Virus record (IMG/VR): IMGVR_UViG_3300025674_000014
Origin: a virus
Lineage: Duplodnaviria; Caudoviricetes
Direction: 5' to 3' (one strand)
Length of the DNA stretch: 64,000 nucleotides
Below are positions 1 to 64,000 of the stretch, piece after piece. How positions within the stretch are numbered: position 1 is the first letter of the stretch; each line of letters opens with the position of its first letter. The translations under genes and the position numbers were made by a program. The notes under the pieces were generated by a model. The model saw nothing but the letters and a program-made list of their open reading frames with translations. It had not been told where the DNA came from and made no database searches.

Positions 1-352
1 TGTCAAGAAAGGATGAAATAAAATCGTTATAACTAACGCTATGCTCTTCAGCATACTTTTCAAACTCATCACCTAAAGTAATGGCATCGCCCTGGTAAAC
101 AATAATCTCTTTTTTAATCATATCATTCCAGACTTCTACAGCAGTCTTATCAAATATACGCCATTCATTCATCAACCCTTTATCTTTAGTCCAATTGAAC
201 TTGGCTAGCTGCACATAATCATCTTGTTCACTAATGACATATTCTATCTCGCGGTCGTCAAAGTCATTAATTGATCGAATAAAATGTTCTTCTTCTCTAA
301 TCATTATCATATCGTTTTTTATGTTAAGGTTATTATAGTATGGACTAGTCAT
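1..352 (-). CDS. Hypothetical acidic protein, 3'-truncated by the window edge
   Basis: Hand translation from ATG 352 stays open to base 1 (MTSPYYNNLNIKNDMIMIREEEHF...FISSFLD). Not in the ORF track. True start may be ATG 310. Confidence 0.7.
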   Translation of the reverse strand, partial: MTSPYYNNLNIKNDMIMIREEEHFIRSINDFDDREIEYVISEQDDYVQLAKFNWTKDKGLMNEWRIFDKTAVEVWNDMIKKEIIVYQGDAITLGDEFEKYAEEHSVSYNDFISSFLD

Positions 353-353
353 A

Positions 354-590
354 TTACCAATACTTTCTTGCATCAGGGTTAGATTCATTATCATTATACC
401 CTTGCCAATATTCACACAATTCTTGTTCTTTCATATCATCAGCCTTTACTAAAGTACTACTATATGTGTCGCCTTCATAATAATGCGGTTGTGGGGTACG
501 ACCGTACCAACTATCTGCTGCTCCCCTATCATATGGGCTACCGTGCCCGCGATCCAAACGACATTTTCCTCTATCAGTTCTCATCATCAA
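354..590 (-). CDS. Small conserved phage protein (HGSPYDRGAADSWYGR type)
   Basis: Pattern HGxPxDRGxADSxY...PHYY...YxxGYxxNE...KxW recalled as a common phage hypothetical family. Confidence 0.7.
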   Translation of the reverse strand: MMMRTDRGKCRLDRGHGSPYDRGAADSWYGRTPQPHYYEGDTYSSTLVKADDMKEQELCEYWQGYNDNESNPDARKYW

Positions 591-849
591 TATCTTTCAA
601 ACAATCTAATTCAATACCCCAAACACGCATACTATATTCCAAAAACTCATAAAACTTCTCTTCGCCAAAATAACCTCTCATCTCATTCACAATATTATAA
701 TCACCTAATGCTTGGGGTAACAATCCGCGTTCTTCCATCTCATACAATACATCATCAATATCATAACTAACTTTCGGTACTTCATAAGTCATTTTAGTCT
801 TACCTAACACAACATCATTCTTGAATCCATTAAATAATAACACACTCAT
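574..849 (-). CDS. Hypothetical early protein
   Basis: 91-aa acidic ORF; SD-like AAGGA upstream; co-oriented with neighbours. Confidence 0.7.
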   Translation of the reverse strand: MSVLLFNGFKNDVVLGKTKMTYEVPKVSYDIDDVLYEMEERGLLPQALGDYNIVNEMRGYFGEEKFYEFLEYSMRVWGIELDCLKDIDDEN

Positions 850-864
850 AATATTTCCTTTCTA

Positions 865-1083
865 TTAGTCTTTGATGTACTCGTAAATATCTTCAACAAC
901 TTCTAACAATAGTTCAGATACTGCAGAAGCTTTAGTATTAGACATATACTGAATCTTGTCAATCATATGACGAATCTTATTGATATTAGTATCTAATTCT
1001 AGAATCGGGTCCATATCACCATTTTTTGACGCTTCTGTATGATTATCAATCGTCATTACTATCGTTTTTGTATCTATTATCAT
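865..1083 (-). CDS. Hypothetical early protein, copy 2 of a tandem duplicate (MIIDTKTI...)
   Basis: Start moved to ATG 1083, downstream of the promoter at 1097-1125; paralogue of 1155..1397. Confidence 0.8.
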   Translation of the reverse strand: MIIDTKTIVMTIDNHTEASKNGDMDPILELDTNINKIRHMIDKIQYMSNTKASAVSELLLEVVEDIYEYIKD

Positions 1084-1096
1084 ATCTGCTTCTATT

Positions 1097-1125
1097 ATTA
1101 TATGCTCGTTCCGTATATCACTCAA
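1097..1125 (-). promoter_or_regulatory. Sigma70-type early promoter TTGAGT-N17-TATAAT with conserved spacer
   Basis: Reverse complement TTGAGT gatatacggaacgagca TATAAT. Confidence 0.85.
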
Positions 1126-1154
1126 CTGTTTTTTCGGAAAAAGATCCGTTGTCA

Positions 1155-1397
1155 CTACAATGATCGCAAGAACCCGTTTCTTTCTTTAATGTAATCGTAC
1201 ATATCCTCTACAACATTAAGTAACAATTCAGATACTCCTGATGCTTTGGTATTAGACATGTATTGAATCCTGTCAATCATATGACGAATCTTATTCATAT
1301 TACAATCTAATTCTATAATATGATCCATGTCACCATTTGCTGACGCTTCTGTATGATTATCAATAGCTGTCTGAATTGTTTTTGTATCTATTATCAT
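1155..1397 (-). CDS. Hypothetical early protein, copy 1 of a tandem duplicate
   Basis: Start moved to ATG 1397; AGGAG SD at 1403-1407; promoter at 1411-1439. Confidence 0.8.
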   Translation of the reverse strand: MIIDTKTIQTAIDNHTEASANGDMDHIIELDCNMNKIRHMIDRIQYMSNTKASGVSELLLNVVEDMYDYIKERNGFLRSL

Positions 1398-1410
1398 ATC
1401 TGCTCCTATT

Positions 1411-1439
1411 ATTATATGCTCGTTCCGTATATTGATCAA
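1411..1439 (-). promoter_or_regulatory. Sigma70-type early promoter TTGATC-N17-TATAAT
   Basis: Reverse complement TTGATC aatatacggaacgagca TATAAT. Confidence 0.85.
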
Positions 1440-1714
1440 CTGTTTTTATCTGCTTGAATCTCAACCATATACATGCCATGATTAAACATAAAATTGCGCA
1501 TGGCAACTAAATCATCAGCTAGCTTGTCTAATGCATCTGCATAATATTTCTTGTCAAGACTATCCAAATTATCATCACGCATGGATTCAATATTGCCAGA
1601 CATTCTTCCAATAATTTCAGCAAGCATGCCTGTAGGGTAAAAATATCTATCTGATGTATGATCTTCAATCAATTTGTTCATAGCTGGTTCGTAACCTTTC
1701 CAATATGTGCTCAT
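1436..1714 (-). CDS. Hypothetical early protein
   Basis: 92-aa ORF ending QADKNS; its 3' end overlaps the -35 of the next promoter. Confidence 0.75.
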   Translation of the reverse strand: MSTYWKGYEPAMNKLIEDHTSDRYFYPTGMLAEIIGRMSGNIESMRDDNLDSLDKKYYADALDKLADDLVAMRNFMFNHGMYMVEIQADKNS

Positions 1715-1718
1715 ATTA

Positions 1719-1904
1719 TTATTCTACAATTGTACCATCCTCGTATTGCAAATAAGGAATCAATTTCCAATTTTCTACTCTATTCTTGGCAATGCCTTGA
1801 TAGATAAGGTCAACCCATTCATTCAATATAAGCTTCTGCATATCTTCTGAATAAGATTTGATGTTCTTACGCATTTCTAATATTAATTCTGCTCCACTTG
1901 TCAT
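1719..1904 (-). CDS. Hypothetical early protein
   Basis: AAGGAG SD at 1910-1915 and promoter at 1918-1946. Confidence 0.75.
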   Translation of the reverse strand: MTSGAELILEMRKNIKSYSEDMQKLILNEWVDLIYQGIAKNRVENWKLIPYLQYEDGTIVE

Positions 1905-1917
1905 AATTGCTCCTTAT

Positions 1918-1946
1918 ATTATAGGCTCGTTCCGTATATCAATCAA
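1918..1946 (-). promoter_or_regulatory. Sigma70-type early promoter TTGATT-N17-TATAAT
   Basis: Reverse complement TTGATT gatatacggaacgagcc TATAAT. Confidence 0.85.
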
Positions 1947-2085
1947 ATGTTTTTTTATCTGCTTGCTCTTCAACATGTTCGAAAGCAAGCTCGTCTAGAT
2001 AGTTGTTGTATTCAGCTTGAAAGCGTTCGCACGCAAAGACTTCTTCACAACTAATATCAGCAAACTTAATAATCTCATCTTGCAT
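1939..2085 (-). CDS. 48-aa acidic early peptide, likely leaderless
   Basis: Hand translation MQDEIIKFADISCEEVFACERFQAEYNNYLDELAFEHVEEQADKKTFD; ATG 6 nt after TATAAT. Confidence 0.7.
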   Translation of the reverse strand: MQDEIIKFADISCEEVFACERFQAEYNNYLDELAFEHVEEQADKKTFD

Positions 2086-2091
2086 ACATAC

Positions 2092-2120
2092 ATTATATGC
2101 TCGTTCCTTATAATCATCAA
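2092..2120 (-). promoter_or_regulatory. Sigma70-type early promoter TTGATG-N17-TATAAT
   Basis: Reverse complement TTGATG attataaggaacgagca TATAAT. Confidence 0.8.
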
Positions 2121-2134
2121 CTAAAAGATTGATG

Positions 2135-2161
2135 TTGATTCAATAGAGAGAGTGATATAAT
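2135..2161 (+). promoter_or_regulatory. Divergent promoter with extended -10 (TGnTATAAT) for the micropeptide operon
   Basis: TTGATT caatagagagagtga TATAAT, then ATG 7 nt later; the 15-nt spacer is short. Confidence 0.6.
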
Positions 2162-2168
2162 TGAGTGA

Positions 2169-2297
2169 ATGAATAAGTACAAAATAGGTTTAGGTGATGA
2201 AAGGTTCACCCCTGGAAGATGGTTTGGTGAAATTATATTAACTTTACTTACAATTTATACTATTCATTTATTCCTAGTAGTGTATGAAATTATATAG
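2169..2297 (+). CDS. 42-aa membrane micropeptide
   Basis: MNKYKIGLGDERFTPGRWFGEIILTLLTIYTIHLFLVVYEII (hand translation). Confidence 0.6.
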   Translation: MNKYKIGLGDERFTPGRWFGEIILTLLTIYTIHLFLVVYEII

Positions 2298-2364
2298 TTT
2301 TGGTGTGGTAGTTTTAAAAATTGAGATAATCTATCTAATGTATCTCTATTTCACTAGATATTAA
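2284..2364 (+). CDS. 26-aa hydrophobic micropeptide
   Basis: MKLYSFGVVVLKIEIIYLMYLYFTRY; overlaps the previous ORF. Confidence 0.4.
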   Translation: MKLYSFGVVVLKIEIIYLMYLYFTRY

Positions 2365-2365
2365 T

Positions 2366-2443
2366 ATGACAGAAGATTTAGTTATAATTATATTTGGCAT
2401 TGTGGCTTTGATTTGGGTTGGATCAAAATTCTTAAATGATTGA
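2366..2443 (+). CDS. 25-aa single-TM micropeptide
   Basis: MTEDLVIIIFGIVALIWVGSKFLND; starts 1 nt after the previous stop. Confidence 0.6.
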   Translation: MTEDLVIIIFGIVALIWVGSKFLND

Positions 2444-2444
2444 T

Positions 2445-2534
2445 ATGGACAATACAACCCTAACTCTAGTAAAGTTTGCTTTGCCTATGTTTAGTTTGTT
2501 TGTATTATACTTAGCAATTAATAGACAACAATGA
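2445..2534 (+). CDS. 29-aa single-TM micropeptide
   Basis: MDNTTLTLVKFALPMFSLFVLYLAINRQQ; ATGA-coupled to the next ORF. Confidence 0.6.
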   Translation: MDNTTLTLVKFALPMFSLFVLYLAINRQQ

Positions 2535-2725
2535 CTCAAATATTACTCCTCATCATATGTGCTTTAGCCTTTCTAGTCCTTTTAGTTGTGACTGGAGGCT
2601 TTTACTTTTTATGTTTAGCTTTTTATTTCATAGTTGATTTGATTAAGAGGCTACCTAACATTTATAAGGTGGCAATTATCTCAGCTATCATAGCCTCTAT
2701 AGCATATTACATGACTATACGTTGA
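2531..2725 (+). CDS. Small membrane protein (2 hydrophobic segments)
   Basis: 64-aa highly hydrophobic ORF. Confidence 0.7.
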   Translation: MTQILLLIICALAFLVLLVVTGGFYFLCLAFYFIVDLIKRLPNIYKVAIISAIIASIAYYMTIR

Positions 2726-2796
2726 AGCACCCCTCAGAGAGCCATACAAAAATAATATCCTCAAGGTAATAATATATGTGACGTATTAAATATATA

Positions 2797-3384
2797 ATGA
2801 TGTCTGAAGCTTACACATTAACAACAATAGTAAATCCTTATGGGGATGGAGTAAGTTATAATAAAATTATAAAATTTGACTCTAACTTATACACACAAAG
2901 TACATTTGTTTTTACTAAAGAAAATATGAGTGCATTAGTATGTAGAGATATGTACCATAACTGCAGTATAGAAATATTAACTCCTGACATCAGTGTTGAT
3001 GATGTTTCTTCTACATTTTTATCCGGACAAGATATAGAAATGTTATTAGATGGTAATCAAAAATATTTTCTATTTCATTCTTTAGATAAAGTAGTTTATC
3101 AATTATCTTTATTAGGAGCAACTAATAAGTTTCAACAATACATTTACGATAAATTTAATGAAAGTTATATAAAAAATATAGATTTTATATTAATAAAAGA
3201 AAATAATTATAAAAACTTTAATAGTATGTTTATTGATTTTAATAATTCTGAAGATAGTATAATTTTTGGGGCTAGTCCGTATTGTTATTGTAAATATGAT
3301 AGCAATATGTTAGACATTTTTAATACAAACTCTGATAGTGAAGCTGCTGATATTATTGGAGATGTAACTATTATTAGAAATTAA
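2797..3384 (+). CDS. Hypothetical protein
   Basis: 195-aa ORF; TAAATA at 2787-2792. Confidence 0.75.
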   Translation: MMSEAYTLTTIVNPYGDGVSYNKIIKFDSNLYTQSTFVFTKENMSALVCRDMYHNCSIEILTPDISVDDVSSTFLSGQDIEMLLDGNQKYFLFHSLDKVVYQLSLLGATNKFQQYIYDKFNESYIKNIDFILIKENNYKNFNSMFIDFNNSEDSIIFGASPYCYCKYDSNMLDIFNTNSDSEAADIIGDVTIIRN

Positions 3385-3393
3385 ATAATTACT

Positions 3394-4605
3394 ATGTCTG
3401 ACTTAGACAATAAGTTAATCTTCGAAGCTTACTCTAACAACTTGTTAATAGAACAATTGTTAAACCCTAAAGAAATGTTATCAGATATTGAAAATATATT
3501 TAGTGGTGGTGATGCAACAATGGTGATAAGGTATTTACCTGCTAAATTTAAAAATGCTTTAGGAAAGATAGCAGCTAAATCTATTCTTCAATGGCTTAAT
3601 TCTGTACCTGAACAAGATTATTATGATACTAATTTTGATTTATTATCAAACACACAATTAATGGAATTTAGTGAAAGATTCCAGAACATAGGTAAAACTT
3701 TAAACGATTTAAAAAGAGAAGGTGAATGGGCTTGGAATGATGATGAAGAGAAAAAGAAAAACTTCGAACAAAAATATAAAATGCCTCATCCCAGAAATTT
3801 ACCTGATTGGATGTATGAAGAAGGTACTACAAAGTTAAGAGAAGACCTTTATAAATATTTCTCATATAAATTACTAAAAGCCTCATTAAGAGATAGAGTT
3901 GCTGATGAAATTTATAGTCTGTGGAATTCAATATTATCGAAGAAGTATGATAGTGATGAGTGGCCGTATAGTGATCATTTAATGCATGCTATAGATTTTC
4001 TTACTGATTATAGATTGAATGAAAGAATTGCTCAAAGGTCGGGAATAAGATATGCTCATAGTCAAGAAGGTGTCTTAGAATACTTTTTAAAACAACCTGT
4101 TGAACAAAGACTAATTAAAATGAGTAGGGATTATGACAAGGTTTTAAAAGCAATAGAAGGACCTAAAGATCTTGAAAATGCTAAAAAGATTTATGATGAC
4201 CCTAAAAAAGCTAGACTAATAAAAGATTATGGTAATGGATGGAAATGGGTACAATTATTAGATAATGATGCTTGTCAGATATCTGGTGATCTTATGGATC
4301 ATTGTGTTGGGGGGTATGACCCACTTCACCCTACTAGTAGAATTCTACAACTAGTCGGACCAGATGGTGATGGTCATGCTACCATACAGTTAGCCATTAA
4401 CCTCCCAAAGGGACCGGTTAATGAAGTTGTTCAAATTAAAGGTAAAAAGAATTCTAGATTAAAGCCAGAATATGAAAGAATGGTTAAAGATTTATTGACA
4501 TCATATAAAGATAAACCTTTAACTACAAAGCTAAAAAGCATAAAAGGCGGTGTAATAGACTATCCAGCACCAGTAGAACAACCAACTAGTTACTCTTACA
4601 AATAA
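3394..4605 (+). CDS. PcfJ-like domain protein, candidate internal head protein
   Basis: C-terminal MDHCVGGY...ATIQL...VVQIKGKKN PcfJ-like motif; N-terminal LIFE/A processing-like site; late motif at 3382-3387. Confidence 0.65.
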   Translation: MSDLDNKLIFEAYSNNLLIEQLLNPKEMLSDIENIFSGGDATMVIRYLPAKFKNALGKIAAKSILQWLNSVPEQDYYDTNFDLLSNTQLMEFSERFQNIGKTLNDLKREGEWAWNDDEEKKKNFEQKYKMPHPRNLPDWMYEEGTTKLREDLYKYFSYKLLKASLRDRVADEIYSLWNSILSKKYDSDEWPYSDHLMHAIDFLTDYRLNERIAQRSGIRYAHSQEGVLEYFLKQPVEQRLIKMSRDYDKVLKAIEGPKDLENAKKIYDDPKKARLIKDYGNGWKWVQLLDNDACQISGDLMDHCVGGYDPLHPTSRILQLVGPDGDGHATIQLAINLPKGPVNEVVQIKGKKNSRLKPEYERMVKDLLTSYKDKPLTTKLKSIKGGVIDYPAPVEQPTSYSYK

Positions 4606-4613
4606 ATATATAT

Positions 4614-5705
4614 ATGTCAGACTTAGATGACAAATTAATAATCGAAGCTATGAGCAGAAGAGGCTTTCTAGATACACTAGGTAAAGCAGCTGCTGCAGCA
4701 GGACTTAGTCCTAAATTACCTATTCCAAACTTTAGTGATGACGAAGATGACGACGATGACGATGATGATTATGAAGGAGATGACTGGACTGATGTGGAAG
4801 GTCATGATATTGAAGACTGGATTAACGATAATGTATTAGATTATACTATTGATCAGGCAATTGGAGATTCTAAAATATCAAACTCTTTAGTAGATAAAAT
4901 ACAAAAGATAGTATCAGATATAATAGGCTCTGGTGAGGATATTTCTAATGATTTGATGGTTATATTTTCTAAACAATTAAATGATGAAATGAGTAGAGGA
5001 AAACGTTTTTATGAAACTATTGAAGATCCAGAATTTGTAGAGTTAATGATCGCAAATATGACTAAAGCTATACATAACCAGCTTGACTTAAAACAAGTCA
5101 TAGCTAAGGCTGCTGCTAGAGAGTTAAAAGGAGATAAGCCTGAAGATATATTAAAGGATGTTGATGCTGAATTTGAAGCTAAATTAGAAGCTGATTGGTA
5201 TAAGCGAAATTACCCAATCAAATACTCTAAGTTTGATACTGCAGGAGGAACTAAAGAGTATAATTATACTGCAGATAGTTATATTATGAGCAATAAAGAT
5301 GGTAAGATGTTATCAGAGGCTTATCTAAATGAAATAGCATTTGCTAAGAATGTAAATTACAATGATGACGATAGAGTGAAAGATACATTACATGATGTAG
5401 CAGATAGAAAAGATAAGAAGAAATGGAAATTTGATCCTCTTAACCCTGAATCTAAAGATGGTTATCATGAAGAAGGAGAAGAGTCTTTGAAGAAAGTTAT
5501 TGATAAAACATTTGCTTTAAATCTTCCAGGATTAGATGAACTTAATGAAGACATAGCTCATTTAGATATGTTTGTATCATATGATAGAAAAGTATTTAAA
5601 CTTCTTAAAATTACAGGTCTCAATCAATACAGAGTAATGGGTACATATACCGATTCTTCTGAACTCAGAAGAGATATAAGATCTATTCAATTAGAAAACC
5701 TATAA
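4614..5705 (+). CDS. Acidic candidate internal head protein with a twin-arginine-like motif
   Basis: N-terminus MSDLDDKLIIEA-MSRRGFL; poly-Asp tract; internal MLSEAYLNEIA; late motif at 4603-4608. Confidence 0.6.
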   Translation: MSDLDDKLIIEAMSRRGFLDTLGKAAAAAGLSPKLPIPNFSDDEDDDDDDDDYEGDDWTDVEGHDIEDWINDNVLDYTIDQAIGDSKISNSLVDKIQKIVSDIIGSGEDISNDLMVIFSKQLNDEMSRGKRFYETIEDPEFVELMIANMTKAIHNQLDLKQVIAKAAARELKGDKPEDILKDVDAEFEAKLEADWYKRNYPIKYSKFDTAGGTKEYNYTADSYIMSNKDGKMLSEAYLNEIAFAKNVNYNDDDRVKDTLHDVADRKDKKKWKFDPLNPESKDGYHEEGEESLKKVIDKTFALNLPGLDELNEDIAHLDMFVSYDRKVFKLLKITGLNQYRVMGTYTDSSELRRDIRSIQLENL

Positions 5706-5782
5706 TGGACTTAGCAGGAACAATCATACTATTTCTGTCTATTGGGTTAATTATGTATATGGTTCATAAAGAGAATAAATAA
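5705..5782 (+). CDS. 25-aa single-TM micropeptide
   Basis: MDLAGTIILFLSIGLIMYMVHKENK; TAATG-coupled to the upstream gene and fills the intergenic gap. Confidence 0.6.
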   Translation: MDLAGTIILFLSIGLIMYMVHKENK

Positions 5783-5790
5783 TATTAACA

Positions 5791-6741
5791 ATGATTCCTT
5801 TCAAAAAATTCTATATTTCAGAAAAGAAAGAAAATTACGGTCGATACAAATATAAATTAATGAATCGATTACGTGAAAATTCAGATGAAAATCTTCAACG
5901 AATCATTAATGGTATGTCCGGAAGAGCTTCTGTTCTAAGCTTTCCTTTTGATTACAATTTTGAAAGTAATATTTTAAAAAATTATAATGGGCCATCTGCA
6001 TTAGATGTATATTCAGCAGAAAGATTAAGACCTCAATCTAAAGAAGAAGATGTAGAAAGGTTAAGGGTAAATAAAGCAAGAAAATTCATACGAAGTCATC
6101 CAGGAAGTAGAGTATTTTTTCCTGCTGAATATGTAAGATATCAAGGATACGAAACTGGAAGATTATGGCCAGGGGAGATTGTTAAAATAGCTTCTAAAGA
6201 TGTAGATGTAGCTGACGTTCTTAATGGTAAATATGGATTTGTTAACGCTGACCAATATGGTTATAGATGCGGAGTGTTATCATATTGCGGTTATGTAGCT
6301 GCAGAAAATTCAATGAATAAACTTCCAGAATGTGATATTATAGATTTAGATTATGTAACTGGTCCTTCTTTTAAAATGATGATGCAAATAAGAAAAGCAT
6401 ACAAATATTTAAAACAAGGAGGTCTTTTAATGACAGGTATTAATTTAAGAGATTTTAGATCAGGGGAATCTAATAGAGATAGAAATATGTTTAAAATGTA
6501 TACACCTAGATCTTATAGAACTATAGGTGGTAAAAGTTTTGATGTACCAGAACAACAACAAAGAGAATTTGGAATATCATATAAAGATTCATTTGATGAT
6601 TATAATAACATTACATTTAACATTCTTAATATGTTAAAAGATGATCTTAATGTGCCTTTAAAACCTATATATGTTAATCATTATAGAGGAGGGACTACAA
6701 ATAAAGGACACGCTATGCTTAGACTAGGATTTACGAAATGA
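5791..6741 (+). CDS. Hypothetical protein, possibly a class I SAM-methyltransferase-like fold, with a CTS-like N-terminus
   Basis: MIPFKKFYISE N-terminus; CDIIDLDY...KYLKQGGLLMTG resembles the MTase beta4-beta5 region. Confidence 0.45.
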   Translation: MIPFKKFYISEKKENYGRYKYKLMNRLRENSDENLQRIINGMSGRASVLSFPFDYNFESNILKNYNGPSALDVYSAERLRPQSKEEDVERLRVNKARKFIRSHPGSRVFFPAEYVRYQGYETGRLWPGEIVKIASKDVDVADVLNGKYGFVNADQYGYRCGVLSYCGYVAAENSMNKLPECDIIDLDYVTGPSFKMMMQIRKAYKYLKQGGLLMTGINLRDFRSGESNRDRNMFKMYTPRSYRTIGGKSFDVPEQQQREFGISYKDSFDDYNNITFNILNMLKDDLNVPLKPIYVNHYRGGTTNKGHAMLRLGFTK

Positions 6742-7277
6742 TTATAAAGGAAACATTTGATTCATCTTATACTATATCTCATGGTGTTGAATATGATCCA
6801 CCTGATATGTATGCATATGAATTTGATACTGGCTCTAATCAAGATGGTGTTAGACATGGGAATAGTGATGGGTCTAAGTACGTAGTTAATTTTGAGAAAT
6901 CATCATTATCTGATATACCAGGTGAAAATAGAGGAACATATCACTTTCAATTTTCTCAAGAATATGAAGATGCTCATGAAGCTGATTTTCCATCTGATGA
7001 ACGCAACTATGATATAACAGGATCAGGAAATGAATTTAAAGTATTCGGTACAGTTATTAATACAGTAAGAATATTTTTAAACGAATTAAAAGGTGAGTTA
7101 AAAAAAATAATTTTTACTGCAGAAAAAAGCAAACCATCAAGAGTAAGATTATATAATAGGTTAGTTAAAACTCTATCAAAAAGTAATAATTTTAATTACC
7201 ACATTAAAGAGGGTAATAAATTAGTAACTTACTATCTATATCCAATGACATTTAAAAACGAATATGAAAGACTTTAA
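6738..7277 (+). CDS. Conserved large-phage hypothetical domain (TGSGNEFKVFGTV...SRVRLYNRL)
   Basis: Motif recalled from many T4-like and jumbo phage proteins; ATGA coupling. Confidence 0.55.
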   Translation: MIIKETFDSSYTISHGVEYDPPDMYAYEFDTGSNQDGVRHGNSDGSKYVVNFEKSSLSDIPGENRGTYHFQFSQEYEDAHEADFPSDERNYDITGSGNEFKVFGTVINTVRIFLNELKGELKKIIFTAEKSKPSRVRLYNRLVKTLSKSNNFNYHIKEGNKLVTYYLYPMTFKNEYERL

Positions 7278-7683
7278 TCAATTTTTTAACGAATCAGTAA
7301 TCGTAAGAGATAAAAAAGAATTCTTACGCAAACTTATTGCTTACACAGATAAAGTGCAGGGGGTACTTAGTATGGGTCAGAAAGAATTAGGACCAACAAT
7401 AGAAAAAGAAGCTATAGGAGGAGAAAGAGAAGGTAGAGGTCTAGTTGTACAAGGTCCTGATTTGACAATTTATTTTGCTAAAATTGGAACCGGTAAAATT
7501 AAAAAGGTACCTGGAAAGGAGAAGCAAGCATATTTTGATCAATATGGAAACCCTGTAATGGAAAAAGAGCCTACAGAGCATGGAGATGTTATTGTTGCAT
7601 TTAAGGACATAAAAGGTAACTTTACTCAAGTATATATTATACCTGATTCAGATCTGGATTGGATTAAAGATCACTTTAGCTAA
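7264..7683 (+). CDS. Candidate internal head protein
   Basis: N-terminus MKDFNQFFNE resembles the T4 capsid-targeting sequence. Confidence 0.55.
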   Translation: MKDFNQFFNESVIVRDKKEFLRKLIAYTDKVQGVLSMGQKELGPTIEKEAIGGEREGRGLVVQGPDLTIYFAKIGTGKIKKVPGKEKQAYFDQYGNPVMEKEPTEHGDVIVAFKDIKGNFTQVYIIPDSDLDWIKDHFS

Positions 7684-8212
7684 ACAACTTATTAGTAAAG
7701 TAAGCATATCCTTTATAACAAACATCAGCTAGCTTTCTACATACTTTTTGTTTAGTAGTTCTTGTTTCGCCTAAACCATAAAACTGATCAGTAACAAATG
7801 CTTCCCATTCATCTTCATCTTGAACATCATATGAATCTAATTCAACATCAGTAAGTCTACCTTTCTTAAAATGTAAATTAAAAACAAACTTATGAGCTAC
7901 ATTTTCTAAATCTAAGATTGTATTGTATGCTTTAATGTCTGTTGTGCAATCTAATTGTTCATACTCAGATAACTCTATAGTTTCAGCAATAGGTTCAAAA
8001 TTAATCGGATCATTAATTGATGAAAGTTTGTTACTATCTAGCTTATGTAACTTCTTTCTATATATCTCATAAAAGCTCATTGAGTTATCTAAGTCTTTAG
8101 TATGAGCATGAAAGAACTTCTTATCAGCTTCTTTTAAAACTTTAATCTGATCATTATCTAAATCGTGTTTAAGATAAGAGATAGGAATTTTAATTTCATC
8201 GAAGAGACCCAT
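7676..8212 (-). CDS. Conserved phage hypothetical protein (MGLFD...TKDLD type)
   Basis: 178-aa ORF; TATAAT 7 nt upstream of the ATG. Confidence 0.7.
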   Translation of the reverse strand: MGLFDEIKIPISYLKHDLDNDQIKVLKEADKKFFHAHTKDLDNSMSFYEIYRKKLHKLDSNKLSSINDPINFEPIAETIELSEYEQLDCTTDIKAYNTILDLENVAHKFVFNLHFKKGRLTDVELDSYDVQDEDEWEAFVTDQFYGLGETRTTKQKVCRKLADVCYKGYAYFTNKLFS

Positions 8213-8308
8213 ATAACTAATTATAATTATATCCGTTTAATACAAGATGTTTTCAAAATCTTTGACGAATGTCCTTCAAATCTTAATAATTGAAACATAT
8301 ATTAATAT

Positions 8309-8872
8309 GTGAATTACTTAAAATATTGCTTCGACTATTGGAACGTAGGAGGTATAACAAACTGGATTATACTAGGAAGCACTTTCTTTATTACATTATT
8401 CTTAATGAGTAAGAAATACTCTAAAGGCTTTACTAATATTATGATAGGAGTAATTCCGATGCTAGGATTAACAGGTACTGTATTAGGAATGATAGACACA
8501 TTTCAAGCACTACAACTAACGGGAACAGATGTTCAATCCCTATCAGCAGGTATATCAAAGGCCATGATAACGACTGCGACTGGTTTATGTGTTGCAATAT
8601 ATGGTACGTGCTGTCTACCATTGAAGAGTAATCATAATTTTACACCTCAAGAGATTACATTCGAGAATGCTCCCAAGGAAAGTTTAGCCAAAGATCTTGA
8701 GGCACCTCAGCTGAGTAAAAGTCAGGTCGAAACTCTGACCCGGTCTTTAGATATAGAGCAGCAGTTTTATGAAGAATGCCGTTGCATTGAAACTTTGTCG
8801 TCAAGAAGTCGAAAGACTGACCAGAATCAGAAAGATCATCAACTAATAGAACATGCGCGTATGATAGCTTAA
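8309..8872 (+). CDS. MotA/TolQ/ExbB proton-channel family protein (minimal)
   Basis: IPMLGLTGTVLGMI and AMITTATGLCVAI signature helices; the 3' tail overlaps an antisense gene, possibly because of a frameshift near 8609. Confidence 0.85.
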   Translation: MNYLKYCFDYWNVGGITNWIILGSTFFITLFLMSKKYSKGFTNIMIGVIPMLGLTGTVLGMIDTFQALQLTGTDVQSLSAGISKAMITTATGLCVAIYGTCCLPLKSNHNFTPQEITFENAPKESLAKDLEAPQLSKSQVETLTRSLDIEQQFYEECRCIETLSSRSRKTDQNQKDHQLIEHARMIA

Positions 8873-9119
8873 TATGTTGAATGATATTATTATCTAATTC
8901 ATCCATCCATACATTACCTCTTTGTTGTTCAGTGTAAGAAGATAATTGAATATGTCTTACTTCAGGTATTTCTAATTGATAAGATAACATAGTAGCTGGT
9001 ACTGAGCCTCCTCTTGCAATGCCTACAATGCAATCGAAGTCATTACCACTATCTTTAATCTTATCAGCTAACTGATTAGTTAGTGCTTGTATAGCGAGAT
9101 AACTTATGTCCTTCTTCAT
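8655..9119 (-). CDS. Type I phosphoribosyltransferase (xanthine/guanine PRT-like)
   Basis: VGIARGG, PRPP-binding VLLVDDLSDSGQS, C-terminal WLNFPWE. Confidence 0.9.
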   Translation of the reverse strand: MKKDISYLAIQALTNQLADKIKDSGNDFDCIVGIARGGSVPATMLSYQLEIPEVRHIQLSSYTEQQRGNVWMDELDNNIIQHIKLSYAHVLLVDDLSDSGQSFDFLTTKFQCNGILHKTAALYLKTGSEFRPDFYSAEVPQDLWLNFPWEHSRM

Positions 9120-9336
9120 GTAATGATTTTAGTAAATTATCCATAGAAGTCTTTGCAAAATGCTCATCATCTTTACTATTATACAAATAGTCCCAAGCAA
9201 AGAAATAAGCATCGCTTTCTTCTTTTATAAGAGCAGCTTTCATTGTGTTCATAAACAATTGTTCCTGAATTTCAGAAATTTTATTCATTTCACTTCTGAC
9301 TTCAGCCATTATCTTTTTAAACTTCTGCGCATTCAT
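9076..9336 (-). CDS. Hypothetical protein
   Basis: 86-aa ORF in a co-oriented run. Confidence 0.6.
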   Translation of the reverse strand: MNAQKFKKIMAEVRSEMNKISEIQEQLFMNTMKAALIKEESDAYFFAWDYLYNSKDDEHFAKTSMDNLLKSLHEEGHKLSRYTSTN

Positions 9337-9709
9337 ATGTCTGTATAACTTTCTTTTTTGTTCTTTCTAGTTCATCAAACACTTCAAGTTTAGCCCAAAA
9401 ATGTTCATCTCTTTCAAGTACTAGATAATGATTACGAATTTTATTTTCTATCTCATCAACGAACTCTTTAGATACTTCTACCATACCTTCTGGACACATA
9501 CAACGATAATACTTATCATCTACCATAACAAAGTCATTGACAGAGAAAGGTCTGATCTTAGCATCTTTAAATGTAGCGCACCCATGAATAGGTGATTGCC
9601 ATTCTTCTTTCAATTTAGTCCAAAAGTAATCCCAATCACCATTACCAAATCGATTAAATTCGAACGTTTTATACCCCGGGTAAATTATCTTTACTTTATG
9701 TAGTCCCAT
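9317..9709 (-). CDS. Hypothetical protein
   Basis: 130-aa ORF; TAAATA 5 nt upstream. Confidence 0.7.
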   Translation of the reverse strand: MGLHKVKIIYPGYKTFEFNRFGNGDWDYFWTKLKEEWQSPIHGCATFKDAKIRPFSVNDFVMVDDKYYRCMCPEGMVEVSKEFVDEIENKIRNHYLVLERDEHFWAKLEVFDELERTKKKVIQTYECAEV

Positions 9710-9717
9710 ATTAATAT

Positions 9718-10245
9718 TTAACTTAAAAGTGAGTCAATTCTATCTTTAACCATATTGATTATATCTTTCTTCTCACCATAATCAAGATTATCTTCAAAGC
9801 CTTTCCAACCTTCTTCTTTTCTAATATCAGGTACATCCCAATACATAATGTTATGGGGATTGATGTTATGTTTCATCTTAAACTTCTCCATCATTGGATA
9901 ATGCTCTCTATAATTCATACAAATAACAATTTGACTTTCATTAATAAGCTCTGGAGTAAGCTCTTGTTGTTCAGGTTCTATCTCCCAATCTTTTACATCT
10001 TTGCTTGCACAAAACTCATAAGCATCTTTATCCATGACAATATCTTTTTTACTACCATGATTAAAATAACTTAAATACCTAAAATCATTAAGTTCATATT
10101 GCAATCTCCAGGGCTCAAATCCTGCAGATGCACATGATAATCCTTTATTGCAGGCAAGAGCCGCAGCTGTTTTGGAACGCAGAACATTCCCGGTGCATAC
10201 GAAAAGGAACCCTCTCTTTAAATCTCTATTATATTCTATCTTCAT
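9718..10245 (-). CDS. Low-molecular-weight protein tyrosine/arginine phosphatase (ArsC/PtpA fold)
   Basis: P-loop FLFVCTGNVLRS (CX5R), SAG, WDVPD; start moved to ATG 10245, 6 nt after TATAAT at 10252-10257. Confidence 0.85.
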   Translation of the reverse strand: MKIEYNRDLKRGFLFVCTGNVLRSKTAAALACNKGLSCASAGFEPWRLQYELNDFRYLSYFNHGSKKDIVMDKDAYEFCASKDVKDWEIEPEQQELTPELINESQIVICMNYREHYPMMEKFKMKHNINPHNIMYWDVPDIRKEEGWKGFEDNLDYGEKKDIINMVKDRIDSLLS

Positions 10246-10283
10246 ACATACATTATATGAACTATCTAATATAAGACAAGAAA

Positions 10284-10349
10284 AAGCTCTCACGGCTAAT
10301 ATATGATTTGCGATGATATATTATTATGAGGAAGACGCCGTGAGAGCTT
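10284..10349. repeat. 13-bp perfect inverted repeat with a 40-nt loop
   Basis: aagctctcacggc (10284-10296) and gccgtgagagctt (10337-10349). Confidence 0.85.
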
Positions 10350-10362
10350 AAATACTTATGCG

Positions 10363-11028
10363 ATGATATTATTATTTAAACTACCCTCGGACTATATTAC
10401 TATATTAATTACTAGCAGCTTAATTCAAAGAATTAGATTTAAACAAAGAGAAGATTATCAAAAAAATAAAGATAAACGTATTGCATATGCTAAAGAACGA
10501 TATGCTGATCCAGAGATTAGGAAAAAGATAAGAGCTAAAGGTGATGAGTATATGAAAAATTACTCACACGAAAAGAAATTAGCTAACATGAAACGTTATA
10601 GAGAAAATTTAAGAAAAGATCCTAAACGATACGCTGCTTATAAAGAGGCTGCTAGAAAAGAACAGACAGAGAGATGCAAGAAGAAAAGAGAGAACAAAAA
10701 CTCCTTATGGTATAAACGATTAAAATTAAGAGGTGCTGTTTATGCTGCGTTTCGTAATCATGCTAAAGGTCAAAGAGTGGCAATTAAGAAGAATAGTACC
10801 ACAGAAGATTTGTTAGGTTGTTCGTTTAAAGAAGCTGTAAAGCATATAGAGAGTTTATTCATTGAAGGAATGAGCTGGGACAATATGGGTGAATGGCATA
10901 TAGATCATATCAGACCTTGTTCATCTTTTAAAACGGATGAACTACATCTAATGAATCATTACACTAATCTTCAACCGTTATGGGCATCAGATAATATAAG
11001 AAAAGGTAACAAAAATACAACAGTTTAA
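10363..11028 (+). CDS. HNH (endonuclease VII-like) free-standing homing endonuclease
   Basis: LLGCS...GMSWDNMGEWHIDHIRPC...HYTNLQPLWASDNIRKGNK; Lys/Arg-rich N-terminal repeats. Confidence 0.9.
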   Translation: MILLFKLPSDYITILITSSLIQRIRFKQREDYQKNKDKRIAYAKERYADPEIRKKIRAKGDEYMKNYSHEKKLANMKRYRENLRKDPKRYAAYKEAARKEQTERCKKKRENKNSLWYKRLKLRGAVYAAFRNHAKGQRVAIKKNSTTEDLLGCSFKEAVKHIESLFIEGMSWDNMGEWHIDHIRPCSSFKTDELHLMNHYTNLQPLWASDNIRKGNKNTTV

Positions 11029-11061
11029 ATTTGATAATTTTGTAGTAAATAAATTATAATA

Positions 11062-11757
11062 ATGACAGTATTAAATCCAAACAACCCTATTGGGCAAATT
11101 AATATATTTGCTTTACCTAGAAGCGGAGGAACTCTCTTGAATATTTTTCTTAGACGGTTCGTTTGCTTCAAGTGTAGTTTAGTGCATCCGATGATGATTC
11201 ATTCTGATGATGTATCTAATTATGGGCCTCATAATATTATGCTGTTAAGACACCCTTATGGTGTATTTGGATCTATGCTTCATGTTGATAGTATTGACCC
11301 TGTTAACAAAAAGGTAAGAGTCAATCCAAATAACGCTGCTGCAAAATTAAACGATATTAGTAGTATGTATGATAGGTTTTTATCATTATTAGATAATAAT
11401 AAAGATAATAACATCCATGTAAAGTATGAAGACTTTCATGAGAATTATGATTACTTTTTAGAGTTGGTAAAGCATTATAATATTGAAATCAATCAAGATG
11501 ATTTTAATATATTCAAATCAGACTTTGACGTGCATGCAGTAAGAAATGATATATATTCTGATACTAAAAAGGAAAAAGACTTTAGACCTAATCATGTAAG
11601 TAGTGGAAGAGGTAGTAACACAGCTAACATGAAACTTGTGCCTAGCGGTATGCGAGAAGAAGTATCAGAAAGATTAAAGCCATTCTGCGATAAATTAGGT
11701 TATGAAGCATTTTCTTTTGTTGACGTACCTGATGAATTAGCTTACGATTTACATTAA
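11062..11757 (+). CDS. Sulfotransferase-family protein
   Basis: 5'-PSB loop FALPRSGGTLL, 3'-PB LLRHPxxxxxS, VKYEDF. Confidence 0.75.
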   Translation: MTVLNPNNPIGQINIFALPRSGGTLLNIFLRRFVCFKCSLVHPMMIHSDDVSNYGPHNIMLLRHPYGVFGSMLHVDSIDPVNKKVRVNPNNAAAKLNDISSMYDRFLSLLDNNKDNNIHVKYEDFHENYDYFLELVKHYNIEINQDDFNIFKSDFDVHAVRNDIYSDTKKEKDFRPNHVSSGRGSNTANMKLVPSGMREEVSERLKPFCDKLGYEAFSFVDVPDELAYDLH

Positions 11758-11767
11758 ATATAAATAA

Positions 11768-12055
11768 ATGGCTAACACGGGTGATAGTAAAATAGGATTT
11801 AATAATTTAGATAACTTTTTAAAAGCTGCTCCAATATTTGGTATTGGTTTGATTGCTTATTTTCAATCACTCTTTCCATCTAAAGAAGATTTTGATAGAA
11901 TGACCCAATCAATGTATCAAATTGAAAAACAAATTATAGAAATTAAATCACTTCAATCATCAGTAGATATTAATACTAAAGCCATTCAAGATATTCAAAA
12001 ACAACTTCAATCTTTAGAGATACAAATTATTAAAATTAATCAGAACGGAGGTTAA
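11768..12055 (+). CDS. Small membrane-anchored coiled-coil protein
   Basis: One hydrophobic segment followed by heptad repeats; TAAATA upstream. Confidence 0.65.
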   Translation: MANTGDSKIGFNNLDNFLKAAPIFGIGLIAYFQSLFPSKEDFDRMTQSMYQIEKQIIEIKSLQSSVDINTKAIQDIQKQLQSLEIQIIKINQNGG

Positions 12056-12660
12056 GCTCTTTCTTCTTCATCACCTTGTTTACCCCGGGTAAATAAATCT
12101 TGAAATGTCTTTTTACCACGTTGATAAAATTTCATAAATGATGGTATTAAGTCTTTATCTTCAATTTCTTTTCTAAACCCTTTTACAACTTCAAATTGTG
12201 GAAGTAACTTTTGTAAACTATTAATTTCATCGGTACTTAATGCAATGCTTTTAAAAGGTTTTACTTTTTGATAACGCATAGGATGTACTTGATCACCTTT
12301 TACTCTTAAATTATAATAGTCATATGTTAAAGGTTTTTTATTATATTTTTGCTGATATGCTCTGTGTAAACGTCCGTGATAAGCCCCATATGTGTCCCAA
12401 ATTATTTTATTATTTCTTAAAAGTATACCTCTTTTAATTCTTGAACGTTTAAATTCATCAGGTGTACCTATCATTATATTATCTCCTATATCTTCAGCAT
12501 CTTCTTCACCTGGATAAGCATTAGCAGGTTGACCATTTGTACCTTCACTCTTATTAGAACCCATGTTAGTGCTATTAAAAGGCCATTGGCGATACTGAGT
12601 ATAAACCTCACCATCACCTTGGTTGTTAATAGGAGCCATTCTTGGTACTTTCTCTGACAT
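12052..12660 (-). CDS. Hypothetical late protein
   Basis: 202-aa ORF; TAAATA 5 nt upstream. Confidence 0.7.
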   Translation of the reverse strand: MSEKVPRMAPINNQGDGEVYTQYRQWPFNSTNMGSNKSEGTNGQPANAYPGEEDAEDIGDNIMIGTPDEFKRSRIKRGILLRNNKIIWDTYGAYHGRLHRAYQQKYNKKPLTYDYYNLRVKGDQVHPMRYQKVKPFKSIALSTDEINSLQKLLPQFEVVKGFRKEIEDKDLIPSFMKFYQRGKKTFQDLFTRGKQGDEEERA

Positions 12661-12664
12661 TTAA

Positions 12665-13339
12665 TTATTTAGTCTTTATAAAAGGCATTAACCATGTACC
12701 TAAATTATCAGAAGAAGAAGCAAAAGGTTCATCTTTTTCAAACCCGTATTGCTGAACAGCATGACTGATGTTTTCTATTTTTAATTCAACATTCCAATCA
12801 TGAACTATCATACAATCACCTACTTTACAGAATTGAGCATATGTGTTAAACTCTCTTGCTTTGTCACCACCGTCACAAAATATTAGTGACTTAAACTGCG
12901 ATATGTTTTCAGATACATGACGCATAGTACTTTCACTAAAAACATTATCATGAAAGTAATTTATGTAAGGTGAAATATCAGCTAATTTTTCAAACCAATG
13001 ACCACATCCTTCAAGAGTTCTATTTTTCCAATCCTTATCAGGATTAATTTCATATGTATCAAAAAACATATCTTCACACACACCTGCATAATTAGCAAAA
13101 TATGTACTTAGACATCCTTTTTGACTACCGAACTCTACCATATATTGAAATTTGTGATTATCAAAATAATATTCAAACCAAGGAATAGCAAAATAGTTTT
13201 GAGACATTCCCCCTCCAATATATTTTTGATTGATACCTTTTAGTTTTTCAATAGTAAGGGGTTCATCTTTATAAATCCTTTTAGGAATCCTATCATCAGA
13301 AGCTTGAATATTTTGTAGTATATTTTTATCGTATTTCAT
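12665..13339 (-). CDS. Class I SAM-dependent methyltransferase (CmcI/Methyltransf_24-like)
   Basis: VEFGSQKG motif I, IFCDGG, IVHDW. Confidence 0.75.
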   Translation of the reverse strand: MKYDKNILQNIQASDDRIPKRIYKDEPLTIEKLKGINQKYIGGGMSQNYFAIPWFEYYFDNHKFQYMVEFGSQKGCLSTYFANYAGVCEDMFFDTYEINPDKDWKNRTLEGCGHWFEKLADISPYINYFHDNVFSESTMRHVSENISQFKSLIFCDGGDKAREFNTYAQFCKVGDCMIVHDWNVELKIENISHAVQQYGFEKDEPFASSSDNLGTWLMPFIKTK

Positions 13340-13361
13340 ATTATTACATATTATATTTCAT

Positions 13362-14273
13362 TTAACTATTACGACATGTCTGCCATAAAGCTCCATCACC
13401 TCGTCCAATCTTTCGATACAATCCTTCAGCAACTAACTCACGTAATGCTGAATTAGCATACACAACACTTACTTTATATTGACTGCATATCTGATTAACA
13501 TTAACACTATCAAGCTTCTTCTTTTTAAGATCGTTTTTGATAACCTCTTTCTGATTTTTCTTACTAACATATTTGTTCTCTTTAGCAACAACCTTGCTAT
13601 ACATATCATAGCCTGAATGAGTCATCATAAGAGTCAATTCATTAGTAGGTCCAAATCTGTTCTTTGAAAACCAAATACGTCTGGCTTGATCATCTACTTC
13701 AGCATCAATCATGATATTAAGATTAGCATCAACAGTATGAGGAACAAGCGTAGTACCTTTCAGCTTGCCTGCCTTAGTAAGATGCATAATGAAACAAACA
13801 CAGCACTCATTCTCTTGAGCAGCTTTAACTAGCTTCATCAACGCATAACGTTCTTTCTCTAAGCTGTTCATCTTCTTTCTAGTAGTCAAAGCTTGAAAGC
13901 TATCAATAACTAGAAAGTCATTTGTCTTAGTCAGCTTAACAATCTCATCTACATCAGTCTTATTAGCAATCTGAAGCTTAGTACATTGCAATCGTCTACA
14001 AGTCATAGCTAGCTGATATATATTCTCTTCGCCTGAGCAATATCCAACGCTGTATCCGTTCTTTGTAAGACCTTCTAGTAATTGTATCATGAACGTAGTC
14101 TTACCACAGCCAGCTGCAGCAGTCAATGTCATAGTTGAGCCAGGCAAGAAACCTTCATGAAGAAATTCGTCTACTGTTTCGATGCCAGTCATCATACGCC
14201 TGTAGAAGCGCTCTGGAATCTCGATATTCTCTACAGATAAAAGATCAGTCTGATTAAAATTTAATTCTAACAT
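13362..14273 (-). CDS. radA: RadA/Sms-like RecA-family ATPase
   Basis: TGIETVD, Walker A AAAGCGKT, SGEE, Walker B LVIDSFQ, HLTK..G, KNRFG signature; basic HTH-like C-terminus. Confidence 0.85.
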   Translation of the reverse strand: MLELNFNQTDLLSVENIEIPERFYRRMMTGIETVDEFLHEGFLPGSTMTLTAAAGCGKTTFMIQLLEGLTKNGYSVGYCSGEENIYQLAMTCRRLQCTKLQIANKTDVDEIVKLTKTNDFLVIDSFQALTTRKKMNSLEKERYALMKLVKAAQENECCVCFIMHLTKAGKLKGTTLVPHTVDANLNIMIDAEVDDQARRIWFSKNRFGPTNELTLMMTHSGYDMYSKVVAKENKYVSKKNQKEVIKNDLKKKKLDSVNVNQICSQYKVSVVYANSALRELVAEGLYRKIGRGDGALWQTCRNS

Positions 14274-14279
14274 ACAACG

Positions 14280-14308
14280 ATTATATGCTCCTTCCTTATA
14301 TTGATCAA
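14280..14308 (-). promoter_or_regulatory. Sigma70-type early promoter TTGATC-N17-TATAAT, leaderless
   Basis: Reverse complement TTGATC aatataaggaaggagca TATAAT cgttgt ATG. Confidence 0.85.
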
Positions 14309-14335
14309 GGCGGAATATTCCTTAAATAGGAATGA

Positions 14336-15172
14336 ATGAAGACAATTGTAGCAAGTTTGTGTTTAGATGGATCAATGGCTCAGTCTAATAGATATAAGTT
14401 CAGATCTAAGATACTAATAGATTCAACAATGAAGTATACAAACTTCGATGTTCTAATTGTCACTGATGAACCTGAATACTACGAAGAGTATAATGACAAT
14501 CCAAGAGTGTTTATAGAAGATTTTGTTACAAACTTTCCTGATGATAAAACTATGCTTGGAGGTATGTTTAATTTTAATCTTAAAAGATGTCCTATCAAGT
14601 TAGCTTATCAAAAAGATTATGATGTTGTTTTTTATCAAGATTGTGATGGTTTCTTTTCTGGATGGGATCAAGAGAGCTATGAAGATATGCTCAACTCAGA
14701 ATATGAAATATTCTATGCTACATTTTATCCTCACCATACAGTTAATGATCAGCTAAGTAAGCCTCATAATCATCCAAGTACTGGTCCAAGAGTAAAAGCT
14801 ATGGGTGATTTGATCTATCCAGATTTACTTGATGCTGTCTTAGCAGTTGAAACAAAAATGATATACAAAAACTCCTCCAAGATGAAAGACTTAATCGATA
14901 TATGGGATAAGTTTTCTTATAGATGTCAAGAGTTAAACTTAGCTGTTGTACCAGAGAGTTTATTCTTTTGTATGGCCGGTCGTCATGCTAAGATGGAACC
15001 TATAGGGGTAGAAAGAAACCACCCTATAGGTAAGTTGTGTAATACAATACACGGTTGTTGGATAGAGAAAAAGAATGGTATAGAAGACCCAGTTAAGATG
15101 CTAGACTACTTTGGCTTATTAGAAAGAAGATTTAAATCAGAAGAAGATTTAAGACTATTCCTTGACATCTGA
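14336..15172 (+). CDS. GT-A fold glycosyltransferase-like protein
   Basis: VLIVTD, then YDVVFYQDCD (DxD motif); TAAATA 7 nt upstream. Confidence 0.65.
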   Translation: MKTIVASLCLDGSMAQSNRYKFRSKILIDSTMKYTNFDVLIVTDEPEYYEEYNDNPRVFIEDFVTNFPDDKTMLGGMFNFNLKRCPIKLAYQKDYDVVFYQDCDGFFSGWDQESYEDMLNSEYEIFYATFYPHHTVNDQLSKPHNHPSTGPRVKAMGDLIYPDLLDAVLAVETKMIYKNSSKMKDLIDIWDKFSYRCQELNLAVVPESLFFCMAGRHAKMEPIGVERNHPIGKLCNTIHGCWIEKKNGIEDPVKMLDYFGLLERRFKSEEDLRLFLDI

Positions 15173-15334
15173 ATTACCATTGTAGTGTTTACTATTGTTC
15201 ATTTCATCACCTATCTGTTCTTTGATAGCAATTAAACAATCAGTAAAACCTGCATCATAATCGTCCATAGTAGGCCTTCTAAGAATAATTTGCCTATTCA
15301 ACCAATCGTATAATTTAATAGGATTTATACTCAT
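15155..15334 (-). CDS. Small hypothetical protein
   Basis: Start moved to ATG 15334 with GAGGA upstream. Confidence 0.55.
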   Translation of the reverse strand: MSINPIKLYDWLNRQIILRRPTMDDYDAGFTDCLIAIKEQIGDEMNNSKHYNGNSDVKE

Positions 15335-15779
15335 ACCGTCCTCTATTAGAGATGTTCTTTTTTCCGTGGACATTTTTTCTATTCAATACTGGCTTATGAA
15401 TATTTATCAATTCTTGCTCTATAGCTACATATGGATTGATTGATAACTCTTCATTGATAACTAGTTTCTTTTTAGGTATATGGACAAACGTACATAGATC
15501 AGGGTCGCGATGATTACCGTGAAAGATACTATTAACATAATCTCTTACCCGCACGTTAGCTGCACCAGGATGGCTACAATAACATTTCATTCGTTTAATA
15601 AAATGCACTGAACTCTCTCCAATATAAAGAAGTTTATCATCAAAGTAATGAGCATATATTAGATGAGTTTGTTCTTTATATCGCTCGAACACTCTTACTT
15701 TAAGATGATTATGATCATCTTTATAAAAATGAGCTGCTCTCTCAAAGAGCAGCCCGCTTATATATCGTTTTTCGATCAT
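15315..15779 (-). CDS. GIY-YIG nuclease-family protein
   Basis: LIYAH...LLYIGES, R in KRMKCY, E in AIEQELI, N in PVLN; TATAAT-N6-ATG. Confidence 0.75.
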   Translation of the reverse strand: MIEKRYISGLLFERAAHFYKDDHNHLKVRVFERYKEQTHLIYAHYFDDKLLYIGESSVHFIKRMKCYCSHPGAANVRVRDYVNSIFHGNHRDPDLCTFVHIPKKKLVINEELSINPYVAIEQELINIHKPVLNRKNVHGKKNISNRGRYEYKSY

Positions 15780-15786
15780 GCAACTA

Positions 15787-16773
15787 TTATAGCTTACCGC
15801 TAAGCAGTTTCAAGGCTGAATGTTTTAGATTGTTACTTTGACCGCCAACCATATTATTCATGAATCGTCGCTCAAACCCTCTGCGCATCCTATCTGATGA
15901 TAGCACGCTCTGACCGTCACGTAAGATTGCATTGTTTATCCGCTTTGCTCCCTGATGATGATCAATATACTCAGTAACAGCATTGAAAGCATCCCAACGA
16001 GTTTCTCCTTTGTTTCCAGCGCCGTTAGAGAACAGCTCAATGACTCGATTCCTAGACGTCTCTCCTGATAGGAGTACTTCTTCTCCTTTGTTACGAACCT
16101 TCTTATCTGGAAACAATCGGCTGACTACCTTCTCTAGCTCTTCTCGAGAGATCTTCTGTGAGTCTAGAGCATCAGCGGTATTAACAAATTCAATATTCTT
16201 TTCGATACCTTTCTTAAAACTATTCATCAATACATTAATACGTTGTTCATAATTAGAACGGTGCATAATAGTCATACCTCTTGCTGATCTAGCTACAGTA
16301 TTAAACTGATTGTTACAAAACAATCTATCAACATATGGAAAGACCGCATCTGCTCTTGTACCATCATGATTAAGAATGGCCATGATATAACCGCAAAGTT
16401 TATCTTGGCTATTACTCTTAAGCTGCAGCTCTTCAGGTAGCTTTGCACTTACCCAAATATTATTACCTTTGCCAATAACACCGCACTGAGACCATTCTGC
16501 TTTAAACTGACGACGAACTTCATCAAATGGCTCTAGAATCTCTCTATTCTGAATGACTTGATAAGAATCTCTTACAACGTTGATAACATCACCTCCGTGA
16601 CCTCTTCGGAGCACTTTCCAACTATCTGCTCCATCAACATCCCAAGCCCCAAGATTCTCTTCTACTACCTCAAAATTAAAACCTCCAGCATCCATTACAT
16701 CATTGATAGAAGAACCTTCGATTTTATTTCCGACCAATTTGTCTAAGCTGACTAAGCTATTTTCAATTAACAT
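15787..16773 (-). CDS. DUF932/DUF945-family phage/plasmid protein
   Basis: YQVIQNRE, GKGNNIWV, NHDGT, VDRLFCNNQ, TRWDAFNAVTEYIDH. Confidence 0.85.
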   Translation of the reverse strand: MLIENSLVSLDKLVGNKIEGSSINDVMDAGGFNFEVVEENLGAWDVDGADSWKVLRRGHGGDVINVVRDSYQVIQNREILEPFDEVRRQFKAEWSQCGVIGKGNNIWVSAKLPEELQLKSNSQDKLCGYIMAILNHDGTRADAVFPYVDRLFCNNQFNTVARSARGMTIMHRSNYEQRINVLMNSFKKGIEKNIEFVNTADALDSQKISREELEKVVSRLFPDKKVRNKGEEVLLSGETSRNRVIELFSNGAGNKGETRWDAFNAVTEYIDHHQGAKRINNAILRDGQSVLSSDRMRRGFERRFMNNMVGGQSNNLKHSALKLLSGKL

Positions 16774-16817
16774 ACATATATATTAGGGACTCTCCCTACT
16801 TTTTCAACTAAAAAAAA

Positions 16818-17126
16818 TTAAGACATATCAAAACTGATAAGATCTCTATCCCTTAACAATCCATCTTCAAATTTAAAACTCATTTTTAGTTTTATATACG
16901 GGCCTTGATTATAAGATCCTTGATATGTTCCGGTAAAAGATCCAGTAAAAGGTACTTCTTCTTTTTTATGGTGAAGTCTATTAGAAGATAGATAGTAAAT
17001 ATCATGATTTAAATGTTCATGATCTATAGAAAAAGCAATGAAATCTGGAAAGTAGCTAAGAAATCCCCCGTTAAGATGATTTACAGTTATAGATCTATCT
17101 ACTGTAAAAAAGCTTATTTTCGCCAT
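16818..17126 (-). CDS. Hypothetical protein
   Basis: Start moved to ATG 17126, 5 nt after TAAATA. Confidence 0.65.
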   Translation of the reverse strand: MAKISFFTVDRSITVNHLNGGFLSYFPDFIAFSIDHEHLNHDIYYLSSNRLHHKKEEVPFTGSFTGTYQGSYNQGPYIKLKMSFKFEDGLLRDRDLISFDMS

Positions 17127-17134
17127 ATAATTAT

Positions 17135-17383
17135 TTAAGCGCACAGATGCTTAGAAAAGTTCTTTACAGCTGATCTAGCACCCTGAGGCTTATAATATTT
17201 CTTCTGCTCGTCATAACATTCACTTGACATGACTTGGATAGTTGGTGCTGTCTTGTGCGTCCAGTTCATCACACCTTTATAACGAGCAACGTCCCCACCT
17301 CTAAACGCACAAGTTTTGCAAGTTTTCATTCCGAACTCAACTCTAGGTTGCTCAATATCGTTAGAACAAGTAATGCATTTCAT
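17135..17383 (-). CDS. C4 zinc-finger protein (DksA/TraR-like)
   Basis: CxxC-x3-I-x3-R-x7-CxxC; TATCTT-N6-ATG. Confidence 0.65.
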   Translation of the reverse strand: MKCITCSNDIEQPRVEFGMKTCKTCAFRGGDVARYKGVMNWTHKTAPTIQVMSSECYDEQKKYYKPQGARSAVKNFSKHLCA

Positions 17384-17420
17384 ATGTTTAAGATAGGGAC
17401 GCTCTCTAATTAGTCAACTA

Positions 17421-17690
17421 TCAATTGACAGTCAACGTACGCTTGATACCTGCATTACGCAGAACGCGATGAACGCTTCGGGCACGAAGCTTCTTAATAC
17501 GAGAAGCGAATTGATTAACTTTCACCTCTCCGTGAGCCTCTACAACATGCAATGATCCATCAGCACCGACTTCAAACTCAGCAAAAATACGCTGAGGATT
17601 GCCTTCGACTCGCTTGGCGTAGTCAATAGGACGTCCGGTCATGTAGGTTGTGGTGGTTCCATCGTAGTTTGTGTTTGTCATTGTTGTCAT
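17421..17690 (-). CDS. Small basic hypothetical protein
   Basis: 89-aa ORF, visibly more GC-rich than its neighbours. Confidence 0.7.
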   Translation of the reverse strand: MTTMTNTNYDGTTTTYMTGRPIDYAKRVEGNPQRIFAEFEVGADGSLHVVEAHGEVKVNQFASRIKKLRARSVHRVLRNAGIKRTLTVN

Positions 17691-17721
17691 ATACGTTTAT
17701 TATAATGACAAACTAATAACT

Positions 17722-18084
17722 TCAACTTTTCTTACCACTATAATAATCGACAGCAAGACCTTCGTCTAGAAGAACACGATTAATATTTTTTGATTCGCCA
17801 TGCGAAGTAATCGATACAACTTCAGCTAAACATCTACCATATTTATCAACACCATGCGATTTAATGTTAACTTCATAGTTGCAAGCTTCAAGTAATTGAA
17901 TCATTCTAGCTTTAGCTTCGAATCCTTTTTCCTTCTCCTCCAAGTTTTTTGTTCTAGTTTCAGGACAATCAATGCCATATAATCTTAAGGTAACATCATG
18001 ATGCATATTAAACCCTACATCGACTAAAGCCTTGAGAGTATCACCGTCAACCACTCTCGTGATCTTCGCTCTGTATTCGTACAT
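17722..18084 (-). CDS. Micrococcal nuclease (SNase)-like protein
   Basis: RVVDGDT, LRLYGIDCPE, DKYGRCLA, NRVLLDEGLA; start moved to ATG 18084, 5 nt after TAAATA. Confidence 0.9.
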   Translation of the reverse strand: MYEYRAKITRVVDGDTLKALVDVGFNMHHDVTLRLYGIDCPETRTKNLEEKEKGFEAKARMIQLLEACNYEVNIKSHGVDKYGRCLAEVVSITSHGESKNINRVLLDEGLAVDYYSGKKS

Positions 18085-18092
18085 ACGCATAT

Positions 18093-18353
18093 TTACACAT
18101 CAGTCTTGCGAATTCCCGGCTGTAATACTTTAGATTTTCTTTTGTATGATATCTTTGGTAAGGATGGCTGATTGGTATAATTAGGGCCAGGTTGGTTTCT
18201 TATATCTGGAGCTTTATCAGCACCGGGTTGTTGTTTTATATTTTTACGCATTATCTCCCCTTTGATTCGAGCTTCTTCTTCACCGGGGCCAGAGAAGACA
18301 GTTTCATCTTCATCTTTATAAAACTTTTTGAATGATTTAATTTTTCTTTTCAT
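18093..18353 (-). CDS. Small candidate internal head protein
   Basis: N-terminal IKSFKKFYKDE, CTS-like. Confidence 0.55.
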   Translation of the reverse strand: MKRKIKSFKKFYKDEDETVFSGPGEEEARIKGEIMRKNIKQQPGADKAPDIRNQPGPNYTNQPSLPKISYKRKSKVLQPGIRKTDV

Positions 18354-18549
18354 TTTTTTGATCAGCTAAATAATCTTTATACGACATAAAGAACCCAATA
18401 CCTACAATAAGATGTAATGCTAAACTAGCTAATAAAGCTTCTGTTATATGATAATCTTTAATAGATAAGTGAATATGACCTACTGTCCAAAAAGGGATAG
18501 ATAAGTTCTCACTAACCCAGATAACAAAAAATCGTATAAAACCTAACAC
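18337..18549 (-). CDS. Small two-TM membrane protein
   Basis: Two hydrophobic segments; TAAATA-N6-GTG. Confidence 0.65.
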   Translation of the reverse strand: MLGFIRFFVIWVSENLSIPFWTVGHIHLSIKDYHITEALLASLALHLIVGIGFFMSYKDYLADQKNEKKN

Positions 18550-18582
18550 TTTAATTATTTAATTATTTGGATAAGTATATAT

Positions 18583-20310
18583 GTGCATGATAAAGTTATA
18601 GTAGGTATATCAGGAGGCCATAACGCTGGCATCACAATATATAATAAAGGGGAAATTATTGCAATAGAACTAGAGAGGCTTTTCAATTATAAGAACTTAG
18701 CCTGGTGTAATTTCTGTACCATGATGGGAGGAGATTACATGACTAAATTAATCAAACATTACATAAAAGAAAAATATGGAATAGATAAGATTGATTTAAT
18801 AAGAACTATTAACTCTGATTGGGGTAATAAACAAATTGGTCCTTTGTTCAATACCGAACTAACTGAACATAATCAAATAAGAATTGATAAAGATTATAAT
18901 ACTATTGAGGTTAATTCAGATACAGAGATGACTAGCGGTAATGGATGGGCTGCTTATCATCATAAATCACACGCTGCAGGTACATTCTATCAAAGTTCAT
19001 TTAATAAAGCATTAGTATTTTCTTTTGATGGTGGAGGTGACGATGGATGGAACATAGGGTATTATTTTGATAAACTTCAACCTAAAGAAAATCATGTTAA
19101 AACCGTAATGTTTAATTTCAATGATTATGGTAATCCGTATTTCTATCTAGGGTACTTCATTGATGATATAACTTTTATAAAAGATTATGGTAAAGCTTGT
19201 TTAACATATGCAGGTAAGCTTATGGGTTATTGCTCTTATGGTAGTGTAAGAGAAGATTGGATTGAACCATTAAAAGATTATTATAAGAGATGGAATAGAG
19301 CAGGCTGGTATTGTGTTGAAACAGATGCTAAACTCTTCATGGAAGAGTTGGGTAAGAAAATAAATGTAAGCTTTGCTTATGGAGATGATAATGAACCTGA
19401 CCCTAACAATAGGTTAAAGGGTGTTGTAGCAAAAGATCTAATTGCAACTAGTCAATATGTATTTGAAGAGTTACACTTTGCTGAGATTAAACCTTTAATC
19501 GATGAATATAAAACTAATGTATGCTTAACTGGAGGGTGTGCTATGAACATCTTATACAATAACAAAGTAAGAAAGTATGTAAGAGAAGTTATTGGTAAAG
19601 ATGTTTATGTTGCTCCTAATTCATCTGATTGTGGGTTAAGTACAGGGTTAGTATTAGATCATTTAAGACCAATGATATCTTTTGATTTAACATATGCTGG
19701 TGAAGAAGTATATGATGATAATAATATCTTTTACTACATGCTTAGAAATAATTCTCCGTTAGATATATCTTATGTAGTTAATAAGATGTTTAACCAAAAT
19801 AGTATCTATGGAGTGGTTCAAGGAAGAGCTGAGCATGGGCCTAGAGCATTAGGTAATAGATCAATCATTTGTTCACCTAAGAAAGGTATGAAAGATATAC
19901 TTAACAACAGAGTTAAACATAGAGAGTACTTCAGACCTTTTGCTCCTATAGTTAGACTAGAAGATGTATCGACTTACTTTGATTGGGAAGGTGAGAGTAG
20001 ACATATGAACTTTGCTGCTTTTGTCAGAGAAGAATATAGAGATGATTTAGCTAGTATATCTCATGAAGACGGTACAGCTAGAATACAAACAGTAACAAGA
20101 GAACAGAATGAGTTAATGTATGATCTTTTAACTGAAGTATCTAATCAAGGACATATACCTGTGTTGTTAAATACATCGTTTAATGTAGCAGGTAAACCTA
20201 TTCTTAATACATATAAAGATGCATTCGAGATATTAGATAAAGAAGATATGAATGGTCTTATTATTAAGTCTAAATATCTCGAAGATATTACTTTGTTTGA
20301 AAAGCGTTAA
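18583..20310 (+). CDS. O-carbamoyltransferase (NodU/CmcH family)
   Basis: ELERL, HHKSHAA, FDGGGD, AGKLMG, LTGGCAMN, SSDCGLSTG, RAEHGPRALGNRSI, FRPFAP, HEDGTARIQTV, LLNTSFN. Confidence 0.95.
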   Translation: MHDKVIVGISGGHNAGITIYNKGEIIAIELERLFNYKNLAWCNFCTMMGGDYMTKLIKHYIKEKYGIDKIDLIRTINSDWGNKQIGPLFNTELTEHNQIRIDKDYNTIEVNSDTEMTSGNGWAAYHHKSHAAGTFYQSSFNKALVFSFDGGGDDGWNIGYYFDKLQPKENHVKTVMFNFNDYGNPYFYLGYFIDDITFIKDYGKACLTYAGKLMGYCSYGSVREDWIEPLKDYYKRWNRAGWYCVETDAKLFMEELGKKINVSFAYGDDNEPDPNNRLKGVVAKDLIATSQYVFEELHFAEIKPLIDEYKTNVCLTGGCAMNILYNNKVRKYVREVIGKDVYVAPNSSDCGLSTGLVLDHLRPMISFDLTYAGEEVYDDNNIFYYMLRNNSPLDISYVVNKMFNQNSIYGVVQGRAEHGPRALGNRSIICSPKKGMKDILNNRVKHREYFRPFAPIVRLEDVSTYFDWEGESRHMNFAAFVREEYRDDLASISHEDGTARIQTVTREQNELMYDLLTEVSNQGHIPVLLNTSFNVAGKPILNTYKDAFEILDKEDMNGLIIKSKYLEDITLFEKR

Positions 20311-21155
20311 GCTAAATACTCTTTAAACATTGGCATGTCTTTATAGAACTCTCTATCTTGCTCAAAATTTCTACTTGGTGATGTATGAAAGTCACAGAAG
20401 GTTGGAATGACTGGAGCTTGTTTTACTTCACCAAAACTATTACCAATTGTCAAACTTAACTCAAATGACTCTCCATAATTGTCATCAAGATAATTAGTTA
20501 AACAATACTTAACTAAGTTATGGGTAACTACATAGAATTTATTTTCTTTAGCTTTATACTCTAAATCATCTAAATCTCTATTGATAATAATACAAGTCTC
20601 TACAGGAAAGGCTAGATTATTATCTTCACATTTAGCTAAGTTAATTTGAGGCGACTTTAACACCTCACCTATAAACCGACCCCCATCTTTGTAGTAACGT
20701 TCACCTCTTTGCCATAAATGATGCTCAATAATCTCTTCTTCTTTATTAAACTTATGACAATCTTTATAATATATACCTGCAGGGTGAGATGTATATTTTT
20801 CTAACATTTCTCTTTTAACGCAAGGAAATGTATCACTATCATACCATACAAATAGATTATGAGTCGTATCTCTCTTTAAAGCATCAATCAATAAGAGATG
20901 TTTAACAATAGTATTTTGTCTAAAGTTATCTTTATCTACTACAGGCCAACCTTGAGGTAGATAATAAGGCATGACAGTGAGTTTTATTTTACAATTTACA
21001 TCTTTGAATAGATCAACGTGATCTGTTATGATAACAAGTTCATCCTCACTGTCATACCCACATTTATCGAACGTTTTAATGCTGTCTAGGCACAATTTAC
21101 TATACTTTTCACCAACAGCTACCGTTGCGAATAAAGCTTTAATTTGCATCTTCAT
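20307..21155 (-). CDS. GT-A fold glycosyltransferase-like protein
   Basis: FATVAVGEKY, VIITD, LFVWYDSD (DxD motif); start probably 21155 or 21149. Confidence 0.65.
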   Translation of the reverse strand: MKMQIKALFATVAVGEKYSKLCLDSIKTFDKCGYDSEDELVIITDHVDLFKDVNCKIKLTVMPYYLPQGWPVVDKDNFRQNTIVKHLLLIDALKRDTTHNLFVWYDSDTFPCVKREMLEKYTSHPAGIYYKDCHKFNKEEEIIEHHLWQRGERYYKDGGRFIGEVLKSPQINLAKCEDNNLAFPVETCIIINRDLDDLEYKAKENKFYVVTHNLVKYCLTNYLDDNYGESFELSLTIGNSFGEVKQAPVIPTFCDFHTSPSRNFEQDREFYKDMPMFKEYLA

Positions 21156-21789
21156 AAATGAGTTTAGATTCAATTTGTTCTTTAAACATATTACGAACGA
21201 AATTGATAAGATCAAGACGTCTTTCTAACTCAGCTTGAATTTTTTGTGAAGCTTCATCTGACCCTCTATTAGTTTCATGCTCTAGTACTATAGGGTATAA
21301 TGCTTCACATTCTTTATCTAGATATTCACCAAAACCTAAAATTTCATTAATAAGTTTTTCTAAACTAGCAATCCTAATTGTCTTTTTCTTATTAAGAACA
21401 TCCTCATTTGGAATGATACCTGAGAATTCATCTTTTGTCTCTGGTGGTTGTTCAACAGGCATAGTTTCAAGACTAATAGGTATTGGTTCTGGTGCTGGTT
21501 CTGATTTATGTTGCTCTGGTGTAGGAGGAGGGGTAGGTGCAGGAGCAGGCTGCATTGGCATAAATGATAAACCAGAAGGCTTAATATTATTTACCATTAT
21601 GTAATTGTTAAGCACTGCAAGTAATGCATACAATTGTGTACTATCTACAGATATAGAAGGTATGTTATGAAAGGTTATATCAGCTCCTTCTTCATTATGC
21701 CACGAAGTAATAGAACAAAAATTACCATCACCCCATTCAGCTGCTGCGTTATTAAGTTGTTTAACTCCTATCTTTAATTGATCACTCAT
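21139..21789 (-). CDS. Hypothetical protein with a Pro-rich linker
   Basis: PAPAPTPPPTP linker between two globular-looking halves. Confidence 0.7.
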   Translation of the reverse strand: MSDQLKIGVKQLNNAAAEWGDGNFCSITSWHNEEGADITFHNIPSISVDSTQLYALLAVLNNYIMVNNIKPSGLSFMPMQPAPAPTPPPTPEQHKSEPAPEPIPISLETMPVEQPPETKDEFSGIIPNEDVLNKKKTIRIASLEKLINEILGFGEYLDKECEALYPIVLEHETNRGSDEASQKIQAELERRLDLINFVRNMFKEQIESKLIYEDAN

Positions 21790-22048
21790 ATTCGTCTAAT
21801 AATACTCTAAGTTTAGTTATAATTGAAGCATTCATTTTAGCATTTAATGCCATTGACAGGTAACTAAATACTAATTCATATTCATCTGAACCTGGCATAA
21901 GGTGATTGTTGTAACAAAATAATGAAAACCCCTTTTCGATTTCTTCTATATCGTCGAGTTCTATTAATGTTTCAAGTACCTCTGCTAAATCATTTTCGAA
22001 TTTACTCATTATCCGATTCGACGTAAAGCTGTCGTACGATACTATCAA
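21782..22048 (-). CDS. Hypothetical acidic protein
   Basis: 88-aa ORF overlapping its neighbours. Confidence 0.6.
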   Translation of the reverse strand: MIVSYDSFTSNRIMSKFENDLAEVLETLIELDDIEEIEKGFSLFCYNNHLMPGSDEYELVFSYLSMALNAKMNASIITKLRVLLDEYE

Positions 22049-22274
22049 TAGATGTGGTTACATCTCTGTATTCAATATCATCGTTTTGTTTATATTCTGA
22101 CTTTGTTTGTTCGTTAATGATAGTAGTATGACCTACTTCTTCTCCGGTAAAATCGAATATCTTAATTTGAGGACCATTAAACCAGGCGTACACTTCTTGA
22201 AATTCTTCATTGAAATATACATACCTGGCTAGATGTAAATTACGAATTAATTCTAAGGAAAAAACTTGTCTCAT
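22002..22274 (-). CDS. Hypothetical protein
   Basis: 90-aa ORF. Confidence 0.6.
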   Translation of the reverse strand: MRQVFSLELIRNLHLARYVYFNEEFQEVYAWFNGPQIKIFDFTGEEVGHTTIINEQTKSEYKQNDDIEYRDVTTSIDSIVRQLYVESDNE

Positions 22275-22306
22275 ATATAAGATAATTTATATATGAGCTG
22301 TATAAA

Positions 22307-22447
22307 TCAATCGTAATAGTCTTCGTCTGGGTTAGTGAAATAAAAAGGATCATCTACAAATTGATCTTTCTTTTCATAATCAGACCACATTTTTTCTATC
22401 TGTTGCTTCTTTTCTTCTTCTGATATTTTAGTCTTATCGTCGTTCAT
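22307..22447 (-). CDS. 46-aa acidic peptide
   Basis: Hand translation MNDDKTKISEEEKKQQIEKMWSDYEKKDQFVDDPFYFTNPDEDYYD; starts 1 nt after the upstream stop. Confidence 0.6.
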   Translation of the reverse strand: MNDDKTKISEEEKKQQIEKMWSDYEKKDQFVDDPFYFTNPDEDYYD

Positions 22448-22448
22448 T

Positions 22449-24515
22449 TTAACTTCTAGTTACTGTATGTGTGAATGGATAGTTATCTTTTTCCCATTGT
22501 TGATAACTTACAAGAGGTTCAATTTGAATATATGTTTGATTAGGAGCTTTTGCAATTGGATATCTTCCGCCTTCTTCAGTTACAAATTTTTCAAAGTCTG
22601 GATAATCTCTTTTTACTATATCTAAATCCCAATCTCTATGAATTTTGCAGGGGTTACTAAAGTCTTCATTCCAAGGCCTATAATAATCATCAAAATCATC
22701 AATTTCATTTTTAATGTCTACTTTATAGATTATATAAGTAGCCTGGGTAATCAACGGTGATAAATCTTTAACTGATGGAGTTGTTAATTGTATAGGAGGA
22801 CCCATAGATAAAGCTACTGTACCTACAGGAATTGTAGTGTAATTTACTCTCTGGCTAAATGTACCTGCTTCAAGATGAGTACCACCATCGGGTAAAATAA
22901 ATTTAGCTTCGTTATCTTCAGGGCTTATAATATTTCTTCTAAGTTGCGTAATATCTAAAGAAGAAACAAATACAATGTAGTTAACATCTATATTTACATT
23001 CCATACCCCACCGGTAATTATTTGATCAGCCTCACCGGGTAAAGCAATATTACAAGTAATAGGTCCTTCAACGACATTTCCAAAACCAAACGAGAAAACA
23101 CTTCGTAAAGGTTCGTCTGGCACCACAGGGTTGACAGGCGGTACAATTATAGGTGGTTCTTCAGGTGGAGGTATAACGGGTGGTATAACAGGCGGTTCGT
23201 TTGATACTGGAGGTGGTTCAACTGGAGGTGGTGTTTCAATAACAGGTGGGTTAAAAGTATCTACAGGTGATGAAGAGCATTCAACTGATGTAACCCAGTT
23301 AGTAACTGTAATAATAGGGTCATCACTAGTAAAGTTAACAAAGGGTTGTAGGTTATATAAAGAATAATCTACAGGTATTTTAACTTTAGCAATATTTTCA
23401 CCTGTTACTTTTTCTAAAGGTACACCAAAGCTACTAATAACATTGTTAGCTTTATATCTTAAACCTAAAGTAACAGTAGACGGGTCAATACTACTATTAA
23501 GACCCTTATAAAATATCCAAACCTCTTTACTATTACATTTAGGAGGACTAGATGGAGGAGGTGTAGGAGGTACTGCTACTCTAGGAGCTCTAGATTCGGA
23601 AGGAGATACTGTTCTTGTTGGTGTTGCTCCTGGGGTAGAGGTTCTACTTTTTGTTCTTGTTTGGGTTGGAGATTGTGATCTTGTTCTAGTTTGAGTTTTA
23701 GTTCTAGTTGCTGTAGGAGTTTGAGATCTTGTTCTGGTAAATGTTGGTGTAAGTGTTCTTGTAGGTGTAGCATCTGGAGTTTGCGATGGTGTAATGGTTC
23801 TAGTTTGAGTTGGAGTTACAAATCTTCTTAAAACAAAATTGTTAACATAATTAGGATTCTCTAATTCAATCTTTACAATAGGATCTTTAGATGATAAAGG
23901 TAACGTTTGTGAATCTAACAGATTCATTTTATCTGATATATTATATACACTATCCCTTGCAATTAAAATATCAATTACATATTCATCAACTAAACCATCT
24001 TGTCTATATGCAGAGAATCTAGATGTAAATGTTTTCTCTTCACCATCTTCATCTTTAAGATAATAATCATACGGGTAAAGAATATTTTTAGGGTTGTTAT
24101 TAGTATTTCCTCCAATAGCAAATTTGTAAGGCAACCCTTTATCAAACTCTAAACTTTCACCATTATAAGTTACAGTCTGATATATTCCGGATAATGGTTC
24201 AAATACAATTTTTACAATTGTATTATTACTATCATTGATACCTGATAAATTATATACAATTGTATTATACTCACTATATTTGACACTGCTCAAATTAACA
24301 GTTGTCGTTCTTTTGTAAACCAATTCATTACTATTAAACTCGTAACCTGAAAATGATTGAGCAAATGTATCAGAAGTAAACGTAACACTTTCTGCTGTGT
24401 TAGTGTAATAGTCACTGCTTGAATCTACAGGGTTTTTAAAATAGTAGCCAGATGCTACAGCAGCACTAAGTACTGAATAATCTGTTGAGTTTGTTATATA
24501 GATTGATGTTTCCAT
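22449..24515 (-). CDS. Putative baseplate-associated fibre/spike protein with Thr-rich and Pro-rich linkers
   Basis: TPTQTRT-type repeats and a PPVIPP tract; last large gene of the gp25-gp6 operon. Confidence 0.6.
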   Translation of the reverse strand: METSIYITNSTDYSVLSAAVASGYYFKNPVDSSSDYYTNTAESVTFTSDTFAQSFSGYEFNSNELVYKRTTTVNLSSVKYSEYNTIVYNLSGINDSNNTIVKIVFEPLSGIYQTVTYNGESLEFDKGLPYKFAIGGNTNNNPKNILYPYDYYLKDEDGEEKTFTSRFSAYRQDGLVDEYVIDILIARDSVYNISDKMNLLDSQTLPLSSKDPIVKIELENPNYVNNFVLRRFVTPTQTRTITPSQTPDATPTRTLTPTFTRTRSQTPTATRTKTQTRTRSQSPTQTRTKSRTSTPGATPTRTVSPSESRAPRVAVPPTPPPSSPPKCNSKEVWIFYKGLNSSIDPSTVTLGLRYKANNVISSFGVPLEKVTGENIAKVKIPVDYSLYNLQPFVNFTSDDPIITVTNWVTSVECSSSPVDTFNPPVIETPPPVEPPPVSNEPPVIPPVIPPPEEPPIIVPPVNPVVPDEPLRSVFSFGFGNVVEGPITCNIALPGEADQIITGGVWNVNIDVNYIVFVSSLDITQLRRNIISPEDNEAKFILPDGGTHLEAGTFSQRVNYTTIPVGTVALSMGPPIQLTTPSVKDLSPLITQATYIIYKVDIKNEIDDFDDYYRPWNEDFSNPCKIHRDWDLDIVKRDYPDFEKFVTEEGGRYPIAKAPNQTYIQIEPLVSYQQWEKDNYPFTHTVTRS

Positions 24516-26686
24516 TATTGTCTGGCTCTAGTAAATAAAGTTAATCTTGCTCCCCAATAAGAAGATTGGTTAGCTGTATCTGAGTAGAAAATTAATTCTG
24601 AACAATAACTAAATGTTATACCTATCTCATTATTATTAACAATTATATACCTAACATTAGGTATTAATCTGTAATTATCAGGTGTTAATAAAAAGTTATC
24701 TTTAGTAATTGTACCTTCAATATAATCTGTATTATATAAAATATTACCTGTATTGTTAAAATTAGGTACATACAAATCACTTGAATTTAAATCAAACGTG
24801 GGTGTTTTATAGTCAGACGATAAACCGTCTATACCCCAAATGTTATAATTGGTACCAGCAGAGTCTAATGAATTATCTTCCTTATCAATATCTAACAATG
24901 TAGCACTTAATGATGAGCCTGTACTAACTAAAAGTTGTAATGCTTGATATATATTAGAAGATATACCTTTTCTATAATCTGTATTAGGGTTACTAGATAG
25001 CTGTTTATTTTCTACAAATGGTATACCTAACCAACTTGATTGGCCATCAGGAGCTGATTCACCTTGAGTCTGCCCAGTATTGGCATCACTGTTAAAGAAA
25101 AATGCTCTAAAGTAAGTATTAGCAAAATCATTTACGACACCACCTGGATTAGATGTAGATCTTAAATTAAGAAGGTTACTTGTTGTATTATTTTTATTAA
25201 ATCCAAATCTAGCATTATTAATTAATACATTTACTGCAGCTGATGCGCTATCAGCTTGAACCCAATTTGATTCAAATACAAATTTGTAAGTAGCATTTGC
25301 TTCAGTAACAAAAGGAGATGATACAGCTTTGGTTGGTGATTGAGTTTGGGTTGGGGTTCTTGTATTGGTAGGAGTTTGTGTTTGAGTAGGTGTATTAGAT
25401 CTAGTTTGAGTAGATGTTCTGGTTTGGGTAGGTGTTTGTGTTCTAGTAGCAAATTGTGTAGCAGTTCTAGATTGAGTACTTGTTCTAGTTTGGGTAGCTG
25501 TATTGGTTCTAGTCTTACTAGGGGTTGCAAATTGTGTATAAGTTTGTGTAGGGGTTTTAGTTCTTGTATTTGTTCTAGATTGAGTAGGCGTTGATGTGTG
25601 ATTACGAGTTAAAGATACCGTAATTGTATTGGTCAATGTAGGGGTTAAAGTAGTTGTTGGTGTTAACCCTCTTGTAGCAGTGGGTGTAGGTGTAAAAGGA
25701 TTTTCATAACCAATACCATTAACTGAAAAATTATAAATGTGAAAAGCTGAAGTATCAACTCCTGTAGCATAAGACAACCCTACTTTAGTTTTACCAGATA
25801 ATGGCATTTCTAAGTTAAGATTATTATATTCATAAACTTTAATAAAGTTAGAATAAGCATCGTTTCTTAGATATACAATAACCTTCTTTCCGTAATTGGT
25901 AATTCTTACTTTAAATGCTTTACGAATAGGATTAATTGCAAAATTAGTAGGTGTGTTTGTAGGGGTAGATGTTTTAGTTTGAGATAAAGTGGGTGAAATT
26001 GTTCTTGTTGGTGTAGGTGTTACTACTGAACAAGCTTGACTTGTATTAGATGGGGTAAATGTTTGGGTAGGTGTTCTTGTTTGAGTGTTGGTTCTAGATT
26101 GAGTTTTAGTTCTAGTTACTGTATTTGTTTGTGTAGACGTTAAAGTTGAATTTATCGTGTTGGTAAAAGTTTTGGTAGGTGTTATTGTAGGTGTTTTAGT
26201 TTGAGTTGCGGTAACTGAAGGGTATTTGTAACCAATAGTTTCATACAAATCTAAACCAAAATTGATCAAATTAACACTAGTGTCAATATAATCAAAGTTT
26301 TTATTACCGCTATTACCATATCTTAATCCAATTGAATTAGGTCTTGTGTCAACTGTACCTGAAGTATATTGACCTCCTAATGGTCTAGAAAAATCCCCTA
26401 CATGATCAAAAGCTACCCCAAGTAAAGATTGATCAGTACCAAGAAATATATCATTACCTTCATACTCAATTAAACCTTCAGTGGGTGCAAAACCTAACCC
26501 CGAACCAGGGCTACCAACATTACCAGATGAATTAGCATCTAATAAGAAAACACAAAAGCCTTCACCTCCATTGACTAAACTACCAAAGAAAGAAAACTCA
26601 CCAGATATAATAATATCTTTAGTAAGATCTAGTACATCTTCTAAGATTATATTATTTGCTTTAACTGTGTTAATTGTTGAAGGCAT
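24515..26686 (-). CDS. Putative receptor-binding protein: L-type lectin domain plus Thr-rich repeats
   Basis: GGEGFCVFL, GSGLGF, LGVAFD and KVGLSYATG...HIYNFS legume-lectin motifs. Confidence 0.7.
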   Translation of the reverse strand: MPSTINTVKANNIILEDVLDLTKDIIISGEFSFFGSLVNGGEGFCVFLLDANSSGNVGSPGSGLGFAPTEGLIEYEGNDIFLGTDQSLLGVAFDHVGDFSRPLGGQYTSGTVDTRPNSIGLRYGNSGNKNFDYIDTSVNLINFGLDLYETIGYKYPSVTATQTKTPTITPTKTFTNTINSTLTSTQTNTVTRTKTQSRTNTQTRTPTQTFTPSNTSQACSVVTPTPTRTISPTLSQTKTSTPTNTPTNFAINPIRKAFKVRITNYGKKVIVYLRNDAYSNFIKVYEYNNLNLEMPLSGKTKVGLSYATGVDTSAFHIYNFSVNGIGYENPFTPTPTATRGLTPTTTLTPTLTNTITVSLTRNHTSTPTQSRTNTRTKTPTQTYTQFATPSKTRTNTATQTRTSTQSRTATQFATRTQTPTQTRTSTQTRSNTPTQTQTPTNTRTPTQTQSPTKAVSSPFVTEANATYKFVFESNWVQADSASAAVNVLINNARFGFNKNNTTSNLLNLRSTSNPGGVVNDFANTYFRAFFFNSDANTGQTQGESAPDGQSSWLGIPFVENKQLSSNPNTDYRKGISSNIYQALQLLVSTGSSLSATLLDIDKEDNSLDSAGTNYNIWGIDGLSSDYKTPTFDLNSSDLYVPNFNNTGNILYNTDYIEGTITKDNFLLTPDNYRLIPNVRYIIVNNNEIGITFSYCSELIFYSDTANQSSYWGARLTLFTRARQ

Positions 26687-26695
26687 TATATATAT

Positions 26696-29600
26696 TTACT
26701 GTTGTTCTCCTAATTTCAAAACACCTTCACTTTCAAGCCATACACTTTGCTGGGTGCCGTCTAAGTAATTATAGTCAATAAAACTAGCTGTTAGAGGGTT
26801 GGAATAATTTTCATTTCTTATTCTAGAATTTTGGAAGTATATTTCATTATCTACATTTTCAAACTTGCCGTTAATAAACTTATAATTCTGGTAATAGAAC
26901 GCAATACTATCTGATAAATCAACACTCTTTATAACATAGCTATATGTATTGGTTTCTGAATCATAAGTTAAAACAGGTCTATCTACTTCATAAACATTAT
27001 AATATGGATCTGAAGCATCTACTATACTGCTGTTGATATTATTAATAGATCTAAAACTATAAGCAGATAACTCTCTATATATTAATGAGTTAGTAGACTT
27101 AGGAAATATTTGCCTTAAATTAAGACTATCTAATTCCATTTTATAAATTGTAGGATAAAGATATTTGTAATTGGTAGCAGATAATGCAGAATGAATTGAT
27201 GTTTTATGAAATAATATAGTGTTTGATTTTTCATGGTAATAAAAATTACCAAATTTTTCTATATGAGTATTACCAGAAGTTATTCTACTAATATAATTTA
27301 ATGAGCTGTTAAATGCTAGAACCTTACCTGTGCTATAATCATAATCTATCTTCTCAATAACCTGGTAGTTAGGAGTTTCAATTACACAAACATCAAATAC
27401 AACATCAAGTTTAATAATGTTATTATTAAGCTCATTATATATTTCAGACTTAGCTGAATATTTAACAAATATTGCACTAAGTGAAGCAGATAATGGTGTT
27501 ACATTATTGTTTAAATCTCTAAAGTATGAATAAGATGATAACTGATACTTTTTATCATAAATGGATTTATTAGAAGTAGCATCTTCATTTACATATTGGG
27601 TAGATAAACCTTCTAAAATAGTACCGTAATGTTTTATTTTATCGAAACGTTTTAATTCTACATTAGATAAGTTGAAAGGGTCTAATTGATTTACATACTC
27701 AAATCTTCCACAATCTATAACAGAACTTAAAGACCTTAAAAATGTAGCTGTTCTTACAAAGTTAGGTCTGTTACCATTTATATCACTAGCACCATCAACT
27801 AACTTATTATAATAAACAGTTTGAATATTTTGATTCCAAGAAGGTGAATCACTGCTAGGTGAATCAGGTAACAATACATTATTAAAAGTAGAATAAAATA
27901 CACCATCGTAAGTATTACCTCTATTATAAAAAATAGACGAGGTAAAACACCAAGGCATATCAAAGCTACCGTTATATAATCTACTAGAGGTTTCAGTAGT
28001 AAATTCTAAATCTCCCAATGAACATAAACTTGTAGTAAATGATTGACTAGGTAATATATCGTAAATAAACTCACCATAATCCCCATCAATAGCAGATGTA
28101 TAATTAAATGGTTCATTGTTTATAAAAAACAAACCATTACTTAAAAATAAACACCTTTGGGTTATATTATTATAGGTAGATGATACACTATTAAATAAAG
28201 ATTTAGTTGAACTTTTTAGCAAGCCGATACTATTTCCATAGATATCGCTTGAGTTAAATACTAAACTATTATTACCAACTAATAATGAATTTTGTCTTTC
28301 ATCAATAGGGTAAAGAGCTTTATTATTGATATTATAGATATCGTTATTGCTCCATATATCACCCTTACCTTTGAAGAAATCTACTTTATCATAATTTCTA
28401 GATACACCAGAAGAATAAATTTGATTTTTTTCTTCTACATTTTCATAACCATGAAAATTAAGATAAAATGAATTATCATTTATATAACCAAAAGCTGCAG
28501 AGTTACTTACATCATAGTTAACAATATAAGCATTTTCATTTACATCAAATATTTCAAAAGTAGATTTAGTGTATTTAGAATTACCATATGTACCTATATA
28601 TTTTGTAGGGTCTGGAAAATAGTAAATAGTGTTACCAGATAAAGCTTGATAATTTATATTATAATTAAATTTAAAAACATTATAAACTAAAGTGCCTAAA
28701 TTAGATGGTTTATAAAAACCACCTATATCTTTTTCTCTTACTAAGAAAGCAGTGTTAGGTAAAGTAGCAGTACTAACATTGTTTCTGTTAAGATAATTTT
28801 GAGATATATTTTTAGCTTCTAATAATTTACCAGATAAAGCTTCAGAAGTATTTTCACCTGCAGTTAAATAATACCAATCTGTACCAATAAACTTTTCAAA
28901 TAAAGCTTTCTTATTTTGTAAGTTTAAATTATCGGTATTACCATCATTTAATTGATTAATAAAATCTTTATTTTTAAGATAATCAACATCAGTTGAATTT
29001 AATGATACTGGGAATGAAAGATTAGATATAAAATCTTCTAAAATATAATTGTAAGATGATAATGTTCTTACTATTGAGTTATCATAATTGATAAACAAAT
29101 CTGGATCCCAGGGATTAGTATTGCTATTCCATTGATCGTTTCTTTCTTTACCTCCATACTCATATCCCGAAGCAGGTACTGATGCAGTTAAATCAAAGTA
29201 ATCATCATAATTATCATAAAGTTCATCTATTACATAGTTAACATTACTAAGTACAAAATTCTTATTTGCTCCAAAACGATGAGCTAAAGAGATAGTATCT
29301 GAATTATAATTTAACAGATCACTTATTAGTTTAGTTAAGAAAGAAGTAATACCTATATTAGAAGAGAATATATTATTACGTCTCGGTTGCGTCTTTACTG
29401 TCTCTCTAAAGTTTTTATAATAACTAGTAAGTGACTTTATTTTCGATGCAACTAAGGGAACGATAGTATCTAATTGTTCGCTATCTTTATAATCGATAGA
29501 TCTTAGAAATTTTCTTTCCTGCTCAGTAAATACATCTAATGAAATTTGCTCTACTAATGATATATACTGCTGTTTAACATCGTTGTTTTGATTTATTAAA

Positions 29601-29812
29601 AAAGTATTTTTAACTACATTCCACGAAGTTAAATATTTTTGATAGGAATTTTTAAAAGTTTCAATTGAAACCGAGTTGTTTTTAAAGTAAGAAAGCCAGG
29701 ATTTAAAATCTAGAGGATTATTATAATCTACAGCATCGGATAAATTACCTAAAACGGTAATTGATCTTTCGATTTTATAATCACTAAATCTATCTATAGT
29801 GTTAACTGGCAT
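26696..29812 (-). CDS. Large putative baseplate wedge protein (gp7-like position)
   Basis: 1038 aa, downstream of gp6, own late motif; family not recognised directly. Confidence 0.5.
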   Translation of the reverse strand: MPVNTIDRFSDYKIERSITVLGNLSDAVDYNNPLDFKSWLSYFKNNSVSIETFKNSYQKYLTSWNVVKNTFLINQNNDVKQQYISLVEQISLDVFTEQERKFLRSIDYKDSEQLDTIVPLVASKIKSLTSYYKNFRETVKTQPRRNNIFSSNIGITSFLTKLISDLLNYNSDTISLAHRFGANKNFVLSNVNYVIDELYDNYDDYFDLTASVPASGYEYGGKERNDQWNSNTNPWDPDLFINYDNSIVRTLSSYNYILEDFISNLSFPVSLNSTDVDYLKNKDFINQLNDGNTDNLNLQNKKALFEKFIGTDWYYLTAGENTSEALSGKLLEAKNISQNYLNRNNVSTATLPNTAFLVREKDIGGFYKPSNLGTLVYNVFKFNYNINYQALSGNTIYYFPDPTKYIGTYGNSKYTKSTFEIFDVNENAYIVNYDVSNSAAFGYINDNSFYLNFHGYENVEEKNQIYSSGVSRNYDKVDFFKGKGDIWSNNDIYNINNKALYPIDERQNSLLVGNNSLVFNSSDIYGNSIGLLKSSTKSLFNSVSSTYNNITQRCLFLSNGLFFINNEPFNYTSAIDGDYGEFIYDILPSQSFTTSLCSLGDLEFTTETSSRLYNGSFDMPWCFTSSIFYNRGNTYDGVFYSTFNNVLLPDSPSSDSPSWNQNIQTVYYNKLVDGASDINGNRPNFVRTATFLRSLSSVIDCGRFEYVNQLDPFNLSNVELKRFDKIKHYGTILEGLSTQYVNEDATSNKSIYDKKYQLSSYSYFRDLNNNVTPLSASLSAIFVKYSAKSEIYNELNNNIIKLDVVFDVCVIETPNYQVIEKIDYDYSTGKVLAFNSSLNYISRITSGNTHIEKFGNFYYHEKSNTILFHKTSIHSALSATNYKYLYPTIYKMELDSLNLRQIFPKSTNSLIYRELSAYSFRSINNINSSIVDASDPYYNVYEVDRPVLTYDSETNTYSYVIKSVDLSDSIAFYYQNYKFINGKFENVDNEIYFQNSRIRNENYSNPLTASFIDYNYLDGTQQSVWLESEGVLKLGEQQ

Positions 29813-29829
29813 TGATAATATTTAATAAG

Positions 29830-32133
29830 TTAGCTAGCTGATAACAATTCAAGACCTATGCTTAATTGATAATTTAAGTTCTGTTCTATAACACCAGCAT
29901 AACTATCCCAATTTTTTAAGGGGGACGTATCAATATTGTAATTGCTCATATAAGATGGTAAGTAAGCAGATAATGTATTTTCGCCTTCTAAATCAATAGT
30001 AGTTTGATAAACATCATCCCAGTTAATAATATTATTTGTCCAATCACCAGGTACAACTGGTACAAATCTGTAAAATTTATAGTAAGAAGATAGTTCGTAA
30101 ACAAAATTACTTTGATCGTAAAAATCATTAGGTAATACTAATCCCCATCCCCAATCTTTACTAAACGAACTTAACGCATAACTACTAGTAGGAATAGTAT
30201 TAACATTAGTTCTAAGTAATGTGTATCTTTCTGAAAATGTTTCATACCCTACAATATAATCTTCATTCTTATAAATAATGCCATCCAATATATCTAATCT
30301 ATCACCAAGATTGTTGCCATATATTTTTCCATCTCTATAATTTTTAGCTGCTGTATGGGTATCATTTGGTTTATCAGCTAAGTTATACTTATCATGAAAG
30401 TTTAGTTGATATTGACTTCTTTTTCCGAATAATAAAGATTTTTTAATAGAAAATATATTAACTAATCTGCTTAAATCAGCAGGGTAGTTAATTAATAAGT
30501 TAGAAGAAGCAAAATCATCTAAGTCAACATTATACTCTAAAGCATAACCATATAAATTTCTTATGTCACACGTATCAATGTTTACATTATTTTGAATAAA
30601 ATTAGAAGTCTTTTCGTATATTCTTTTTCCAATAGCATTAGTTTCAGAACTTAAAGTACCTAATATAGTTCCAAAGAATGAATCAAATATTTGAGGTCTT
30701 TTATATATTGAAGGCTGAAATGCTAAATCCTTCATGTAAGTAGACATATCAAAATTTTCATTTATCTTAGCTACTTTATTAACACCTGATGAAGGATATA
30801 AATGAAATGCATCACTTGTACCAGATAACTCAAAACTATCAGTATACATATAAGCTGATAATCTAAACATTTGATTTGTGTTATCAAAGTCTGTATTGTT
30901 CCAAAGTTTATAAGCACTAGTAGGAAAAACAAAACTACCTTTTACCCAACCCAATCTGTATTTTTTAAACAACTCAGTATCGAAACTTATGTAATCTGTA
31001 AGTTCAGATACTAAAGTTAACTTATCAGCAGTTACTAACTTTAGTTGTACAGCATTTTCTGCAAAATCAAAATTATAATTAAAATTAGTAGGTAGTGTTT
31101 TACTATCATACCAATTATTAAACTTTGTTTTAGCAACAAAACTAATTTGTTGATCTAAAAATTTACTAGGGTTAATATTAAAAGTGTTTATCTTTTTACC
31201 TTCACCATCTATACCGTTAGAAGAAATATGTATAAGGTCAGGTTGTTTATATATATTTTCAAATACACTATATTTTGCAGTATCACTATTTTTTACTGGT
31301 AAATCTGAATCATATTTTAAGTTATAGTATTTGGTATAATTATCAGGAAAATTAGATGTGTCTACTGTAGCTAAAAGATGGTATGTAGAATTGTTTACCG
31401 TATCGTCAACAAAGTAAAAGTCAGCTGATCCACTTGTACCTACAAAAAATGCTCCTTTGTCAGATGAAGAAGTAGGTTCAACTAAAGTACTTTGATTAAG
31501 TCTACCATATAAATTAGTATCAATTGTATTTACCTTATTAACAATAGTGTCACTAAAAACAGACCCTGTTTCTAAAGTAACATCTTCTCTTTCAAAAAAT
31601 CTATGAGTTGGTAATAAATGAGAGTAAGGTTCTTTTTCTAACTTAGTAATATCATAATATAAAGAATTACTACCACTTGCATTTAAAAAGAATGAATATT
31701 TGTTACCGTAAGTTTGTAAACTGTTATATCTTTCTAATGTTAATTGAGGTGATGCATTACCTGCAGTAAGAAAAAGATATAAAGAATTTAAACCGCTAAG
31801 AGGTTTAAATCTAAAACTATTGCTTACAAAGTCTAATATTTGAATATCTTTTCTATATGAATCTAAAACTGTATTACCTGATGATAACATTAACGTCATA
31901 GTAACGCTATATGTACCAGGGTAATAAAAATAATGTTCAGCTGAAAAAGCGTTTACTTTTGTTGAACCATCGCCAAAGTCCCATAAAATATACTTGTTAC
32001 TGAAATCAGATGTTTCATAATTCCCAGGAACAAATCTAACGGGTGTTTGAGGTAAAGCGTAAGAAGATAAAGACTCAACGTCAAAGACGTTATAACTTTT
32101 AAAATTCCAATATCCTGTGTTATAATTTGGCAT
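29830..32133 (-). CDS. Putative baseplate wedge protein with an N-terminal PKD domain
   Basis: WDFGDGS...HYFYYPGTYSVTMT PKD motif; directly downstream of gp6. Confidence 0.6.
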   Translation of the reverse strand: MPNYNTGYWNFKSYNVFDVESLSSYALPQTPVRFVPGNYETSDFSNKYILWDFGDGSTKVNAFSAEHYFYYPGTYSVTMTLMLSSGNTVLDSYRKDIQILDFVSNSFRFKPLSGLNSLYLFLTAGNASPQLTLERYNSLQTYGNKYSFFLNASGSNSLYYDITKLEKEPYSHLLPTHRFFEREDVTLETGSVFSDTIVNKVNTIDTNLYGRLNQSTLVEPTSSSDKGAFFVGTSGSADFYFVDDTVNNSTYHLLATVDTSNFPDNYTKYYNLKYDSDLPVKNSDTAKYSVFENIYKQPDLIHISSNGIDGEGKKINTFNINPSKFLDQQISFVAKTKFNNWYDSKTLPTNFNYNFDFAENAVQLKLVTADKLTLVSELTDYISFDTELFKKYRLGWVKGSFVFPTSAYKLWNNTDFDNTNQMFRLSAYMYTDSFELSGTSDAFHLYPSSGVNKVAKINENFDMSTYMKDLAFQPSIYKRPQIFDSFFGTILGTLSSETNAIGKRIYEKTSNFIQNNVNIDTCDIRNLYGYALEYNVDLDDFASSNLLINYPADLSRLVNIFSIKKSLLFGKRSQYQLNFHDKYNLADKPNDTHTAAKNYRDGKIYGNNLGDRLDILDGIIYKNEDYIVGYETFSERYTLLRTNVNTIPTSSYALSSFSKDWGWGLVLPNDFYDQSNFVYELSSYYKFYRFVPVVPGDWTNNIINWDDVYQTTIDLEGENTLSAYLPSYMSNYNIDTSPLKNWDSYAGVIEQNLNYQLSIGLELLSAS

Positions 32134-32134
32134 G

Positions 32135-33961
32135 TTAACCTTGTCTTATTACTTCAATTCTTTCCGATACTAAAGATAAATTTTTAAAATAAGGGAATTG
32201 AAAATATTTTAATCTTACATCTTGATCTGTAGTAGTAAAATCAGATGTTAGATAAACTGGATTATATAAAGCTAATTGTAATTGATTATTAATAATAGTG
32301 CTTCCTTTATAATTTCTTCTTGTTGAAAATTCAACAACCCCATCGACATCTAAAATTAATTGAGATAAATCTTTTAACGAAATAAGTTGACCTAAATCTA
32401 AATTATTGTTGTTAAAATAATCTAAGAATATAGAAGCTATTTCTTTTTGAACTGAACTCAAATCTCTTCTAGAATTTCTATCCACCTCAACATATAAGTA
32501 AGATTCATCTCCTGCAGCATCAATAAAGTTATAATCAGTTCCATTACTAGCTCCAAAATTTAATTCCATATAAACTGGATCTGAAACTACTAATTCAGTT
32601 GTAGCAGATTTAACATCGTTTAATAATATATTAATTGCATTCTTTTGAGCTATTGATAAGAAATTTGTTCTAATATCTAAACTTGTTTCTAAAATCTTAT
32701 TAGGTACTGCAAAAATGTATATATTATTAAAATCACAAGCATCAGAAAAATTAACCTGATTAAACAAAACTCTTGAATCATCATTAGGTCTATCTAATCC
32801 TATATCAAAAAAGTATTTCTGATAAATTGCAGTGTAGTCAAAATTGTTAACAACTGATGCTGATTTAACCCAGTTACCAAAATTCTTTAATATATAATTT
32901 CTATAATCATCTGTAGTAACTAACCTATATTGTGAGTTAAATAAGTTAGGGGCATTAATTTTTATTTCTTCAACACTCTCTTTAGTTTTAAACAATGTAG
33001 ATGCATTTGCATTAGTAAACGATACATTAGCAGCTTCAGCACTAGTTATAATGTTAGCACCGCTTGATGTGGTGTCGTTTAAGATTGCATTAAATTGTGT
33101 TGTGTTATAAAAGTATAACTGCTGATTATCTATTTGGTTTTTGCTGATCTGACCATTTTGACCATCAGACTTAAGATAATATATAGCAACTAGATCACCT
33201 TCGTTAAGTTTTTTACCATTAACATTATTACCAAACTTAATTTCATATTGTTCATTTTCATTAAAACGAACTGAATATTTTTTAGCTGAACCTGTTTCAA
33301 GGTATAATGATGATGATCTAGACCATTGCTCCCATTTAGGGTTTAAGACTCCACCTGGTAATACGTAAACATATATGTTATTATTATCTATATAAAAATT
33401 ATCTGTTGTATCGGTTGCAGCAAGAAATGCTACTTCATTTTCTTCACCTATTGCAGAAAATATAGGAAACTCAACAAACTGACCATTATATAAAAGATTG
33501 TTGTTTTGTAAGTCAATTAATGCTTCAACTCCATTTAATGTTTTCTGAAATGTAACATCTTGTACAAAACTATATGAAGTACCTGAAAAGGTAAAATAAC
33601 TAAATCTGGGTATTGTATAAGAGTTAATTGGTAAGTTAGCATTAGCTACTGCTTCGAAGTTAATATTTGCAGATTGCGGGCCTGTAGGGTTATAATCAAT
33701 GCTCTTTACTATTTGATTGATATTCTCGTAAAGCTCAGCCTGACTAAAATTACTCTCAGAAGAATTTTTATTCAAATAGTAAATTAAAACGTGATAAGAA
33801 TAAGCAACAATATCAATAATAGCTGATAGGTTACTACCTTCATAGTTTTGATCGGTAAAGACTTTCTGATCATTCATCTTTTCGATGATAAGATCTTTAA
33901 GACTAATAGCATCAAATGCTACATAACCGTCTTGTTTAAATTTATAATCGTTGTCAGGCAT
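32135..33961 (-). CDS. gp6: Baseplate wedge subunit, T4 gp6-like
   Basis: FTDQNYEGSNLSAIIDIVAY, YEIKFGNNVNGKKL, QYRLVTTDDY. Confidence 0.92.
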   Translation of the reverse strand: MPDNDYKFKQDGYVAFDAISLKDLIIEKMNDQKVFTDQNYEGSNLSAIIDIVAYSYHVLIYYLNKNSSESNFSQAELYENINQIVKSIDYNPTGPQSANINFEAVANANLPINSYTIPRFSYFTFSGTSYSFVQDVTFQKTLNGVEALIDLQNNNLLYNGQFVEFPIFSAIGEENEVAFLAATDTTDNFYIDNNNIYVYVLPGGVLNPKWEQWSRSSSLYLETGSAKKYSVRFNENEQYEIKFGNNVNGKKLNEGDLVAIYYLKSDGQNGQISKNQIDNQQLYFYNTTQFNAILNDTTSSGANIITSAEAANVSFTNANASTLFKTKESVEEIKINAPNLFNSQYRLVTTDDYRNYILKNFGNWVKSASVVNNFDYTAIYQKYFFDIGLDRPNDDSRVLFNQVNFSDACDFNNIYIFAVPNKILETSLDIRTNFLSIAQKNAINILLNDVKSATTELVVSDPVYMELNFGASNGTDYNFIDAAGDESYLYVEVDRNSRRDLSSVQKEIASIFLDYFNNNNLDLGQLISLKDLSQLILDVDGVVEFSTRRNYKGSTIINNQLQLALYNPVYLTSDFTTTDQDVRLKYFQFPYFKNLSLVSERIEVIRQG

Positions 33962-33963
33962 AG

Positions 33964-34452
33964 TTATTGATAAAATGTAACTCCTGTAGAGTTAAGTAAA
34001 GCTTTAAATTTTATAGTTGTATTATTATTTATGAATGGCACACCAAGTGACAGGTTGATTGTATATTGATTTTGTTCTGGTATAGCAGTAACCAACACTT
34101 CCTTTACAGTAATTCTAGGTTCTTGAAGATATAATTGATTTTTAATAGTATTACCTATATTAAGAGCTGTATCCTCTGAACAAGGTAAAAACAAAAATTG
34201 GTTTAAATTAAGACCAAATTGAGGGTTTAATATTTTATCTCCCGGAAAGGAAGTAAAGATATTAACAATACTGTTTTCAATAGCTCCTAAATCATAACTA
34301 CCTACAAGATCTACATCTTTAAGGTTAGAATATAACTCTGCTTGTTGGGTTTGATCCCATTCAAAATCTACTTTAACATCAGCATATGTAAACTGAGGTT
34401 TATCAGTAATATTTTTAGGTTTAGCTAAGTTATCAAGTACTATGTTAGCCAT
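33964..34452 (-). CDS. gp25: Baseplate wedge subunit, gp25-like
   Basis: AIENSIVNIFTSFPGDKILNPQFGLNL...EPRITV. Confidence 0.9.
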   Translation of the reverse strand: MANIVLDNLAKPKNITDKPQFTYADVKVDFEWDQTQQAELYSNLKDVDLVGSYDLGAIENSIVNIFTSFPGDKILNPQFGLNLNQFLFLPCSEDTALNIGNTIKNQLYLQEPRITVKEVLVTAIPEQNQYTINLSLGVPFINNNTTIKFKALLNSTGVTFYQ

Positions 34453-34457
34453 ATTAA

Positions 34458-34465
34458 TATTTATA
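34458..34465 (-). promoter_or_regulatory. T4-type late promoter TATAAATA (gp25 operon)
   Basis: Full T4 consensus 5 nt upstream of the gp25 ATG. Confidence 0.8.
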
Positions 34466-34503
34466 ACTACCTTTTAATTAGCTTCTGCAGCATAAATAAT
34501 ATT

Positions 34504-35130
34504 GTGGAAAAGAAATTCAATAAGATTTACGAATCTTACGTATCTAGATTTACCAGAGGTGGTTTTCTTACTGGAGATTTAGTTAAAGTAAGAGATAACT
34601 ACAAATCTACTGAAGGTTATAAACAATTAAGCCCAGAGTATCAGGCCAAGTTAGATGATCTTTTAGCTAGTGATCTTAACTTGCGTGTTTCTGGTATTGA
34701 GAACAAATACCCTTCTAACCAACCTGGTAACACAGATAACTCAAGCGGAGAGTTTTCTATCACTGTATCACAAGAAACAGCTCCTGGTAGGTATGATGGT
34801 TTTTATCAATTTCCTGATGACATCTTCGAACCAGTAGATGTATATCCTAACAGAATGCCAGTACCAGACAGTATGGTACGTCCTAACGGCACTAAAATTG
34901 ACCCAGATACATTAGAGTATGAAGATGAAGAATCTTATGTTGGGTCTAATCCTCTTAAGTCTCAGGTTGAAGCAGGTTATTTACCTGATGCTGAAAAACA
35001 ACCTGCTATGGGTGATGATAGAGAATTACATAATGTCAATGCTAAGACAGATCAGTTTGGTGCACCTTCTCATGATGCTCAAGCAATCGGAGGCGGTAAC
35101 ATGCCTGACACTAGCATTTACTTAAAGTAA
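34504..35130 (+). CDS. Hypothetical late protein, candidate internal head protein
   Basis: MEKKFNKIYES N-terminus; TAAATA-N5-GTG. Confidence 0.6.
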   Translation: MEKKFNKIYESYVSRFTRGGFLTGDLVKVRDNYKSTEGYKQLSPEYQAKLDDLLASDLNLRVSGIENKYPSNQPGNTDNSSGEFSITVSQETAPGRYDGFYQFPDDIFEPVDVYPNRMPVPDSMVRPNGTKIDPDTLEYEDEESYVGSNPLKSQVEAGYLPDAEKQPAMGDDRELHNVNAKTDQFGAPSHDAQAIGGGNMPDTSIYLK

Positions 35131-36028
35131 TAAAGCATGCATATGCATTGATTTCTTGATCCATACAAAACGCTGATTTATAGATAAAGTCGTGGCAAGT
35201 AGTAAGCTGCGACTTTTTCTTATCTTCTTGAATGCATGGCAAGTCATCGATGTAATTAAACATCTCTTTAATCAATACTGGGTAATCATTATTAAACACA
35301 TGCTCATTCTTTATCGCAAGCTTTCTGCACTTAAGAACATGTCCATGCTCAATAAGCTTATACAAATCAGCGACAAGTTTGGATACGTTAGAGCTATCAT
35401 CAACTTCAATCTTACCATCGTTTGTAAGCTTTTGAATCGTATTGATGGTCTTACGAAGATCTGGAAAGTTATCCCTAACAATTTGTTTCAAGTCATCTTC
35501 ACTACATACGATATTTTCCTCATTCAATATATGAGCCATGCGTCTGGTTACATCCTCCACGTCATGGGTTATGTTAAATACCTGGCACCTGCTCTGTAAT
35601 GCTGGAATGATTCGATGCTTATAATTTGCAGTAAGAACAAATCGAGTAATTGCACTATACTCTTCCATTACATTACGCAATGCTCTCTGACCATCTTGAG
35701 TCAAACCATCACACTCATCTAAGATAATAACTTTGATAGGAAAGAGACTCTTTGTCTTAGCATAGTTCGTAACCTTACTACGGATAGTATCAATACCATT
35801 CTCATCTGATGCATTGATATATAGGTGATCACATTCAATTAGTTCATTAACAATAATCTTTGCAAGAGTAGTCTTACCAATACCTGGACTACCTACAAGA
35901 AGTACATTTGGAATCTCTCCACTCTCTTTAGCTTTATCAATCAATTGCCTAATTGAATTGCCTTCTTTAAGACAATAATCAGCAATCTGCTTCGGGCGAT
36001 ATTTTTCTACTAATAAGTTATCGAACAT
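35111..36028 (-). CDS. gp44: Sliding-clamp loader AAA+ subunit (gp44/RFC-small-like), paralogue A
   Basis: VEKYRP, Walker A GSPGIGKT, Walker B ILDECD, LQSRC; TATCAT-N6-ATG. Confidence 0.93.
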   Translation of the reverse strand: MFDNLLVEKYRPKQIADYCLKEGNSIRQLIDKAKESGEIPNVLLVGSPGIGKTTLAKIIVNELIECDHLYINASDENGIDTIRSKVTNYAKTKSLFPIKVIILDECDGLTQDGQRALRNVMEEYSAITRFVLTANYKHRIIPALQSRCQVFNITHDVEDVTRRMAHILNEENIVCSEDDLKQIVRDNFPDLRKTINTIQKLTNDGKIEVDDSSNVSKLVADLYKLIEHGHVLKCRKLAIKNEHVFNNDYPVLIKEMFNYIDDLPCIQEDKKKSQLTTCHDFIYKSAFCMDQEINAYACFITLSKC

Positions 36029-36048
36029 ACAACGATGATATATACTAT

Positions 36049-36981
36049 CTATCGCTTTTCAAATAATTTTACCAACTCAAGACAGCAACAAAATGCATTT
36101 ATCTCTTTATCCAATACTTGTGTATTTTGATACAAATAATTAGAGATAGTTATTAGTAGATCTCTTTTGAATTTTTCTGGAAGGTCTTTCTCGTGCGTGT
36201 AATTAAAAAGAAGCTTAAGAAGAGAGTGATACTCACCGTTAAACTTCTCGTCATTATCCGTAAGAAATTGTCTAATGTTCTCAGAAACGCCAGATTCAAT
36301 TCGATCATAGAGGTCGTCAATAAACACCTGGTCTGTTTCCTCTTTGTCAATAGTGAGTCTTCCATTGACTGTATACTTTTGAATGTTGTTAACACATTTT
36401 CTAATATCAGGGTAATCCTTTTTTATCAACTTAATGAAGTAGTCCCTGTTCTCTTCAGTAAGTGTAATGTGTTCATAATTAAGAATAGCACTACATCGTT
36501 TAACGACTTCTAAAATAGGAGGAGTTAAGTCAAAGTTCTGACATCTGCTCTGCAATGCTGGAATGATCTTATGAATGTAATTACATGTTAGAATCCATCT
36601 AGTTGTTCTGCTATACTCTTCAATAGCATTACGTAGAGCTTTTTGAGACTCTTGCAAAAGACCATCACACTCATCTAAAATAATAACGTTAATCTTACCT
36701 TTAGATGGTCTTTCTTTTGCATATGATATAGCTTTCTTACGAATGGATTCTATATCGTTTTCATCTGATGCGTTTATATAAATGTAATCACATTTTATAA
36801 GATCTTTTACGATAATCTTTGCTAAAGAGGTTTTACCTATACCTGGGGGACCAGCAAAGAGAAGGTTTGGAATTTCTTCTTTTTCCTTAAATTGGTTAAA
36901 CACTCGATAATTGTCATCGGTTAAGATGATATCATCGAGTGTTTGTGGTCTATACTTTTCAACAAATAGACTATCGAACAT
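36049..36981 (-). CDS. gp44: Sliding-clamp loader AAA+ subunit (gp44/RFC-small-like), paralogue B
   Basis: VEKYRP, GPPGIGKT, ILDECD, LQSRC; start moved to ATG 36981, 5 nt after TAAATA. Confidence 0.93.
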   Translation of the reverse strand: MFDSLFVEKYRPQTLDDIILTDDNYRVFNQFKEKEEIPNLLFAGPPGIGKTSLAKIIVKDLIKCDYIYINASDENDIESIRKKAISYAKERPSKGKINVIILDECDGLLQESQKALRNAIEEYSRTTRWILTCNYIHKIIPALQSRCQNFDLTPPILEVVKRCSAILNYEHITLTEENRDYFIKLIKKDYPDIRKCVNNIQKYTVNGRLTIDKEETDQVFIDDLYDRIESGVSENIRQFLTDNDEKFNGEYHSLLKLLFNYTHEKDLPEKFKRDLLITISNYLYQNTQVLDKEINAFCCCLELVKLFEKR

Positions 36982-36985
36982 ATCA

Positions 36986-37489
36986 TTATTTACTATCAGA
37001 CGAGCCAAATCCATCAGCCCCTCTGTTAGTATCAGACACTTCGTCAGCCCATTCAATAATAGGTTGCAATAATCTATAGACAACTATTTGTGCACAACCT
37101 TTACCTTTTTCGATTACAGCGTCAGTATCGGAAAAGTTATACAACTTAACACCTAGATCACCCCTGTATTGATTATCAATAACACCAAGATGAGGTTGTA
37201 AGCCATGTTTGAAACCTAGACCAGATCGAGGTTCAATTCGAAACCAATAACCAGGAGTAATATCTGCAAGAGTAAGACCGACAGGCACAACTGCACTTCC
37301 ACGAGCTGGAATAGTCGTATCTTCTACAGCAAACAAATCATAACCAGAATCACCAGTCATACATTCTTCATTGTTTACTGTAGGTAGTTTTGCATCATCA
37401 TGCGTCTTCTTAAACTTAACAGTCAATGCTTGTTTATCTACATTAACCCAGTTTGTATTTGATTCATATACATCACACATATCGCTCAT
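36986..37489 (-). CDS. dut: Trimeric dUTPase
   Basis: DSGYDL, PRSGL, GVIDNQYRG, RGADGFGSS. Confidence 0.97.
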   Translation of the reverse strand: MSDMCDVYESNTNWVNVDKQALTVKFKKTHDDAKLPTVNNEECMTGDSGYDLFAVEDTTIPARGSAVVPVGLTLADITPGYWFRIEPRSGLGFKHGLQPHLGVIDNQYRGDLGVKLYNFSDTDAVIEKGKGCAQIVVYRLLQPIIEWADEVSDTNRGADGFGSSDSK

Positions 37490-37524
37490 ACAATCATAAT
37501 ATATGTTGTACTATAAAAGTAAAC

Positions 37525-37532
37525 TATAAATA
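37525..37532 (+). promoter_or_regulatory. T4-type late promoter TATAAATA
   Basis: Full consensus 7 nt upstream of ATG 37540. Confidence 0.8.
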
Positions 37533-37539
37533 TTTGGCA

Positions 37540-38016
37540 ATGGACGATATACCAAGTCATGATATAGGTGATTTAGTTGATCAGTTAAAGAATGCTGAAA
37601 AGTATCTTAAGAAACCAGAAAAGGCAGAAGAAGAGTTCAACTTAGATCCTGAAGAGCTTGAAAAGTTTATACTTAACAACGCTGGTAAGCTTGTAAAGAA
37701 ATCTATCGATATGGTAGATGAAGTAAAACAATATGTCGAAACTGCTCCAGAGAGTAGAGATGTATCTAGTTTATCTGAACTGATAAATGCTTCTTCTTCA
37801 GCTATAGAAACTCTTTCAAAAATATTAGTACAAAATAAGAAAGACAAAACTCAGAAAGAAGTTAAACAGATGGATATCGACGGCAAGAAGCAATTAATGC
37901 AAGGTGAGTTTAATGCAAAGGTTATGCTATCAAGAGATGATGTTATGAAAGAGTTATTTGCTAAAGTTGAAAGAGAAGAAAAAGATATTACACCGACACA
38001 GTCCCAAGAGTTGTAA
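37540..38016 (+). CDS. Putative terminase small subunit (gp16-like)
   Basis: Helical core VETAPESRDVSSLSELI...LSKI and C-terminal VMLSRDDVMKEL resemble T4 gp16; TATAAATA at 37525-37532; start moved to 37540. Confidence 0.5.
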   Translation: MDDIPSHDIGDLVDQLKNAEKYLKKPEKAEEEFNLDPEELEKFILNNAGKLVKKSIDMVDEVKQYVETAPESRDVSSLSELINASSSAIETLSKILVQNKKDKTQKEVKQMDIDGKKQLMQGEFNAKVMLSRDDVMKELFAKVEREEKDITPTQSQEL

Positions 38017-38881
38017 GACTGTTGGCTACATTTTTATAAAAACCGACTTCTTTCTTTAAGTAGTCGGTTTTCTTTTCCAACCCTTCTAAAGTAAACTCTA
38101 TTGCTCCTTTTTCCTTTAATTGTAAGTTATCTGTATCGTCTTGAGGGTCATACTGCTCGTAAAAAGTAATTATATCATACAAGCTTCCATAAAACTCAGT
38201 TAAGTCAGCTTCAAGCTCTTCTTTGGCTACATTATATATTCTTTCATAATGATAGTAATCGGCTACTAAGTTACTACCATGGGCTTCTTTACTATCTGAA
38301 AATGGTTCAGATAGTTGATACATATTATGTCTAAACAAACTAGTACAAAATCTTGACATATAACCTGTTAACAATTTAGTATTAGGTTTTAATTTATTCT
38401 CAATAGATGTAGCAAAGTTAACAGGTACTAACTGTTCAACTAAATCATCTGATACTAAATCAAAGTCAACATCATATATAGCTAATAAAGAGTCATCAGG
38501 TAAATATTCTACATTTCTTAATAAGCCAATACTATCAGAAATTTCTTTAAACACCTGAACTTTATCTTTTAGTACTTTGTTGAATCTTCTTTTTACAGGA
38601 GCTATTGAAGTTAAATACCTTTCATACCAAAATACTTTGTATTGTATTTCAGAATATTTTGATAAACCTCCTTTATCTAAATTAACAAATATTTCAGATT
38701 GGCTAGTAATAGGGTCTATACCTACTAATGACTTTCTCCATTCAATAAAATTATCTAATTGGTTAATTCCTTGAGCTAATAGTGCTCCAAAGTTAGTAGC
38801 TTTGTTGTATAAATCTTTTTCATAATAGACGTTTAAGTCATATAACTTTGGATCTATAGTTGTATAATATTTGTAGCTCAT
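37988..38881 (-). CDS. Hypothetical protein coupled to the baseplate hub gene
   Basis: 297-aa ORF, 4-nt overlap with the upstream gene. Confidence 0.65.
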   Translation of the reverse strand: MSYKYYTTIDPKLYDLNVYYEKDLYNKATNFGALLAQGINQLDNFIEWRKSLVGIDPITSQSEIFVNLDKGGLSKYSEIQYKVFWYERYLTSIAPVKRRFNKVLKDKVQVFKEISDSIGLLRNVEYLPDDSLLAIYDVDFDLVSDDLVEQLVPVNFATSIENKLKPNTKLLTGYMSRFCTSLFRHNMYQLSEPFSDSKEAHGSNLVADYYHYERIYNVAKEELEADLTEFYGSLYDIITFYEQYDPQDDTDNLQLKEKGAIEFTLEGLEKKTDYLKKEVGFYKNVANSLTTLGTVSV

Positions 38882-40530
38882 TTAACCTCCTTTACAAATG
38901 GGTTATCAAATAAGTAAGTTTTAACCCCAATCATATTATTAGTGTAAGTGCCTTTTGAAAAAATATGGTCTACCTGTACGGCAAAATAAGTACCAAAAAC
39001 TTTATCATCATACTTACTTTCATTAACACCAGCTTTTCTTTCAAAACTAAAAAACTTACCCGAACTTCTAAATGTTAATCCTTTCAGTTTAAGTTCGATG
39101 GCGTTATTTAAAAATATCATATTCTTTAATATTTCATTTCTACCTAATCCTAAACGCTGATCTGGTTCTGTATCATTAATAGAAAATATATTTTTATAAT
39201 TTAGATTGTTTTTTCTAAATTGATTTAAGAAAGTATTGGTGAATATCTCTTTACCTGAAACAAATAAGGGATACTCATTATCTCCTTTAACAAAAAAGTT
39301 ATAATACATATCCATTGTTGAGCTTATATTGTTATTAGATAAATCTATTTGAAATTGTTTATCATTAGTTTGGTATGAATGAACTGCTGTAGTAATTAAT
39401 TTTGTTTGAGTGTCTATACCACTCATGTTATAAAAATCATAATTATTAACCATCGAATATTCCCCAAATGTTAAATTATTAAATGGCATATTTGGGGCTC
39501 TTTTTTTAACGTTTGTATCACTAGTTATACTTTCTGATCCTAAAAATATTGTTTCATTATGTAATGCTCCTCCAGAAGAGCCTAATTCGTTTTGAAATAT
39601 TGCATTTTGAAAATAATCTTTATAACTAATCAAAGTATATTTTTGACTATATCTGTCTTTTCTAAGTAAACAAGGATCATGCGGAGGAGCAGAAGAAGTG
39701 TGTCTTTTAGATATATAACTAATATCATCTAATACATTATATTCTCCAGGTGAAGAATAAAAAAGAGTAGATGTACCTAAATCAAATAAATCATAATCTA
39801 TTACGCTTCCATTTTGTTCAGTTCTTTCTCCTGAACCTCCTACATCTAGTCCCTGTATTATAATATTTTTTAATATATCACCTGTATATGCTCCTCTACT
39901 ATCATCATCAGAATGCGCAATATCAGTACCCTCATTGGATGAAACTATTTTTGCTGAACTAAAAAATAAATTTTTTTCTCTTAAAATTTCTAAATCTGTG
40001 TCAACTAAAGTTAATTTTTTAAATTTTATATTATCATCATTTTGTGAAACAGTATCTTCATTTTCAATGATAGCAAACGAATATACTAAAGTAGATAAAG
40101 GTTTAATTTTGTCTATTTCTTCATTGTTAACTAAGTCTTTAAGTTCAGGTTGTATATAAACTAATAAGAAATCTCTACAATCATTACGAAAGAAAAATTC
40201 ATCTATATATGTACCGCTTCCATTTTTAGGTTGTCTTGCAAAATAATTTTCTTGCTGATCGTTTTGAAGATTATAGTTACTTCTTTCAATAGCATCATCA
40301 TCATTTCTTATAATACATGTACCGGTAGCTGCTAATTCATGAATATTGTCTCTAATGTTTAAAAGTTCTATAGCTTCATTAGTCAACCCTAACACTTGAC
40401 CGTTACCATTATACAAATAAACATAGTACTTATATTGAACATTATCAAACCTAAAATTTAAACTAGCTTGATTTAATGTTTCATCTATAAGTGGTAACCC
40501 AGTCGTGGGTGTATTCTGAAAATTAGCCAT
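38878..40530 (-). CDS. Baseplate hub protein (gp27/VgrG-like)
   Basis: Position after gp53; C-terminal GLTFRSSGKFF...GTYFAVQVDHIF...YTNNMIGVK beta-barrel pattern. Confidence 0.6.
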   Translation of the reverse strand: MANFQNTPTTGLPLIDETLNQASLNFRFDNVQYKYYVYLYNGNGQVLGLTNEAIELLNIRDNIHELAATGTCIIRNDDDAIERSNYNLQNDQQENYFARQPKNGSGTYIDEFFFRNDCRDFLLVYIQPELKDLVNNEEIDKIKPLSTLVYSFAIIENEDTVSQNDDNIKFKKLTLVDTDLEILREKNLFFSSAKIVSSNEGTDIAHSDDDSRGAYTGDILKNIIIQGLDVGGSGERTEQNGSVIDYDLFDLGTSTLFYSSPGEYNVLDDISYISKRHTSSAPPHDPCLLRKDRYSQKYTLISYKDYFQNAIFQNELGSSGGALHNETIFLGSESITSDTNVKKRAPNMPFNNLTFGEYSMVNNYDFYNMSGIDTQTKLITTAVHSYQTNDKQFQIDLSNNNISSTMDMYYNFFVKGDNEYPLFVSGKEIFTNTFLNQFRKNNLNYKNIFSINDTEPDQRLGLGRNEILKNMIFLNNAIELKLKGLTFRSSGKFFSFERKAGVNESKYDDKVFGTYFAVQVDHIFSKGTYTNNMIGVKTYLFDNPFVKEVK

Positions 40531-40882
40531 TTTGATTTATTTGCGAAACTATTTGTTTTATATACTGAGGTTTTATATATTTTATAACTGAACCAGATTT
40601 GGGCATAATCACTGGATTAGATATTTTATTAAGTTCAGTAATACACCACCACAAAAATATACTACCGTATATATTGTAACTAATTATAGTCCAAGGTACA
40701 TTTCTATCTAGTGTAAAACTATCAATATAAATATCATCAATATCTGAAGGGAAGGAAATAGAAGTTTTTAAATTATAAAAATATTCATTATTTTCAGTTT
40801 CATATAACTTAAAAATATTTTCATATCTATTATTACCTAATATAGGTAAACCATCTATATTTCTTTGATAATTACCTTCCAT
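40523..40882 (-). CDS. gp53: Baseplate wedge subunit, gp53-like (LysM-like)
   Basis: WTIISYNIYGSIFLWWCITELNKISNP...KYIKP. Confidence 0.75.
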   Translation of the reverse strand: MEGNYQRNIDGLPILGNNRYENIFKLYETENNEYFYNLKTSISFPSDIDDIYIDSFTLDRNVPWTIISYNIYGSIFLWWCITELNKISNPVIMPKSGSVIKYIKPQYIKQIVSQINQNG

Positions 40883-42243
40883 TATTCAAACGATTGAGTT
40901 GTTGCTTTTACTACATTATCAGTAACTGTAGCAAATAATAAATTTTTGGTGGTTGCAATCATAGGTTGTAAAGTCATTCTTATTTCATACATATCAGGTA
41001 CTATAGTTTTTAGTTTAGCTGGTATGGAAACATTTTCATTTGTAGATGATATACCACCTAAATCTAAATCCATTAATCTTGTACTACCCCTATAGTTAAC
41101 AACTAAACTCGATACATAACAATAAGGAGCTCTTCTATTACCAGGAATAGTTACATCATATAACACCGGAGGTTCAACTATAATTTTATCTTGTCTTAAA
41201 GGTAAATTTTGATACATTAACAATAATACAAGTTTATAATTGTTTAAAACATCTTCATAAGTTGCAGGTGATGTATTATATAAAGGAAACACCACTTCTA
41301 TTGCTGGTCCTTCTGAAGGATATTGATAGTGTTTAGCTCTTTCAATTTTTGCAGTACCTGCTTGAGAAAGTAACCTACCTGTACCGGCTACCACTTCAGT
41401 AAAACCGGTACCTGAGTTAATTAAATCTATTAAATTACCGGTAATATTTTCAACAGATTCACCAAAACTGTTGTTAATATCTAATACTCTTGAATTAAGG
41501 TAAGGTATTTTATATTGAAACCCTGTTGGGCCTACAAAGTATAATTTTTGATAAGGAAATAAAACAGATTCTAAATCAGGGTTATTATACTTTTTAAATA
41601 TTGCTTGCAAAGTATCAATGTTATTATTAAAAGTAGTTACACCGTTAGCTAATGCTGTACCGGTAGCTGAAAAGAACCCAGATTCATTAGGATTTGGATC
41701 TGCAGAACTAAATTCTCCCCCCGGTACACCTTCAATTCCAGTTGGTGTTACTTTATCTCCTAAAGTTCTTAATCCTTTTTGTACAAAATCAGTAGCAGAA
41801 TTAAAAAAATCAGTTAACGACTTAACTGGTGTACCGTCAAAAATAGATAAAGTGTAAAGAGCTTGAGCAATTAAATTATTAACTAAAAAATATTTTTCTT
41901 TTAAGAAAATATAAGGCGTTTCATCGTTAACATTTCTAAAACCTTCATTTCTATATTCTTCTGCATTTCTACCCATTTTACTAGTTTTAGGAGAAATAGT
42001 CCACATATAGTCATTTAATACATTTACCGTTGTAGTTAAATTATTATTGTTATCTAAATTATCTTTTAAATGATTTCTTATAACACTAAACGGGGTAGGT
42101 AATCCGCTGTTATTGGGGTTAGGTTCTGCTGAAACGGGAGGTTGATACCCTAAACCATATAAGGAATTAGGTATAATTAGAGGTGTATATACCTCACTAT
42201 CTTTAGTTGTATTCGTACCTAAAAATGTATAACTAAGTCCCAT
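40882..42243 (-). CDS. Baseplate tail-tube cap/initiator (gp48/gp54-like)
   Basis: IEVVFPLYN...PPVLYDVTIPG...CYVSSLVVNY...EIRMTL tube-fold pattern; synteny. Confidence 0.55.
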   Translation of the reverse strand: MGLSYTFLGTNTTKDSEVYTPLIIPNSLYGLGYQPPVSAEPNPNNSGLPTPFSVIRNHLKDNLDNNNNLTTTVNVLNDYMWTISPKTSKMGRNAEEYRNEGFRNVNDETPYIFLKEKYFLVNNLIAQALYTLSIFDGTPVKSLTDFFNSATDFVQKGLRTLGDKVTPTGIEGVPGGEFSSADPNPNESGFFSATGTALANGVTTFNNNIDTLQAIFKKYNNPDLESVLFPYQKLYFVGPTGFQYKIPYLNSRVLDINNSFGESVENITGNLIDLINSGTGFTEVVAGTGRLLSQAGTAKIERAKHYQYPSEGPAIEVVFPLYNTSPATYEDVLNNYKLVLLLMYQNLPLRQDKIIVEPPVLYDVTIPGNRRAPYCYVSSLVVNYRGSTRLMDLDLGGISSTNENVSIPAKLKTIVPDMYEIRMTLQPMIATTKNLLFATVTDNVVKATTQSFE

Positions 42244-42252
42244 TATTATTAT

Positions 42253-44163
42253 TTAAGAGTTAACACCACTTCTGTAATCTTTAACATTACTAACTACATT
42301 AAAATAGTTATTGTTAGTGGTTGAAGGAGCTAATACATTATTAGATGTATTCTTTTGCAGCATAGCGGCCATCATTTTAGTTTGTTCGGTTGTTGCTTCT
42401 AATAATTGACTAAAGTCATTTCTTAATTTTAAAAGCGGGTGATCAGGGTTAAATGATTTTTCATCATAAACAGGGTTTACTTGATTTAATAACCCACCGC
42501 GCCCCGTACCTTCAGGTATGTCAGAGGGATAAGGTATATAATTTGAATCTTCAAAAATAGGTGTAATATTTGTATCTTCGGTACCCGGAGTTAATGATTC
42601 TTTTTCAGCTTCTTCTCTTTTTTGATATTCTTCTTCTCTAATTTGTTCTAAATAACTTTGATAAGATTGATAATAATTATCTCTAATTCTTTTACCCATC
42701 TTACCTCCATGATAATATTTACCGGTTTTTAAGGCCCAAGCTTTGTAATCCATTGTTTCGATATCTGGAAATTCATTTTTTATTGTTTCTCTTAATTCAG
42801 CAGATTTTCTTTTATATTTTTCATTTAGTTCTGCATCTGTCTTTCTAGCATCTACTTCGTCTTCAACAGCTGTTATAAATAAACCAAATTCTTCAGCTAA
42901 AAGATCGGAAACTTTACCGAATAAATTTTTAGTTAAATTATAAAAAGGTAACAGTAATGTTTCTTTTAATATAGTCCAACTCATACCTCCCTGAGCTTCG
43001 TCAATAGAAGGAAATACTTCATCACCGTTTAAGAATTTTAACCCCATAACAAATGGGTCATAACTACCAAATAAACTTTCAACAAAAGGAATAAAATTGG
43101 TTAGTGAAGGGTCTTTTTGAAAATCACTATACTGTAAACCTACTTTACCGAAATAACTTTTAACGTTTTGTTGACCTTGTTTTATGTCATACATCCCTTC
43201 TCTGAATATATCGCCAAAAGATTTAAAACCAATAGGTGTGTTTTTTAAATTAGCATAATCAGCTTGAGCATCATCACCCATTGCTTCTGAATTAATTAAC
43301 CAATTTAAAGCATCAATACCTAATCCTATTACAGTACCCACACCCGGAAACATATAAGCAAACCCAGCAGCTATATCTAGAAGACCTTCTATAGTTTTAC
43401 CTTCTTGATTAACTATTTTATCCATTCCTATACCAAGACTAAGTAAGAACCCGATACCTGGCAATTTTCTAAATAACCAACCGCCTACTTTAGCGCCTCC
43501 TTTCAATATAGGATTGAATAACGCTTTAAGAGGTTTTAAAAATGGTTGTAAAAATTTAAACCCTTTTATAGCAGAGAAAAATTTAGTTATTTTTTCCCCT
43601 AATTTTATTTTAGTAAAAAGTTTACCTATACCTTCACTTAACATTGAGGCTATTTTTGGTATAGCACCAGTTAAACCTAACGCAGTTAAAAAAGGTTTTA
43701 AGTTAAAAAATCTTCCTAATGCAGCTCCTATTGCAGGTATACCTATAAATTTTAAAAGTGATGGTAAAATAGGTCCTAATAGACTACCTAACATTCCTAA
43801 CAATCCAGAACCACCACCTTTTCCACCAGATGTTTGATTAGTTATATTATAAGTATTTTCATCTTTAAGCGCTGCAGCAGCTTTTTTAGATATACCAACT
43901 AATGTTACAGGTGTTGGTTTTTCTATTATTTCTCTAGGGGTTTTGCTTGATTGTTCTTTTTTTTCTTTAGTACCTTTAAATTTTTCAGAAATTACATCAG
44001 TATAATTTAAATTTTGTTTTGTAGATTTATCAGCAGTAGAAGTATTATTAGCTATTTTACTTAAAGTTTTTTCTAAATTTTTCTGGAAGTCAAGTTGCTG
44101 TTTAACGAACTTGTTAAACATATCCGCAAATTGAGCAGCAAATATAGTTGACTCACCTGTCAT
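42253..44163 (-). CDS. Putative tape-measure/baseplate hub (gp29-like) protein
   Basis: Gly/Leu-rich amphipathic segment, KLPGIGFLLSLG repeat type, C-terminal TTNNNY; synteny. Confidence 0.55.
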   Translation of the reverse strand: MTGESTIFAAQFADMFNKFVKQQLDFQKNLEKTLSKIANNTSTADKSTKQNLNYTDVISEKFKGTKEKKEQSSKTPREIIEKPTPVTLVGISKKAAAALKDENTYNITNQTSGGKGGGSGLLGMLGSLLGPILPSLLKFIGIPAIGAALGRFFNLKPFLTALGLTGAIPKIASMLSEGIGKLFTKIKLGEKITKFFSAIKGFKFLQPFLKPLKALFNPILKGGAKVGGWLFRKLPGIGFLLSLGIGMDKIVNQEGKTIEGLLDIAAGFAYMFPGVGTVIGLGIDALNWLINSEAMGDDAQADYANLKNTPIGFKSFGDIFREGMYDIKQGQQNVKSYFGKVGLQYSDFQKDPSLTNFIPFVESLFGSYDPFVMGLKFLNGDEVFPSIDEAQGGMSWTILKETLLLPFYNLTKNLFGKVSDLLAEEFGLFITAVEDEVDARKTDAELNEKYKRKSAELRETIKNEFPDIETMDYKAWALKTGKYYHGGKMGKRIRDNYYQSYQSYLEQIREEEYQKREEAEKESLTPGTEDTNITPIFEDSNYIPYPSDIPEGTGRGGLLNQVNPVYDEKSFNPDHPLLKLRNDFSQLLEATTEQTKMMAAMLQKNTSNNVLAPSTTNNNYFNVVSNVKDYRSGVNS

Positions 44164-44169
44164 CTATAT

Positions 44170-44177
44170 TATTTATA
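44170..44177 (-). promoter_or_regulatory. T4-type late promoter TATAAATA
   Basis: Full consensus 6 nt upstream of ATG 44163. Confidence 0.8.
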
Positions 44178-44184
44178 AGGGAAG

Positions 44185-44925
44185 TTAAGAGAACAGATCG
44201 TTTGATACGTCTACTGATACACCGTCAACGGTAGTTAAATCTGATTCTATTTGTTTAACTGATTGAATAAAAGATAATATCTTTTTAACAAAATTACCAG
44301 GTAATTGTTCCACAAGTTCTAATTTATCGTAATAATTCATATTACGTAAATTTACTGTAGTATCTTCTATAGTAACTTCATTAATATATTTTAAAATTTC
44401 ACTAGTATAAAGTTCACTAACAATTTCTTGAGTTGAAGTTTTTTTAGTTAACTTTTTAGAAATTTGATTGTTAATTGTTGAGTCATAATTTAGGTCAGGT
44501 ACTTTAACTTTAACTGATAAATCTTTTAGAGATATTTCTTTTTCTTCAAATAAATCTTTATAATCGTATTCAGCTAATTTTTTAATAACCGTATTTACAT
44601 TTACTTTTCCATCTTCATTTTCATAAACATTACCTACGGTAGAAGATCTAAAACTAAGAATTATGCTAGTTCTATCAAAAGTAGTTAGTGAATTTAAATC
44701 TAATTCTTCTTCTGAATTTTCAACAATTATAGTATTGAAGGTATTGTTAAAATTCATCAAACCACTAGCATCTGAAGGCATGCTAGATAGAATGGTTTTT
44801 TGTTGTTTAAGGGTAAAGGGTAAAAACTTTGACTTTTTACCCAATGAGGGGAGGAAGATAGAAAGACTTTTCTTTTTGTTAAGTTCTTTTAGCTTATTTA
44901 AAATTGCTTTACTATCTTCACTCAT
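44185..44925 (-). CDS. Baseplate hub assembly protein (gp26-like)
   Basis: LPSLGK...FLPFTLKQQK, LTTFDR, LVEQLP pattern; start moved to 44925. Confidence 0.7.
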   Translation of the reverse strand: MSEDSKAILNKLKELNKKKSLSIFLPSLGKKSKFLPFTLKQQKTILSSMPSDASGLMNFNNTFNTIIVENSEEELDLNSLTTFDRTSIILSFRSSTVGNVYENEDGKVNVNTVIKKLAEYDYKDLFEEKEISLKDLSVKVKVPDLNYDSTINNQISKKLTKKTSTQEIVSELYTSEILKYINEVTIEDTTVNLRNMNYYDKLELVEQLPGNFVKKILSFIQSVKQIESDLTTVDGVSVDVSNDLFS

Positions 44926-44933
44926 AAACATAT

Positions 44934-45626
44934 TTACTTACTATTTTTAGATTTCCATGCTTCTAACATTGCAAGAACCTCTAATTTGAGATAAGGTGTA
45001 TTATGTTTTACCCATGACTTTTCATCTCTATCATAATAGTAGCACGCTAACTCTCCTACCTTTTGACCTGAAAGACAAGATTGCATATATGCATATAAGC
45101 TTAATTGTAGAGCGTAAGTGCTAAATTCACAAGCTGGTAAATGAGATAAAGGGTCCAACATATAATCCCCATATTGATTAGTAAATGTAAACTTTTTATT
45201 AGTCTTAAAATCAAATAGGTTGAAATACTTTCCTTGCGTTTCATATACGTCGGTGGTACCTGCTATTTTGTATTCGTGTAGCCATAGTTTCTTTTCTGGT
45301 TCAATCTTTGATCTATCTGGTTGCCAAATACGTTCAATAGGGTCAGTGTAAAGTTGTTTTTCTTCAGAAGTGATATCTTTTTCATGAAGCCAATTTTCCA
45401 TAACAAGGTGAATAGATGAACCATAATCACATGCTTGTTTGTTTACAGTTTTCCATCTCTCTTTTATTTCATCTTGAGATACCCCTTCGCGGTCAGCTAC
45501 AATTTTAGACATCTTTTCAAGTTCAAAAGGTTTCTTGAACTTACCAATCAATGTAGTGGCACTTAAGTACTTTTCGTTAGTTACGGGGTTTTTATACGTA
45601 TGTGATGCTGGATCAAATTCTAACAT
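44934..45626 (-). CDS. PD-(D/E)XK exonuclease
   Basis: SATTLI, GSSIH, PEK, IAGTTD, FDFKT, YALQLSLY; TGtTATAAT-N6-ATG. Confidence 0.88.
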   Translation of the reverse strand: MLEFDPASHTYKNPVTNEKYLSATTLIGKFKKPFELEKMSKIVADREGVSQDEIKERWKTVNKQACDYGSSIHLVMENWLHEKDITSEEKQLYTDPIERIWQPDRSKIEPEKKLWLHEYKIAGTTDVYETQGKYFNLFDFKTNKKFTFTNQYGDYMLDPLSHLPACEFSTYALQLSLYAYMQSCLSGQKVGELACYYYDRDEKSWVKHNTPYLKLEVLAMLEAWKSKNSK

Positions 45627-45646
45627 TTAATCATTATAACATACTT

Positions 45647-45925
45647 CTAAAAAATACCATCTTCATCATCATCTTCATCTTCATCAACAATGATTTCGGT
45701 ATCTATATCATCTATAAGTTGTTGAAGGCAGGTAACAATATACTTGCGTCTCTTCTGTTTAAAGACCTCGATAAATTCGAGTTTAGCTAACCTTGTTACT
45801 ATCGGTGCGTAATACTTTTTGGGTACATACAGTAAAATGGACCCATTTTTAGGGTCCATTATAATAGTATCGCAAAATTCTTCGCACACAGATAGAGCCA
45901 AATCAAGTATTGCCTCGTTATCCAT
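45647..45925 (-). CDS. Hypothetical protein with an acidic tail
   Basis: Start moved to 45925, 5 nt after TAAATA. Confidence 0.65.
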   Translation of the reverse strand: MDNEAILDLALSVCEEFCDTIIMDPKNGSILLYVPKKYYAPIVTRLAKLEFIEVFKQKRRKYIVTCLQQLIDDIDTEIIVDEDEDDDEDGIF

Positions 45926-45933
45926 GTATATAT

Positions 45934-46284
45934 TTATTGTCTCACCTGAGGGGTACCATTGTACCAATGAGCTCTAGCTGTTAGCGTACCAGAAGAGCCA
46001 GCGCAGCTTAATTGCTCAGTATTTGACATGCCCATAACAACAAATTTTTCACCGTTAGGGATAATAAAATCGTTCAATGAAGCAGGGTCTACACTTTCAC
46101 TATTGCCAGATTTTATCTTAAGATCACCTCCAGTTGTATTAAAGATCACAACTTCACTACACTTAACAGCAATATCAGGTTTAACGTAATTTGAAGCACC
46201 AGTTAGTGTAAATACTATGTTATAGCATTTGTTTAAATTTACATAAACAGTATTTGATGGAATATCGGGCATGTAATAGGCCAT
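45934..46284 (-). CDS. Small beta-rich putative virion protein
   Basis: TAAATA-N5-ATG; beta-strand pattern. Confidence 0.6.
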   Translation of the reverse strand: MAYYMPDIPSNTVYVNLNKCYNIVFTLTGASNYVKPDIAVKCSEVVIFNTTGGDLKIKSGNSESVDPASLNDFIIPNGEKFVVMGMSNTEQLSCAGSSGTLTARAHWYNGTPQVRQ

Positions 46285-46292
46285 AGAAATAT

Positions 46293-46715
46293 TTAATCTG
46301 CGTATGGATTATATTTACCTGATGCATGCAATTTAAGATTTTCATCTATCATTTTTTGAACAATACCTCCTCCTCGTTTGTAATCTCTATTCAAGGTAGG
46401 GTACATAGCCCTATTCAAATCCCACTTCTTGCATGCATGATACTTAGCGCTCTCTAATGATCTAAAGTAAATAGGGTGATCATCTTTAGTATTATGCCAA
46501 CTATAGTTCAAACGCATACCGCAAGTAGTAGGTAAATAGATATCCTCATCGAAAACTTCATTAGTTACAGGATCTGTTTCACCTTTATTATATCTAACAA
46601 TTTCTATTCTACAAGTATGATAATCTCTGATAATATAATATCCTTTTTTATCATCATGATGCCAGGTATGCCAATATTCAGCTTTTGATTTGGCTTTAGA
46701 TATAGATCGTCCCAT
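46293..46715 (-). CDS. Hypothetical protein
   Basis: Start at ATG 46715, TAATG-coupled. Confidence 0.65.
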   Translation of the reverse strand: MGRSISKAKSKAEYWHTWHHDDKKGYYIIRDYHTCRIEIVRYNKGETDPVTNEVFDEDIYLPTTCGMRLNYSWHNTKDDHPIYFRSLESAKYHACKKWDLNRAMYPTLNRDYKRGGGIVQKMIDENLKLHASGKYNPYAD

Positions 46716-46978
46716 TAGTTGTAAACCCAAACGTGTACTTTTTTATTGTCTTTTGCTTTTGGTACGAAACCTTCTTCTACAAGATAATCAATTATTCTAT
46801 TGATACATTCTTGGGCTTCATCTTTTTTACTTGCATCGATGTTGGGAGGGGTTTTGAGAAAAACATTTTGATTTTTAGTTAAAGCAATATCACAATTACC
46901 AACTTTAAAATATTTAGACCCTAAAGTCAACAATTTTAAATCCGGAATGGACTGAAAAAAGTTTTGAACTTTTGGCAT
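46715..46978 (-). CDS. Hypothetical protein
   Basis: TAAATA-N5-ATG. Confidence 0.65.
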   Translation of the reverse strand: MPKVQNFFQSIPDLKLLTLGSKYFKVGNCDIALTKNQNVFLKTPPNIDASKKDEAQECINRIIDYLVEEGFVPKAKDNKKVHVWVYN

Positions 46979-46989
46979 AATAATATTTA

Positions 46990-47223
46990 TTATTCTGCAA
47001 AACCTGTTTCTAGAGAATAGACTAGCTGACCGTTCTCATCATTCTTATCCTGAACTAGAATTACCTCAGTAATTTCTTGCAAACGCCAATTAATATTATC
47101 TTGAACCTCTTTATGAGCATCCATAGCAGTAAAAGCGTCGACATCAATTACTTGTTCTGTAGTTTTTGTCATAGTATCAATATCTTTGACACACACGATA
47201 ACTTTATATGCGTTCGTTTTCAT
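46990..47223 (-). CDS. Small hypothetical early protein
   Basis: TTGATT-N16-TATAAT (47232-47259) upstream of ATG 47223. Confidence 0.65.
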   Translation of the reverse strand: MKTNAYKVIVCVKDIDTMTKTTEQVIDVDAFTAMDAHKEVQDNINWRLQEITEVILVQDKNDENGQLVYSLETGFAE

Positions 47224-47271
47224 ATACAAATATTATAGCGTTAATCTGACCTTAATCAACTAAATATTTTT

Positions 47272-47841
47272 ATGGTCGGAATAAGTTCAATCATATCAGG
47301 GTTAGCCGCTCCGATATCAAATGTTATAACGAAATTTGTTACTCGTAAAGAGGATCAAATGCGTGTTCAGGCTGAAATAGAAAAGATTCAAAAAGATTTT
47401 GAAGCTAAAATCATAGAGAATCAAAATAACGTTCTACAAGCGCAAAAAGATATAGTATTAGCTGAAGTCCAAGGTCACTGGTTTCAACGTAATTGGAGAC
47501 CAGCTTTGATGTGGATAATCATATGTGTTATTGCTAACAATTATCTTATTGCTCCCTTAGTTAATCAAATTTCAACAGTATTTGGTGGTGAAAGTATATT
47601 TCCTGCGTTAGACCTACCGGATAAGTTGTTTAATTTAATGACAATTGGTCTAGGAGGCTATGTTGTTGGTAGAAGTGCTGAGAAAATTGTACCTCAATTA
47701 GCAGAAACAAAAGCTTTAGTAACTTCAGGAACGACTCCTGAACAACTAGAAGAAAAGAAAGTAAAGAAAGCTCAATTCAGAGAAGCTGTTGCAACAGCAA
47801 CAAGAAGACCTGAAACACCAAATATTGGCCCTAGATTCTAA
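47272..47841 (+). CDS. Holin, 3TM (gene-transfer-release) family
   Basis: AEVQG.WFQRNWRPALMW and LMTIGLGGYVVGRSAEK; TAAATA-N5-ATG. Confidence 0.85.
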   Translation: MVGISSIISGLAAPISNVITKFVTRKEDQMRVQAEIEKIQKDFEAKIIENQNNVLQAQKDIVLAEVQGHWFQRNWRPALMWIIICVIANNYLIAPLVNQISTVFGGESIFPALDLPDKLFNLMTIGLGGYVVGRSAEKIVPQLAETKALVTSGTTPEQLEEKKVKKAQFREAVATATRRPETPNIGPRF

Positions 47842-48232
47842 ATAAAGCAGTAGAAGTACCTCTCTTAAAGATAGCTAGTGAAGCCCACTTATCTAGAGAG
47901 GTATTTTCATATAAAGAGACTTTAGGTCTTGGGTGTAAGAAATGAACCTGACTACCTTCAATTTCATAGTCACCTATAGCCGCACAGTATAGATGCTTAT
48001 AGCCTTCTGAATGACTCAAAGACATTTGCACATCTTTAAAGTTTTCATGAACTAATCTATAAATTGAAGGTAGATTTGAGGTTCCTGACTCACTGTAGAT
48101 CTTAAGTAGATCTGATTGAAAAGTTTGAGGTGATGCAAATTTTACATGTTTGGATGTTTTTGTTACCTTTTCGTAAGGACTATTATGAGTAGAAAAATAT
48201 TTTTCTAATAACATGTGATTATCTGCATCCAT
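47831..48232 (-). CDS. Hypothetical late protein
   Basis: TAAATA-N6-ATG; N-terminus DNHMLLEKY resembles the DNKLIFEAY class. Confidence 0.65.
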   Translation of the reverse strand: MDADNHMLLEKYFSTHNSPYEKVTKTSKHVKFASPQTFQSDLLKIYSESGTSNLPSIYRLVHENFKDVQMSLSHSEGYKHLYCAAIGDYEIEGSQVHFLHPRPKVSLYENTSLDKWASLAIFKRGTSTALFRI

Positions 48233-48241
48233 ATTGTATAT

Positions 48242-48439
48242 TTATCCTAATAGTAAATTATCTTTATTACTTTTGTCACTATAAACTTTATCCCAACATT
48301 CACCGCATAGTTGACCACAACCTTCTACATAAAAGTTACGATAATCTATATGAGTATGTTCTGTATAAGGCGTTTCAGCTTCACAAAGTACGCATTTGTC
48401 CATCTTGACACCGTCTGTTTCTGTAATGATATCAGTCAT
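48242..48439 (-). CDS. Small CxxC...CxxC zinc-binding phage protein
   Basis: DKCVLC...YVEGCGQLCGEC. Confidence 0.75.
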   Translation of the reverse strand: MTDIITETDGVKMDKCVLCEAETPYTEHTHIDYRNFYVEGCGQLCGECWDKVYSDKSNKDNLLLG

Positions 48440-48468
48440 AATTTATGATAATATATTTCTTTAAAATT

Positions 48469-49734
48469 CTACCCTCTTATAGTAATACCAACTAACCTAA
48501 CCTGTACTGGTGCAGGTATATTTGAACCTACGTGTATAGTTAATTCTTCCGTTCCTGTTACAAAAGAGTTTGGTATAATATGATAACTTGCATCATATCT
48601 ACGTCGCTGAGACCCATCTTTAATGTTAAACGGTAAAGAAGTTAACATCACATTAGAACCAGCAAGAGCATTTCTATAACCAAAAAACCCTGTAGCGTTA
48701 TCTTGATGTGCGCCGGTATACTGAAAGTGAAAATCTTGAATTTGACCCCAAGTTATATTAAAATTTTGAACTGCAGTTCTTACATCATTAATATCTAATG
48801 TTGCTGCTTTATAAGTTATTGGTTCATTTACACCTACCATCGAAACACCGTATCCTAAATAAGTTTGATAATCAGTAAATTTTTCTAAACCGGATGCTAA
48901 AGTAACATTATTACTTGTAATGTTAGGTGTAGGCTTGGCTAACACATTTAATAATGTTACCCCAAGATAGTTGGAACCACCCGGGTTTGAAGCTATAAAA
49001 TTATTACTTAAACCGGTAGGGGAGTTAGTTAAATTGCCATTATTATCAACATAAACAGCTTTTACACCAGCATTATTAAGCCCTGTAATTCTTAAAGATG
49101 ATACAGTTGGGTTAGTTGCATTTGATAAAATTTGATCAAAAGTAACATTATCAACATTACTACTAGCAATTCTACCAAGTACGCTATTTTCATTTACGCT
49201 AATACTATCGGGAGGAAGTTCATTAGTAGATGAATTACCTAATAAACTATTAGCAGATGAACTAGGTAAAACATCATATAATACTTCTCCTACTTTTAAT
49301 TGATTACCATCAATTAAAATAGAAACACCATCAACATCTACATTTAAATTATCGTTATTTAAAACTAAACCATCACCAATGTTTGCAGCTAATCCAATTT
49401 TATCATACCCTGCTTCAACTGATGCATTATCGTTTTCTAAAGATGTTGAACCTTGATAACCGGTTTTTCTTGCATATAAACCTGAACCTAATTTAAAATA
49501 GTCACCAGGCATTGGGTTTAAGGAAGCTACAGTATTAAAATCATTAACAGTACCTAGATATTTTACACCGGTAGCATTACCAATACCGCTTCCATCACCG
49601 ATAAAAAGTCTTTTAGTGTCGGTTGTAAACCCTAACTCACCTTCAGCTAGGGAAATTTGTTTTCGTTCATCATTAGTTCCTTTTCTAACTAATGAACGTA
49701 TAATAGTGTTATCTGTTATTTCTACGCTAGCCAT
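48469..49734 (-). CDS. Fibre-like virion protein with an Mtd_N-type N-terminal domain
   Basis: VRKGTNDER...LAEGELGFTTDTKRLFIGDG; VDGVSILIDGNQLKV fibre repeat. Confidence 0.75.
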   Translation of the reverse strand: MASVEITDNTIIRSLVRKGTNDERKQISLAEGELGFTTDTKRLFIGDGSGIGNATGVKYLGTVNDFNTVASLNPMPGDYFKLGSGLYARKTGYQGSTSLENDNASVEAGYDKIGLAANIGDGLVLNNDNLNVDVDGVSILIDGNQLKVGEVLYDVLPSSSANSLLGNSSTNELPPDSISVNENSVLGRIASSNVDNVTFDQILSNATNPTVSSLRITGLNNAGVKAVYVDNNGNLTNSPTGLSNNFIASNPGGSNYLGVTLLNVLAKPTPNITSNNVTLASGLEKFTDYQTYLGYGVSMVGVNEPITYKAATLDINDVRTAVQNFNITWGQIQDFHFQYTGAHQDNATGFFGYRNALAGSNVMLTSLPFNIKDGSQRRRYDASYHIIPNSFVTGTEELTIHVGSNIPAPVQVRLVGITIRG

Positions 49735-49735
49735 A

Positions 49736-51763
49736 TTATCTAAATTTTAAAAGTGTTGTACCTAAAACATCATCACCATTTATATCTTTCAACACGTGAT
49801 TAGTGTTAGCACTACCAGGTATGGTAATTAAATTTTGAGGATAATTTTGAGTGTTAGAATTATAAGCATTATAAAATGCACCATTTAATGCTCGTACATC
49901 AGGAGTACCTTCACCTCCATTAGGTGTAAATGTAGCGCCCGAACCAATACCTACCCCTTTTCTGTTAACAATACCATCGTTATACCCAGGAGCAAGTGAT
50001 GTAAATACCATGGTAGAATTACCTGATGAATAACTTACATCATATACAGAACTAAAATAATTATCCGTCTTTAAAGCATTTAACGTGGCATCTGCAACTT
50101 CATCTTCAGTTGAAGCAGATTGAATATCTACTTTTACTAAATTAGTTATATAACCCCTATGCTGTGAGTTTACAGATATATCAGGTTGAGTTGCTGAACC
50201 ATCTAAATCGTAGTAAATACAAGTTCTGTTACCTAAAGAATCATATACTAAAAAGTATTTACTATTTGATAAACTTGCTTTAGCAGGAAAATTAGTAATA
50301 CTATGACTTGCTTGTAATCCCCTACCACTTAAATATGCTGCTTCGGTACTTAATACCAGCCAATCATAAAAACTAGCTGAAACTTTACCGTTACTGCTAT
50401 CACCTGCACTCACACCGGAACCGCTTTTACTTTCGTAGGTATTAGCATTAGCGTAAGTAACAGCTGTATCTCCTATAGCATATGTTAATGTGCCTGGGCC
50501 TTGAGCATAATCTATATCATATGGTTCAGTAAAACCTTTTACTAAACATTGAATGTAAATATCATTACTATCAGTCCACGCATCAAAAATATTTTCTTCA
50601 TATGAATTTTGTATACCATTTATAGCTTCAACTACGTTAGCTTTTAAATCAGAACTTGTTGTTGAAAAATTACAACTTATTACTTCAGTTTCTGGATAAG
50701 ATTCAGAATATGCTAACAATGCAGTATCATCAGTAGGGTCTTGTATAAAAATAGAATAAATTACTCCATTACCCCCAGGTAATATAAAAGCTTTATTTTG
50801 GTACTCTCCTGCTGAAACTGGGTCTGTTGTAGTAAAATTACCTATTTTAAAATTAGCATATGCACCTTGATTGGATATACAACTTAAAGGTAGACCGGTT
50901 GTTAAAACTGTACCTGGAAAATCTTGTTTGTTTAAAAAGTAATAAGGATCAGTTAAAGTATCACCAGATAAGTTATTGACTATAGAAGATTGACCTAAAG
51001 CTCTTACAACAGTATTAGAACTGCTGCTACCTATACTTTGTATATTACCTTGAATTTTTGATGCATTTATTTTAGTGGTAGCATAACTATTAATACCTTC
51101 AGTAAGAAGATTTGCATCTGATGCATTTGATATAGGAAAGGTAGGACTAGCATCTAATTTACTAAACCCCGATGCTGACATAAACCCCGGGTTAGTGGCA
51201 TCTGCATTAGAGTGGTGCTGGGTTAAAGTAGCAGTATCTTGAAATCCTAAACCACCGTGTGAAATATTAGTTAATGTACCAACAGATAATTCATTAGAAC
51301 CATTAAAGGTAAGTAAAGTTGATGATTCGGTATCAGTAGCAATATTAATGTATAAAGTATCTGAAGCATCTAAAGCTAAACCAGCTCCTACTTTATCAGC
51401 AGATAATGTTGCAGCTCCAGGTACTAATTCAAGATGATTATTTGAATTATATCTTATAGTACTACCATCAACTCTTGATGATAAAAGATACCATGAATCA
51501 GTAGATGTATAATCTGATGCAGTTAAAGTATAATATAAATTGTTATCTAAAGTAGTATCACCTATAACTGAGTTAGTAGCTACTCTTGCTGTGCTAAAGG
51601 TTTTATTACCTACAATGTTTCCTCCTGTGGAAGTACCATCACCAGCAAATACACGCTTGGTGTCAATAGTGTAGCCTAATTCACCTTCATCTAGTATAAC
51701 GCGCTTTCTTTCCTGGTCAGTACCTCTACGAATTTTTATTTTTGCTGCATCTACCGTCGGCAT
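49736..51763 (-). CDS. Fibre-like virion protein with an Mtd_N-type N-terminal domain
   Basis: IKIRRGTDQER...LDEGELGYTIDTKRVFAGDG; two internal repeated modules. Confidence 0.75.
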   Translation of the reverse strand: MPTVDAAKIKIRRGTDQERKRVILDEGELGYTIDTKRVFAGDGTSTGGNIVGNKTFSTARVATNSVIGDTTLDNNLYYTLTASDYTSTDSWYLLSSRVDGSTIRYNSNNHLELVPGAATLSADKVGAGLALDASDTLYINIATDTESSTLLTFNGSNELSVGTLTNISHGGLGFQDTATLTQHHSNADATNPGFMSASGFSKLDASPTFPISNASDANLLTEGINSYATTKINASKIQGNIQSIGSSSSNTVVRALGQSSIVNNLSGDTLTDPYYFLNKQDFPGTVLTTGLPLSCISNQGAYANFKIGNFTTTDPVSAGEYQNKAFILPGGNGVIYSIFIQDPTDDTALLAYSESYPETEVISCNFSTTSSDLKANVVEAINGIQNSYEENIFDAWTDSNDIYIQCLVKGFTEPYDIDYAQGPGTLTYAIGDTAVTYANANTYESKSGSGVSAGDSSNGKVSASFYDWLVLSTEAAYLSGRGLQASHSITNFPAKASLSNSKYFLVYDSLGNRTCIYYDLDGSATQPDISVNSQHRGYITNLVKVDIQSASTEDEVADATLNALKTDNYFSSVYDVSYSSGNSTMVFTSLAPGYNDGIVNRKGVGIGSGATFTPNGGEGTPDVRALNGAFYNAYNSNTQNYPQNLITIPGSANTNHVLKDINGDDVLGTTLLKFR

Positions 51764-51781
51764 ATATGATTATTTATTAAA

Positions 51782-52009
51782 TTAGTATGAATCTAAAGAC
51801 TTAGTAAAGTCATATTCATCAATATATTTGCTGACAAGATCTTTTGCTATTCTGAAGGTTTTATTTATTTCGTCTTTATTTGAACTGAAAATATGAACCC
51901 CGAACAAAAAAGCCGGGGTTACTTTAGTGACAGCGGAGATATACTCTCCTTCATCTTCACTCTTTCTAATTAAATAAAAAATAATATCTTGATCATTAAT
52001 TTTAGACAT
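51782..52009 (-). CDS. Small hypothetical protein
   Basis: 75-aa ORF overlapping the upstream stop. Confidence 0.6.
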   Translation of the reverse strand: MSKINDQDIIFYLIRKSEDEGEYISAVTKVTPAFLFGVHIFSSNKDEINKTFRIAKDLVSKYIDEYDFTKSLDSY

Positions 52010-52760
52010 CTAACAATTCTTGTACTAAGATTTCCTCTGCATTCCCTTTTCTTTCTGTACCAGTTTCGCTAATTGCTTTTCCTATCATTTTATCATATTT
52101 ACCTTTTCTGTGATGTAACAATACCTTTTGTCCAGGTGTTATGTTAACATCAATACCCATATCAATAAAAGCTTCTACCTTTTCATTATTAACTTCAACA
52201 TTTACACCATAACCATTCATTACAAAAATATAACCTTCTTGAGGTAAAATAGGTTCTGGTGCAGCTGCTTCAACAGTTTGAGGTACACATGATGCACATG
52301 GCTGATAAGTCGGTGTTACTACTGGTGTGCAACAAGTTGGACTAGTCATCTTAACTGTTTCATAAAAATCAATTTGACAAGATTGACTACAAGTTGGTAA
52401 AGGTGTACTATAGCACGTTGTCGGTGATGGAGGTGTACATACCGGGCTTGGATCGCATTGAGCTAAAGGCTGTACGCAATTAGTACAGCAAACGGTGGTT
52501 TGAATAGGACGATAAGCATGATTGTGTTTTTCAGGCTTAGTAAAGTTTTTACTATATGGTGACACCTTATAACCATTACATGTGTTACTACCACAGCAAA
52601 CATTAGCAGTAGAACAGCTAGATTTTAGAACATTTTGAGGTTCTATGCAATAAACAGGAGCAGCAGAAGGAGTAGGTGAAGGAGTACAACATGAAATATA
52701 CCTACTTTTGCTTTTATTTCTTCTGAAAAAACGAGATAGCCATTTAAACATAACGAGCAT
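52002..52760 (-). CDS. Cys/Thr/Pro-rich protein with a small C-terminal beta-barrel-like domain
   Basis: 19 Cys by hand count; start may be ATG 52751 given TAAATA at 52760-52765. Confidence 0.7.
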   Translation of the reverse strand: MLVMFKWLSRFFRRNKSKSRYISCCTPSPTPSAAPVYCIEPQNVLKSSCSTANVCCGSNTCNGYKVSPYSKNFTKPEKHNHAYRPIQTTVCCTNCVQPLAQCDPSPVCTPPSPTTCYSTPLPTCSQSCQIDFYETVKMTSPTCCTPVVTPTYQPCASCVPQTVEAAAPEPILPQEGYIFVMNGYGVNVEVNNEKVEAFIDMGIDVNITPGQKVLLHHRKGKYDKMIGKAISETGTERKGNAEEILVQELLDV

Positions 52761-52784
52761 ATTTAAATGGCTGTATTTTAAAAA

Positions 52785-53066
52785 TCAAGATATATTAGTA
52801 ATAATACCATTAGTAATAGTTAATGTAATGGTACTATCATCAGGTGCTTTTACTTCTAATGATTGAGTAGAACCTCTTAAATCATTAATAATAAACTCGT
52901 CAGCACTTAAAGAAATAACACTAAGGTTAGAATAACCAGTACTTAATGTTTCTATACCTGATGTTGAATTGTATGTAGAATCAATAAGGCTACCAAACTG
53001 TTCAGCTGTAGGAACATCCCCAGTTTCGAAGTAACCTTTTAATGTGCTTATACTTTCTCTTGACAT
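52785..53066 (-). CDS. Small putative virion protein (LKGYFETGDVPTAEQF motif)
   Basis: N-terminal LKxxFxTGxxPTxxQFxxLIDS motif recalled from phage and tail-associated proteins; TAAATA-N5-ATG. Confidence 0.65.
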   Translation of the reverse strand: MSRESISTLKGYFETGDVPTAEQFGSLIDSTYNSTSGIETLSTGYSNLSVISLSADEFIINDLRGSTQSLEVKAPDDSTITLTITNGIITNIS

Positions 53067-53078
53067 ACTAATATTTAT

Positions 53079-53285
53079 TTAGCAGCAACAGCAGCAACTG
53101 TATGTTGCTCTTCCTGCAGTACTAGGGCAAGATGTAGCAGCACTACAAGTAGTGCAAGTCGTACAAGTCGTACCACAACAACAAGCAGCACCGCAGTTGT
53201 TAGGGTAAGTAGTTGATTCTTTTTTAGGTTTTTGGCTACTATATGATTCGCCACCGCAACAAGAGGAGTAATTACAATCGCTCAT
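53079..53285 (-). CDS. 68-aa cysteine-rich peptide (metallothionein-like composition)
   Basis: 16 Cys, C-terminal CCCCC; own TAAATA-N7-ATG. Confidence 0.7.
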   Translation of the reverse strand: MSDCNYSSCCGGESYSSQKPKKESTTYPNNCGAACCCGTTCTTCTTCSAATSCPSTAGRATYSCCCCC

Positions 53286-53295
53286 ATATATCTAT

Positions 53296-55071
53296 TTATT
53301 GAACCGGGGCTGGTTCTGCGGCAGGAGCGGCACCTCCTTCAGGCGGAACTTCGCCTCCAGTTACATCAGGCCCGCCTCCTTCTGGTGGAGGACCAAAATC
53401 AGGGGGTAGGCCTGAACCGCCACCTGCGGGTATTGCACCTCCACCAGCTTCCATTCCTTCTCCCCCTTCGGCTCCACCAGAGGCAATAGCCTCTCTCCAA
53501 TTAGGACCACTAGCTTCAATCTGAGCTAATTCCCAAGTGAGTTCTTTGTCCTTGCGTAAAAATTCTCTATTAGCTTTAACTTCAATATCAGACCAACCTA
53601 AGTACTTCTTCTGAGCCCAAGTATTAGAAACAAACTCACTATTAGTTAAACTTGACCAGTTATTAACTTTAAGCTCAAGCTTTTGCTGCTCTCGCATTTC
53701 AAAGAAGTTAGAAGGTACATTAAACTCTAAATCTAAATTTAGTTCTTTTAGATTATATTTCTCCCATATCTTCTTAAGTTTAAGATGAGTTATAAAGCCA
53801 TTCTTTAATCCTGCAGCAAACTGCATTTGCATACGAATAATAAAACGAGCAAACTTAAGTTCTTCTCTTAATATATCTGTACCATCCTGAAATGATTGCT
53901 CAGGGTTTAATCTAGTTACAGGTACTTTAAGTGACTTATATAACTTCTTCATGAAGTACATTAAGTCTTCCAACTCACCTAAATTCTGACCACCAGCTAA
54001 AGTTGTAACACTTGTACCTTCACTACCTGCTCTCTTTGCAAACCAAAAAGAGTCTAGCATTGACTGAGGTGAAAATTTCATTACCTGACCACTACTATCA
54101 GTATCATATGTATGTCTACTCCAATATTTTTGCTGAAGGTTTCTTAGATAACCTTCTGCTTTAGGAGGTGACATATTACCTACATCTACATTGAATACTA
54201 ACTTCTCAGGTGCTCTTACTAATCTATATATAACAATTGCATCTTCAATGAGAGATAACTGTCTATAAGCTCTTCTAGCATTCTCTAAGTAAGGTAATCT
54301 AATTGTCTTATTATCATTCCAGATACCAGAGTTAACATATGTAACCTGATTTTTGTCCATTGGAATGAGTTGCATGTCCTCAATCTTAGTAGGATTCTCT
54401 TCATTAAAGACAGGTTTTCTTAAAAGATAACCTTGAACAATACTATTTTGAATATTACCAAAAATTGGATCGATGAGTTCGGTGGGAATTTGTACTGTAC
54501 CTAAAATACCTTCTTTTGGGTGATCTTTATGAATAATATGTTCCCAATAAACTTCACCCTCTACAAGTAATTGTCTAAAATATTCCCAACCTTTATGCTC
54601 TAAATCAAAGTAACTAATGAACTTCTGAAATTCATCTTCTAATTGCTTTTGTTCATTAGGTTTAAACTCTCTATGTAAAAATTTTAATTTTACAATCTCA
54701 CCGTTAGCATCTTTGTTTATAATCTCATCACAAATTTCATCTAATGCATCTCCAACTTCAGCAAATGCTGCCATTACTCTATAATCACGAATTCTTGCTG
54801 CTTTATCTTGCTGAATATTCGCATACATGAACTCCTGAAAGCCCTTGTCCATTGCGATATCACCAACAGCTGAATTATTAATAGGTGTAGATGATGAAAT
54901 AGATTGACGCTGTAATGCGTCTTCACGACGACTACCTTCGCCTTGAAATAGCTTATACTTAGGGTTTACGTCATTTAACGTTTCGATAGTTTGATAAGAC
55001 TGATAAGGAAGTCTGCTTTGTACATACTTCATTAACGAACGTCCAAATGTATTTTTATTTCCTGTACCCAT
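53296..55071 (-). CDS. gp20: Portal vertex protein, T4 gp20-like
   Basis: RQLSLIEDAIVIYRLVRAPEKLVFNVDVGNM, FWFAKR, GTSVTTLAGGQNLGE, LYKSLKVPVTRL, ILREELKF. Confidence 0.97.
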   Translation of the reverse strand: MGTGNKNTFGRSLMKYVQSRLPYQSYQTIETLNDVNPKYKLFQGEGSRREDALQRQSISSSTPINNSAVGDIAMDKGFQEFMYANIQQDKAARIRDYRVMAAFAEVGDALDEICDEIINKDANGEIVKLKFLHREFKPNEQKQLEDEFQKFISYFDLEHKGWEYFRQLLVEGEVYWEHIIHKDHPKEGILGTVQIPTELIDPIFGNIQNSIVQGYLLRKPVFNEENPTKIEDMQLIPMDKNQVTYVNSGIWNDNKTIRLPYLENARRAYRQLSLIEDAIVIYRLVRAPEKLVFNVDVGNMSPPKAEGYLRNLQQKYWSRHTYDTDSSGQVMKFSPQSMLDSFWFAKRAGSEGTSVTTLAGGQNLGELEDLMYFMKKLYKSLKVPVTRLNPEQSFQDGTDILREELKFARFIIRMQMQFAAGLKNGFITHLKLKKIWEKYNLKELNLDLEFNVPSNFFEMREQQKLELKVNNWSSLTNSEFVSNTWAQKKYLGWSDIEVKANREFLRKDKELTWELAQIEASGPNWREAIASGGAEGGEGMEAGGGAIPAGGGSGLPPDFGPPPEGGGPDVTGGEVPPEGGAAPAAEPAPVQ

Positions 55072-55075
55072 TATA

Positions 55076-55792
55076 TTAGCATGATTGTGAACTTGACCTA
55101 GATAATGTTATACTCTTGGTTCTTGTTCTTGTAATTGTACTTGTTCTTGTTTGTGATTTAGTAACTGAAGGGGTAATACAAGATGTAGGTCGAGTACATG
55201 AATTAGTTCTAGTTACTGTATTAGTAGGGGTTTTTGTTCTTGTGCCTGTCGGTGTTGGTGTAGCATAATAGCTAACAGTTGGTGAAATTGATTTTGTTAA
55301 TGTTGGTGTAGGTGTTTGTGTTCTTGTTCTGGTTTGTGTTGGTGTTTGAGATCTTGTTCTAGTAGTTGTAGCTGATTGAGTAATAGTAGCAGTTGGTAAA
55401 GGTGTTGCACTTGGTGTCTCTGTTCTTGTTCTTGTAATAGTAGGTGTTTGAGATCTTGTTGCAGTACTTGTAGCACATTGTGTACCGGTTCTTGTTCTGG
55501 TAGTTGAATTAGTACATGTTATGGTAGGCGTAACTAATGGCGTACCAGTTCTTGTTCTTGTCTGAGTTGGTGTGCTTGTACCGGTTTGTGTAGATGTTCT
55601 TGAAAACGTATATGTAGGGGTATAAGTTTGTGAATTTGTCCTGGTTGTCGTAGGAGAAGGTGTATTACAAACTGTTGGGCTGCAAGTTACAGCTGGTATA
55701 CCATGCACATTGGCCTGAGCCCAATTAGAAGCTCTCTGAGGACCACCGTTAGCTTGTCTTATTAAATCTCTAAATGTAGGTATACCTGCCAC
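55076..55792 (-). CDS. Thr-rich low-complexity late protein
   Basis: About 79 of 238 residues are Thr (hand count), 7 Cys; TAAATA-N5-GTG. Confidence 0.7.
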   Translation of the reverse strand: MAGIPTFRDLIRQANGGPQRASNWAQANVHGIPAVTCSPTVCNTPSPTTTRTNSQTYTPTYTFSRTSTQTGTSTPTQTRTRTGTPLVTPTITCTNSTTRTRTGTQCATSTATRSQTPTITRTRTETPSATPLPTATITQSATTTRTRSQTPTQTRTRTQTPTPTLTKSISPTVSYYATPTPTGTRTKTPTNTVTRTNSCTRPTSCITPSVTKSQTRTSTITRTRTKSITLSRSSSQSC

Positions 55793-55813
55793 GATAATAT
55801 TTATGCTTATATG

Positions 55814-57175
55814 TTAAGGGTCAAATGAAGTAGTTGCAGGAAAACCAGTAGAACCTGCTTGCCAATACATTTTACCACCTATCATAGCAGTTAATGCTGA
55901 TTGTCTACTACTAATTACTTGCATATCATAACCTTTATAACCTATATCTATTTCATCTCCTTTATAAGCTGATAAATTAAACATATTAGCTACATTTGTT
56001 ATTTTATTAGCAACCCCTATAGTTCCATTACCTGCAAAATTAAGACCTATAACTTTCCATGCAGATAATGCGGGATTAGTAGAATTAAACAATGCACATA
56101 CAAAAGAACCTGAATCACCTCCTGAAGATGGAGATAAACTAGATGAATTACCTCTAAAAAATATTTGATCTTCAAATCCTAACGTCCCTACATTACCACC
56201 ATAGCTAACATTAGCTCCACCAATACTATAAGCACTTAACCTACAAGTAAAACCATAAGGATCACTACCAGGCCAACCTACAGGACCCTCAGTTCTACCA
56301 GATCTAAATACAGGAGCACCTAACTCGGTGGTTAATAATGAATTTATTTCTGAATCAGTAGCCCAATCCATAGGCTGACTTATATCTAATTGATATTGCT
56401 GCCAGTTAGTAGATGAACCCGATAAATTAAGAGTATGTGTACCAGATAATGCAAATGAACAAACATCAACTCTATTACCAGAAGATTTAAAAGGGTAAGC
56501 TTTTTTAACAGTACCCACAGTTAAAGGTTGCATTAACGATTGTGTAACTGTAAATTTATCATACGTAGATCTTTGATATACCGGGTATCTGTCATCACCA
56601 GGTGAAGAAGTCGTATCGTTAACTGAAAGATATGTCCAAAAAGTTAAACCACTATCGTTAGTAAAAGCTCCTCCTAAATCACCAGCTAAAGTATTTTTAC
56701 TTAAAACGTGATTGTTACTAACTCCTACAATAGTGTAATCTTCTAAATCAACAGCTAACCCACCCAATGTACCGGTATCAACTGAACTTCCTCCCCAGCC
56801 ATCCGGAGGTACAGTACCAACTGATATACCACCTACTAATGGTCTATGTTCTACTCTACTACCACTAACAGGCATTAACCAAGTACTTTGAGGAGTAGAT
56901 GGATCTGGTAAAGTATAACACCCGGTTGCTGATAAAGAAGGTACTTCCACAACATCCGTTGCATAAGTTACACCATCTACTTCAACTGAAGATGGAAATA
57001 AATCCTCTTGAGGTATATCACTTAAAGGTAACTTCTTTTCAACAAATAAAGTTAAACAAGGCTGTTGGGTTTCAACACCTTGAACTTCTTTTTTTGAAAC
57101 AACAACACCATTCCAGTTGACGTTAGAATCAAAAAGTTGATTTGCTTTTATAGTTAAATTATCAATATTACTCAT
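55814..57175 (-). CDS. Trypsin-like serine protease, Nal1-like
   Basis: Triad motifs SNNHVL, RVDVC, GGDSGS; GTLGG; N-terminal LTLFVEKKLP...VDGV..TDVVEV module. Confidence 0.85.
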   Translation of the reverse strand: MSNIDNLTIKANQLFDSNVNWNGVVVSKKEVQGVETQQPCLTLFVEKKLPLSDIPQEDLFPSSVEVDGVTYATDVVEVPSLSATGCYTLPDPSTPQSTWLMPVSGSRVEHRPLVGGISVGTVPPDGWGGSSVDTGTLGGLAVDLEDYTIVGVSNNHVLSKNTLAGDLGGAFTNDSGLTFWTYLSVNDTTSSPGDDRYPVYQRSTYDKFTVTQSLMQPLTVGTVKKAYPFKSSGNRVDVCSFALSGTHTLNLSGSSTNWQQYQLDISQPMDWATDSEINSLLTTELGAPVFRSGRTEGPVGWPGSDPYGFTCRLSAYSIGGANVSYGGNVGTLGFEDQIFFRGNSSSLSPSSGGDSGSFVCALFNSTNPALSAWKVIGLNFAGNGTIGVANKITNVANMFNLSAYKGDEIDIGYKGYDMQVISSRQSALTAMIGGKMYWQAGSTGFPATTSFDP

Positions 57176-60100
57176 CGTAGTATCTTACATAAATCTGATT
57201 AGCATGTGATGTAGGTGTCTTAGTTTTAGTAGGGGTTTGAGTTGCAGTTCTTGTAGGTGTTACCGTTGGTGTAGGAGTTAGAGTACCTGACTGAGTAGCA
57301 GTCCTGGTTTGAGTAGGGGTAGGTGTAACAGGTACGGTTGGTCTAGAATTTTTATAGGGGTGATTAGAAGGTAAACTAGAAACTAAACCCCACTTCCAAG
57401 CAAGATACCCCTCTGCTTTTTCAATAGTAGAAATATCAGTACCCGATGTACCAGGTAATTGACCAGCAGCAAAAAATTCAGCTAATCTACCATCTAGTTC
57501 CTGTGATGCTCTATTACGGAATAACCTAAGCTGTTGATTAGTTGAAATGCTATTTGTATAATCATTAACCGGGGTAAATGCATTAGAACCATTAACTCTA
57601 ACTGAAATTTGATTACCTGTTTTATTAAAATTAGATGCAATTATAGTATAATTATATCTAGTAACGCTTTGTAAATTCCATGATTGCAAGTTACCTATAG
57701 TATTAGAAATTCTACCAGAACTTAATCCATCTAAGTCTAATTCACCTGGCCAAGTATTAGAACTGCTAGCAGAACTTATTGCATAATCTCGTTTTGGTGA
57801 TTGATTTGTTTCGTAGGACCAGAAAGAATCTTGTGAATTATTAGTTGTATCGTATCTAAATACCCCTATAGCCCAATGGTTACCAGACGAAACCTGGCTA
57901 CTATAACCAGTACTTTGTAGGTACTCATTACTACCATTAAATGTAAATACATTAAGACTATTCTGGTTGTTAGTAGTAGTTGGTGTACCTCCTACCGTCA
58001 TTGTGTAAGTACCGGCTTTATCCGTTACAGACGTTAAAATACCTCCCGAGCTAGACCAACTTGATGTATCACTTGCATCAATCCAAGATACTAAATTACT
58101 TAAATCATCGGGCGCCCAATTAGCTCCAACTGTAGTGGGGGTAGGGGTTTGCGTACCTGTTCTAGTTTGGGTCGGTGTTTGGGTTTTAGTATTGGTTCTA
58201 GTTTGGGTGGGGGTCTGAGATCTAGTTTGAGTGTTTGTTCGTGAAGGTGTTTTAGTTTGAGTAGCTGCTGGTGTACCTGTACTGGTACTAGTGGGGGTAG
58301 GGGTTTGTGTACCTGTTCTAGTTTGAGTTTTAGTTCTGGTAGGTGTTACAGCAGGAGATGTAAAGTATATATTACCATTTCTAAACGTACCGTAATACCA
58401 AGTAGAAGAAGGAGCAAATTGTATTCTAAAAGTATCTCCCGTATAACCGTTATAAGAGTAACTAACAACAGATTTTATACTACTATCTAAGTAAACATAC
58501 ATTGTATCAAACGCAGGCCCACCAGTTAAATCTGTATCAAATTCAAAAACATCACCAGCAGAAGATTGGAAAGTAACCCCATTAGCACTTGGATGTGGAG
58601 CTGAACCGGTACCGGTTAAACTATTATTAAATGTACGTAAAGGTGTTTGGGTATTTGTTACTGTATTAGTTGGTGTGGTGGTTGGTGTTTGGGTTGTCGT
58701 TGGTGTTTGAGTTCTACTTCTGGTATTAGTAGGTGAAGGAGTTCTAGTTGATGTTTTAGTTGAGGTGCTTGTTGGTGATTGTGTAGGGGTAGGTGTGGTA
58801 GTTGGTGTCTGAGATGCGGTCCTTGTATTAGTAGGGGTAGGTGTTAACCCTGGTGTATTAGATGAAGTTTGTGTTGGTGTCTGTGTATTTGTATTTGTAG
58901 GTGTAGGTGATTGACTATTTGTTCTAGTTTGGGTAGGTGTTTGGGTTCTACTTCTAGTATTAGTGGGTGTTCTAGTAGCAGTAACACCTGGTGTATCAGT
59001 CGAACTTGGAGTCCTGGTAACTGTAGGTGTTACTGTAGGACTAACAGATGCTGTTGGTGTGTTGGTAGAAGTTGAAGTATTTGTAGGGGTAATAGTTGGT
59101 GTATTTGTTCTTGTTCTAGATTGTGTTGTAGTTCTTGTATTAGTAGGAGTTGGGGTAATAGGACCTAAACTAAATCTAGGACGTAAAACGTTATAAGTTG
59201 AAACTATACTATCTTGGCTTAAAGCTATACCGGAATATGTTTTAATAATAGCTATATCAGCATCTAAATTAGAGTTATTACCTGAAAACCATTTCATTGG
59301 TGTGCTATTAGTAATAATACCAGAAGGTCTATTAGCTTCTGATATTGCTCTTATAGCACCATCAACATAAATTCTTAGTTTTGTAGAATCAGCTACAAAT
59401 GCAACTTGATGCCAGCTATTATCATTATAAGTTAAACTCGTTCTAGCAAAAATTTCATTACCGTCATTGTCTTTTTCCCAAAAGTCTAATTTACCTGCAT
59501 TAACAGTGTCTCCTGAGCCTCTAACACCCATCATGAAATAACAAACATTAGCTTGATTATTATAATCGGTTACTATAGGCACTGTATATGAAGATGCTGA
59601 AGAACTTATGTTTGATCTAACTCTAATCCAAAATATAAAAGTATAAGGGTATCTATTTTGTATAGGACCAGCTTCGGTTCTAGGAATTGCAGTATTTTTA
59701 GCTAATTGATAACCACAAACCATACAATCTGTAGATCCATTTAAACAAAAATGATTTGACGGTCCAAAGTATGTCACATATTGAGGGGAACCACAAATGT
59801 ATAAATCATTATTTCTTCTTACATCACAAAATATATTACCGGAACCAGGGTAACTGTAAATGTTAGAAGCATCTACTTGCATAGTTAAATGACAGCAAGA
59901 ATAAGAAGCTTGAGTAGAAGTTCTTGTTTTAGTTGGGGTTGCTGTATAGGTGTTAGATGCAGTTCTAGTTGGGGTTGCAGTGGTAGCATTTCTAGTACGA
60001 GTACAAGTAGGTGTAGCTGTTGTAGCCATCCTAGTTGGTGTATAAGAAATTGTCGCAGTCTGTGAAGGTGTAAACGTTGGTGTTCTTGTTTGAGTTCTAG

Positions 60101-62174
60101 TTTCGGTAGGAGTATTACCTGGTGTAACCGATTGGGTAGATGTTCTAGTACTAGTGCGTGTTTGTGTTGGTGTTCTAGTCGGGGTCCTTGATCTGGTTTG
60201 AGTTGTTGTTCTTGTATTAGTTGGTGTTTGGGTTGCTGTTCTGGTATGGGTCCAGTTTCTGGTATTAGTTTGAGTGTTGGTAGGTGTTGTCGTAGGAGTG
60301 CTTGTAGAAGTTTTTGATAAAGTTATAGATTTTGTTTGAGTAGGTGTACCTGTAGGTGATGACCCGAAGGTAGGTGTTTGAGTCTGCGTAGGGGTTTGTG
60401 AAATAGATACTGTAATAGTTGCTGTATTAGTAGGTGTTCTAGTCTGGGTAGGGGTTTGAGTTACTTCAGGTAAATAAAATCTATGTTTTATGTTATTAAA
60501 ACTTTGCAATACTTGAGCAGTACTTAAAGCCTTTTCATAGACTTTAACGATAGCCATTTGTCCGTCAAAATTACCCGTACTATTAACAACGCTACCCAAT
60601 TTAGGGCTAACACTACTACTATAATCATACGTATCTGTAGTAGATAAATTAGTTACACCGTTTATATAAAGTCTAGAAGTTCCTGAAGACCTAACTAAAG
60701 CAAATTGATACCAGTAGCCGGTTTGTAAAGTAAAGCTTGTATCTTGTGTCCAACCTAAAGAAGGATTGTAATAAGAAAAGTAGTTATTATAAAAACCAAA
60801 AGTAAAATCTCCTGCAGTGTTATTGAAGTTAGATAAAAGTACAGATGAACCGTTATTTAAACTGTAAATTTTAGCCCATATAATATAACTAAAATCATTT
60901 GTACTTAAAGATGTTATATTGCTGCTGCTAATATCAATACTACTTCCCTGATCAAAAGTAAAGTTTTTAATAGAAGAGGGTGTTGAACCTGAATTATAAA
61001 AAACATCACCGCTTAGAGAACCGTTATTAGTATTTGAAGTTAAATCTGTCCATTGATTAGCTGTACCGGTGGACGAACTATTGTCGGCATCCAAATACAT
61101 TATTAACCCTTCAGTTAATGAACCTGTACTAGTACGGGTAATAGTATTTGTAGGTGTGGGGCTGTTGCTACTTGTTCTTGTTGATGTATGTGTGTTAGTT
61201 GGTGTCTTACTTGTTGTTGGTGTATTAGTAGATGTTACATCTGGTGTACCGGTTGGTGTGGCAGTATTAGTAGGGGTACGAGTAGCGGTTTCTGATGCAT
61301 TGGTAGTAGGTGTAATAGAGCTAGTTCTAGAAGGTGTTTTAGTATGAGTAACTTCAGGTGTCTGTGTTTGTGATGAAGTTTGTGTAGGTGTATAAGATGG
61401 TGAAGGAGTTTGGGTAGCTGTATTAGTGGTGGTTTGAGTTTGAGTAGAAGTATTAGTTGGGGTTTGAGTTTGAGTGCCTGTTTGTGTTCTTGTTAAAGTT
61501 TGAGAAGGTGTTGGTGTTAATGTTGTGGTATTAGTTGTAGTTGATGTAACCGTTACAGTGGGTGTAGGTGATGAACCTGTAGTAGCAGTAGATGTAACTG
61601 TACTTGTACTTGTTCTTGTAGCTGTATTTGTATTAGTTGGTGTTCTAGTCGGGGTGGGTGTATTGGTTGCAGTACCGGTAGGTGCTGGTGATGACCTTTC
61701 TGGTGTCTTTGTTGTATTAAGAGATTGAATATAAAAAGGGTAATCACTATTAATTGACGGAAATACATTATAGCCACCAGGACTGGTAATAAGAAACTTA
61801 AACTCACCTGTTGCAATACCAGATAAAGCTCCAAGACCCACTTGTACGGTATTTGATGTATAATCAAAAAATACATCACAACCTAAATCTAAAGCATTAT
61901 AAGCACTAAATGCAGGGTAAGTAGAAGATAATGATGGAATATCAGAGTAATAAGTTACACTACTTAAATTAACCGTTGAGAGAGAGTTGGGGATAAATGA
62001 AGATGGGTTAGAGCTGCTCAAATAAACCTGATAAGTCGAAGCTTTCCCTAAGCTGTTACCTGCACCGCCTCTAGTAAAAGGTATTTTAAAAACAAACGAT
62101 TTTTCATACTCACTGTAAATCAGTTTGTTAATTTGATTATTATTAATTAAAAGTTTTTGTCCAAATCTCTTCAT
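57168..62174 (-). CDS. 1668-aa modular virion adhesin/fibre with three LamG/ConA-like domains and Thr/Pro-rich linkers
   Basis: GLIMYLDA...QWTDL...KVYEKALS, LTMQVDAS...IIKTYS and WIDASD...AEGYLAWKWG domains separated by TPTQTRT-type repeats. Confidence 0.8.
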   Translation of the reverse strand: MKRFGQKLLINNNQINKLIYSEYEKSFVFKIPFTRGGAGNSLGKASTYQVYLSSSNPSSFIPNSLSTVNLSSVTYYSDIPSLSSTYPAFSAYNALDLGCDVFFDYTSNTVQVGLGALSGIATGEFKFLITSPGGYNVFPSINSDYPFYIQSLNTTKTPERSSPAPTGTATNTPTPTRTPTNTNTATRTSTSTVTSTATTGSSPTPTVTVTSTTTNTTTLTPTPSQTLTRTQTGTQTQTPTNTSTQTQTTTNTATQTPSPSYTPTQTSSQTQTPEVTHTKTPSRTSSITPTTNASETATRTPTNTATPTGTPDVTSTNTPTTSKTPTNTHTSTRTSSNSPTPTNTITRTSTGSLTEGLIMYLDADNSSSTGTANQWTDLTSNTNNGSLSGDVFYNSGSTPSSIKNFTFDQGSSIDISSSNITSLSTNDFSYIIWAKIYSLNNGSSVLLSNFNNTAGDFTFGFYNNYFSYYNPSLGWTQDTSFTLQTGYWYQFALVRSSGTSRLYINGVTNLSTTDTYDYSSSVSPKLGSVVNSTGNFDGQMAIVKVYEKALSTAQVLQSFNNIKHRFYLPEVTQTPTQTRTPTNTATITVSISQTPTQTQTPTFGSSPTGTPTQTKSITLSKTSTSTPTTTPTNTQTNTRNWTHTRTATQTPTNTRTTTQTRSRTPTRTPTQTRTSTRTSTQSVTPGNTPTETRTQTRTPTFTPSQTATISYTPTRMATTATPTCTRTRNATTATPTRTASNTYTATPTKTRTSTQASYSCCHLTMQVDASNIYSYPGSGNIFCDVRRNNDLYICGSPQYVTYFGPSNHFCLNGSTDCMVCGYQLAKNTAIPRTEAGPIQNRYPYTFIFWIRVRSNISSSASSYTVPIVTDYNNQANVCYFMMGVRGSGDTVNAGKLDFWEKDNDGNEIFARTSLTYNDNSWHQVAFVADSTKLRIYVDGAIRAISEANRPSGIITNSTPMKWFSGNNSNLDADIAIIKTYSGIALSQDSIVSTYNVLRPRFSLGPITPTPTNTRTTTQSRTRTNTPTITPTNTSTSTNTPTASVSPTVTPTVTRTPSSTDTPGVTATRTPTNTRSRTQTPTQTRTNSQSPTPTNTNTQTPTQTSSNTPGLTPTPTNTRTASQTPTTTPTPTQSPTSTSTKTSTRTPSPTNTRSRTQTPTTTQTPTTTPTNTVTNTQTPLRTFNNSLTGTGSAPHPSANGVTFQSSAGDVFEFDTDLTGGPAFDTMYVYLDSSIKSVVSYSYNGYTGDTFRIQFAPSSTWYYGTFRNGNIYFTSPAVTPTRTKTQTRTGTQTPTPTSTSTGTPAATQTKTPSRTNTQTRSQTPTQTRTNTKTQTPTQTRTGTQTPTPTTVGANWAPDDLSNLVSWIDASDTSSWSSSGGILTSVTDKAGTYTMTVGGTPTTTNNQNSLNVFTFNGSNEYLQSTGYSSQVSSGNHWAIGVFRYDTTNNSQDSFWSYETNQSPKRDYAISSASSSNTWPGELDLDGLSSGRISNTIGNLQSWNLQSVTRYNYTIIASNFNKTGNQISVRVNGSNAFTPVNDYTNSISTNQQLRLFRNRASQELDGRLAEFFAAGQLPGTSGTDISTIEKAEGYLAWKWGLVSSLPSNHPYKNSRPTVPVTPTPTQTRTATQSGTLTPTPTVTPTRTATQTPTKTKTPTSHANQIYVRYYDE

Positions 62175-62971
62175 TATTGTGAAAATATAAATGATTCAAT
62201 TTCTTGCTCTGAAGCAGAAACTGTAACTGTTTCGGTTATTGCTGATAATCCTGACAACTGAGTTCTCAATGTTGGGTAATTATCTAAAGTAAGCACTGTG
62301 CCCGTATTTTCAGTACCACTAACAGCATAGAAATTAGCATCAACTCTATAAATGTTACTAACGTTATTTTGAGCTGCAGGAAATATCCAACCTTTAATAG
62401 TGAATGTTGTATCAGCGGTAACTCGTGCTTTATCTGAAGCTTGCAACTCGGTTGGGTAAGACATGTTAATATTTCCATCCCAAAGTACTTCACTTCTTAT
62501 TTCTTGCATTTCAGATAATGCACCTAAGCCCGATGGAACTGGCCAGCTTATAATAATATAAGGGTTATTATAAGGTATGAAATTAGATAAGATTTGATCC
62601 ATATCTAATTGATATCTTGTTATAACAGAAAAATTAACTGTAATGTTTACTGGGGTAGGAGCATTATATTTGTTTGAATACTGGTCATTACTATAATAGA
62701 AACCGTTAACATCAGGTAACTTGTTAAAAACCCTATCATTATCTCTAGAAATACCTGCTACATTGATAGCAACTACCGGTAAAGTAATTGTTTTTGCTTT
62801 ATTGACTATATCATAAAGAACGCGCTGTTTAGGAGCGTATAGATATCTTACAAAAATCCTATCTTTTTGCTCTCTATTCTTATTATATCTACCAATAACT
62901 ATACTATCAAAAGCATTAGCAAATTGAATAATAAGGTCTTGTATTTCAAAGTATGTCGACTTCCAACGCAT
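62174..62971 (-). CDS. gp15: Tail terminator/sheath stabiliser, T4 gp15-like
   Basis: IIQFANAFDSI, VRYLYAPKQR, ITLPVVA, DMDQILSNFIPYNNP, FTIKGWIF. Confidence 0.88.
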   Translation of the reverse strand: MRWKSTYFEIQDLIIQFANAFDSIVIGRYNKNREQKDRIFVRYLYAPKQRVLYDIVNKAKTITLPVVAINVAGISRDNDRVFNKLPDVNGFYYSNDQYSNKYNAPTPVNITVNFSVITRYQLDMDQILSNFIPYNNPYIIISWPVPSGLGALSEMQEIRSEVLWDGNINMSYPTELQASDKARVTADTTFTIKGWIFPAAQNNVSNIYRVDANFYAVSGTENTGTVLTLDNYPTLRTQLSGLSAITETVTVSASEQEIESFIFSQ

Positions 62972-62984
62972 TCAAAATATTTAT

Positions 62985-64000
62985 TCATTTCAACCGCTCA
63001 ATAAAATGTTCTGGTAGTTTATCCTTATTCTTTAGCAATAATTTGCGTGCTTTACCATCAATTACATATGTAACCGAGTAATCTGCTTTAGATCTAGTGC
63101 ATCTACCGGTAGTCTGAATGAATGCACTTAATGTCTTTTGTTGATACCAATCAGGATCTAAATCAGCCATTTTCTTAATACGTTTATTACCAAGAGGCGG
63201 GAATGGGGTTTTGACAATAATTTGAAATCTACCTTTATCACCGTTCAAATCTGTACCAAACGTTAATGATGGTGATACTAATACGGTAGGTTTATCGGTA
63301 GAAAAATGTTCTTCTAATATCTTTTCATTATTAGCTGCTTCTTCTCTAAATAGAAACCTATCACCTTTAAGTTTCTTTTGTAGGTATTTACAAATATCTA
63401 ATGAATGGGTATGTATAATACCTTTCTCATCTGGGTGATTATCACATAATGCTTGACAGTATCTTGCTATCTTAGGTAAGTTTTGCTCCAAGTTACTATA
63501 ATTTAACTCAGGTTTAGTCATTAGATAGATAGGAGATTTAGCAGGGTCAAATGCTGATGGGGTCTCTATATATTTGTAACGTTTAATACCCAATGTTTTA
63601 GCATATGAAGCATGATCAGTTATAGTAGCTGACATTAGCAATATATTATCACCGTAATCAAACAAACTACTGGCTAGATTATTAACTTTCAATGGAGTGA
63701 AACTAACACCATTCTTAGCAAAATCGACAATATACTCGCATTTATGCCAAGTTTGTTCTACAGTTGATAGATTACCATGCAGATTACGTAGATACTTAAG
63801 TCTAGCTGCTTCTGGTTGCGATATTGTTATAATCTTATTGTTATTCTTACCCGTAAGGGATTCAATCGTCTCCGTAATATTGAAAATAAGATTAGTAAGC
63901 CATCTATATTGTACATCATACTTATCTGACTTAAGAACTGAATGCTCAACATTATTGAGATTAAGACGTGTATAATCAATATGTGCACTAAATCGTCTCA
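62985..64000 (-). CDS. DinG/XPD-family helicase, 5'-truncated by the window edge
   Basis: LLMSATI, KGIIHTHS, LVSPSLTFGTDL, QIIVKTPFP, QTTGRCTRSKADY; frame checked by hand and open to base 64000. Confidence 0.85.
   Translation of the reverse strand, partial: RRFSAHIDYTRLNLNNVEHSVLKSDKYDVQYRWLTNLIFNITETIESLTGKNNNKIITISQPEAARLKYLRNLHGNLSTVEQTWHKCEYIVDFAKNGVSFTPLKVNNLASSLFDYGDNILLMSATITDHASYAKTLGIKRYKYIETPSAFDPAKSPIYLMTKPELNYSNLEQNLPKIARYCQALCDNHPDEKGIIHTHSLDICKYLQKKLKGDRFLFREEAANNEKILEEHFSTDKPTVLVSPSLTFGTDLNGDKGRFQIIVKTPFPPLGNKRIKKMADLDPDWYQQKTLSAFIQTTGRCTRSKADYSVTYVIDGKARKLLLKNKDKLPEHFIERLK

Follow-up and report, generated by a model that had tools for sequence, protein, structure and literature searches.

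T4-type late boxes and host-type promoters abut start codons in an uncultured T4-like myovirus whose mRNAs should mostly be leaderless

Introduction

Why does the hexamer TAAATA recur a few nucleotides before so many start codons in this phage DNA, and where would the corresponding transcripts begin? The DNA that we analyzed, a stretch of 64,000 nucleotides referred to here as the window, derives from a distant T4-like myovirus, uncultured and aquatic, and has a GC content of 32% and a coding share of 95%. An earlier note on this DNA had listed 29 such starts, read the motif as a T4-type late promoter and proposed that many late genes produce leaderless mRNA. We find that TAAATA late boxes and promoters of the host type both abut start codons, an arrangement in which the start codon should itself form the 5' end of most mRNAs, leaving them leaderless.

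Results

Spacing between TAAATA and the start codon

TAAATA lies 5–7 nt upstream, on the correct strand, at 29 of 29 noted starts (spacer N5 at 15, N6 at eight and N7 at six), which comprise 26 ATG and three GTG codons (18549, 34504 and 55792). Two additional box sites, at 10363 and 52751, both have an N8 spacer (Table 1). We then measured the distance from every TAAATA copy on both strands to the following ATG, an analysis that does not depend on gene calls. The 108 copies placed an ATG at N5, N6 and N7 in 15, 10 and 7 cases, 32 in total, and each remaining spacer in the 0–30 range was represented 0–5 times. Enrichment over shuffled controls was confirmed: 200 dinucleotide-preserving shuffles yielded 9.8 ± 3.0 matches at N5–7 (maximum 20). 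Rearranging the hexamer into its 14 other permutations gave 4–18 matches from 116–204 copies each, and TAAATA itself is depleted overall, with 108 copies against 179 expected.

The box-adjacent ATGs open an ORF of at least 60 aa in 26 of 32 cases, compared with 13.5% for all ATGs, and in 22 of these 26 ORFs the first in-frame ATG is the one used. Of the 36 boxes located no more than 40 nt ahead of a start, 31 fell at N4–8. The conserved box spans only 6 bp, as the two upstream positions of the 8-bp T4 box are not conserved here, and an A/T-rich stretch follows it in the window, as described for T4 late promoters. Three of the start positions that the motif had been said to correct in the ORF track were checked (36981, 44925 and 45925), and all three hold: the gp44 of phage HTVC008M aligns with 36981 from its own residue 1, and the other two are backed by orthologs.

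Table 1. Candidate promoters adjacent to start codons in the window (Nx, spacer of x nt)
Element and start	Coordinates	Strand	Gene product	Remarks
Late box N7, ATG 2800	2787..2802	+	194-aa protein, no family match	in-frame ATG 2797 gives N4
Late box N6, ATG 3394	3382..3396	+	403-aa protein	
Late box N5, ATG 4614	4603..4616	+	363-aa protein	
Late box N5, ATG 9709	9707..9720	-	130-aa protein	
Late box N8, ATG 10363	10349..10365	+	endonuclease VII-like protein	absent from the earlier list
Late box N7, ATG 11768	11755..11770	+	95-aa protein	
Late box N5, ATG 12660	12658..12671	-	202-aa protein	
Late box N7, ATG 14336	14323..14338	+	278-aa protein	divergent from early gene 14273
Late box N5, ATG 17126	17124..17137	-		ORF-track start was GTG 17144
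Late box N5, ATG 18084	18082..18095	-	endonuclease (phrog_452)	
Late box N6, GTG 18549	18547..18561	-	70-aa protein	
Late box N6, ATG 26686	26684..26698	-	723-aa protein	
Late box N6, ATG 29812	29810..29824	-	1038-aa protein	
Late box N5, ATG 34452	34450..34463	-	gp25-like baseplate wedge protein	51-nt divergent gap in common with 34504
Late box N5, GTG 34504	34493..34506	+	208-aa protein	
Late box N5, ATG 36981	36979..36992	-	gp44-like clamp-loader paralog	ORF-track start was TTG 37083
Late box N7, ATG 37540	37527..37542	+	158-aa protein	
Late box N6, ATG 42243	42241..42255	-	453-aa protein	downstream genes 40882, 40530 joined by overlap
Late box N6, ATG 44163	44161..44175	-	636-aa protein	
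Late box N5, ATG 44925	44923..44936	-	baseplate hub-like protein	box, N5, ATG kept in L005, L006
Late box N5, ATG 45925	45923..45936	-		ORF-track start was TTG 45967
Late box N5, ATG 46284	46282..46295	-	116-aa protein	
Late box N5, ATG 46978	46976..46989	-	87-aa protein	
Late box N5, ATG 47272	47261..47274	+	holin-like (phrog_3427)	box, N5, ATG kept in L005, L006
Late box N6, ATG 48232	48230..48244	-	133-aa protein	conserved in L005, L006
Late box N7, ATG 51763	51761..51776	-	675-aa Mtd_N-domain fibre-like protein	box, N7, ATG kept in 4 relatives
Late box N8, ATG 52751	52749..52765	-		within 15-bp-stem inverted repeat 52738-52772; less certain
Late box N5, ATG 53066	53064..53077	-	93-aa protein	box at N5-8 in 6 relatives
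Late box N7, ATG 53285	53283..53298	-	68-aa protein	
Late box N5, GTG 55792	55790..55803	-	238-aa Thr-rich protein	box, N5, GTG kept in 7 relatives
Late box N6, ATG 62971	62969..62983	-	gp15-like tail sheath stabilizer	
TTGATG-N17-TATAAT-N6-ATG 2085	2083..2120	-	48-aa ORF	spacer nearly identical to that of 14273
TTGTCT-N16-TATAAT-N6-ATG 10245	10243..10279	-	175-aa protein	
TTGATC-N17-TATAAT-N6-ATG 14273	14271..14308	-	helicase-like ATPase	
TTGAAA-N16-TATAAT-N6-ATG 15779	15777..15813	-	endonuclease	
TTGAAA-N16-TAATAT-N6-ATG 16773	16771..16807	-	328-aa protein (phrog_1221)	
TTGACT-N16-TATCTT-N6-ATG 17383	17381..17417	-	82-aa protein	
TTGAAG-N15-TATAAT-N8-ATG 17690	17688..17725	-	89-aa protein	
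TTGAAA-N16-TATCAT-N6-ATG 36028	36026..36062	-	gp44-like clamp loader	
TTTACT-N16-TATTAT-N6-ATG 37489	37487..37523	-	dUTPase	weaker promoter
TGtTATAAT-N6-ATG 45626	45624..45641	-	exonuclease	extended -10; orthologs L031, L032 have TTGACy-N16-TATACT-N6 ahead of start
TTGATT-N16-TATAAT-N8-ATG 47223	47221..47259	-	77-aa protein	-35 one base from late box of opposite-strand gene 47272

Operon context and Shine–Dalgarno sequences

The absence of Shine–Dalgarno (SD) sequences asserted earlier was borne out, with an SD core at -20..-4 in 10.5% of starts against 6.0% of random positions and no G peak upstream of starts in the window; the same pipeline returned 54% for T4 and 47% for HTVC008M. Overlap of the motif with the upstream stop codon is likewise frequent, the modal co-directional gap of 8 nt consisting of a TAA stop that serves as the beginning of the box, then ATA and N5. 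Genes with a box lie 8–13 nt past the upstream gene. Motif-less co-directional genes overlap the upstream gene or sit at most 4 nt away in 16 of 22 cases, which suggests translational coupling; the gene starting at 24515, which overlaps the stop of gene 26686 by 1 nt, is probably coupled in this way. Box spacing is unchanged in divergent intergenic regions of 33–117 nt, which are roomy enough for leaders.

Terminator-like hairpins showed no excess over chance in the window, so transcripts probably read through and are nested. The proposal that many late genes possess their own promoter is retained, but not as separate transcription units. Short unstranded metatranscriptome contigs cross several predicted starts (e.g., 52994–53320 and 51654–51876); they fit read-through or DNA carry-over and do not demonstrate initiation at the box.

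Host-type promoters at early genes

Genes linked to the box are mostly virion genes (baseplate, sheath-stabilizer and fibre-like), together with holin-like and endonuclease VII-like genes. About 11 promoters of sigma-70 type (TTGnnn-N15-17-TATAAT-like) stand equally close to the ATG, in their case ahead of genes for replication and nucleotide metabolism, and the TATAAT-linked genes encode clamp loader, ATPase, nucleases and dUTPase, with gp44-like clamp loaders encoded within the window. The start-proximal regime claimed for late genes is therefore not confined to them.

The two promoter classes differ in spacing by one base. In 1.15 Mb of clade DNA, TAAATA occurs at N5/N6/N7 122, 54 and 25 times, with a peak at N5, and full sigma-70 promoters 13, 24 and 10 times, with a peak at N6. 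Such an offset is expected if both promoter types put +1 on the start codon. Start codons at N5 from a box are ATG in 111 cases and GTG in 20; GTG drops to 2 at N6 and 0 at N7, and TTG and CTG each occur once at a box.

Conservation among relatives

Orthologs retain the box, its spacing and the start codon, including a GTG start, and the spacer sequence drifts. For the gp15-like gene, the box is found at N4–8 in 19 of 19 distinct orthologs of at least 70% identity. Among distant orthologs of this gene, those with the box 9–39 nt away have an SD-like element in 8 of 14 cases and are the sole ones to start with TTG. Box-adjacent starts make up 11–57% of genes in relatives, compared with 0–5% in T4, P-SSM2 and HTVC008M. 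The search for gp55, conducted among relatives of this phage, recovered homologs (phrog_234, E 8e-28) in one complete relative of 209 kb and in over 590 IMG/VR stretches; some 20 relatives have TTGAAA-N17-TATAAT-N6-ATG at the start of the gp55 gene itself. Neither gp33 nor gp45 was recognised among the relatives.

Discussion

Taken together, these features are probably best explained by gp55-type late promoters positioned with +1 on the start codon or 1–2 nt before it. The late-promoter assignment of the earlier note is the best-supported reading and held in all the sequence-level tests applied, which covered the geometry of the spacing, the identity of the start codon, the operon context, conservation in orthologs and the contrast with T4; the note as a whole is partly supported. 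From these tests we infer the transcription start positions, gp55 dependence and translation mode set out here. Early and middle genes would be transcribed by the unmodified host sigma-70 polymerase from TTGnnn-N16/17-TATAAT, whose -10 hexamer (-12 to -7) is separated by 6 nt from the ATG and would place +1 on its A. Late in infection, the host RNA polymerase with a phage gp55-type sigma would recognise TAAATA, the invariant core of the T4 box, and initiate 6 nt after it, such that, with an N5 spacer, transcription begins at the base (A or G) that opens the start codon. An N6–7 spacer, present at 14 of the 29 sites, would give a 1–2 nt leader, which is as likely there as none, or the polymerase may choose the start-codon purine. 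The resulting 5'-AUG or 5'-GUG mRNAs would enter the leaderless pathway, in which ribosome and initiator tRNA bind the 5'-terminal start codon without SD pairing. Promoter-less genes that overlap or abut the preceding gene would probably be translated by termination–reinitiation, and with few terminators the transcripts would be nested, each promoter chiefly serving the first cistron of its transcript. Two points count against this account: leaderless mRNAs are poorly translated in E. coli, which is at odds with abundant virion proteins, and the box is shorter than that of T4.

Chance in AT-rich DNA, or mis-called start codons, could be invoked given that TAA stops and A/T-rich gaps are frequent at 32% GC, but we regard this as extremely improbable and reject it: the shuffles and the other permutations, despite more copies of the latter, fall well short of 32 matches, and ortholog homology starts at the called start codons. 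It is also improbable that TAAATA acts in RNA, as a non-SD ribosome-binding element or A/U-rich enhancer on conventional longer transcripts. A fixed distance of 5–7 nt is typical of ribosome-binding sites too, and SD is absent; however, the motif is the gp55 promoter core in a clade where gp55 is found, the same box lies about 10–30 nt upstream in T4, P-SSM2 and distant orthologs, and coupled genes lack it entirely. The different box of the replication genes has a -35 element 16–17 nt upstream, which would be meaningless in RNA. Exclusion of TTG is not expected of a ribosome-binding site, and TAAATA is not complementary to the conserved 3' tail of 16S rRNA, which also counts against this reading.

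Unlikely, in our judgment, is an account in which TAAATA is indeed a late promoter whose closeness to ATG results incidentally from genome compaction, with promoters squeezed into gaps of 8–13 nt. Transcripts beginning with 5'-AUG would then be poorly translated, and most protein would be made by coupling or another SD-independent route on longer mRNAs that read through. The dense coding, the boxes sharing an upstream TAA, the read-through expected from chance-level terminators and the RNA contigs spanning several starts all accord with it. Compaction leaves unexplained, however, the concentration of GTG at N5, the near-absence of TTG starts, the one-base offset between promoter classes, the identical spacing in roomy divergent regions and the return of SD-like elements solely with boxes distant from the start. 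The layout had also been offered as a clue to the host. It points to SD-free translation and a canonical -35/-10 sigma-70 polymerase, the latter probably arguing against Bacteroidota, but as a clue it is weak and names no host.

Comparison with known systems

T4 late transcription uses the box TATAAATA at -13 to -6 with the gp55 sigma, the gp33 co-activator and the gp45 sliding clamp. The T4 box has its initial T at -13 and is followed by an A/T-rich segment (PMC2988020), so the base after TAAATA plus 5 nt corresponds to +1. The hexamer of this phage equals the last six bases of TATAAATA (6 bp against 8 bp), and, as in T4, the sites lack a -35 element, have an A/T-rich downstream segment, occur on both strands and are tied to virion, lysis and endonuclease VII-type genes, with gp55 homologs in relatives. 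In T4 and cyanophage P-SSM2, by contrast, the ATG lies 21–29 nt past the box and the leader contains an SD, whereas here the distance is 5–7 nt without SD. HTVC008M, a cultured aquatic T4-like Pelagibacter phage of similar GC with T4-like core genes in common, likewise has a few genes with TAAATA or TATAAT 4–8 nt before the ATG. It differs in that the box stands at N4–8 in only 3 of 56 genes of the 50-kb region examined, and an SD core is found in 47% of genes, the major head gene included.

A parallel in layout is offered by Thermus phages phiYS40 (YS40) and Lalka27a and Deinococcus–Thermus hosts, with ORF-adjacent -10 boxes and leaderless mRNAs; a distinct late -10 element in the Thermus phages implies a phage-modified polymerase. 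Those phages belong to a separate lineage with a different late motif (TAGGGT in Lalka27a), and they infect GC-rich thermophiles in which leaderless mRNAs are established, whereas this phage is AT-rich and aquatic. In both settings only a few nucleotides separate a -10-type element from the start codon, and SD is absent; there the first base of the transcript is the initiator codon's A or G, and the same is predicted here.

TAAATA Lies 5–8 nt before Many Start Codons

TAAATA was found on the correct strand before all 29 start codons for which the earlier note had claimed it, with five nucleotides between the end of the motif and the start codon (N5) at 15 sites, N6 at eight and N7 at six; the codons are ATG in 26 cases and GTG in three. 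Two further sites at N8 raise the late sites to 31. A called start follows 36 of the boxes within 40 nt; 31 of these have spacers of N4–8, and a T4-like cluster at N20–30 is absent. The spacing is equally evident independently of gene calls: ATG follows 32 of the 108 TAAATA copies at N5–7 (15, 10 and 7), compared with 0–5 at other spacers. The hexamer's other 14 permutations gave 4–18 matches, though their copies are more numerous, and dinucleotide-shuffled controls gave 9.8 ± 3.0 (maximum 20). ORFs of at least 60 aa are opened by 26 of these 32 box-linked ATGs versus 13.5% of all ATGs.

The claimed lack of Shine–Dalgarno (SD) sequences held as well: the SD core occurs at 10.5% of starts versus 6.0% of random positions, G is depleted upstream of starts, and the same pipeline returned 54% for T4 and 47% for the pelagiphage HTVC008M. 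The observation of TAAATA at N5–7 before starts that carry no SD is confirmed.

At the −10 position, likeness to the T4 box TATAAATA is confined to the 6-bp core: TAAATA is invariant at the 31 sites, and the two preceding positions, the rest of T4's 8-mer, are weakly A/T. Over positions −14 to −1 ahead of the box, no column at these sites is conserved as a −35 element would be. Spacer positions 1–4 after the box are 84–90% A/T, and an A/T-rich segment downstream of the box has been described for T4 late promoters (PMC2988020). In the whole window TAAATA is under-represented, its 108 copies comparing with 179 expected from dinucleotide shuffles; intragenic copies number 24 sense and 46 antisense. 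Such scarcity would fit selection against stray promoters, sense copies being limited also by the in-frame TAA stop.

Boxes are carried by baseplate wedge and hub, sheath stabilizer, Mtd_N fibre-like, holin-like and endonuclease VII-like genes, and replication genes mostly lack them. The portal gene and a 453-aa protease-domain gene are also without a box, and CATGCTAAT occurs within ~30 nt upstream of both; the portal gene of more distant relatives has TAAATA at N4–9. One box in the window lies within an inverted repeat (see table). Upstream of the gp15-like gene in several distant relatives (stretches L204, L196, L191, L192 and L198), the loop of a perfect 10–12 bp inverted repeat contains the box, 10–15 nt before the start. 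Since a transcript would hold the 3' arm alone, the inverted repeat looks like something that acts in the DNA, for instance a regulator site or a cruciform.

Table. Promoter sites and associated loci; genes are designated by the window position of their start codon
Feature	Position	Strand	Description
Sigma-70-type promoter	gene 14273		TTGATC-N17-TATAAT-N6-ATG
Sigma-70-type promoter	gene 15779		TTGAAA-N16-TATAAT-N6-ATG
Sigma-70-type promoter	gene 36028		TTGAAA-N16-TATCAT-N6-ATG; clamp loader
Early-type promoters with shared spacer	2086–2120 and 14274–14308	−	Nearly identical spacer TATAAGGAAnGAGCATATAAT; third similar stretch before gene 1904
Antisense promoter	12283–12437	+	Full TTGATC-N17-TATAAT-N6-ATG within late gene 12052–12660 (−); opens 37-aa ORF
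Back-to-back promoters	47221–47274	− and +	Early-type (−; −35 at 47254–47259) and late box (+; 47261–47266), one base between; serve divergent genes with starts at 47223 and 47272
Clamp-loader paralogs	35111–36981	−	Two neighbouring gp44-like genes, each ~35% identical to HTVC008M gp44; upstream (start 36981) after late TAAATA box, downstream (36028) after sigma-70-type promoter
Nol-like carbamoyltransferase gene	GTG 18583	+	TAAGTA-N5 upstream, a box with one mismatch
Divergent gap	18551–18585		TAAGTA-N5 of gene 18583 and TAAATA-N6-GTG of gene 18549 within one 33-nt gap
CATGCTAAT sites	55072–55090 and 57176–57207	−	Before portal and protease-domain genes
Box within inverted repeat	52738–52772	−	Late box and ATG of gene 52751; 15-bp stem
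Mtd_N genes	48469–51763	−	Two successive proteins (675 aa and 421 aa, 1-nt gap between genes), each with N-terminal Mtd_N (major tropism determinant) domain

A Second Promoter Class Adjoins ATGs of Replication Genes

A second class of promoter, absent from the earlier list of starts, adjoins the ATG of replication and nucleotide-metabolism genes. It is of the sigma-70 type and comprises about 11 sites in the window: nine match TTGnnn-N15–17-TA(T/A)nnT, another has a weaker −35, and one more is of the extended −10 kind. In the window, ATG follows full promoters at N6 six times, versus ~1.5 at other spacers. A −10-type element ending 5–8 nt ahead of the start codon is therefore present at 31 late and ~11 sigma-70-type sites.

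An extended −35 element, tAGTTGA, is common to many early promoters and to the gp55 promoters of relatives. The 'aggag' within the TATAAGGAAnGAGCATATAAT spacer belongs to the promoter and is not an SD. The antisense promoter at 12283–12437 may mark a leaderless antisense small gene, or may be due to chance. Near the two clamp-loader paralogs neither a gp62-like small subunit nor a gp45 clamp was recognised, and a Pfam search of the ORFs beside them matched a dUTPase and no clamp.

Start-Codon Geometry Points to Leaderless Transcripts

The sigma-70 −10 hexamer ends at −7, so that a spacer of N6 puts the next base at +1. The T4 8-bp late box likewise has its first T numbered −13 (PMC2988020) and thus ends at −6, which makes the base after TAAATA plus 5 nt the +1 position. 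In 1.15 Mb of de-duplicated DNA from the clade of relatives, TAAATA peaks at N5 (122, 54 and 25 at N5, N6 and N7) and TTGnnn-N16–18-TATAAT at N6 (13, 24 and 10), which is the one-base offset predicted if both promoter types set +1 at the start codon. Clade-wide, the start codons at N5 after the box are ATG (111), GTG (20), TTG (1) and CTG (1); GTG falls to two at N6 and none at N7, and TTG and CTG are without any peak. If transcription initiates on the start codon's first base, a purine is expected there, as found at the box with ATG and GTG.

Taken together, the sequence geometry points to late boxes and sigma-70-type promoters that yield transcripts beginning at the start codon; at N6–7 sites, a leader of 1–2 nt is as likely as none. 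The proposal that late promoters give leaderless mRNA is accordingly supported by spacing, codons and conservation as a prediction from sequence, but its scope was drawn too narrowly, the layout extending beyond late genes.

Six RNA runs matched, at 5–15% of sampled words each, and are stored as contigs. Those of four runs on 36000–55999 are 151–427 nt long, unstranded, of low depth and without molecule-end information. Some short RNA contigs span predicted starts, a pattern that read-through or carried-over DNA could produce. The ends of metagenome contigs show no clustering at the ATG of the gp15-like gene, as is to be expected of DNA assemblies.

The Layout Is Conserved among Relatives

The 64-kb window has a GC content of 32.3% and encodes a T4-type portal with ~30% identity to gp20 of Aeh1, cyanomyophages and HTVC008M. 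Further products include baseplate wedge and hub proteins, a gp15-like sheath stabilizer, a holin-like protein, two gp44-like clamp loaders, nucleases and a dUTPase. The two Mtd_N proteins are probably fibre or receptor-binding proteins. Megablast of the window against GenBank phages gave no DNA-level match, and the distance of the portal from cultured T4-like phages leaves the window with neither a cultured relative nor an assigned host. IMG/VR holds identical fragments of the window and many relatives, with portal identity down to 58%.

In the orthologs of these relatives, homology begins at the called starts, and the box, its spacing and the start codon are kept, with drift in the sequence of the spacer. 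Seven relatives share the GTG start of gene 55792 at N5, and orthologs of the exonuclease gene keep the sigma-70 promoter at N6–7. The motif had also been held to correct gene starts, and for 36981 this is supported, HTVC008M gp44 aligning there from residue 1.

The gp15-like gene has the box at N4–8 in every one of the 19 distinct orthologs of at least 70% identity. Below 70%, the box is at N4–8 in 10 (often with GTG), 9–39 nt away in 14 and in neither position in three. An SD-like element is present in eight of the 14 with the distant box, and TTG starts are confined to this leader-bearing group. With the box near or far and the SD present only with a leader, the box behaves as a movable promoter. 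Near the portal, box-adjacent starts account for 11–57% of genes in relatives versus 0–5% in T4, cyanophage P-SSM2 and HTVC008M.

Gene Order, Stops and Terminators

The gap from the upstream gene to a box gene is 8–13 nt, with a mode of 8. The reported overlap of the box with the upstream stop codon is borne out by this mode, in which the TAA stop forms the first half of the box and N5 follows. Among motif-less co-directional genes, 16 of 22 overlap the upstream gene or sit no more than 4 nt from it, which fits translational coupling. Divergent gaps of only 33–62 nt accommodate two promoters. Terminator-like hairpins are at chance level in the window (8 versus 8.8 ± 3.8 in shuffles). Instead of the separate "transcription units" of the earlier note, nested transcripts are thus probable.

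gp55 and the Late-Transcription Machinery

The gp55 gene is absent from the 64-kb window and was found in the relatives G002 (a complete genome of 209 kb), G005 and G006 (phrog_234, E 8e-28); more than 590 stretches in IMG/VR hold gp55 relatives. In ~20 relatives the gp55 gene is preceded by TTGAAA-N17-TATAAT-N6-ATG, a sigma-70-type promoter that suggests a coherent early-to-late cascade: host polymerase would transcribe the gp55 gene into an early mRNA without a leader, and the gp55 made from it would in turn recognise the TAAATA boxes. A search for gp33 (phrog_254) gave no match in five relatives, yet none in its control genomes either. Searches for gp45 in relatives (HTVC008M protein, phrog_223) returned nothing reliable, such small or divergent proteins being easily missed, and no gp45 sliding clamp was recognised in the window. 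The motif is that of T4 late transcription, and so, probably, is the factor.

Host and Translation Apparatus

The canonical −35/−10 promoters point to a host whose sigma-70 polymerase is of the ordinary kind. Bacteroidota promoters are of the −33/−7 type, which argues against a Bacteroidota host. As the clue to the host that the earlier note saw in it, the layout is weak and names no host. The SAR11 phage HTVC008M resembles the window in GC but is mostly SD-led, and in the 50 kb of it that was examined the layout is confined to a few genes. AT-rich marine phages thus do not all have the layout as a simple common trait.

The mode of translation of the predicted leaderless mRNAs is one that we infer. 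It seems improbable that the layout is a host-takeover device, by which the phage or its clade would alter the translation apparatus, for example the anti-SD end of the ribosome or the balance of initiation factors, such that messages with a 5'-AUG or 5'-GUG alone are read. SD-dependent host translation would then be shut off, and every phage cistron would be served by its own promoter. As translation modifiers, bS21 and RegA gave no matches in the window or in the relatives' loci searched, and the window contains no tRNA genes.

Comparison with Known Systems

In the literature searched, leaderless expression is described for Thermus phages and Deinococcus-Thermus, and not for gp55-type promoters; we found no description of leaderless mRNA with gp55-type promoters in that literature, most subscription journals lying outside its coverage. 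No leaderless RNAs were seen among the early transcripts of phiKZ (PMC8244752).

If the leaderless reading is true, a large and environmentally widespread T4-like clade uses host-type and gp55-type promoters alike to make leaderless mRNAs, and the output of each gene would be set by promoter strength alone. About half of the genes would each require a promoter, which would account for the extreme promoter density, and translation in AT-rich aquatic hosts would have to run well without SD pairing. The motif-to-start rule offers better start-codon annotation for such phages, and box positions provide precise predictions of transcription start sites that can be cheaply checked in metatranscriptomes.

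Late transcription in T4 is a textbook case, and the late mRNAs of T4 and cyanophages are leadered and SD-containing. In T4 and P-SSM2, the ATG lies 21–29 nt after the box, unlike the N5–7 spacing of the window.

Follow-up and report, generated by a model that had tools for sequence, protein, structure and literature searches.

We found that the gene at 4614-5705 (+) of the window, by which we mean the whole 64-kb stretch of DNA that was analysed, encodes a protein (P0001) in which a short leader of the T4 capsid-targeting sequence (CTS) type and a putative prohead-protease cut site are followed directly by a peptide that resembles a twin-arginine (Tat) signal. Taken by itself, this pairing of a leader and cut site with a Tat-signal-like peptide under selection, in a phage protein family that is conserved, is very likely to be genuine, and it suggests a Tat address for a head-packed protein, to be read once the tag has been cut off. 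The architecture is probably undescribed, with its function predicted from sequence, and our literature searches found no paper that joins twin-arginine signals with capsid-targeting sequences, with internal or ejection proteins, or with T4-like phages. What the present analysis adds to the sequence-only reading that it followed up is a cassette family with a second conserved motif at its end and a second leader and cut site (E235) ahead of a swappable C-terminal cargo. The features are collected in Table 1.

Table 1. Features of the P0001 gene and of its neighbours, with positions in the window.
Feature	Position	Strand	Remarks
Late-promoter-like TAAATA	4603..4608	+	11 nt 5′ of ATG; overlaps stop codon of upstream gene
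ORF P0001, 363 aa, two-cassette protein	4614..5705	+	24 homologues in metagenomes
Leader, residues 1-11, T4 CTS-like, ends I-I-E, Ala at P1′	4614..4646	+	
Tat-signal-like peptide, residues 12-33 (SRRGFL 4653-4670; Ala-rich; Pro33)	4647..4712	+	TIGR01409 matches, invariant positions
Pro-rich spacer, residues 34-41 (KLPIPNFS)	4713..4736	+	Kept only in close subfamily
Acidic tract, residues 42-58, poly-Asp run D42-D52	4737..4787	+	Length differs between homologues
Predicted helical-bundle body, residues 61-200	4794..5213	+	AlphaFold2 pLDDT about 80-93
End-of-cassette motif, residues 201-224 (I-x-Y-S-K-F-D-T-A-G-G ... Y-T-A-D-S-Y)	5214..5285	+	15 invariant columns
Putative internal second leader and cut site, residues 225-235 (M-S-N-K-D-G-K-M-L-S-E, then A-Y)	5286..5318	+	
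Variable C-terminal cargo, residues 236-363	5319..5702	+	Conservation 0.42
Upstream cassette gene P0002, 403 aa	3394..4605	+	Near-same leader; no RR motif; weak PcfJ-like C-terminal match
Downstream cassette gene P0003, 316 aa	5791..6741	+	Other T4-like leader ending S-E
Free-standing gene in window	6738..7277	+	Fused behind Tat-like cassette in relative P0025

In the translation of the ORF, the junction reads I9-I10-E11/A12-M13-S14-R15-R16-G17-F18-L19 and continues as D20-T-L-G-K24, five alanines, G30-L-S-P33 and then KLPIPNFS. The 11-residue leader ending in I-I-E/A, the Ala-rich stretch and the poly-Asp tract behind SRRGFL that the sequence-only reading had described are all there, and SRRGFL lies at exactly the nucleotides that it had given. 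The run D42-D52 comprises 11 residues, one of which is Glu, and the acidic tract runs on to W58. A six-frame scan of the 64-kb window for [ST]RRxF[LIVM] returned a single occurrence, the one in P0001.

By its gene content, the source phage is a distant, uncultured marine T4-like myophage: its gp20-type portal is about 31% identical to the portals of cyanophages, pelagiphages and Aeh1, and a gp15 domain, baseplate wedge and hub and a clamp loader are present. No tRNA genes that could hint at the host were found. P0001 is a predicted late gene in a hyperplastic cassette region. Of the 70 ORFs, 25 have TAAATA 10-16 nt 5′ of the ATG (background, 0.02 per ORF), and the genes that it precedes include those for baseplate, gp15-like and fibre proteins and all four at 2797, 3394, 4614 and 5791; it is also conserved upstream of the homologues of P0001. 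Late expression, a property of CTS-bearing internal proteins, is indicated here in silico only, by a TAAATA at -11 like that of the structural genes. Neither PF03420 (gp21-type) nor a relative of P0001 was found in the nearest genome record (G001), which overlaps the window over 36-64 kb and runs 15 kb beyond it, and the ten ORFs around the portal (38.9-63.0 kb of the window) gave no protease or capsid-protein match in Pfam, the two that adjoin the portal matching Mtd_N only.

Several observations support the view that the 11 residues of the leader form a T4 CTS-like module of their own, swapped independently of the RR peptide. It has the length of about 10 residues, the (I/L)-x-E end (I9-I10-E11) and the small P1′ residue (A12) of a CTS. 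An almost identical leader stands on gene 3394, the body of which is unrelated, and the sharing of one leader by proteins of a phage that are otherwise unrelated is likewise characteristic of a CTS; variant T4-like leaders are found on the genes at 5791 and 7264, that of P0003 being nearly equal to the leader of the Tat-like relative P0030. The leaders of P0018 and P0020 differ from that of P0001 while the E-A-x-S-R-R junction is unchanged, and that of P0018 fits the T4 pattern, in which residues 4, 7 and 8 are hydrophobic and residue 10 is Glu (PMC9026906). Leader codons show many synonymous changes between homologues, which indicates that the leader is translated and selected. The prohead-protease-type leader proposed at the outset has therefore stood, as a module common to gene 3394 and exchanged in homologues while the RR peptide stays. 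In T4, proteins that carry a CTS are taken into the head, processed and passed on to the infected cell (PMC9026906), and we regard packaging and cleavage of P0001 as rather probable.

Residues 12-33 resemble Tat signals both in their core and in what follows it. The segment S14-R15-R16-G17-F18-L19 fits the pattern Z-R-R-x-hydrophobic-hydrophobic of Tat signals, and the conserved and variable positions in the family (S/N/T, R, R, a variable residue, F, L, K/G, about 13 mostly small uncharged residues, Pro) follow the Tat consensus, S/T-R-R-x-F-L-K. TIGR01409 (Tat signal) was the best NCBIfam match of P0001 among 18,950 models; the whole protein scored 15.1 bits (E 0.022), which is under the curated cutoff of 16.7 bits, while residues 1-42 alone scored 19.8 bits and the homologues P0018 and P0020 reached 17.0 and 19.5 bits, respectively. 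All 25 family members examined matched the model at E <= 0.1, as did 26 of 37 diverse copies at E <= 0.01. Pfam TAT_signal (PF10518) had no match on P0001 and 33 bits on the relative P0036. As we read these comparisons, the SRRGFL segment of P0001 is more than a product of chance. An ESM Atlas feature search listed Tat-signal families only with scores of 0.78-0.84, to be taken as leads rather than evidence, and a complex prediction of E. coli TatC with residues 12-62, run without controls, scored 0.00, which speaks neither for nor against binding.

Wider searches yielded 73 non-redundant copies of the RR peptide, in uncultured T4-like phages, and across these the peptide is coupled to a cut site. 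In 61 of the 73, a Glu lies 2-6 residues before the RR; P3 is hydrophobic in 57 of these 61, and at P1′ there are 40 Ala and 13 Ser. More than the N-terminal copies are concerned: 27 of the 73 are internal to long proteins, with up to three or four per protein, and at such positions only cleavage could expose the RR peptide.

The same set of copies shows where the likeness to Tat signals is weaker. The sequence-only reading had cautioned that the h-region is only weakly hydrophobic, and rightly so, as D20 and K24 break it and the longest uncharged run after the motif (A25-P33) has 9 residues, short of the roughly 12 of a Tat h-region. Over the 73 copies this run has a median of 11 and a range of 6-23, and the relatives P0020, P0031 and P0043 do have h-regions of about 12 or more uncharged residues. 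D20 is limited to the closest copies of P0001, most homologues in the 25-sequence alignment having Gly there. A basic residue inside the would-be h-region, which is atypical for Tat signals, is conserved in 49 of the 73. Inspection of P33, KLPIPNFS and the acidic tract revealed no AxA site, lipobox or Cys after the h-region of P0001; such sites are not obligatory, however, being absent from Tat substrates of classes III-V. The earlier premise that Tat signals must be near the N-terminus was overstated, given that in substrates of classes IV and V the signal is internal and stays uncleaved (PMC13673990). Tat n-regions are net positive (PMC13673990), whereas the leader gives the primary product of P0001 a net charge of -3 before the RR, and only the n-region left after the proposed cut at E11 would be net positive. 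That an acidic leader masks the signal was rejected as a general rule, since leader charge in relatives runs from about -5 to +2, a range read by eye from the listed sequences and not a computed tally.

These features bear on the alternative that P0001 is an ordinary Tat substrate of the producing cell, exported at full length to the periplasm late in infection, with the leader as its n-region, and never packaged. An RR at residues 15-17 is at the normal distance for such a substrate, expression is predicted to be late, internal uncleaved signals exist in the two classes named above, and three relatives (P0056, P0086 and P0089) start at M-N/S-R-R without a leader. We nevertheless consider this explanation improbable, because the same leader is carried by the neighbour at 3394, which has no RR motif, because the charge of the leader is opposite to that of Tat n-regions, and because proteins with two to four modules, each behind x-E/A, could use only some of them unless they are cleaved. 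The lack of a detectable peptidase site also counts against it.

Conservation of the RR, the lack of which the sequence-only reading had named as a refutation, proved complete: the pair is invariant in all 24 homologues, even behind other T4-like leaders, and so are E11, A12, S14, F18, L19, L22, G30 and P33 in the 25-sequence alignment. Mean conservation is 0.91 for residues 12-33, 0.90 for the end motif, 0.66 for the body and 0.42 for the cargo, so that the peptide stands above the mature body, the reverse of what is seen in ordinary signal peptides. At the DNA level, synonymous change within the close subfamily is suppressed in codons 12-33 (4/55, as compared with 89/320), which indicates that part of this conservation lies at the DNA level or comes from recombination. 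Codons 14-30 are near-identical in five genes with diverged bodies, even behind a different leader (L013). One could therefore propose that the block is kept mainly as DNA, a homology linker for the shuffling of cassettes that are demonstrably shuffled and fused, and that the peptide itself does nothing; T4 internal-protein genes, with their conserved 5′ ends, offer a comparison. This we hold to be very improbable. Subfamilies L009, L011, L012 and L015 write the same motif with different codons, which argues for selection on the peptide, internal copies keep the motif, and the invariant positions coincide exactly with the Tat consensus.

Megablast and tblastn searches of 50,697 phage records with P0001, P0031, P0035 and the region returned no match, a related-locus search of viral contigs found no relative, and comparison of P0001-P0004 with Pfam and PHROGs assigned no family, save for the weak PcfJ-like match on P0002.

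On comparison of the homologues, residues 12-235 belong to a conserved cassette family of about 220 aa, with a Tat-like N-end, a helical bundle and a YSKFDxAGG-type end. The motif Y-x-x-x-D-x-A-G-G, or the related R-D-Y-A-S-G-P, lies about 200 residues after the RR in many relatives. Residues 225-235 resemble the N-terminal leaders of P0001 and gene 3394, and right behind E235 the homologues split into unrelated C-terminal bodies; relatives show the same kind of junction. In P0025 the place of the cargo (residues 229-378) is taken by a homologue of the window ORF at 6738-7277 (44% identity, E 1e-38), and the C-terminal cargoes of P0001 and P0002 showed no similarity to each other. In BLASTP, the bodies of different cassette subfamilies likewise had no significant similarity apart from the end motif. 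Two AlphaFold2 models predict that both cassette ends are flexible and that the body is a helical bundle, and fold searches with both gave only a generic helical-bundle likeness (best Z of 6.1 in the PDB, best E of 0.09 in BFVD). An HTH-array cargo in relatives was considered as proof against a periplasmic fate, and this idea was dropped, since the HTH part of P0075 lies behind a further leader and cut site and would be a separate fragment.

Conservation of the peptide above the body, together with a paired end motif, points to a specific binding partner, which need not be TatC. The RR peptide may instead be a linear motif internal to the phage that, with the C-end motif, binds a phage partner or DNA inside the head, for example at the capsid inner wall, the scaffold core or the portal. 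As a variant, it may direct the precursor to the site of T4-type prohead assembly, the inner membrane (PMC9026906), in which case the Tat likeness would be convergent or would reflect membrane affinity only. Both ends are the most conserved parts of the cassette while the helical body drifts beyond recognition by BLAST, and their predicted flexibility is that of docking motifs. The basic residue kept in most h-regions, the further conserved piece that many relatives share after the Pro, and the missing signal-peptidase site also speak for it. On the other hand, the match to the Tat model is position-specific and recurs without the internal Lys in P0020, P0031, P0043 and P0057, T4 needs no second motif once the CTS has been removed, and no partner was identified. 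We consider such an internal role rather unlikely.

The explanation that we prefer takes P0001 as two cassettes in one frame that pass from leader-directed loading, through unmasking by the protease and injection, to the host Tat system; the chain as a whole is plausible, although we would put it at somewhat below an even chance. In silico, residues 1-11 are a T4-type CTS leader ending in an (I/L)-x-E prohead-protease site, and a second leader and site of this kind ends at E235. The precursor would enter the prohead core by means of the leader and would then be cut after E11 and E235, freeing fragment 12-235, whose N-end A-M-S-R-R-G-F-L would be a Tat signal with a minimal n-region that is now positive. 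Like the internal proteins of T4, this fragment would exit the head along with the DNA, and in the new host the TatBC receptor would read the exposed peptide. The fragment might then be exported with its small helical body, or it might sit in the receptor or membrane without being released, an option suggested by the short, lysine-interrupted h-region and the absence of a peptidase site. That there are two addresses in series, a removable CTS leader and then a protease-unmasked Tat signal handed to the Tat translocon of the new host, is a tentative idea that we regard as doubtful. If it is true, arrival of the protein in the periplasm, or a block of Tat, would come within seconds of infection, ahead of any phage gene expression.

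For proteins injected along with phage DNA, the textbook example is the internal proteins of T4. IPI, IPII, IPIII and Alt have, like P0001, a short hydrophobic leader with an (I/L)-x-E site cut by gp21, and both systems combine a T4-like background, late expression and a plastic region in which the leader stands on unrelated bodies. P0001 differs in having no similarity to their bodies and in its Tat-signal-like peptide at a fixed distance behind the leader, and its family differs in that several cassettes are often joined in frame in one protein; P0001 is, moreover, known here from sequence only. With bacterial Tat signals it shares the S-R-R-x-F-L core and a Gly/Ala-rich stretch, about 13 residues long and closed by a Pro, but it lies behind an acidic leader, contains D20 and K24, lacks an AxA site or lipobox, is conserved above the mature part and is of phage origin. 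FecR-type class V substrates also have their RR signal away from the extreme N-terminus (PMC13673990). In FecR, however, the signal is an uncleaved membrane anchor, whereas the P0001 family has up to three or four copies behind protease-type sites and h-regions too weak for an anchor. In the giant phages phiKZ, 201phi2-1 and SPN3US, which process head and ejection proteins with gp21-related proteases, many head proteins and propeptides are, as proposed for P0001, cut after Glu at short motifs, with redundant sites (PMC9026906); these belong to a different phage group, and the literature searched describes no Tat-like peptide behind their sites.

To our knowledge, all known T4 internal proteins act in the cytoplasm. 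If the Tat reading is true, phages could carry in the head effectors that act in the periplasm or inner membrane, or that inhibit a host export pathway. Functions in counter-defence, superinfection exclusion or envelope remodelling could then be sought in these cassettes, and T4 packaging and delivery technology would gain a naturally occurring signal peptide that a protease activates. Should the Tat reading fail, the cassettes still form a widespread and probably undescribed family in uncultured T4-like phages, with two conserved terminal motifs and with modules that are bounded by protease sites and tolerate fusion.

Comparison of P0001 with its relatives gives good support to a composite arrangement in which a leader resembling the T4 capsid targeting sequence (CTS), a prohead-protease-type site and a selected Tat-signal-like peptide head a conserved cassette family. 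Within the 64-kb window, a six-frame scan found [ST]RRxF[LIVM] at the SRRGFL site only; the sequence-only reading had placed this motif exactly, as both translation and the scan confirmed.

Parts of P0001 and their positions
Feature	Position	Strand	Description
P0001	ORF 4614-5705	+	363 aa, translation
Leader	residues 1-11	+	ends I9-I10-E11
RR peptide core	SRRGFL at nt 4653-4670	+	A12-M13-S14-R15-R16-G17-F18-L19
Stretch after L19			D-T-L-G-K, five Ala, G-L-S-P33
Pro-rich spacer	residues 34-41		
Run within acidic tract	residues 42-52		eleven acidic residues in a row

A word-indexed search yielded 24 metagenomic homologues of P0001. M1, E11, A12, S14, R15, R16, F18, L19, L22, G30 and P33 are invariant in the family alignment, and hold in the homologues P0018 and P0020 despite different leaders. 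The twin arginines are kept in all 24, so the Tat-like interpretation, which the sequence-only reading had made dependent on their conservation, stands on this point. The best NCBIfam match of P0001 is the Tat-signal model TIGR01409, with 15.1 bits over the full length (cutoff, 16.7) and 19.8 bits for residues 1-42 alone; P0018 and P0020 score 17.0 and 19.5 bits, and 25 of 25 family members match at E <= 0.1. Pfam TAT_signal gave no match on P0001; it matches a relative, P0036, with 33 bits. Within its family the window's copy is the least Tat-like, since its residue 20 is Asp instead of the Gly found in most homologues; together with K24, this Asp limits the uncharged stretch to only nine residues.

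Two wider searches, one with a profile covering the first 41 residues against 1.84 billion representative proteins and the other with a profile of 37 diverse copies against the word index, together contributed about 60 further proteins. Non-redundant copies of the module number 73 (46 N-terminal, 27 internal), with two to four per protein in products of 500-1200 residues (P0030, P0031, P0032, P0036, P0039 and P0062-P0067). A Glu lies 2-6 residues ahead of the first Arg in 61 of the 73 (at -4 in 29), with a hydrophobic P3 in 57 of these 61 and with Ala (40 copies) or Ser (13) following. Residues directly before RR include Ser (53 copies), Asn (14) and Thr (4). The x position varies, and F-L is followed by Lys in 40 copies and Gly in 25, then by about 13 mostly small uncharged residues, closed by a nearly invariant Pro. 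TIGR01409 was matched at E <= 0.01 by 26 of the 37 diverse copies, and the formate-dehydrogenase Tat model by 16. In this wider family, a T4-protease-type site joined to a Tat-like peptide is thus a recurrent, selected architecture. Internal copies, by their placement, can reach an N-terminal position only by cleavage. The sequence-only claim that Tat signals must be near the N-terminus was too strong, since internal uncleaved signals (class IV and V) exist (PMC13673990). Contigs carrying module genes are T4-like (UvsY, gp46/47-type, UvsW-type, sheath and baseplate genes), and synteny with the window is seen in three contigs of 122-170 kb. On one related contig, a histidine kinase and response-regulator pair lies near the Tat-like cassette gene (L005:6424-9324).

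The leader of P0001 is an independent module. P0002, the product of the upstream gene (3394-4605), has almost the same first 12 residues, followed by an unrelated body without RR. Genes 5791 and 7264 have different, Glu-terminated T4-like leaders, the former near-identical to that of P0030, a Tat-like relative in another phage. Between homologues, 14 of 26 leader codons for identical residues show synonymous changes; the leader is therefore translated and under selection at the peptide level. In T4, the CTS comprises the first 10 residues of IPIII. Targeting depends on positions 4 and 7 and processing on positions 8 and 10, the latter a Glu; proteins fused to the CTS are packaged and cleaved, and reach the interior of the infected cell (PMC9026906). 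The P0018 leader shows exactly the same pattern (4, 7, 8 and Glu 10). By analogy, packaging and cleavage seem likely. Residues 294-361 of P0002 gave a weak PcfJ-like match (E 0.004, below cutoff), seen also in a 487-aa protein of syntenic Tara contigs (L009:15769-17232).

P0001 itself consists of two cassettes joined in frame, because an internal leader lies at the point where homologues diverge and because the cargo of the homologue P0025 has a free-standing homologue in the window. P0001 and its homologues align collinearly to about residue 240, beyond which their C-terminal bodies are unrelated; the switch point is M225-S-N-K-D-G-K-M-L-S-E235, followed by A-Y, which is similar to the N-termini of both cassette genes. 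Residues 229-378 of P0025 are homologous to window gene 6738-7277 (44% identity, E 1e-38), demonstrating in-frame cassette fusion at leader sequences. Cuts would yield residues 12-235 and 236-363. The former fall into a family whose defining features are its two ends, the Tat-like peptide and, about 200 residues later, Y-x-x-x-D-x-A-G-G (R-D-Y-A-S-G-P in another subfamily), after which comes the protein terminus or the next leader. No library family matched this end motif. It lies at window 5214-5285 and, among relatives, in P0030, P0035, P0047, P0050, P0056, P0075 and P0085, the second form extending to R-D-Y-A-S-G-P-H-M-N-S. Between the ends, which are both predicted to be flexible, a helical bundle is predicted (pLDDT 80-93); the bodies of different subfamilies have diverged past BLAST recognition, and fold searches gave no informative match to known folds.

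Some multi-cassette relatives (P0039, P0063, P0064, P0075; L011:10001-11218) carry at the C-terminus an array of small HTH domains (HTH_38, HTH_50, GcrA-like), two to four in number, and as candidate DNA-binding proteins would be carried in the head. We considered whether these arrays exclude export and dropped the argument, since in P0075 another leader and cut site precede the HTH part, which would therefore be a separate fragment.

In the close subfamily, synonymous changes are few in codons 12-33 (4 of 55, versus 89 of 320 elsewhere), and the DNA block is identical even where the leader differs (locus L013); recombination or nucleotide-level constraint therefore contributes. The motif is encoded by different codons in other subfamilies; thus, selection also acts on the peptide itself. 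Codons 14-30 (window 4653-4703) are nearly identical in DNA among loci L001, L005, L013 and L014, whose bodies have diverged. This segment, locally G+C-rich within a 32% G+C genome and containing the palindromes CAGCTG and CTGCAG, is possibly a recombination linker or a nucleic-acid-level signal.

The window, with 32% G+C, belongs to a distant T4-like myophage. Its portal gene (53296-55071, minus strand) matches the T4 gp20-type portal PHROG (E 5e-106), and the product shares about 31% identity with its counterparts in cyanophages, Pelagibacter phage HTVC008M and Aeromonas phage Aeh1. Also encoded are a gp15 tail-sheath-stabiliser domain, hub and wedge proteins of the baseplate, and clamp loaders. 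Cultured phages gave no match at the DNA level, and no tRNA genes were found. The window ORFs that were scanned, and the overlapping record G001, yielded neither a gp21-type protease nor a major capsid gene. Adjoining the portal region, two large fibre-like proteins with an N-terminal Mtd_N domain (major tropism determinant; 48469-51763, minus strand) stand where T4 would carry head genes. TAAATA, the T4-type late-promoter core, lies 10-16 nt 5′ of the start codon in 25 of 70 window ORFs (expected, 0.02 per ORF), among them structural genes and a co-directional set of four (2797, 3394, 4614 and 5791), and is retained 5′ of P0001 homologues; P0001 is therefore probably a late protein. Instances include 4603-4608 and 3382-3387, and minus-strand ones precede ORF starts 29812, 42243, 44163 and 62971. 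These genes have no visible Shine-Dalgarno sequence; other window genes have TATAAT-like hexamers at a comparably short distance, and transcript leaders of either class would be extremely short or absent.

Several features argue against a plain Tat signal. Over 13 sequences, all below 85% identity, mean column conservation was 0.82 (leader), 0.90 (end motif) and 0.42 (C-terminal cargo), and the Tat-like peptide, at 0.91, exceeded the body, or mature part, at 0.66. In 49 of 73 copies the would-be h-region retains a basic residue, both an AxA site and a lipobox are absent after the peptide, and many relatives have an additional conserved piece past the Pro. On the main rival reading, the RR peptide would instead serve as a docking motif, either phage-internal or membrane-proximal; we consider this somewhat less likely than Tat engagement. 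Tat n-regions carry net positive charge (PMC13673990), and a cut at E11 would turn the net -3 N-terminus of P0001 positive, as unmasking would require; among relatives, acidity is not a constant trait of the leader. Our literature search found no work linking twin-arginine signals to T4-like phages, to capsid-targeting sequences or to internal or ejection proteins. The single reading that we favour is that the host Tat system is engaged after ejection, but the whole chain of steps is tentative.

Follow-up and report, generated by a model that had tools for sequence, protein, structure and literature searches.

The Thr-tract genes of the structural operons

The stretch of DNA analyzed here (64,000 nucleotides, hereafter the window) is from an uncultured aquatic T4-like phage, whose gp20 portal protein is approximately 31% identical to cyanophage and pelagiphage portals. 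The structural genes relevant to this analysis are the following.

21139-22274, minus strand: three small ORFs in the same orientation (216, 75-88, and 90 aa), lying between the Thr-tract fiber genes and the glycosyltransferase gene GT#2
22449-24515, minus strand: fiber-module protein, 688 aa, with 38 tract residues (aa 234-279) and Pro-rich linkers
24515-26686, minus strand: fiber-module protein, 723 aa, with 140 tract residues in blocks at aa 159-248 and 342-449
26696-32133, minus strand: two large baseplate/fiber proteins, one of 1038 aa and a PKD-domain protein of 767 aa, upstream in the same fiber operon
53296-55071, minus strand: portal protein gp20 (PHROG 213, 5e-106), a context marker
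55076-55792, minus strand: Thr-rich protein, 238 aa, with 82 tract residues and 33% Thr; basic (27 K+R versus 2 D+E)
55814-57175, minus strand: trypsin-like protease-domain protein, 453 aa (PHROG 20754, 5e-18), whose ORF overlaps the stop codon of the 1668-aa gene
57168-62174, minus strand: LamG/Thr-tract protein, 1668 aa, with 476 tract residues and 23% Thr
62174-62971, minus strand: gp15-like tail sheath stabilizer (Pfam T4-gp15_tss, 1.4e-20), the first gene of its operon

A preliminary description of this DNA had reported four late or structural genes with long Thr-alternating tracts. A six-frame translation of the 64-kb window was searched for at least five consecutive T-x pairs, and such alternating-Thr (TxT) tracts are indeed confined to exactly four ORFs, all of which (4/4) lie within structural operons, presumably late ones. 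Summed over these ORFs, 736 tract residues are observed versus ~16 expected from composition-preserving shuffles (means of 0.1, 1.1, 6.2, and 8.8 residues for the 688-, 723-, 238-, and 1668-aa ORFs, respectively; maxima of 12 to 46). Since Thr codon use within the tracts is mixed (ACA, 162; ACT, 119; ACC, 76; ACG, 11), a simple DNA repeat is excluded. The x position is filled mostly by P (91), R (60), Q (57), N (36), and S (29), with E found twice and D never.

The 238-aa gene directly precedes the portal gene and is portal-adjacent in all close relatives. In the 1668-aa protein, which belongs to the operon begun by the gp15-like gene, globular domains including two LamG domains (Pfam Laminin_G_3, 1e-23) are connected through long TxT tracts. 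Tract positions are maintained among orthologues at 41 to 59% identity, and the tract of the 688-aa protein is kept in all of its orthologues (41 to 44% identity). In an alignment of the 723-aa protein, tract Thr columns are 85% conserved, compared to 21% for x columns and 51% for non-tract columns, the Thr figure being inflated by the aligner, as happens with low-complexity sequence. Allowing for that inflation, such alignments show the alternating Thr to be kept and the x position to vary.

The tracts could be purely structural, serving as rigid polyproline-II/beta-type spacers or as recombination-prone linkers for domain shuffling. The enzymes described below would then have nothing to do with the tracts, being accessory functions that act on small molecules or polysaccharides of their own, and would lie nearby because the region is a hypervariable genomic island. 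In favor of this reading, the tracts lie between globular domains (LamG, lectin-like), like classic linkers, and strain L001 has lost the whole C-terminal module of the 1668-aa gene (deletion of window positions 58183-57230). We nevertheless consider this explanation improbable. Long unprotected linkers with an Arg every 4 to 6 residues would presumably be very protease-sensitive outside the cell, and the gene neighborhoods presented below also argue against it.

Five putative glycan-modifying enzymes

Five candidate enzyme genes are dispersed between positions 11062 and 21155.

11062-11757, plus strand: soluble sulfotransferase-like protein, 231 aa (CurM profile match and Atlas features)
12665-13339, minus strand: CmcI/rhamnosyl-O-methyltransferase-like class I SAM methyltransferase, 224 aa (Atlas features and structure)
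14336-15172, plus strand: GT#1, an orphan glycosyltransferase of the GT-A fold, 278 aa, with D102-C-D104
18583-20310, plus strand: NodU/CmcH-family O-carbamoyltransferase, 575 aa, GTG start (Pfam Carbam_trans_N, 8e-20; Carbam_trans_C, 4e-55)
20307-21155, minus strand: GT#2, an orphan glycosyltransferase of the GT-A fold (GT8/GT15-like), 282 aa, with D106 and D108

Both AF2 models consist of a single Rossmann-like GT-A domain (GT#1: pLDDT of 76.5, pTM of 0.82; GT#2: pLDDT of 84, pTM of 0.86). Foldseek matched them to retaining GT-A structures of families GT6, GT8, GT15, and GT24 with E values of 1e-7 to 1e-8, a probability of 1.00, and TM scores of about 0.45 to 0.59. The matches of GT#1 include BoGT6a (4ayj, 3.5e-8), XXYLT1, ABO GTA/GTB, YfnF/YfnD, and WbnI, while those of GT#2 include Kre2/Mnt1, UGGT, XXYLT1, GLT8D1, GXYLT, and KTR3. 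The D102-C-D104 motif of GT#1 is invariant across nine sequences and throughout the extended family A7, and D106 and D108 of GT#2 are invariant across seven. Homologues are rare, with only 8 for GT#1 among 5.8 billion proteins and only 5 found for GT#2. A Pfam search assigned neither protein to a family at an E value of ≤0.01. At the sequence level, neither matches the Glyco_transf_6 or Glyco_transf_8 profile of CAZy GT6/GT8; the resemblance is at the fold level only, and both proteins are therefore treated as orphan GT-A families.

Membership of the carbamoyltransferase in the NodU/CmcH family is clear, with Carbam_trans_N at 72 bits and Carbam_trans_C at 186 bits (cut-offs of 24 and 27). The sulfotransferase scores 20 bits against Pfam Sulfotransfer_3 (E value of 8e-4), under the cut-off of 27, and its best PDB profile match is the CurM sulfotransferase (4gbm; E value of 0.004). 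In this match, PRSGGT aligns to the PAPS (5'-PSB) loop of CurM and RHPYGVFGS to its R-x7-S motif; the Atlas feature score to Sulfotransfer_1/3 clusters is 0.96. A Pfam search of the methyltransferase gave no match. Its Atlas features (0.95 to 0.98) and structure (TM of 0.67 to 0.80) point to viral RMNT_CmcI/Methyltransf_24 clusters, including clusters in which 47 to 100% of members carry PF04989 (TM of 0.67 to 0.71), and the sequence contains VEFGSQKG, a candidate for the SAM-binding glycine-rich motif. The earlier call of a NodU-like carbamoyltransferase held up in Pfam, those of a sulfotransferase and a CmcI-like methyltransferase are probably right from profile and Atlas comparisons, and those of two DxD GT-A-like genes are upheld by the fold models and the invariant DxD residues.

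Upstream motifs shared by two enzyme genes and the structural genes

T4-type late genes have a TATAAATA-like element shortly before the site where transcription begins. Within the window, TAAATA occurs within 20 nt of 25/61 gene starts versus about 1% expected, lying 4 to 10 nt before 24 of them and 1 nt before the 25th. These starts include baseplate and fiber genes, among them the 723-aa gene (6 nt upstream), as well as the gp15-like gene (6 nt), the 238-aa gene (5 nt), GT#1, and the sulfotransferase gene. The motifs at the enzyme genes are as follows.

11046-11051, plus strand: late-type TAAATA, located 10 nt upstream of the sulfotransferase ATG
14323-14328, plus strand: late-type TAAATA, located 7 nt upstream of the GT#1 ATG
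18572-18577, plus strand: TAAGTA, a variant motif upstream of the GTG start of the carbamoyltransferase

All three had been put forward as late-type motifs; they are present at these positions, with TAAGTA being a non-canonical variant. TAAATA also precedes the sulfotransferase and GT#1 orthologues in relatives L077, L080, and G003, and the TAAGTA motif is conserved as GGATAAGTA in L077 and L080. The methyltransferase upstream region is of the TATAAT type and has no late motif.

GT#2 lacks a separate motif and sits at the end of the TxT fiber operon as its last gene, convergent with the carbamoyltransferase gene. A TATAAAT-like motif precedes the 22274 start of the small ORFs upstream of it, and the order of fibers, small ORFs, and GT#2 is kept in L077-L081.

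These signals bear on the idea that phage DNA is the substrate of the glycosyltransferases and modifying enzymes, as in the glucosyl-hmC hypermodification of T4, with the Thr tracts unrelated. DNA-modifying phage glycosyltransferases are well known, as works cited in PMC12619734 attest. However, GT#1 and the sulfotransferase bear the structural-gene motif rather than the TTGA...TATAAT-type motif that precedes replication genes, GT#2 belongs to the fiber operon, and GT6/GT8/GT15-like folds act on glycan or protein-linked acceptors. We regard a DNA target as very improbable.

Enzymes and fibers are both variable among close relatives

The enzymes and fibers are only 40 to 56% identical between strains, compared to 80 to 92% for the neighboring genes of those strains, in a region otherwise 80 to 98% identical. 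They are fast-evolving, come-and-go genes, and enzyme content differs between strains. For every one of the five enzymes, there is a close relative that lacks it yet retains TxT tracts on its fibers: the carbamoyltransferase is absent from G003 and L056, and the methyltransferase was not found in L056, L057, L059, or G003. This patchiness would suit purely structural tracts, as would the plasticity indicated by a nearby HNH endonuclease gene.

Against purely structural tracts, a glycosyltransferase directly after Thr-tract structural genes recurs in many phages, with a different family (GT8-like, GT60-like, or GT2) in each of three subclades. In G005, fibers and a TxT protein are followed by a PF11397/GT60-like gene (E value of 1e-64), a methyltransferase gene, and an HtrL-like gene. 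G002 has two poly-Thr proteins, one of them the homologue of the 453-aa protease-domain protein, followed by a GT2 gene. In L110, a single operon runs from a GT#1-like gene through a methyltransferase and an HtrL-like gene to four TxT proteins. One close strain carries GT2/GT7C-type genes 6 to 9 kb past the end of the window.

A different explanation is that the enzymes have an auxiliary function and alter glycans of the host envelope (LPS, O-antigen, capsule, or S-layer), possibly to block superinfection or to keep progeny from sticking to debris, with the TxT tracts as unmodified, extended Pro/Thr spacers that separate fiber domains. Fibers and enzymes would then covary since both track the same host receptor glycan, and the enzymes do differ between strains as host-range genes do. 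The best fold matches include the O-antigen or glycan-extending enzymes WbnI, WbbM, and BoGT6a, and TxT-poor relatives nonetheless carry GT2 and GT4 genes. There is also a precedent in the marine T4-like cyanophages P-SSM2, S-SM2, and S-SSM7, which encode carbamoyltransferases and "LPS" clusters of unknown role and have no known virion glycan (PMC3037559). These phages resemble the present one in being aquatic and in combining NodU/CmcH-type carbamoyltransferases with sugar genes, but their "LPS" clusters are not reported to adjoin Thr-tract fiber genes.

Host remodeling fits poorly with the late-type motifs and the placement within or next to structural operons, because remodeling would need time before lysis. 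It also leaves unexplained the conserved strict Thr alternation with a free x. A search for membrane segments in the five enzymes found none (0/5), which counts against an envelope target, though many LPS glycosyltransferases are peripheral too. On balance, we consider host remodeling rather unlikely, also in view of the GT60-like loci described below.

GT60-like genes follow TxT genes in aquatic phages

GT60 enzymes start mucin-type O-glycans in protists (PMC8724618). GT60-like (PF11397) genes have at least 576 viral matches, and in aquatic phages, hundreds of contigs have a homologue of the GT60-type polypeptide GlcNAc-transferase immediately behind TxT genes. Among the best 80 of these ≥576 loci, 7 end before upstream DNA; TxT ORFs lie directly upstream on the same strand at all of the other 73 (73/73). 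Viral loci of carbamoyltransferase homologues, used as a control, have such ORFs at 0/80 (Fisher, 1e-37). The GT60 loci are not independent, as the 80 collapse to only 19 clusters at 90% identity. Host remodeling leaves a polypeptide-type enzyme in this position at 73/73 informative loci unexplained.

Within the best 80 GT60 cassettes, the GT#1 family is present in 11 to 14 and the methyltransferase family in 7 (as well as in L110 and G005), versus 0/80 controls for each, an enrichment that also argues against unrelated accessory enzymes. In none of these cassettes did a member of the sulfotransferase or GT#2 family turn up, and the carbamoyltransferase family does not recur in them; that it is unlinked to TxT (0/80) is in keeping with host remodeling. 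Comparative gene context hence supports a functional link between the Thr tracts of the virion module and phage glycosyltransferases; the comparisons yielded no such link for the carbamoyltransferase, with TxT ORFs at 0/80 homologous loci, or for the sulfotransferase.

No initiating polypeptide O-glycosyltransferase of the GT60, GT27, GT41, or GtfA type is recognizable in the window or in fragments of close relatives. Likewise, neither a phmmer search of the window ORFs nor the fragments of close relatives gave a PF11397 homologue; such a gene is present in G005 and in many other TxT phages.

Comparison to known glycosylation systems

Gram-positive serine-rich repeat glycoproteins (GspB, Fap1, PsrP) are fibrillar surface proteins with SxSx repeats, glycosylated by soluble cytoplasmic enzymes, namely, GtfA/GtfB plus GT8-family enzymes of the GT-A type. 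The phage tracts share the long, strictly alternating hydroxy-amino-acid repeat, as TxTx. They differ in using Thr instead of Ser and in the x position, where basic residues or Pro take the place of Ala, Val, or Glu, and the phage has no GtfA/GtfB pair or accessory Sec system.

In mucin-type O-glycosylation, the initiating enzymes are polypeptide alpha-GlcNAc-transferases of GT60 (Dictyostelium, Trypanosoma cruzi) and ppGalNAc-transferases of GT27 (PMC8724618). Its acceptors, dense Ser/Thr/Pro arrays on exposed protein, have a counterpart in the 736 tract residues of four structural-operon proteins, where dense Thr/Pro-rich arrays are the presumed acceptor. Related phages, including G005, encode true PF11397/GT60 members directly after TxT genes, and retaining GT-A enzymes would extend the glycan in the phage. 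In contrast, the window has no GT60 or GT27 member, the phage tracts follow a strict T-x-T pattern and are basic in character (R, K, Q, N, P), unlike the Ser/Thr/Pro mixture of mucins, and the reaction would occur in the bacterial cytoplasm, not the Golgi.

For mycobacteriophages Che8, Corndog, and Myrna, glycans were shown experimentally on C-terminal extensions of capsid and tail-tube subunits (Freeman et al. 2023, as cited in PMC12619734). As in that account, glycosyltransferase genes here are linked to structural genes, GT#2 ending the fiber operon, and the proposed targets are the phage's own virion proteins. Unlike the acceptors described there, the candidates in this T4-like phage are stretches of up to hundreds of residues inside fiber-like, LamG, and neck-region proteins, not C-terminal extensions; the capsid and tube genes lie outside the window. 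A further difference is the presence here of a carbamoyltransferase and candidate sulfo- and methyltransferases.

The parallel to the Nod-factor genes NodU/NodH/NodS is an analogy only. The phage genome does combine a carbamoyltransferase with candidate sulfo- and methyltransferases, and the carbamoyltransferase is a true NodU/CmcH member. However, the phage genes are dispersed rather than in one operon and not all are kept in close relatives, the methyltransferase is CmcI/rhamnosyl-O-methyltransferase-like rather than NodS-like, and there is no chitin-oligosaccharide synthase.

A proposed glycan coat on the virion fibers

We propose, giving it an even chance, that the TxT tracts are mucin-like O-glycosylation arrays that late-made, soluble phage glycosyltransferases glycosylate in the host cytoplasm. 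Acceptors would be exposed fiber, baseplate, and neck-region virion proteins with TxT tracts. GT6/GT8-like enzymes usually extend glycans and seldom start them on protein. GT#2 and GT#1, both retaining GT-A and GT8/GT6-like, may build or extend the glycan, with initiation by one of these orphan proteins or by an enzyme encoded outside the window. The CmcI-like enzyme would O-methylate the virion glycan and, as a less certain step, the sulfotransferase and carbamoyltransferase would decorate it. Points that count against this proposal are the methyltransferase without a late motif, the patchiness of the enzymes, the lack of a recognizable initiating glycosyltransferase in the window and in fragments of close relatives, the missing TxT association of the carbamoyltransferase family, the absence of the sulfotransferase and GT#2 families from the GT60 cassettes, and the T4-like cyanophages that have carbamoyltransferases and "LPS" clusters but no known virion glycan.

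The preliminary description had suggested that the phage builds a decorated glycan coat on its own fibers. Gene context supports a tie between glycosyltransferases and the Thr tracts, in partial agreement with that reading, and the comparisons tie neither the carbamoyltransferase nor the sulfotransferase to the tracts; the "decorated" coat is something we infer. Gene-neighborhood comparisons suggest that the phage sugar-coats its own fibers. Such a coat would likely protect the long Arg-rich linkers from proteases, stiffen the spacers, and vary the virion surface by strain.

Genome content of the window

The window (64 kb, 31% GC) contains no tRNA genes. Among the encoded proteins are the gp20 portal, a gp15-like protein, baseplate wedge proteins of gp6-, gp25- and gp53-like type and the baseplate hub, together with two clamp-loader paralogues, a dUTPase and an exonuclease. 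The portal protein shares approximately 31% identity with its counterparts in cyanophages, pelagiphage HTVC008M and Aeh1, and at most 33% with any known phage, which marks the virus as an aquatic T4-like myovirus, distant and uncultured. It has no close relative in culture, and window positions 40000-52000 gave no match when compared at nucleotide level with the phage collection. IMG/VR holds 53 portal loci at 58 to 100% identity, and near-identical contigs come from IMG samples 3300022200, 3300025655 and 3300025759. The DUF932 protein, used as search anchor, recovered only five close relatives. One protein of the window phage is recorded on a contig of 242,718 bp. Further features were annotated as follows.

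8309-8872 (+), MotA/TolQ/ExbB-like proton-channel protein (1.5e-17)
35111-36028 (-) and 36049-37083 (-), tandem clamp-loader (gp44-like) paralogues that share one best match in each of the relatives G002 and G005
47272-47841 (+), GTA_holin_3TM-type holin (2.3e-17)
48469-49734 (-) and 49736-51763 (-), adjacent large proteins starting with an Mtd_N domain (major tropism determinant N-terminal, E about 1e-9)
52002-52760 (-), 252-aa Cys/Pro/Thr-rich protein directly downstream of the portal gene, without a family match

Threonine tracts in structural proteins

A preliminary description had noted long alternating-threonine (TxT) tracts in four late or structural genes. The tracts are present in all four (encoding 688, 723, 238 and 1668 aa) and absent from all other ORFs in any frame. 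They comprise 736 residues, compared to means of 0.1 to 8.8 per protein in composition-matched shuffles. The threonine codons are mixed, indicating selection at the protein level. P, R, Q, N and S predominate at the x positions, where acidic residues are nearly absent, which makes the tracts basic.

Two of the four genes close the listed baseplate/fibre operon order (gp6-like, PKD 767 aa, 1038 aa, 723 aa, 688 aa), and the interval between gp15 and the portal gene holds the 238-aa and 1668-aa genes. In the 1668-aa protein, which has two LamG domains, the tracts form the linkers between domains. Approximately 950 bp of this gene (window 57230-58183), corresponding to the C-terminal globular module and a flanking tract, are missing in two strains whose portals are 100% identical to that of the window (L001 and L014). 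This suggests gain or loss of a module in a tract-rich gene. Residues 1 to 340 of the 723-aa protein (24515-26686, minus strand) resemble, by eye, a beta-sandwich of the lectin/ConA type that is interrupted by a TxT insertion of 90 residues; a Pfam search with the N-terminal part of this protein gave no match.

Candidate glycan-modifying enzymes

Five genes were considered as a putative glycan-modifying set.

11062-11757 (+), sulfotransferase
12665-13339 (-), methyltransferase
14336-15172 (+), glycosyltransferase GT#1
18583-20310 (+), carbamoyltransferase
20307-21155 (-), glycosyltransferase GT#2

The carbamoyltransferase, earlier called NodU-like, is a clear member of the NodU/CmcH family. 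The description of the two glycosyltransferases as DxD GT-A-like also holds, as both have predicted GT-A folds and an invariant DxD motif. Neither has a Pfam match, and 5.8 billion proteins contain only eight homologues of GT#1 and five of GT#2; a single-sequence search of viral contigs with GT#1 returned none. Their AlphaFold models (pTM of 0.82 and 0.86, respectively) match retaining GT-A transferases at E values of 1e-7 to 1e-8, including BoGT6a and ABO (GT6), XXYLT1, GXYLT and GLT8D1 (GT8), Kre2/KTR (GT15) and UGGT (GT24). A SERGT1/HPAT-like identity was rejected for both, since a search of the Swiss-Prot AlphaFold models gives GT8, GT15 and GT6-like matches.

The sulfotransferase was called from a sub-threshold Pfam match, Atlas features and a profile match to the CurM sulfotransferase in which both PAPS-binding motifs are aligned. 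The methyltransferase is similar to viral CmcI / rhamnosyl-O-methyltransferase clusters in Atlas features and predicted structure. Membrane-spanning segments were found in none of the five enzymes and were present in the MotA-like and holin-like controls.

Upstream motifs and expression classes

The late-type motifs reported previously (TAAATA at 11046 and 14323, TAAGTA at 18572) proved correct on re-examination. TAAATA lies at most 20 nt upstream of 25 of the 61 starts, compared to approximately 1% expected. It is the motif of the baseplate, fibre and gp15 genes; in front of replication genes, its place is taken by TTGA...TATAAT. GT#1 and the sulfotransferase are preceded by TAAATA, which is kept before their orthologues, and the carbamoyltransferase by the conserved variant TAAGTA. 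The methyltransferase has a TATAAT-type upstream region, and GT#2 is the last gene of the fibre operon. It has to be considered that the enzymes modify DNA instead, but the upstream motifs, the operon position and the enzyme folds all speak against this reading, making it unlikely.

Several other genes lie among or beside the enzymes.

10363-11028 (+), HNH-type endonuclease-like ORF with a HIDHIRP motif and a late-type motif upstream, beside the sulfotransferase gene
13362-14273 (-), KaiC/RecA-like ATPase
15787-16773 (-), DUF932 protein
17722-18090 (-), staphylococcal-nuclease-like gene

The ATPase and DUF932 genes have early-type TTGA...TATAAT upstream regions. These two genes and the nuclease-like gene are interleaved with glycan enzymes carrying late motifs, which makes this region a mosaic of expression classes. 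The HNH-type ORF lacks a counterpart in L056 to L060, the five close relatives examined (L060 lies within G003), and is probably a homing endonuclease insertion.

Variability among close relatives

The sulfotransferase, GT#1, GT#2 and the fibres are 25 to 59% identical between strains, compared to 80 to 98% for core genes of the region. The close relative G003 lacks the carbamoyltransferase and methyltransferase, and its slot contains a GT#2 paralogue and a 314-aa protein. Locus L056 lacks the carbamoyltransferase and GT#2, and L059 lacks the sulfotransferase and GT#1. The TxT positions of both fibre proteins are retained in all three. As a set, the enzymes are thus hypervariable and change together with the fibres, with no single enzyme being obligatory. 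In an alignment of four orthologues of the 723-aa protein, column conservation is 85% for tract threonines (a figure inflated by the aligner), 21% for x positions and 51% outside the tracts. A near-identical strain carries a GT2/GT7C-type and a GT10-like enzyme 6 to 9 kb past the window end.

Glycosyltransferase genes follow threonine-rich genes in three subclades

Tract content was gauged by codon counts over whole records.

Runs of eight alternating ACN codons in relatives of the window phage
G003, 69 kb, close relative: 95
G005, 97 kb, portal about 64% identical: 152
G002, complete, 209 kb: 3
G004, fragment: 0
G006, fragment: 0

A correlation between threonine tracts and glycosyltransferase content had been proposed as a check, and it fails to separate these genomes: relatives poor in or free of TxT carry GT2 or GT4 genes. 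G002 contains none of the five window enzyme families and has three GT2 genes and one GT4 gene despite its few tracts, so the tracts are not tracked by glycosyltransferase presence alone. However, its structural operon encodes two proteins with pure poly-Thr runs, one homologous to the protease-like protein of the window, directly followed on the same strand by a GT2 gene; G002 is therefore not a clean negative control. In G005, the fibre genes and the gene of a 480-aa TxT protein are followed by a slot with three genes, encoding a PF11397 (GT60) homologue (E 1e-64), a methyltransferase of the CmcI-like kind and a protein resembling HtrL/YibB. Across the three subclades, three different glycosyltransferase families thus directly follow structural genes with threonine tracts.

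GT60-like genes beyond the clade

A pattern of 14 alternating ACN codons matched more than 120 stretches in IMG/VR. Among those listed, the majority encode TPTxT-type tracts, in frame and within very large ORFs, on low-GC aquatic phage contigs, and these loci contain GT60-like, HtrL-like, GT#1-family and CmcI-like methyltransferase genes. The GT60 family is widespread among viral contigs: queries with GT60-like proteins gave at least 576 viral matches. Two of the family members are located as follows.

G005:C1:30961-32298 (-), GT60-family gene of G005
L102:4399-5739 (-), GT60-family gene of contig L102

TxT ORFs occur at 73 of the best 80 of these loci (19 clusters at 90% identity), and the other seven have little or no upstream DNA. 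The gap between the end of the TxT ORF and the start of the GT60 gene is typically less than about 100 nt, and the two share a strand. In an equal amount of DNA, no TxT ORF was found at 80 carbamoyltransferase loci (Fisher 1e-37), and a general link between carbamoyltransferases and TxT was rejected on this count. Among the best 80 GT60 loci (L202 to L281), 79 carry an HtrL/YibB-like partner gene. The GT#1 family occurs in 11 to 14 and the methyltransferase family in seven of them, compared to none of the 80 controls for either; the carbamoyltransferase, sulfotransferase and GT#2 families each occur in none of the best 80.

At one of the tract loci (L150:59-5513), a GT60-like gene and a gene for a TPTPTP-tract protein occur together with a carbamoyltransferase gene and two prolyl-hydroxylase-type genes (2OG-Fe(II)_Oxy_3). 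Here, the glycans on TP repeats could possibly be linked to hydroxyproline rather than threonine.

In protists, mucin-type O-glycans are initiated by GT60 enzymes, the polypeptide alpha-GlcNAc-transferases (PMC8724618). A literature search for GT60 in phages found no description of such enzymes, and one for threonine-rich or mucin-like phage fibres found none of alternating-threonine fibre tracts.

A candidate glycan coat

The readings of tracts and enzymes offered here are drawn from sequence and context. In this phage group, glycosylation most probably targets the threonine tracts of the structural proteins. GT#2 could plausibly belong to the pathway in view of its operon position, as could GT#1 and the methyltransferase in view of their recurrent association. 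For the carbamoyltransferase and sulfotransferase, the connection to the tracts extends to proximity and strain variability, to which the sulfotransferase adds its late-type motif. The main rival reading is that the enzymes remodel host glycans. T4-like cyanophages contain carbamoyltransferases and LPS clusters without an assigned role (PMC3037559).

Taking glycosylation of the tracts as the preferred reading, we tentatively propose, as a possibility that we rate below even, that a modular virion glycocalyx is common to aquatic T4-like phages and to other large phages. The fibre and neck proteins would receive O-glycans on their alternating-Thr or poly-Thr arrays while still in the host cytoplasm, from interchangeable phage cassettes of the GT60 polypeptide-GlcNAc-transferase-like, GT8-like or GT2 type. 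In the window lineage, the glycans would subsequently be methylated, sulfated and carbamoylated, giving a strain-variable, mucin-like and partly anionic coat over the basic tracts. Such a coat could affect adsorption, protease resistance and particle stickiness in water.

To our knowledge, experimental proof of phage virion glycosylation is limited to a few mycobacteriophages, and virion glycosylation is otherwise known from giant viruses of eukaryotes. In mycobacteriophages, it is carried out by phage enzymes, according to work cited in PMC12619734. If abundant aquatic T4-like phages do carry decorated, mucin-type fibre glycans, current models of how hosts are recognised, how stable virions are and how particles aggregate in water would need revision. 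Many orphan glycosyltransferases and 'LPS genes' of marine phages would then be explained, and enzymes that glycosylate simple Thr-x repeats and can be expressed in bacteria would become obtainable.
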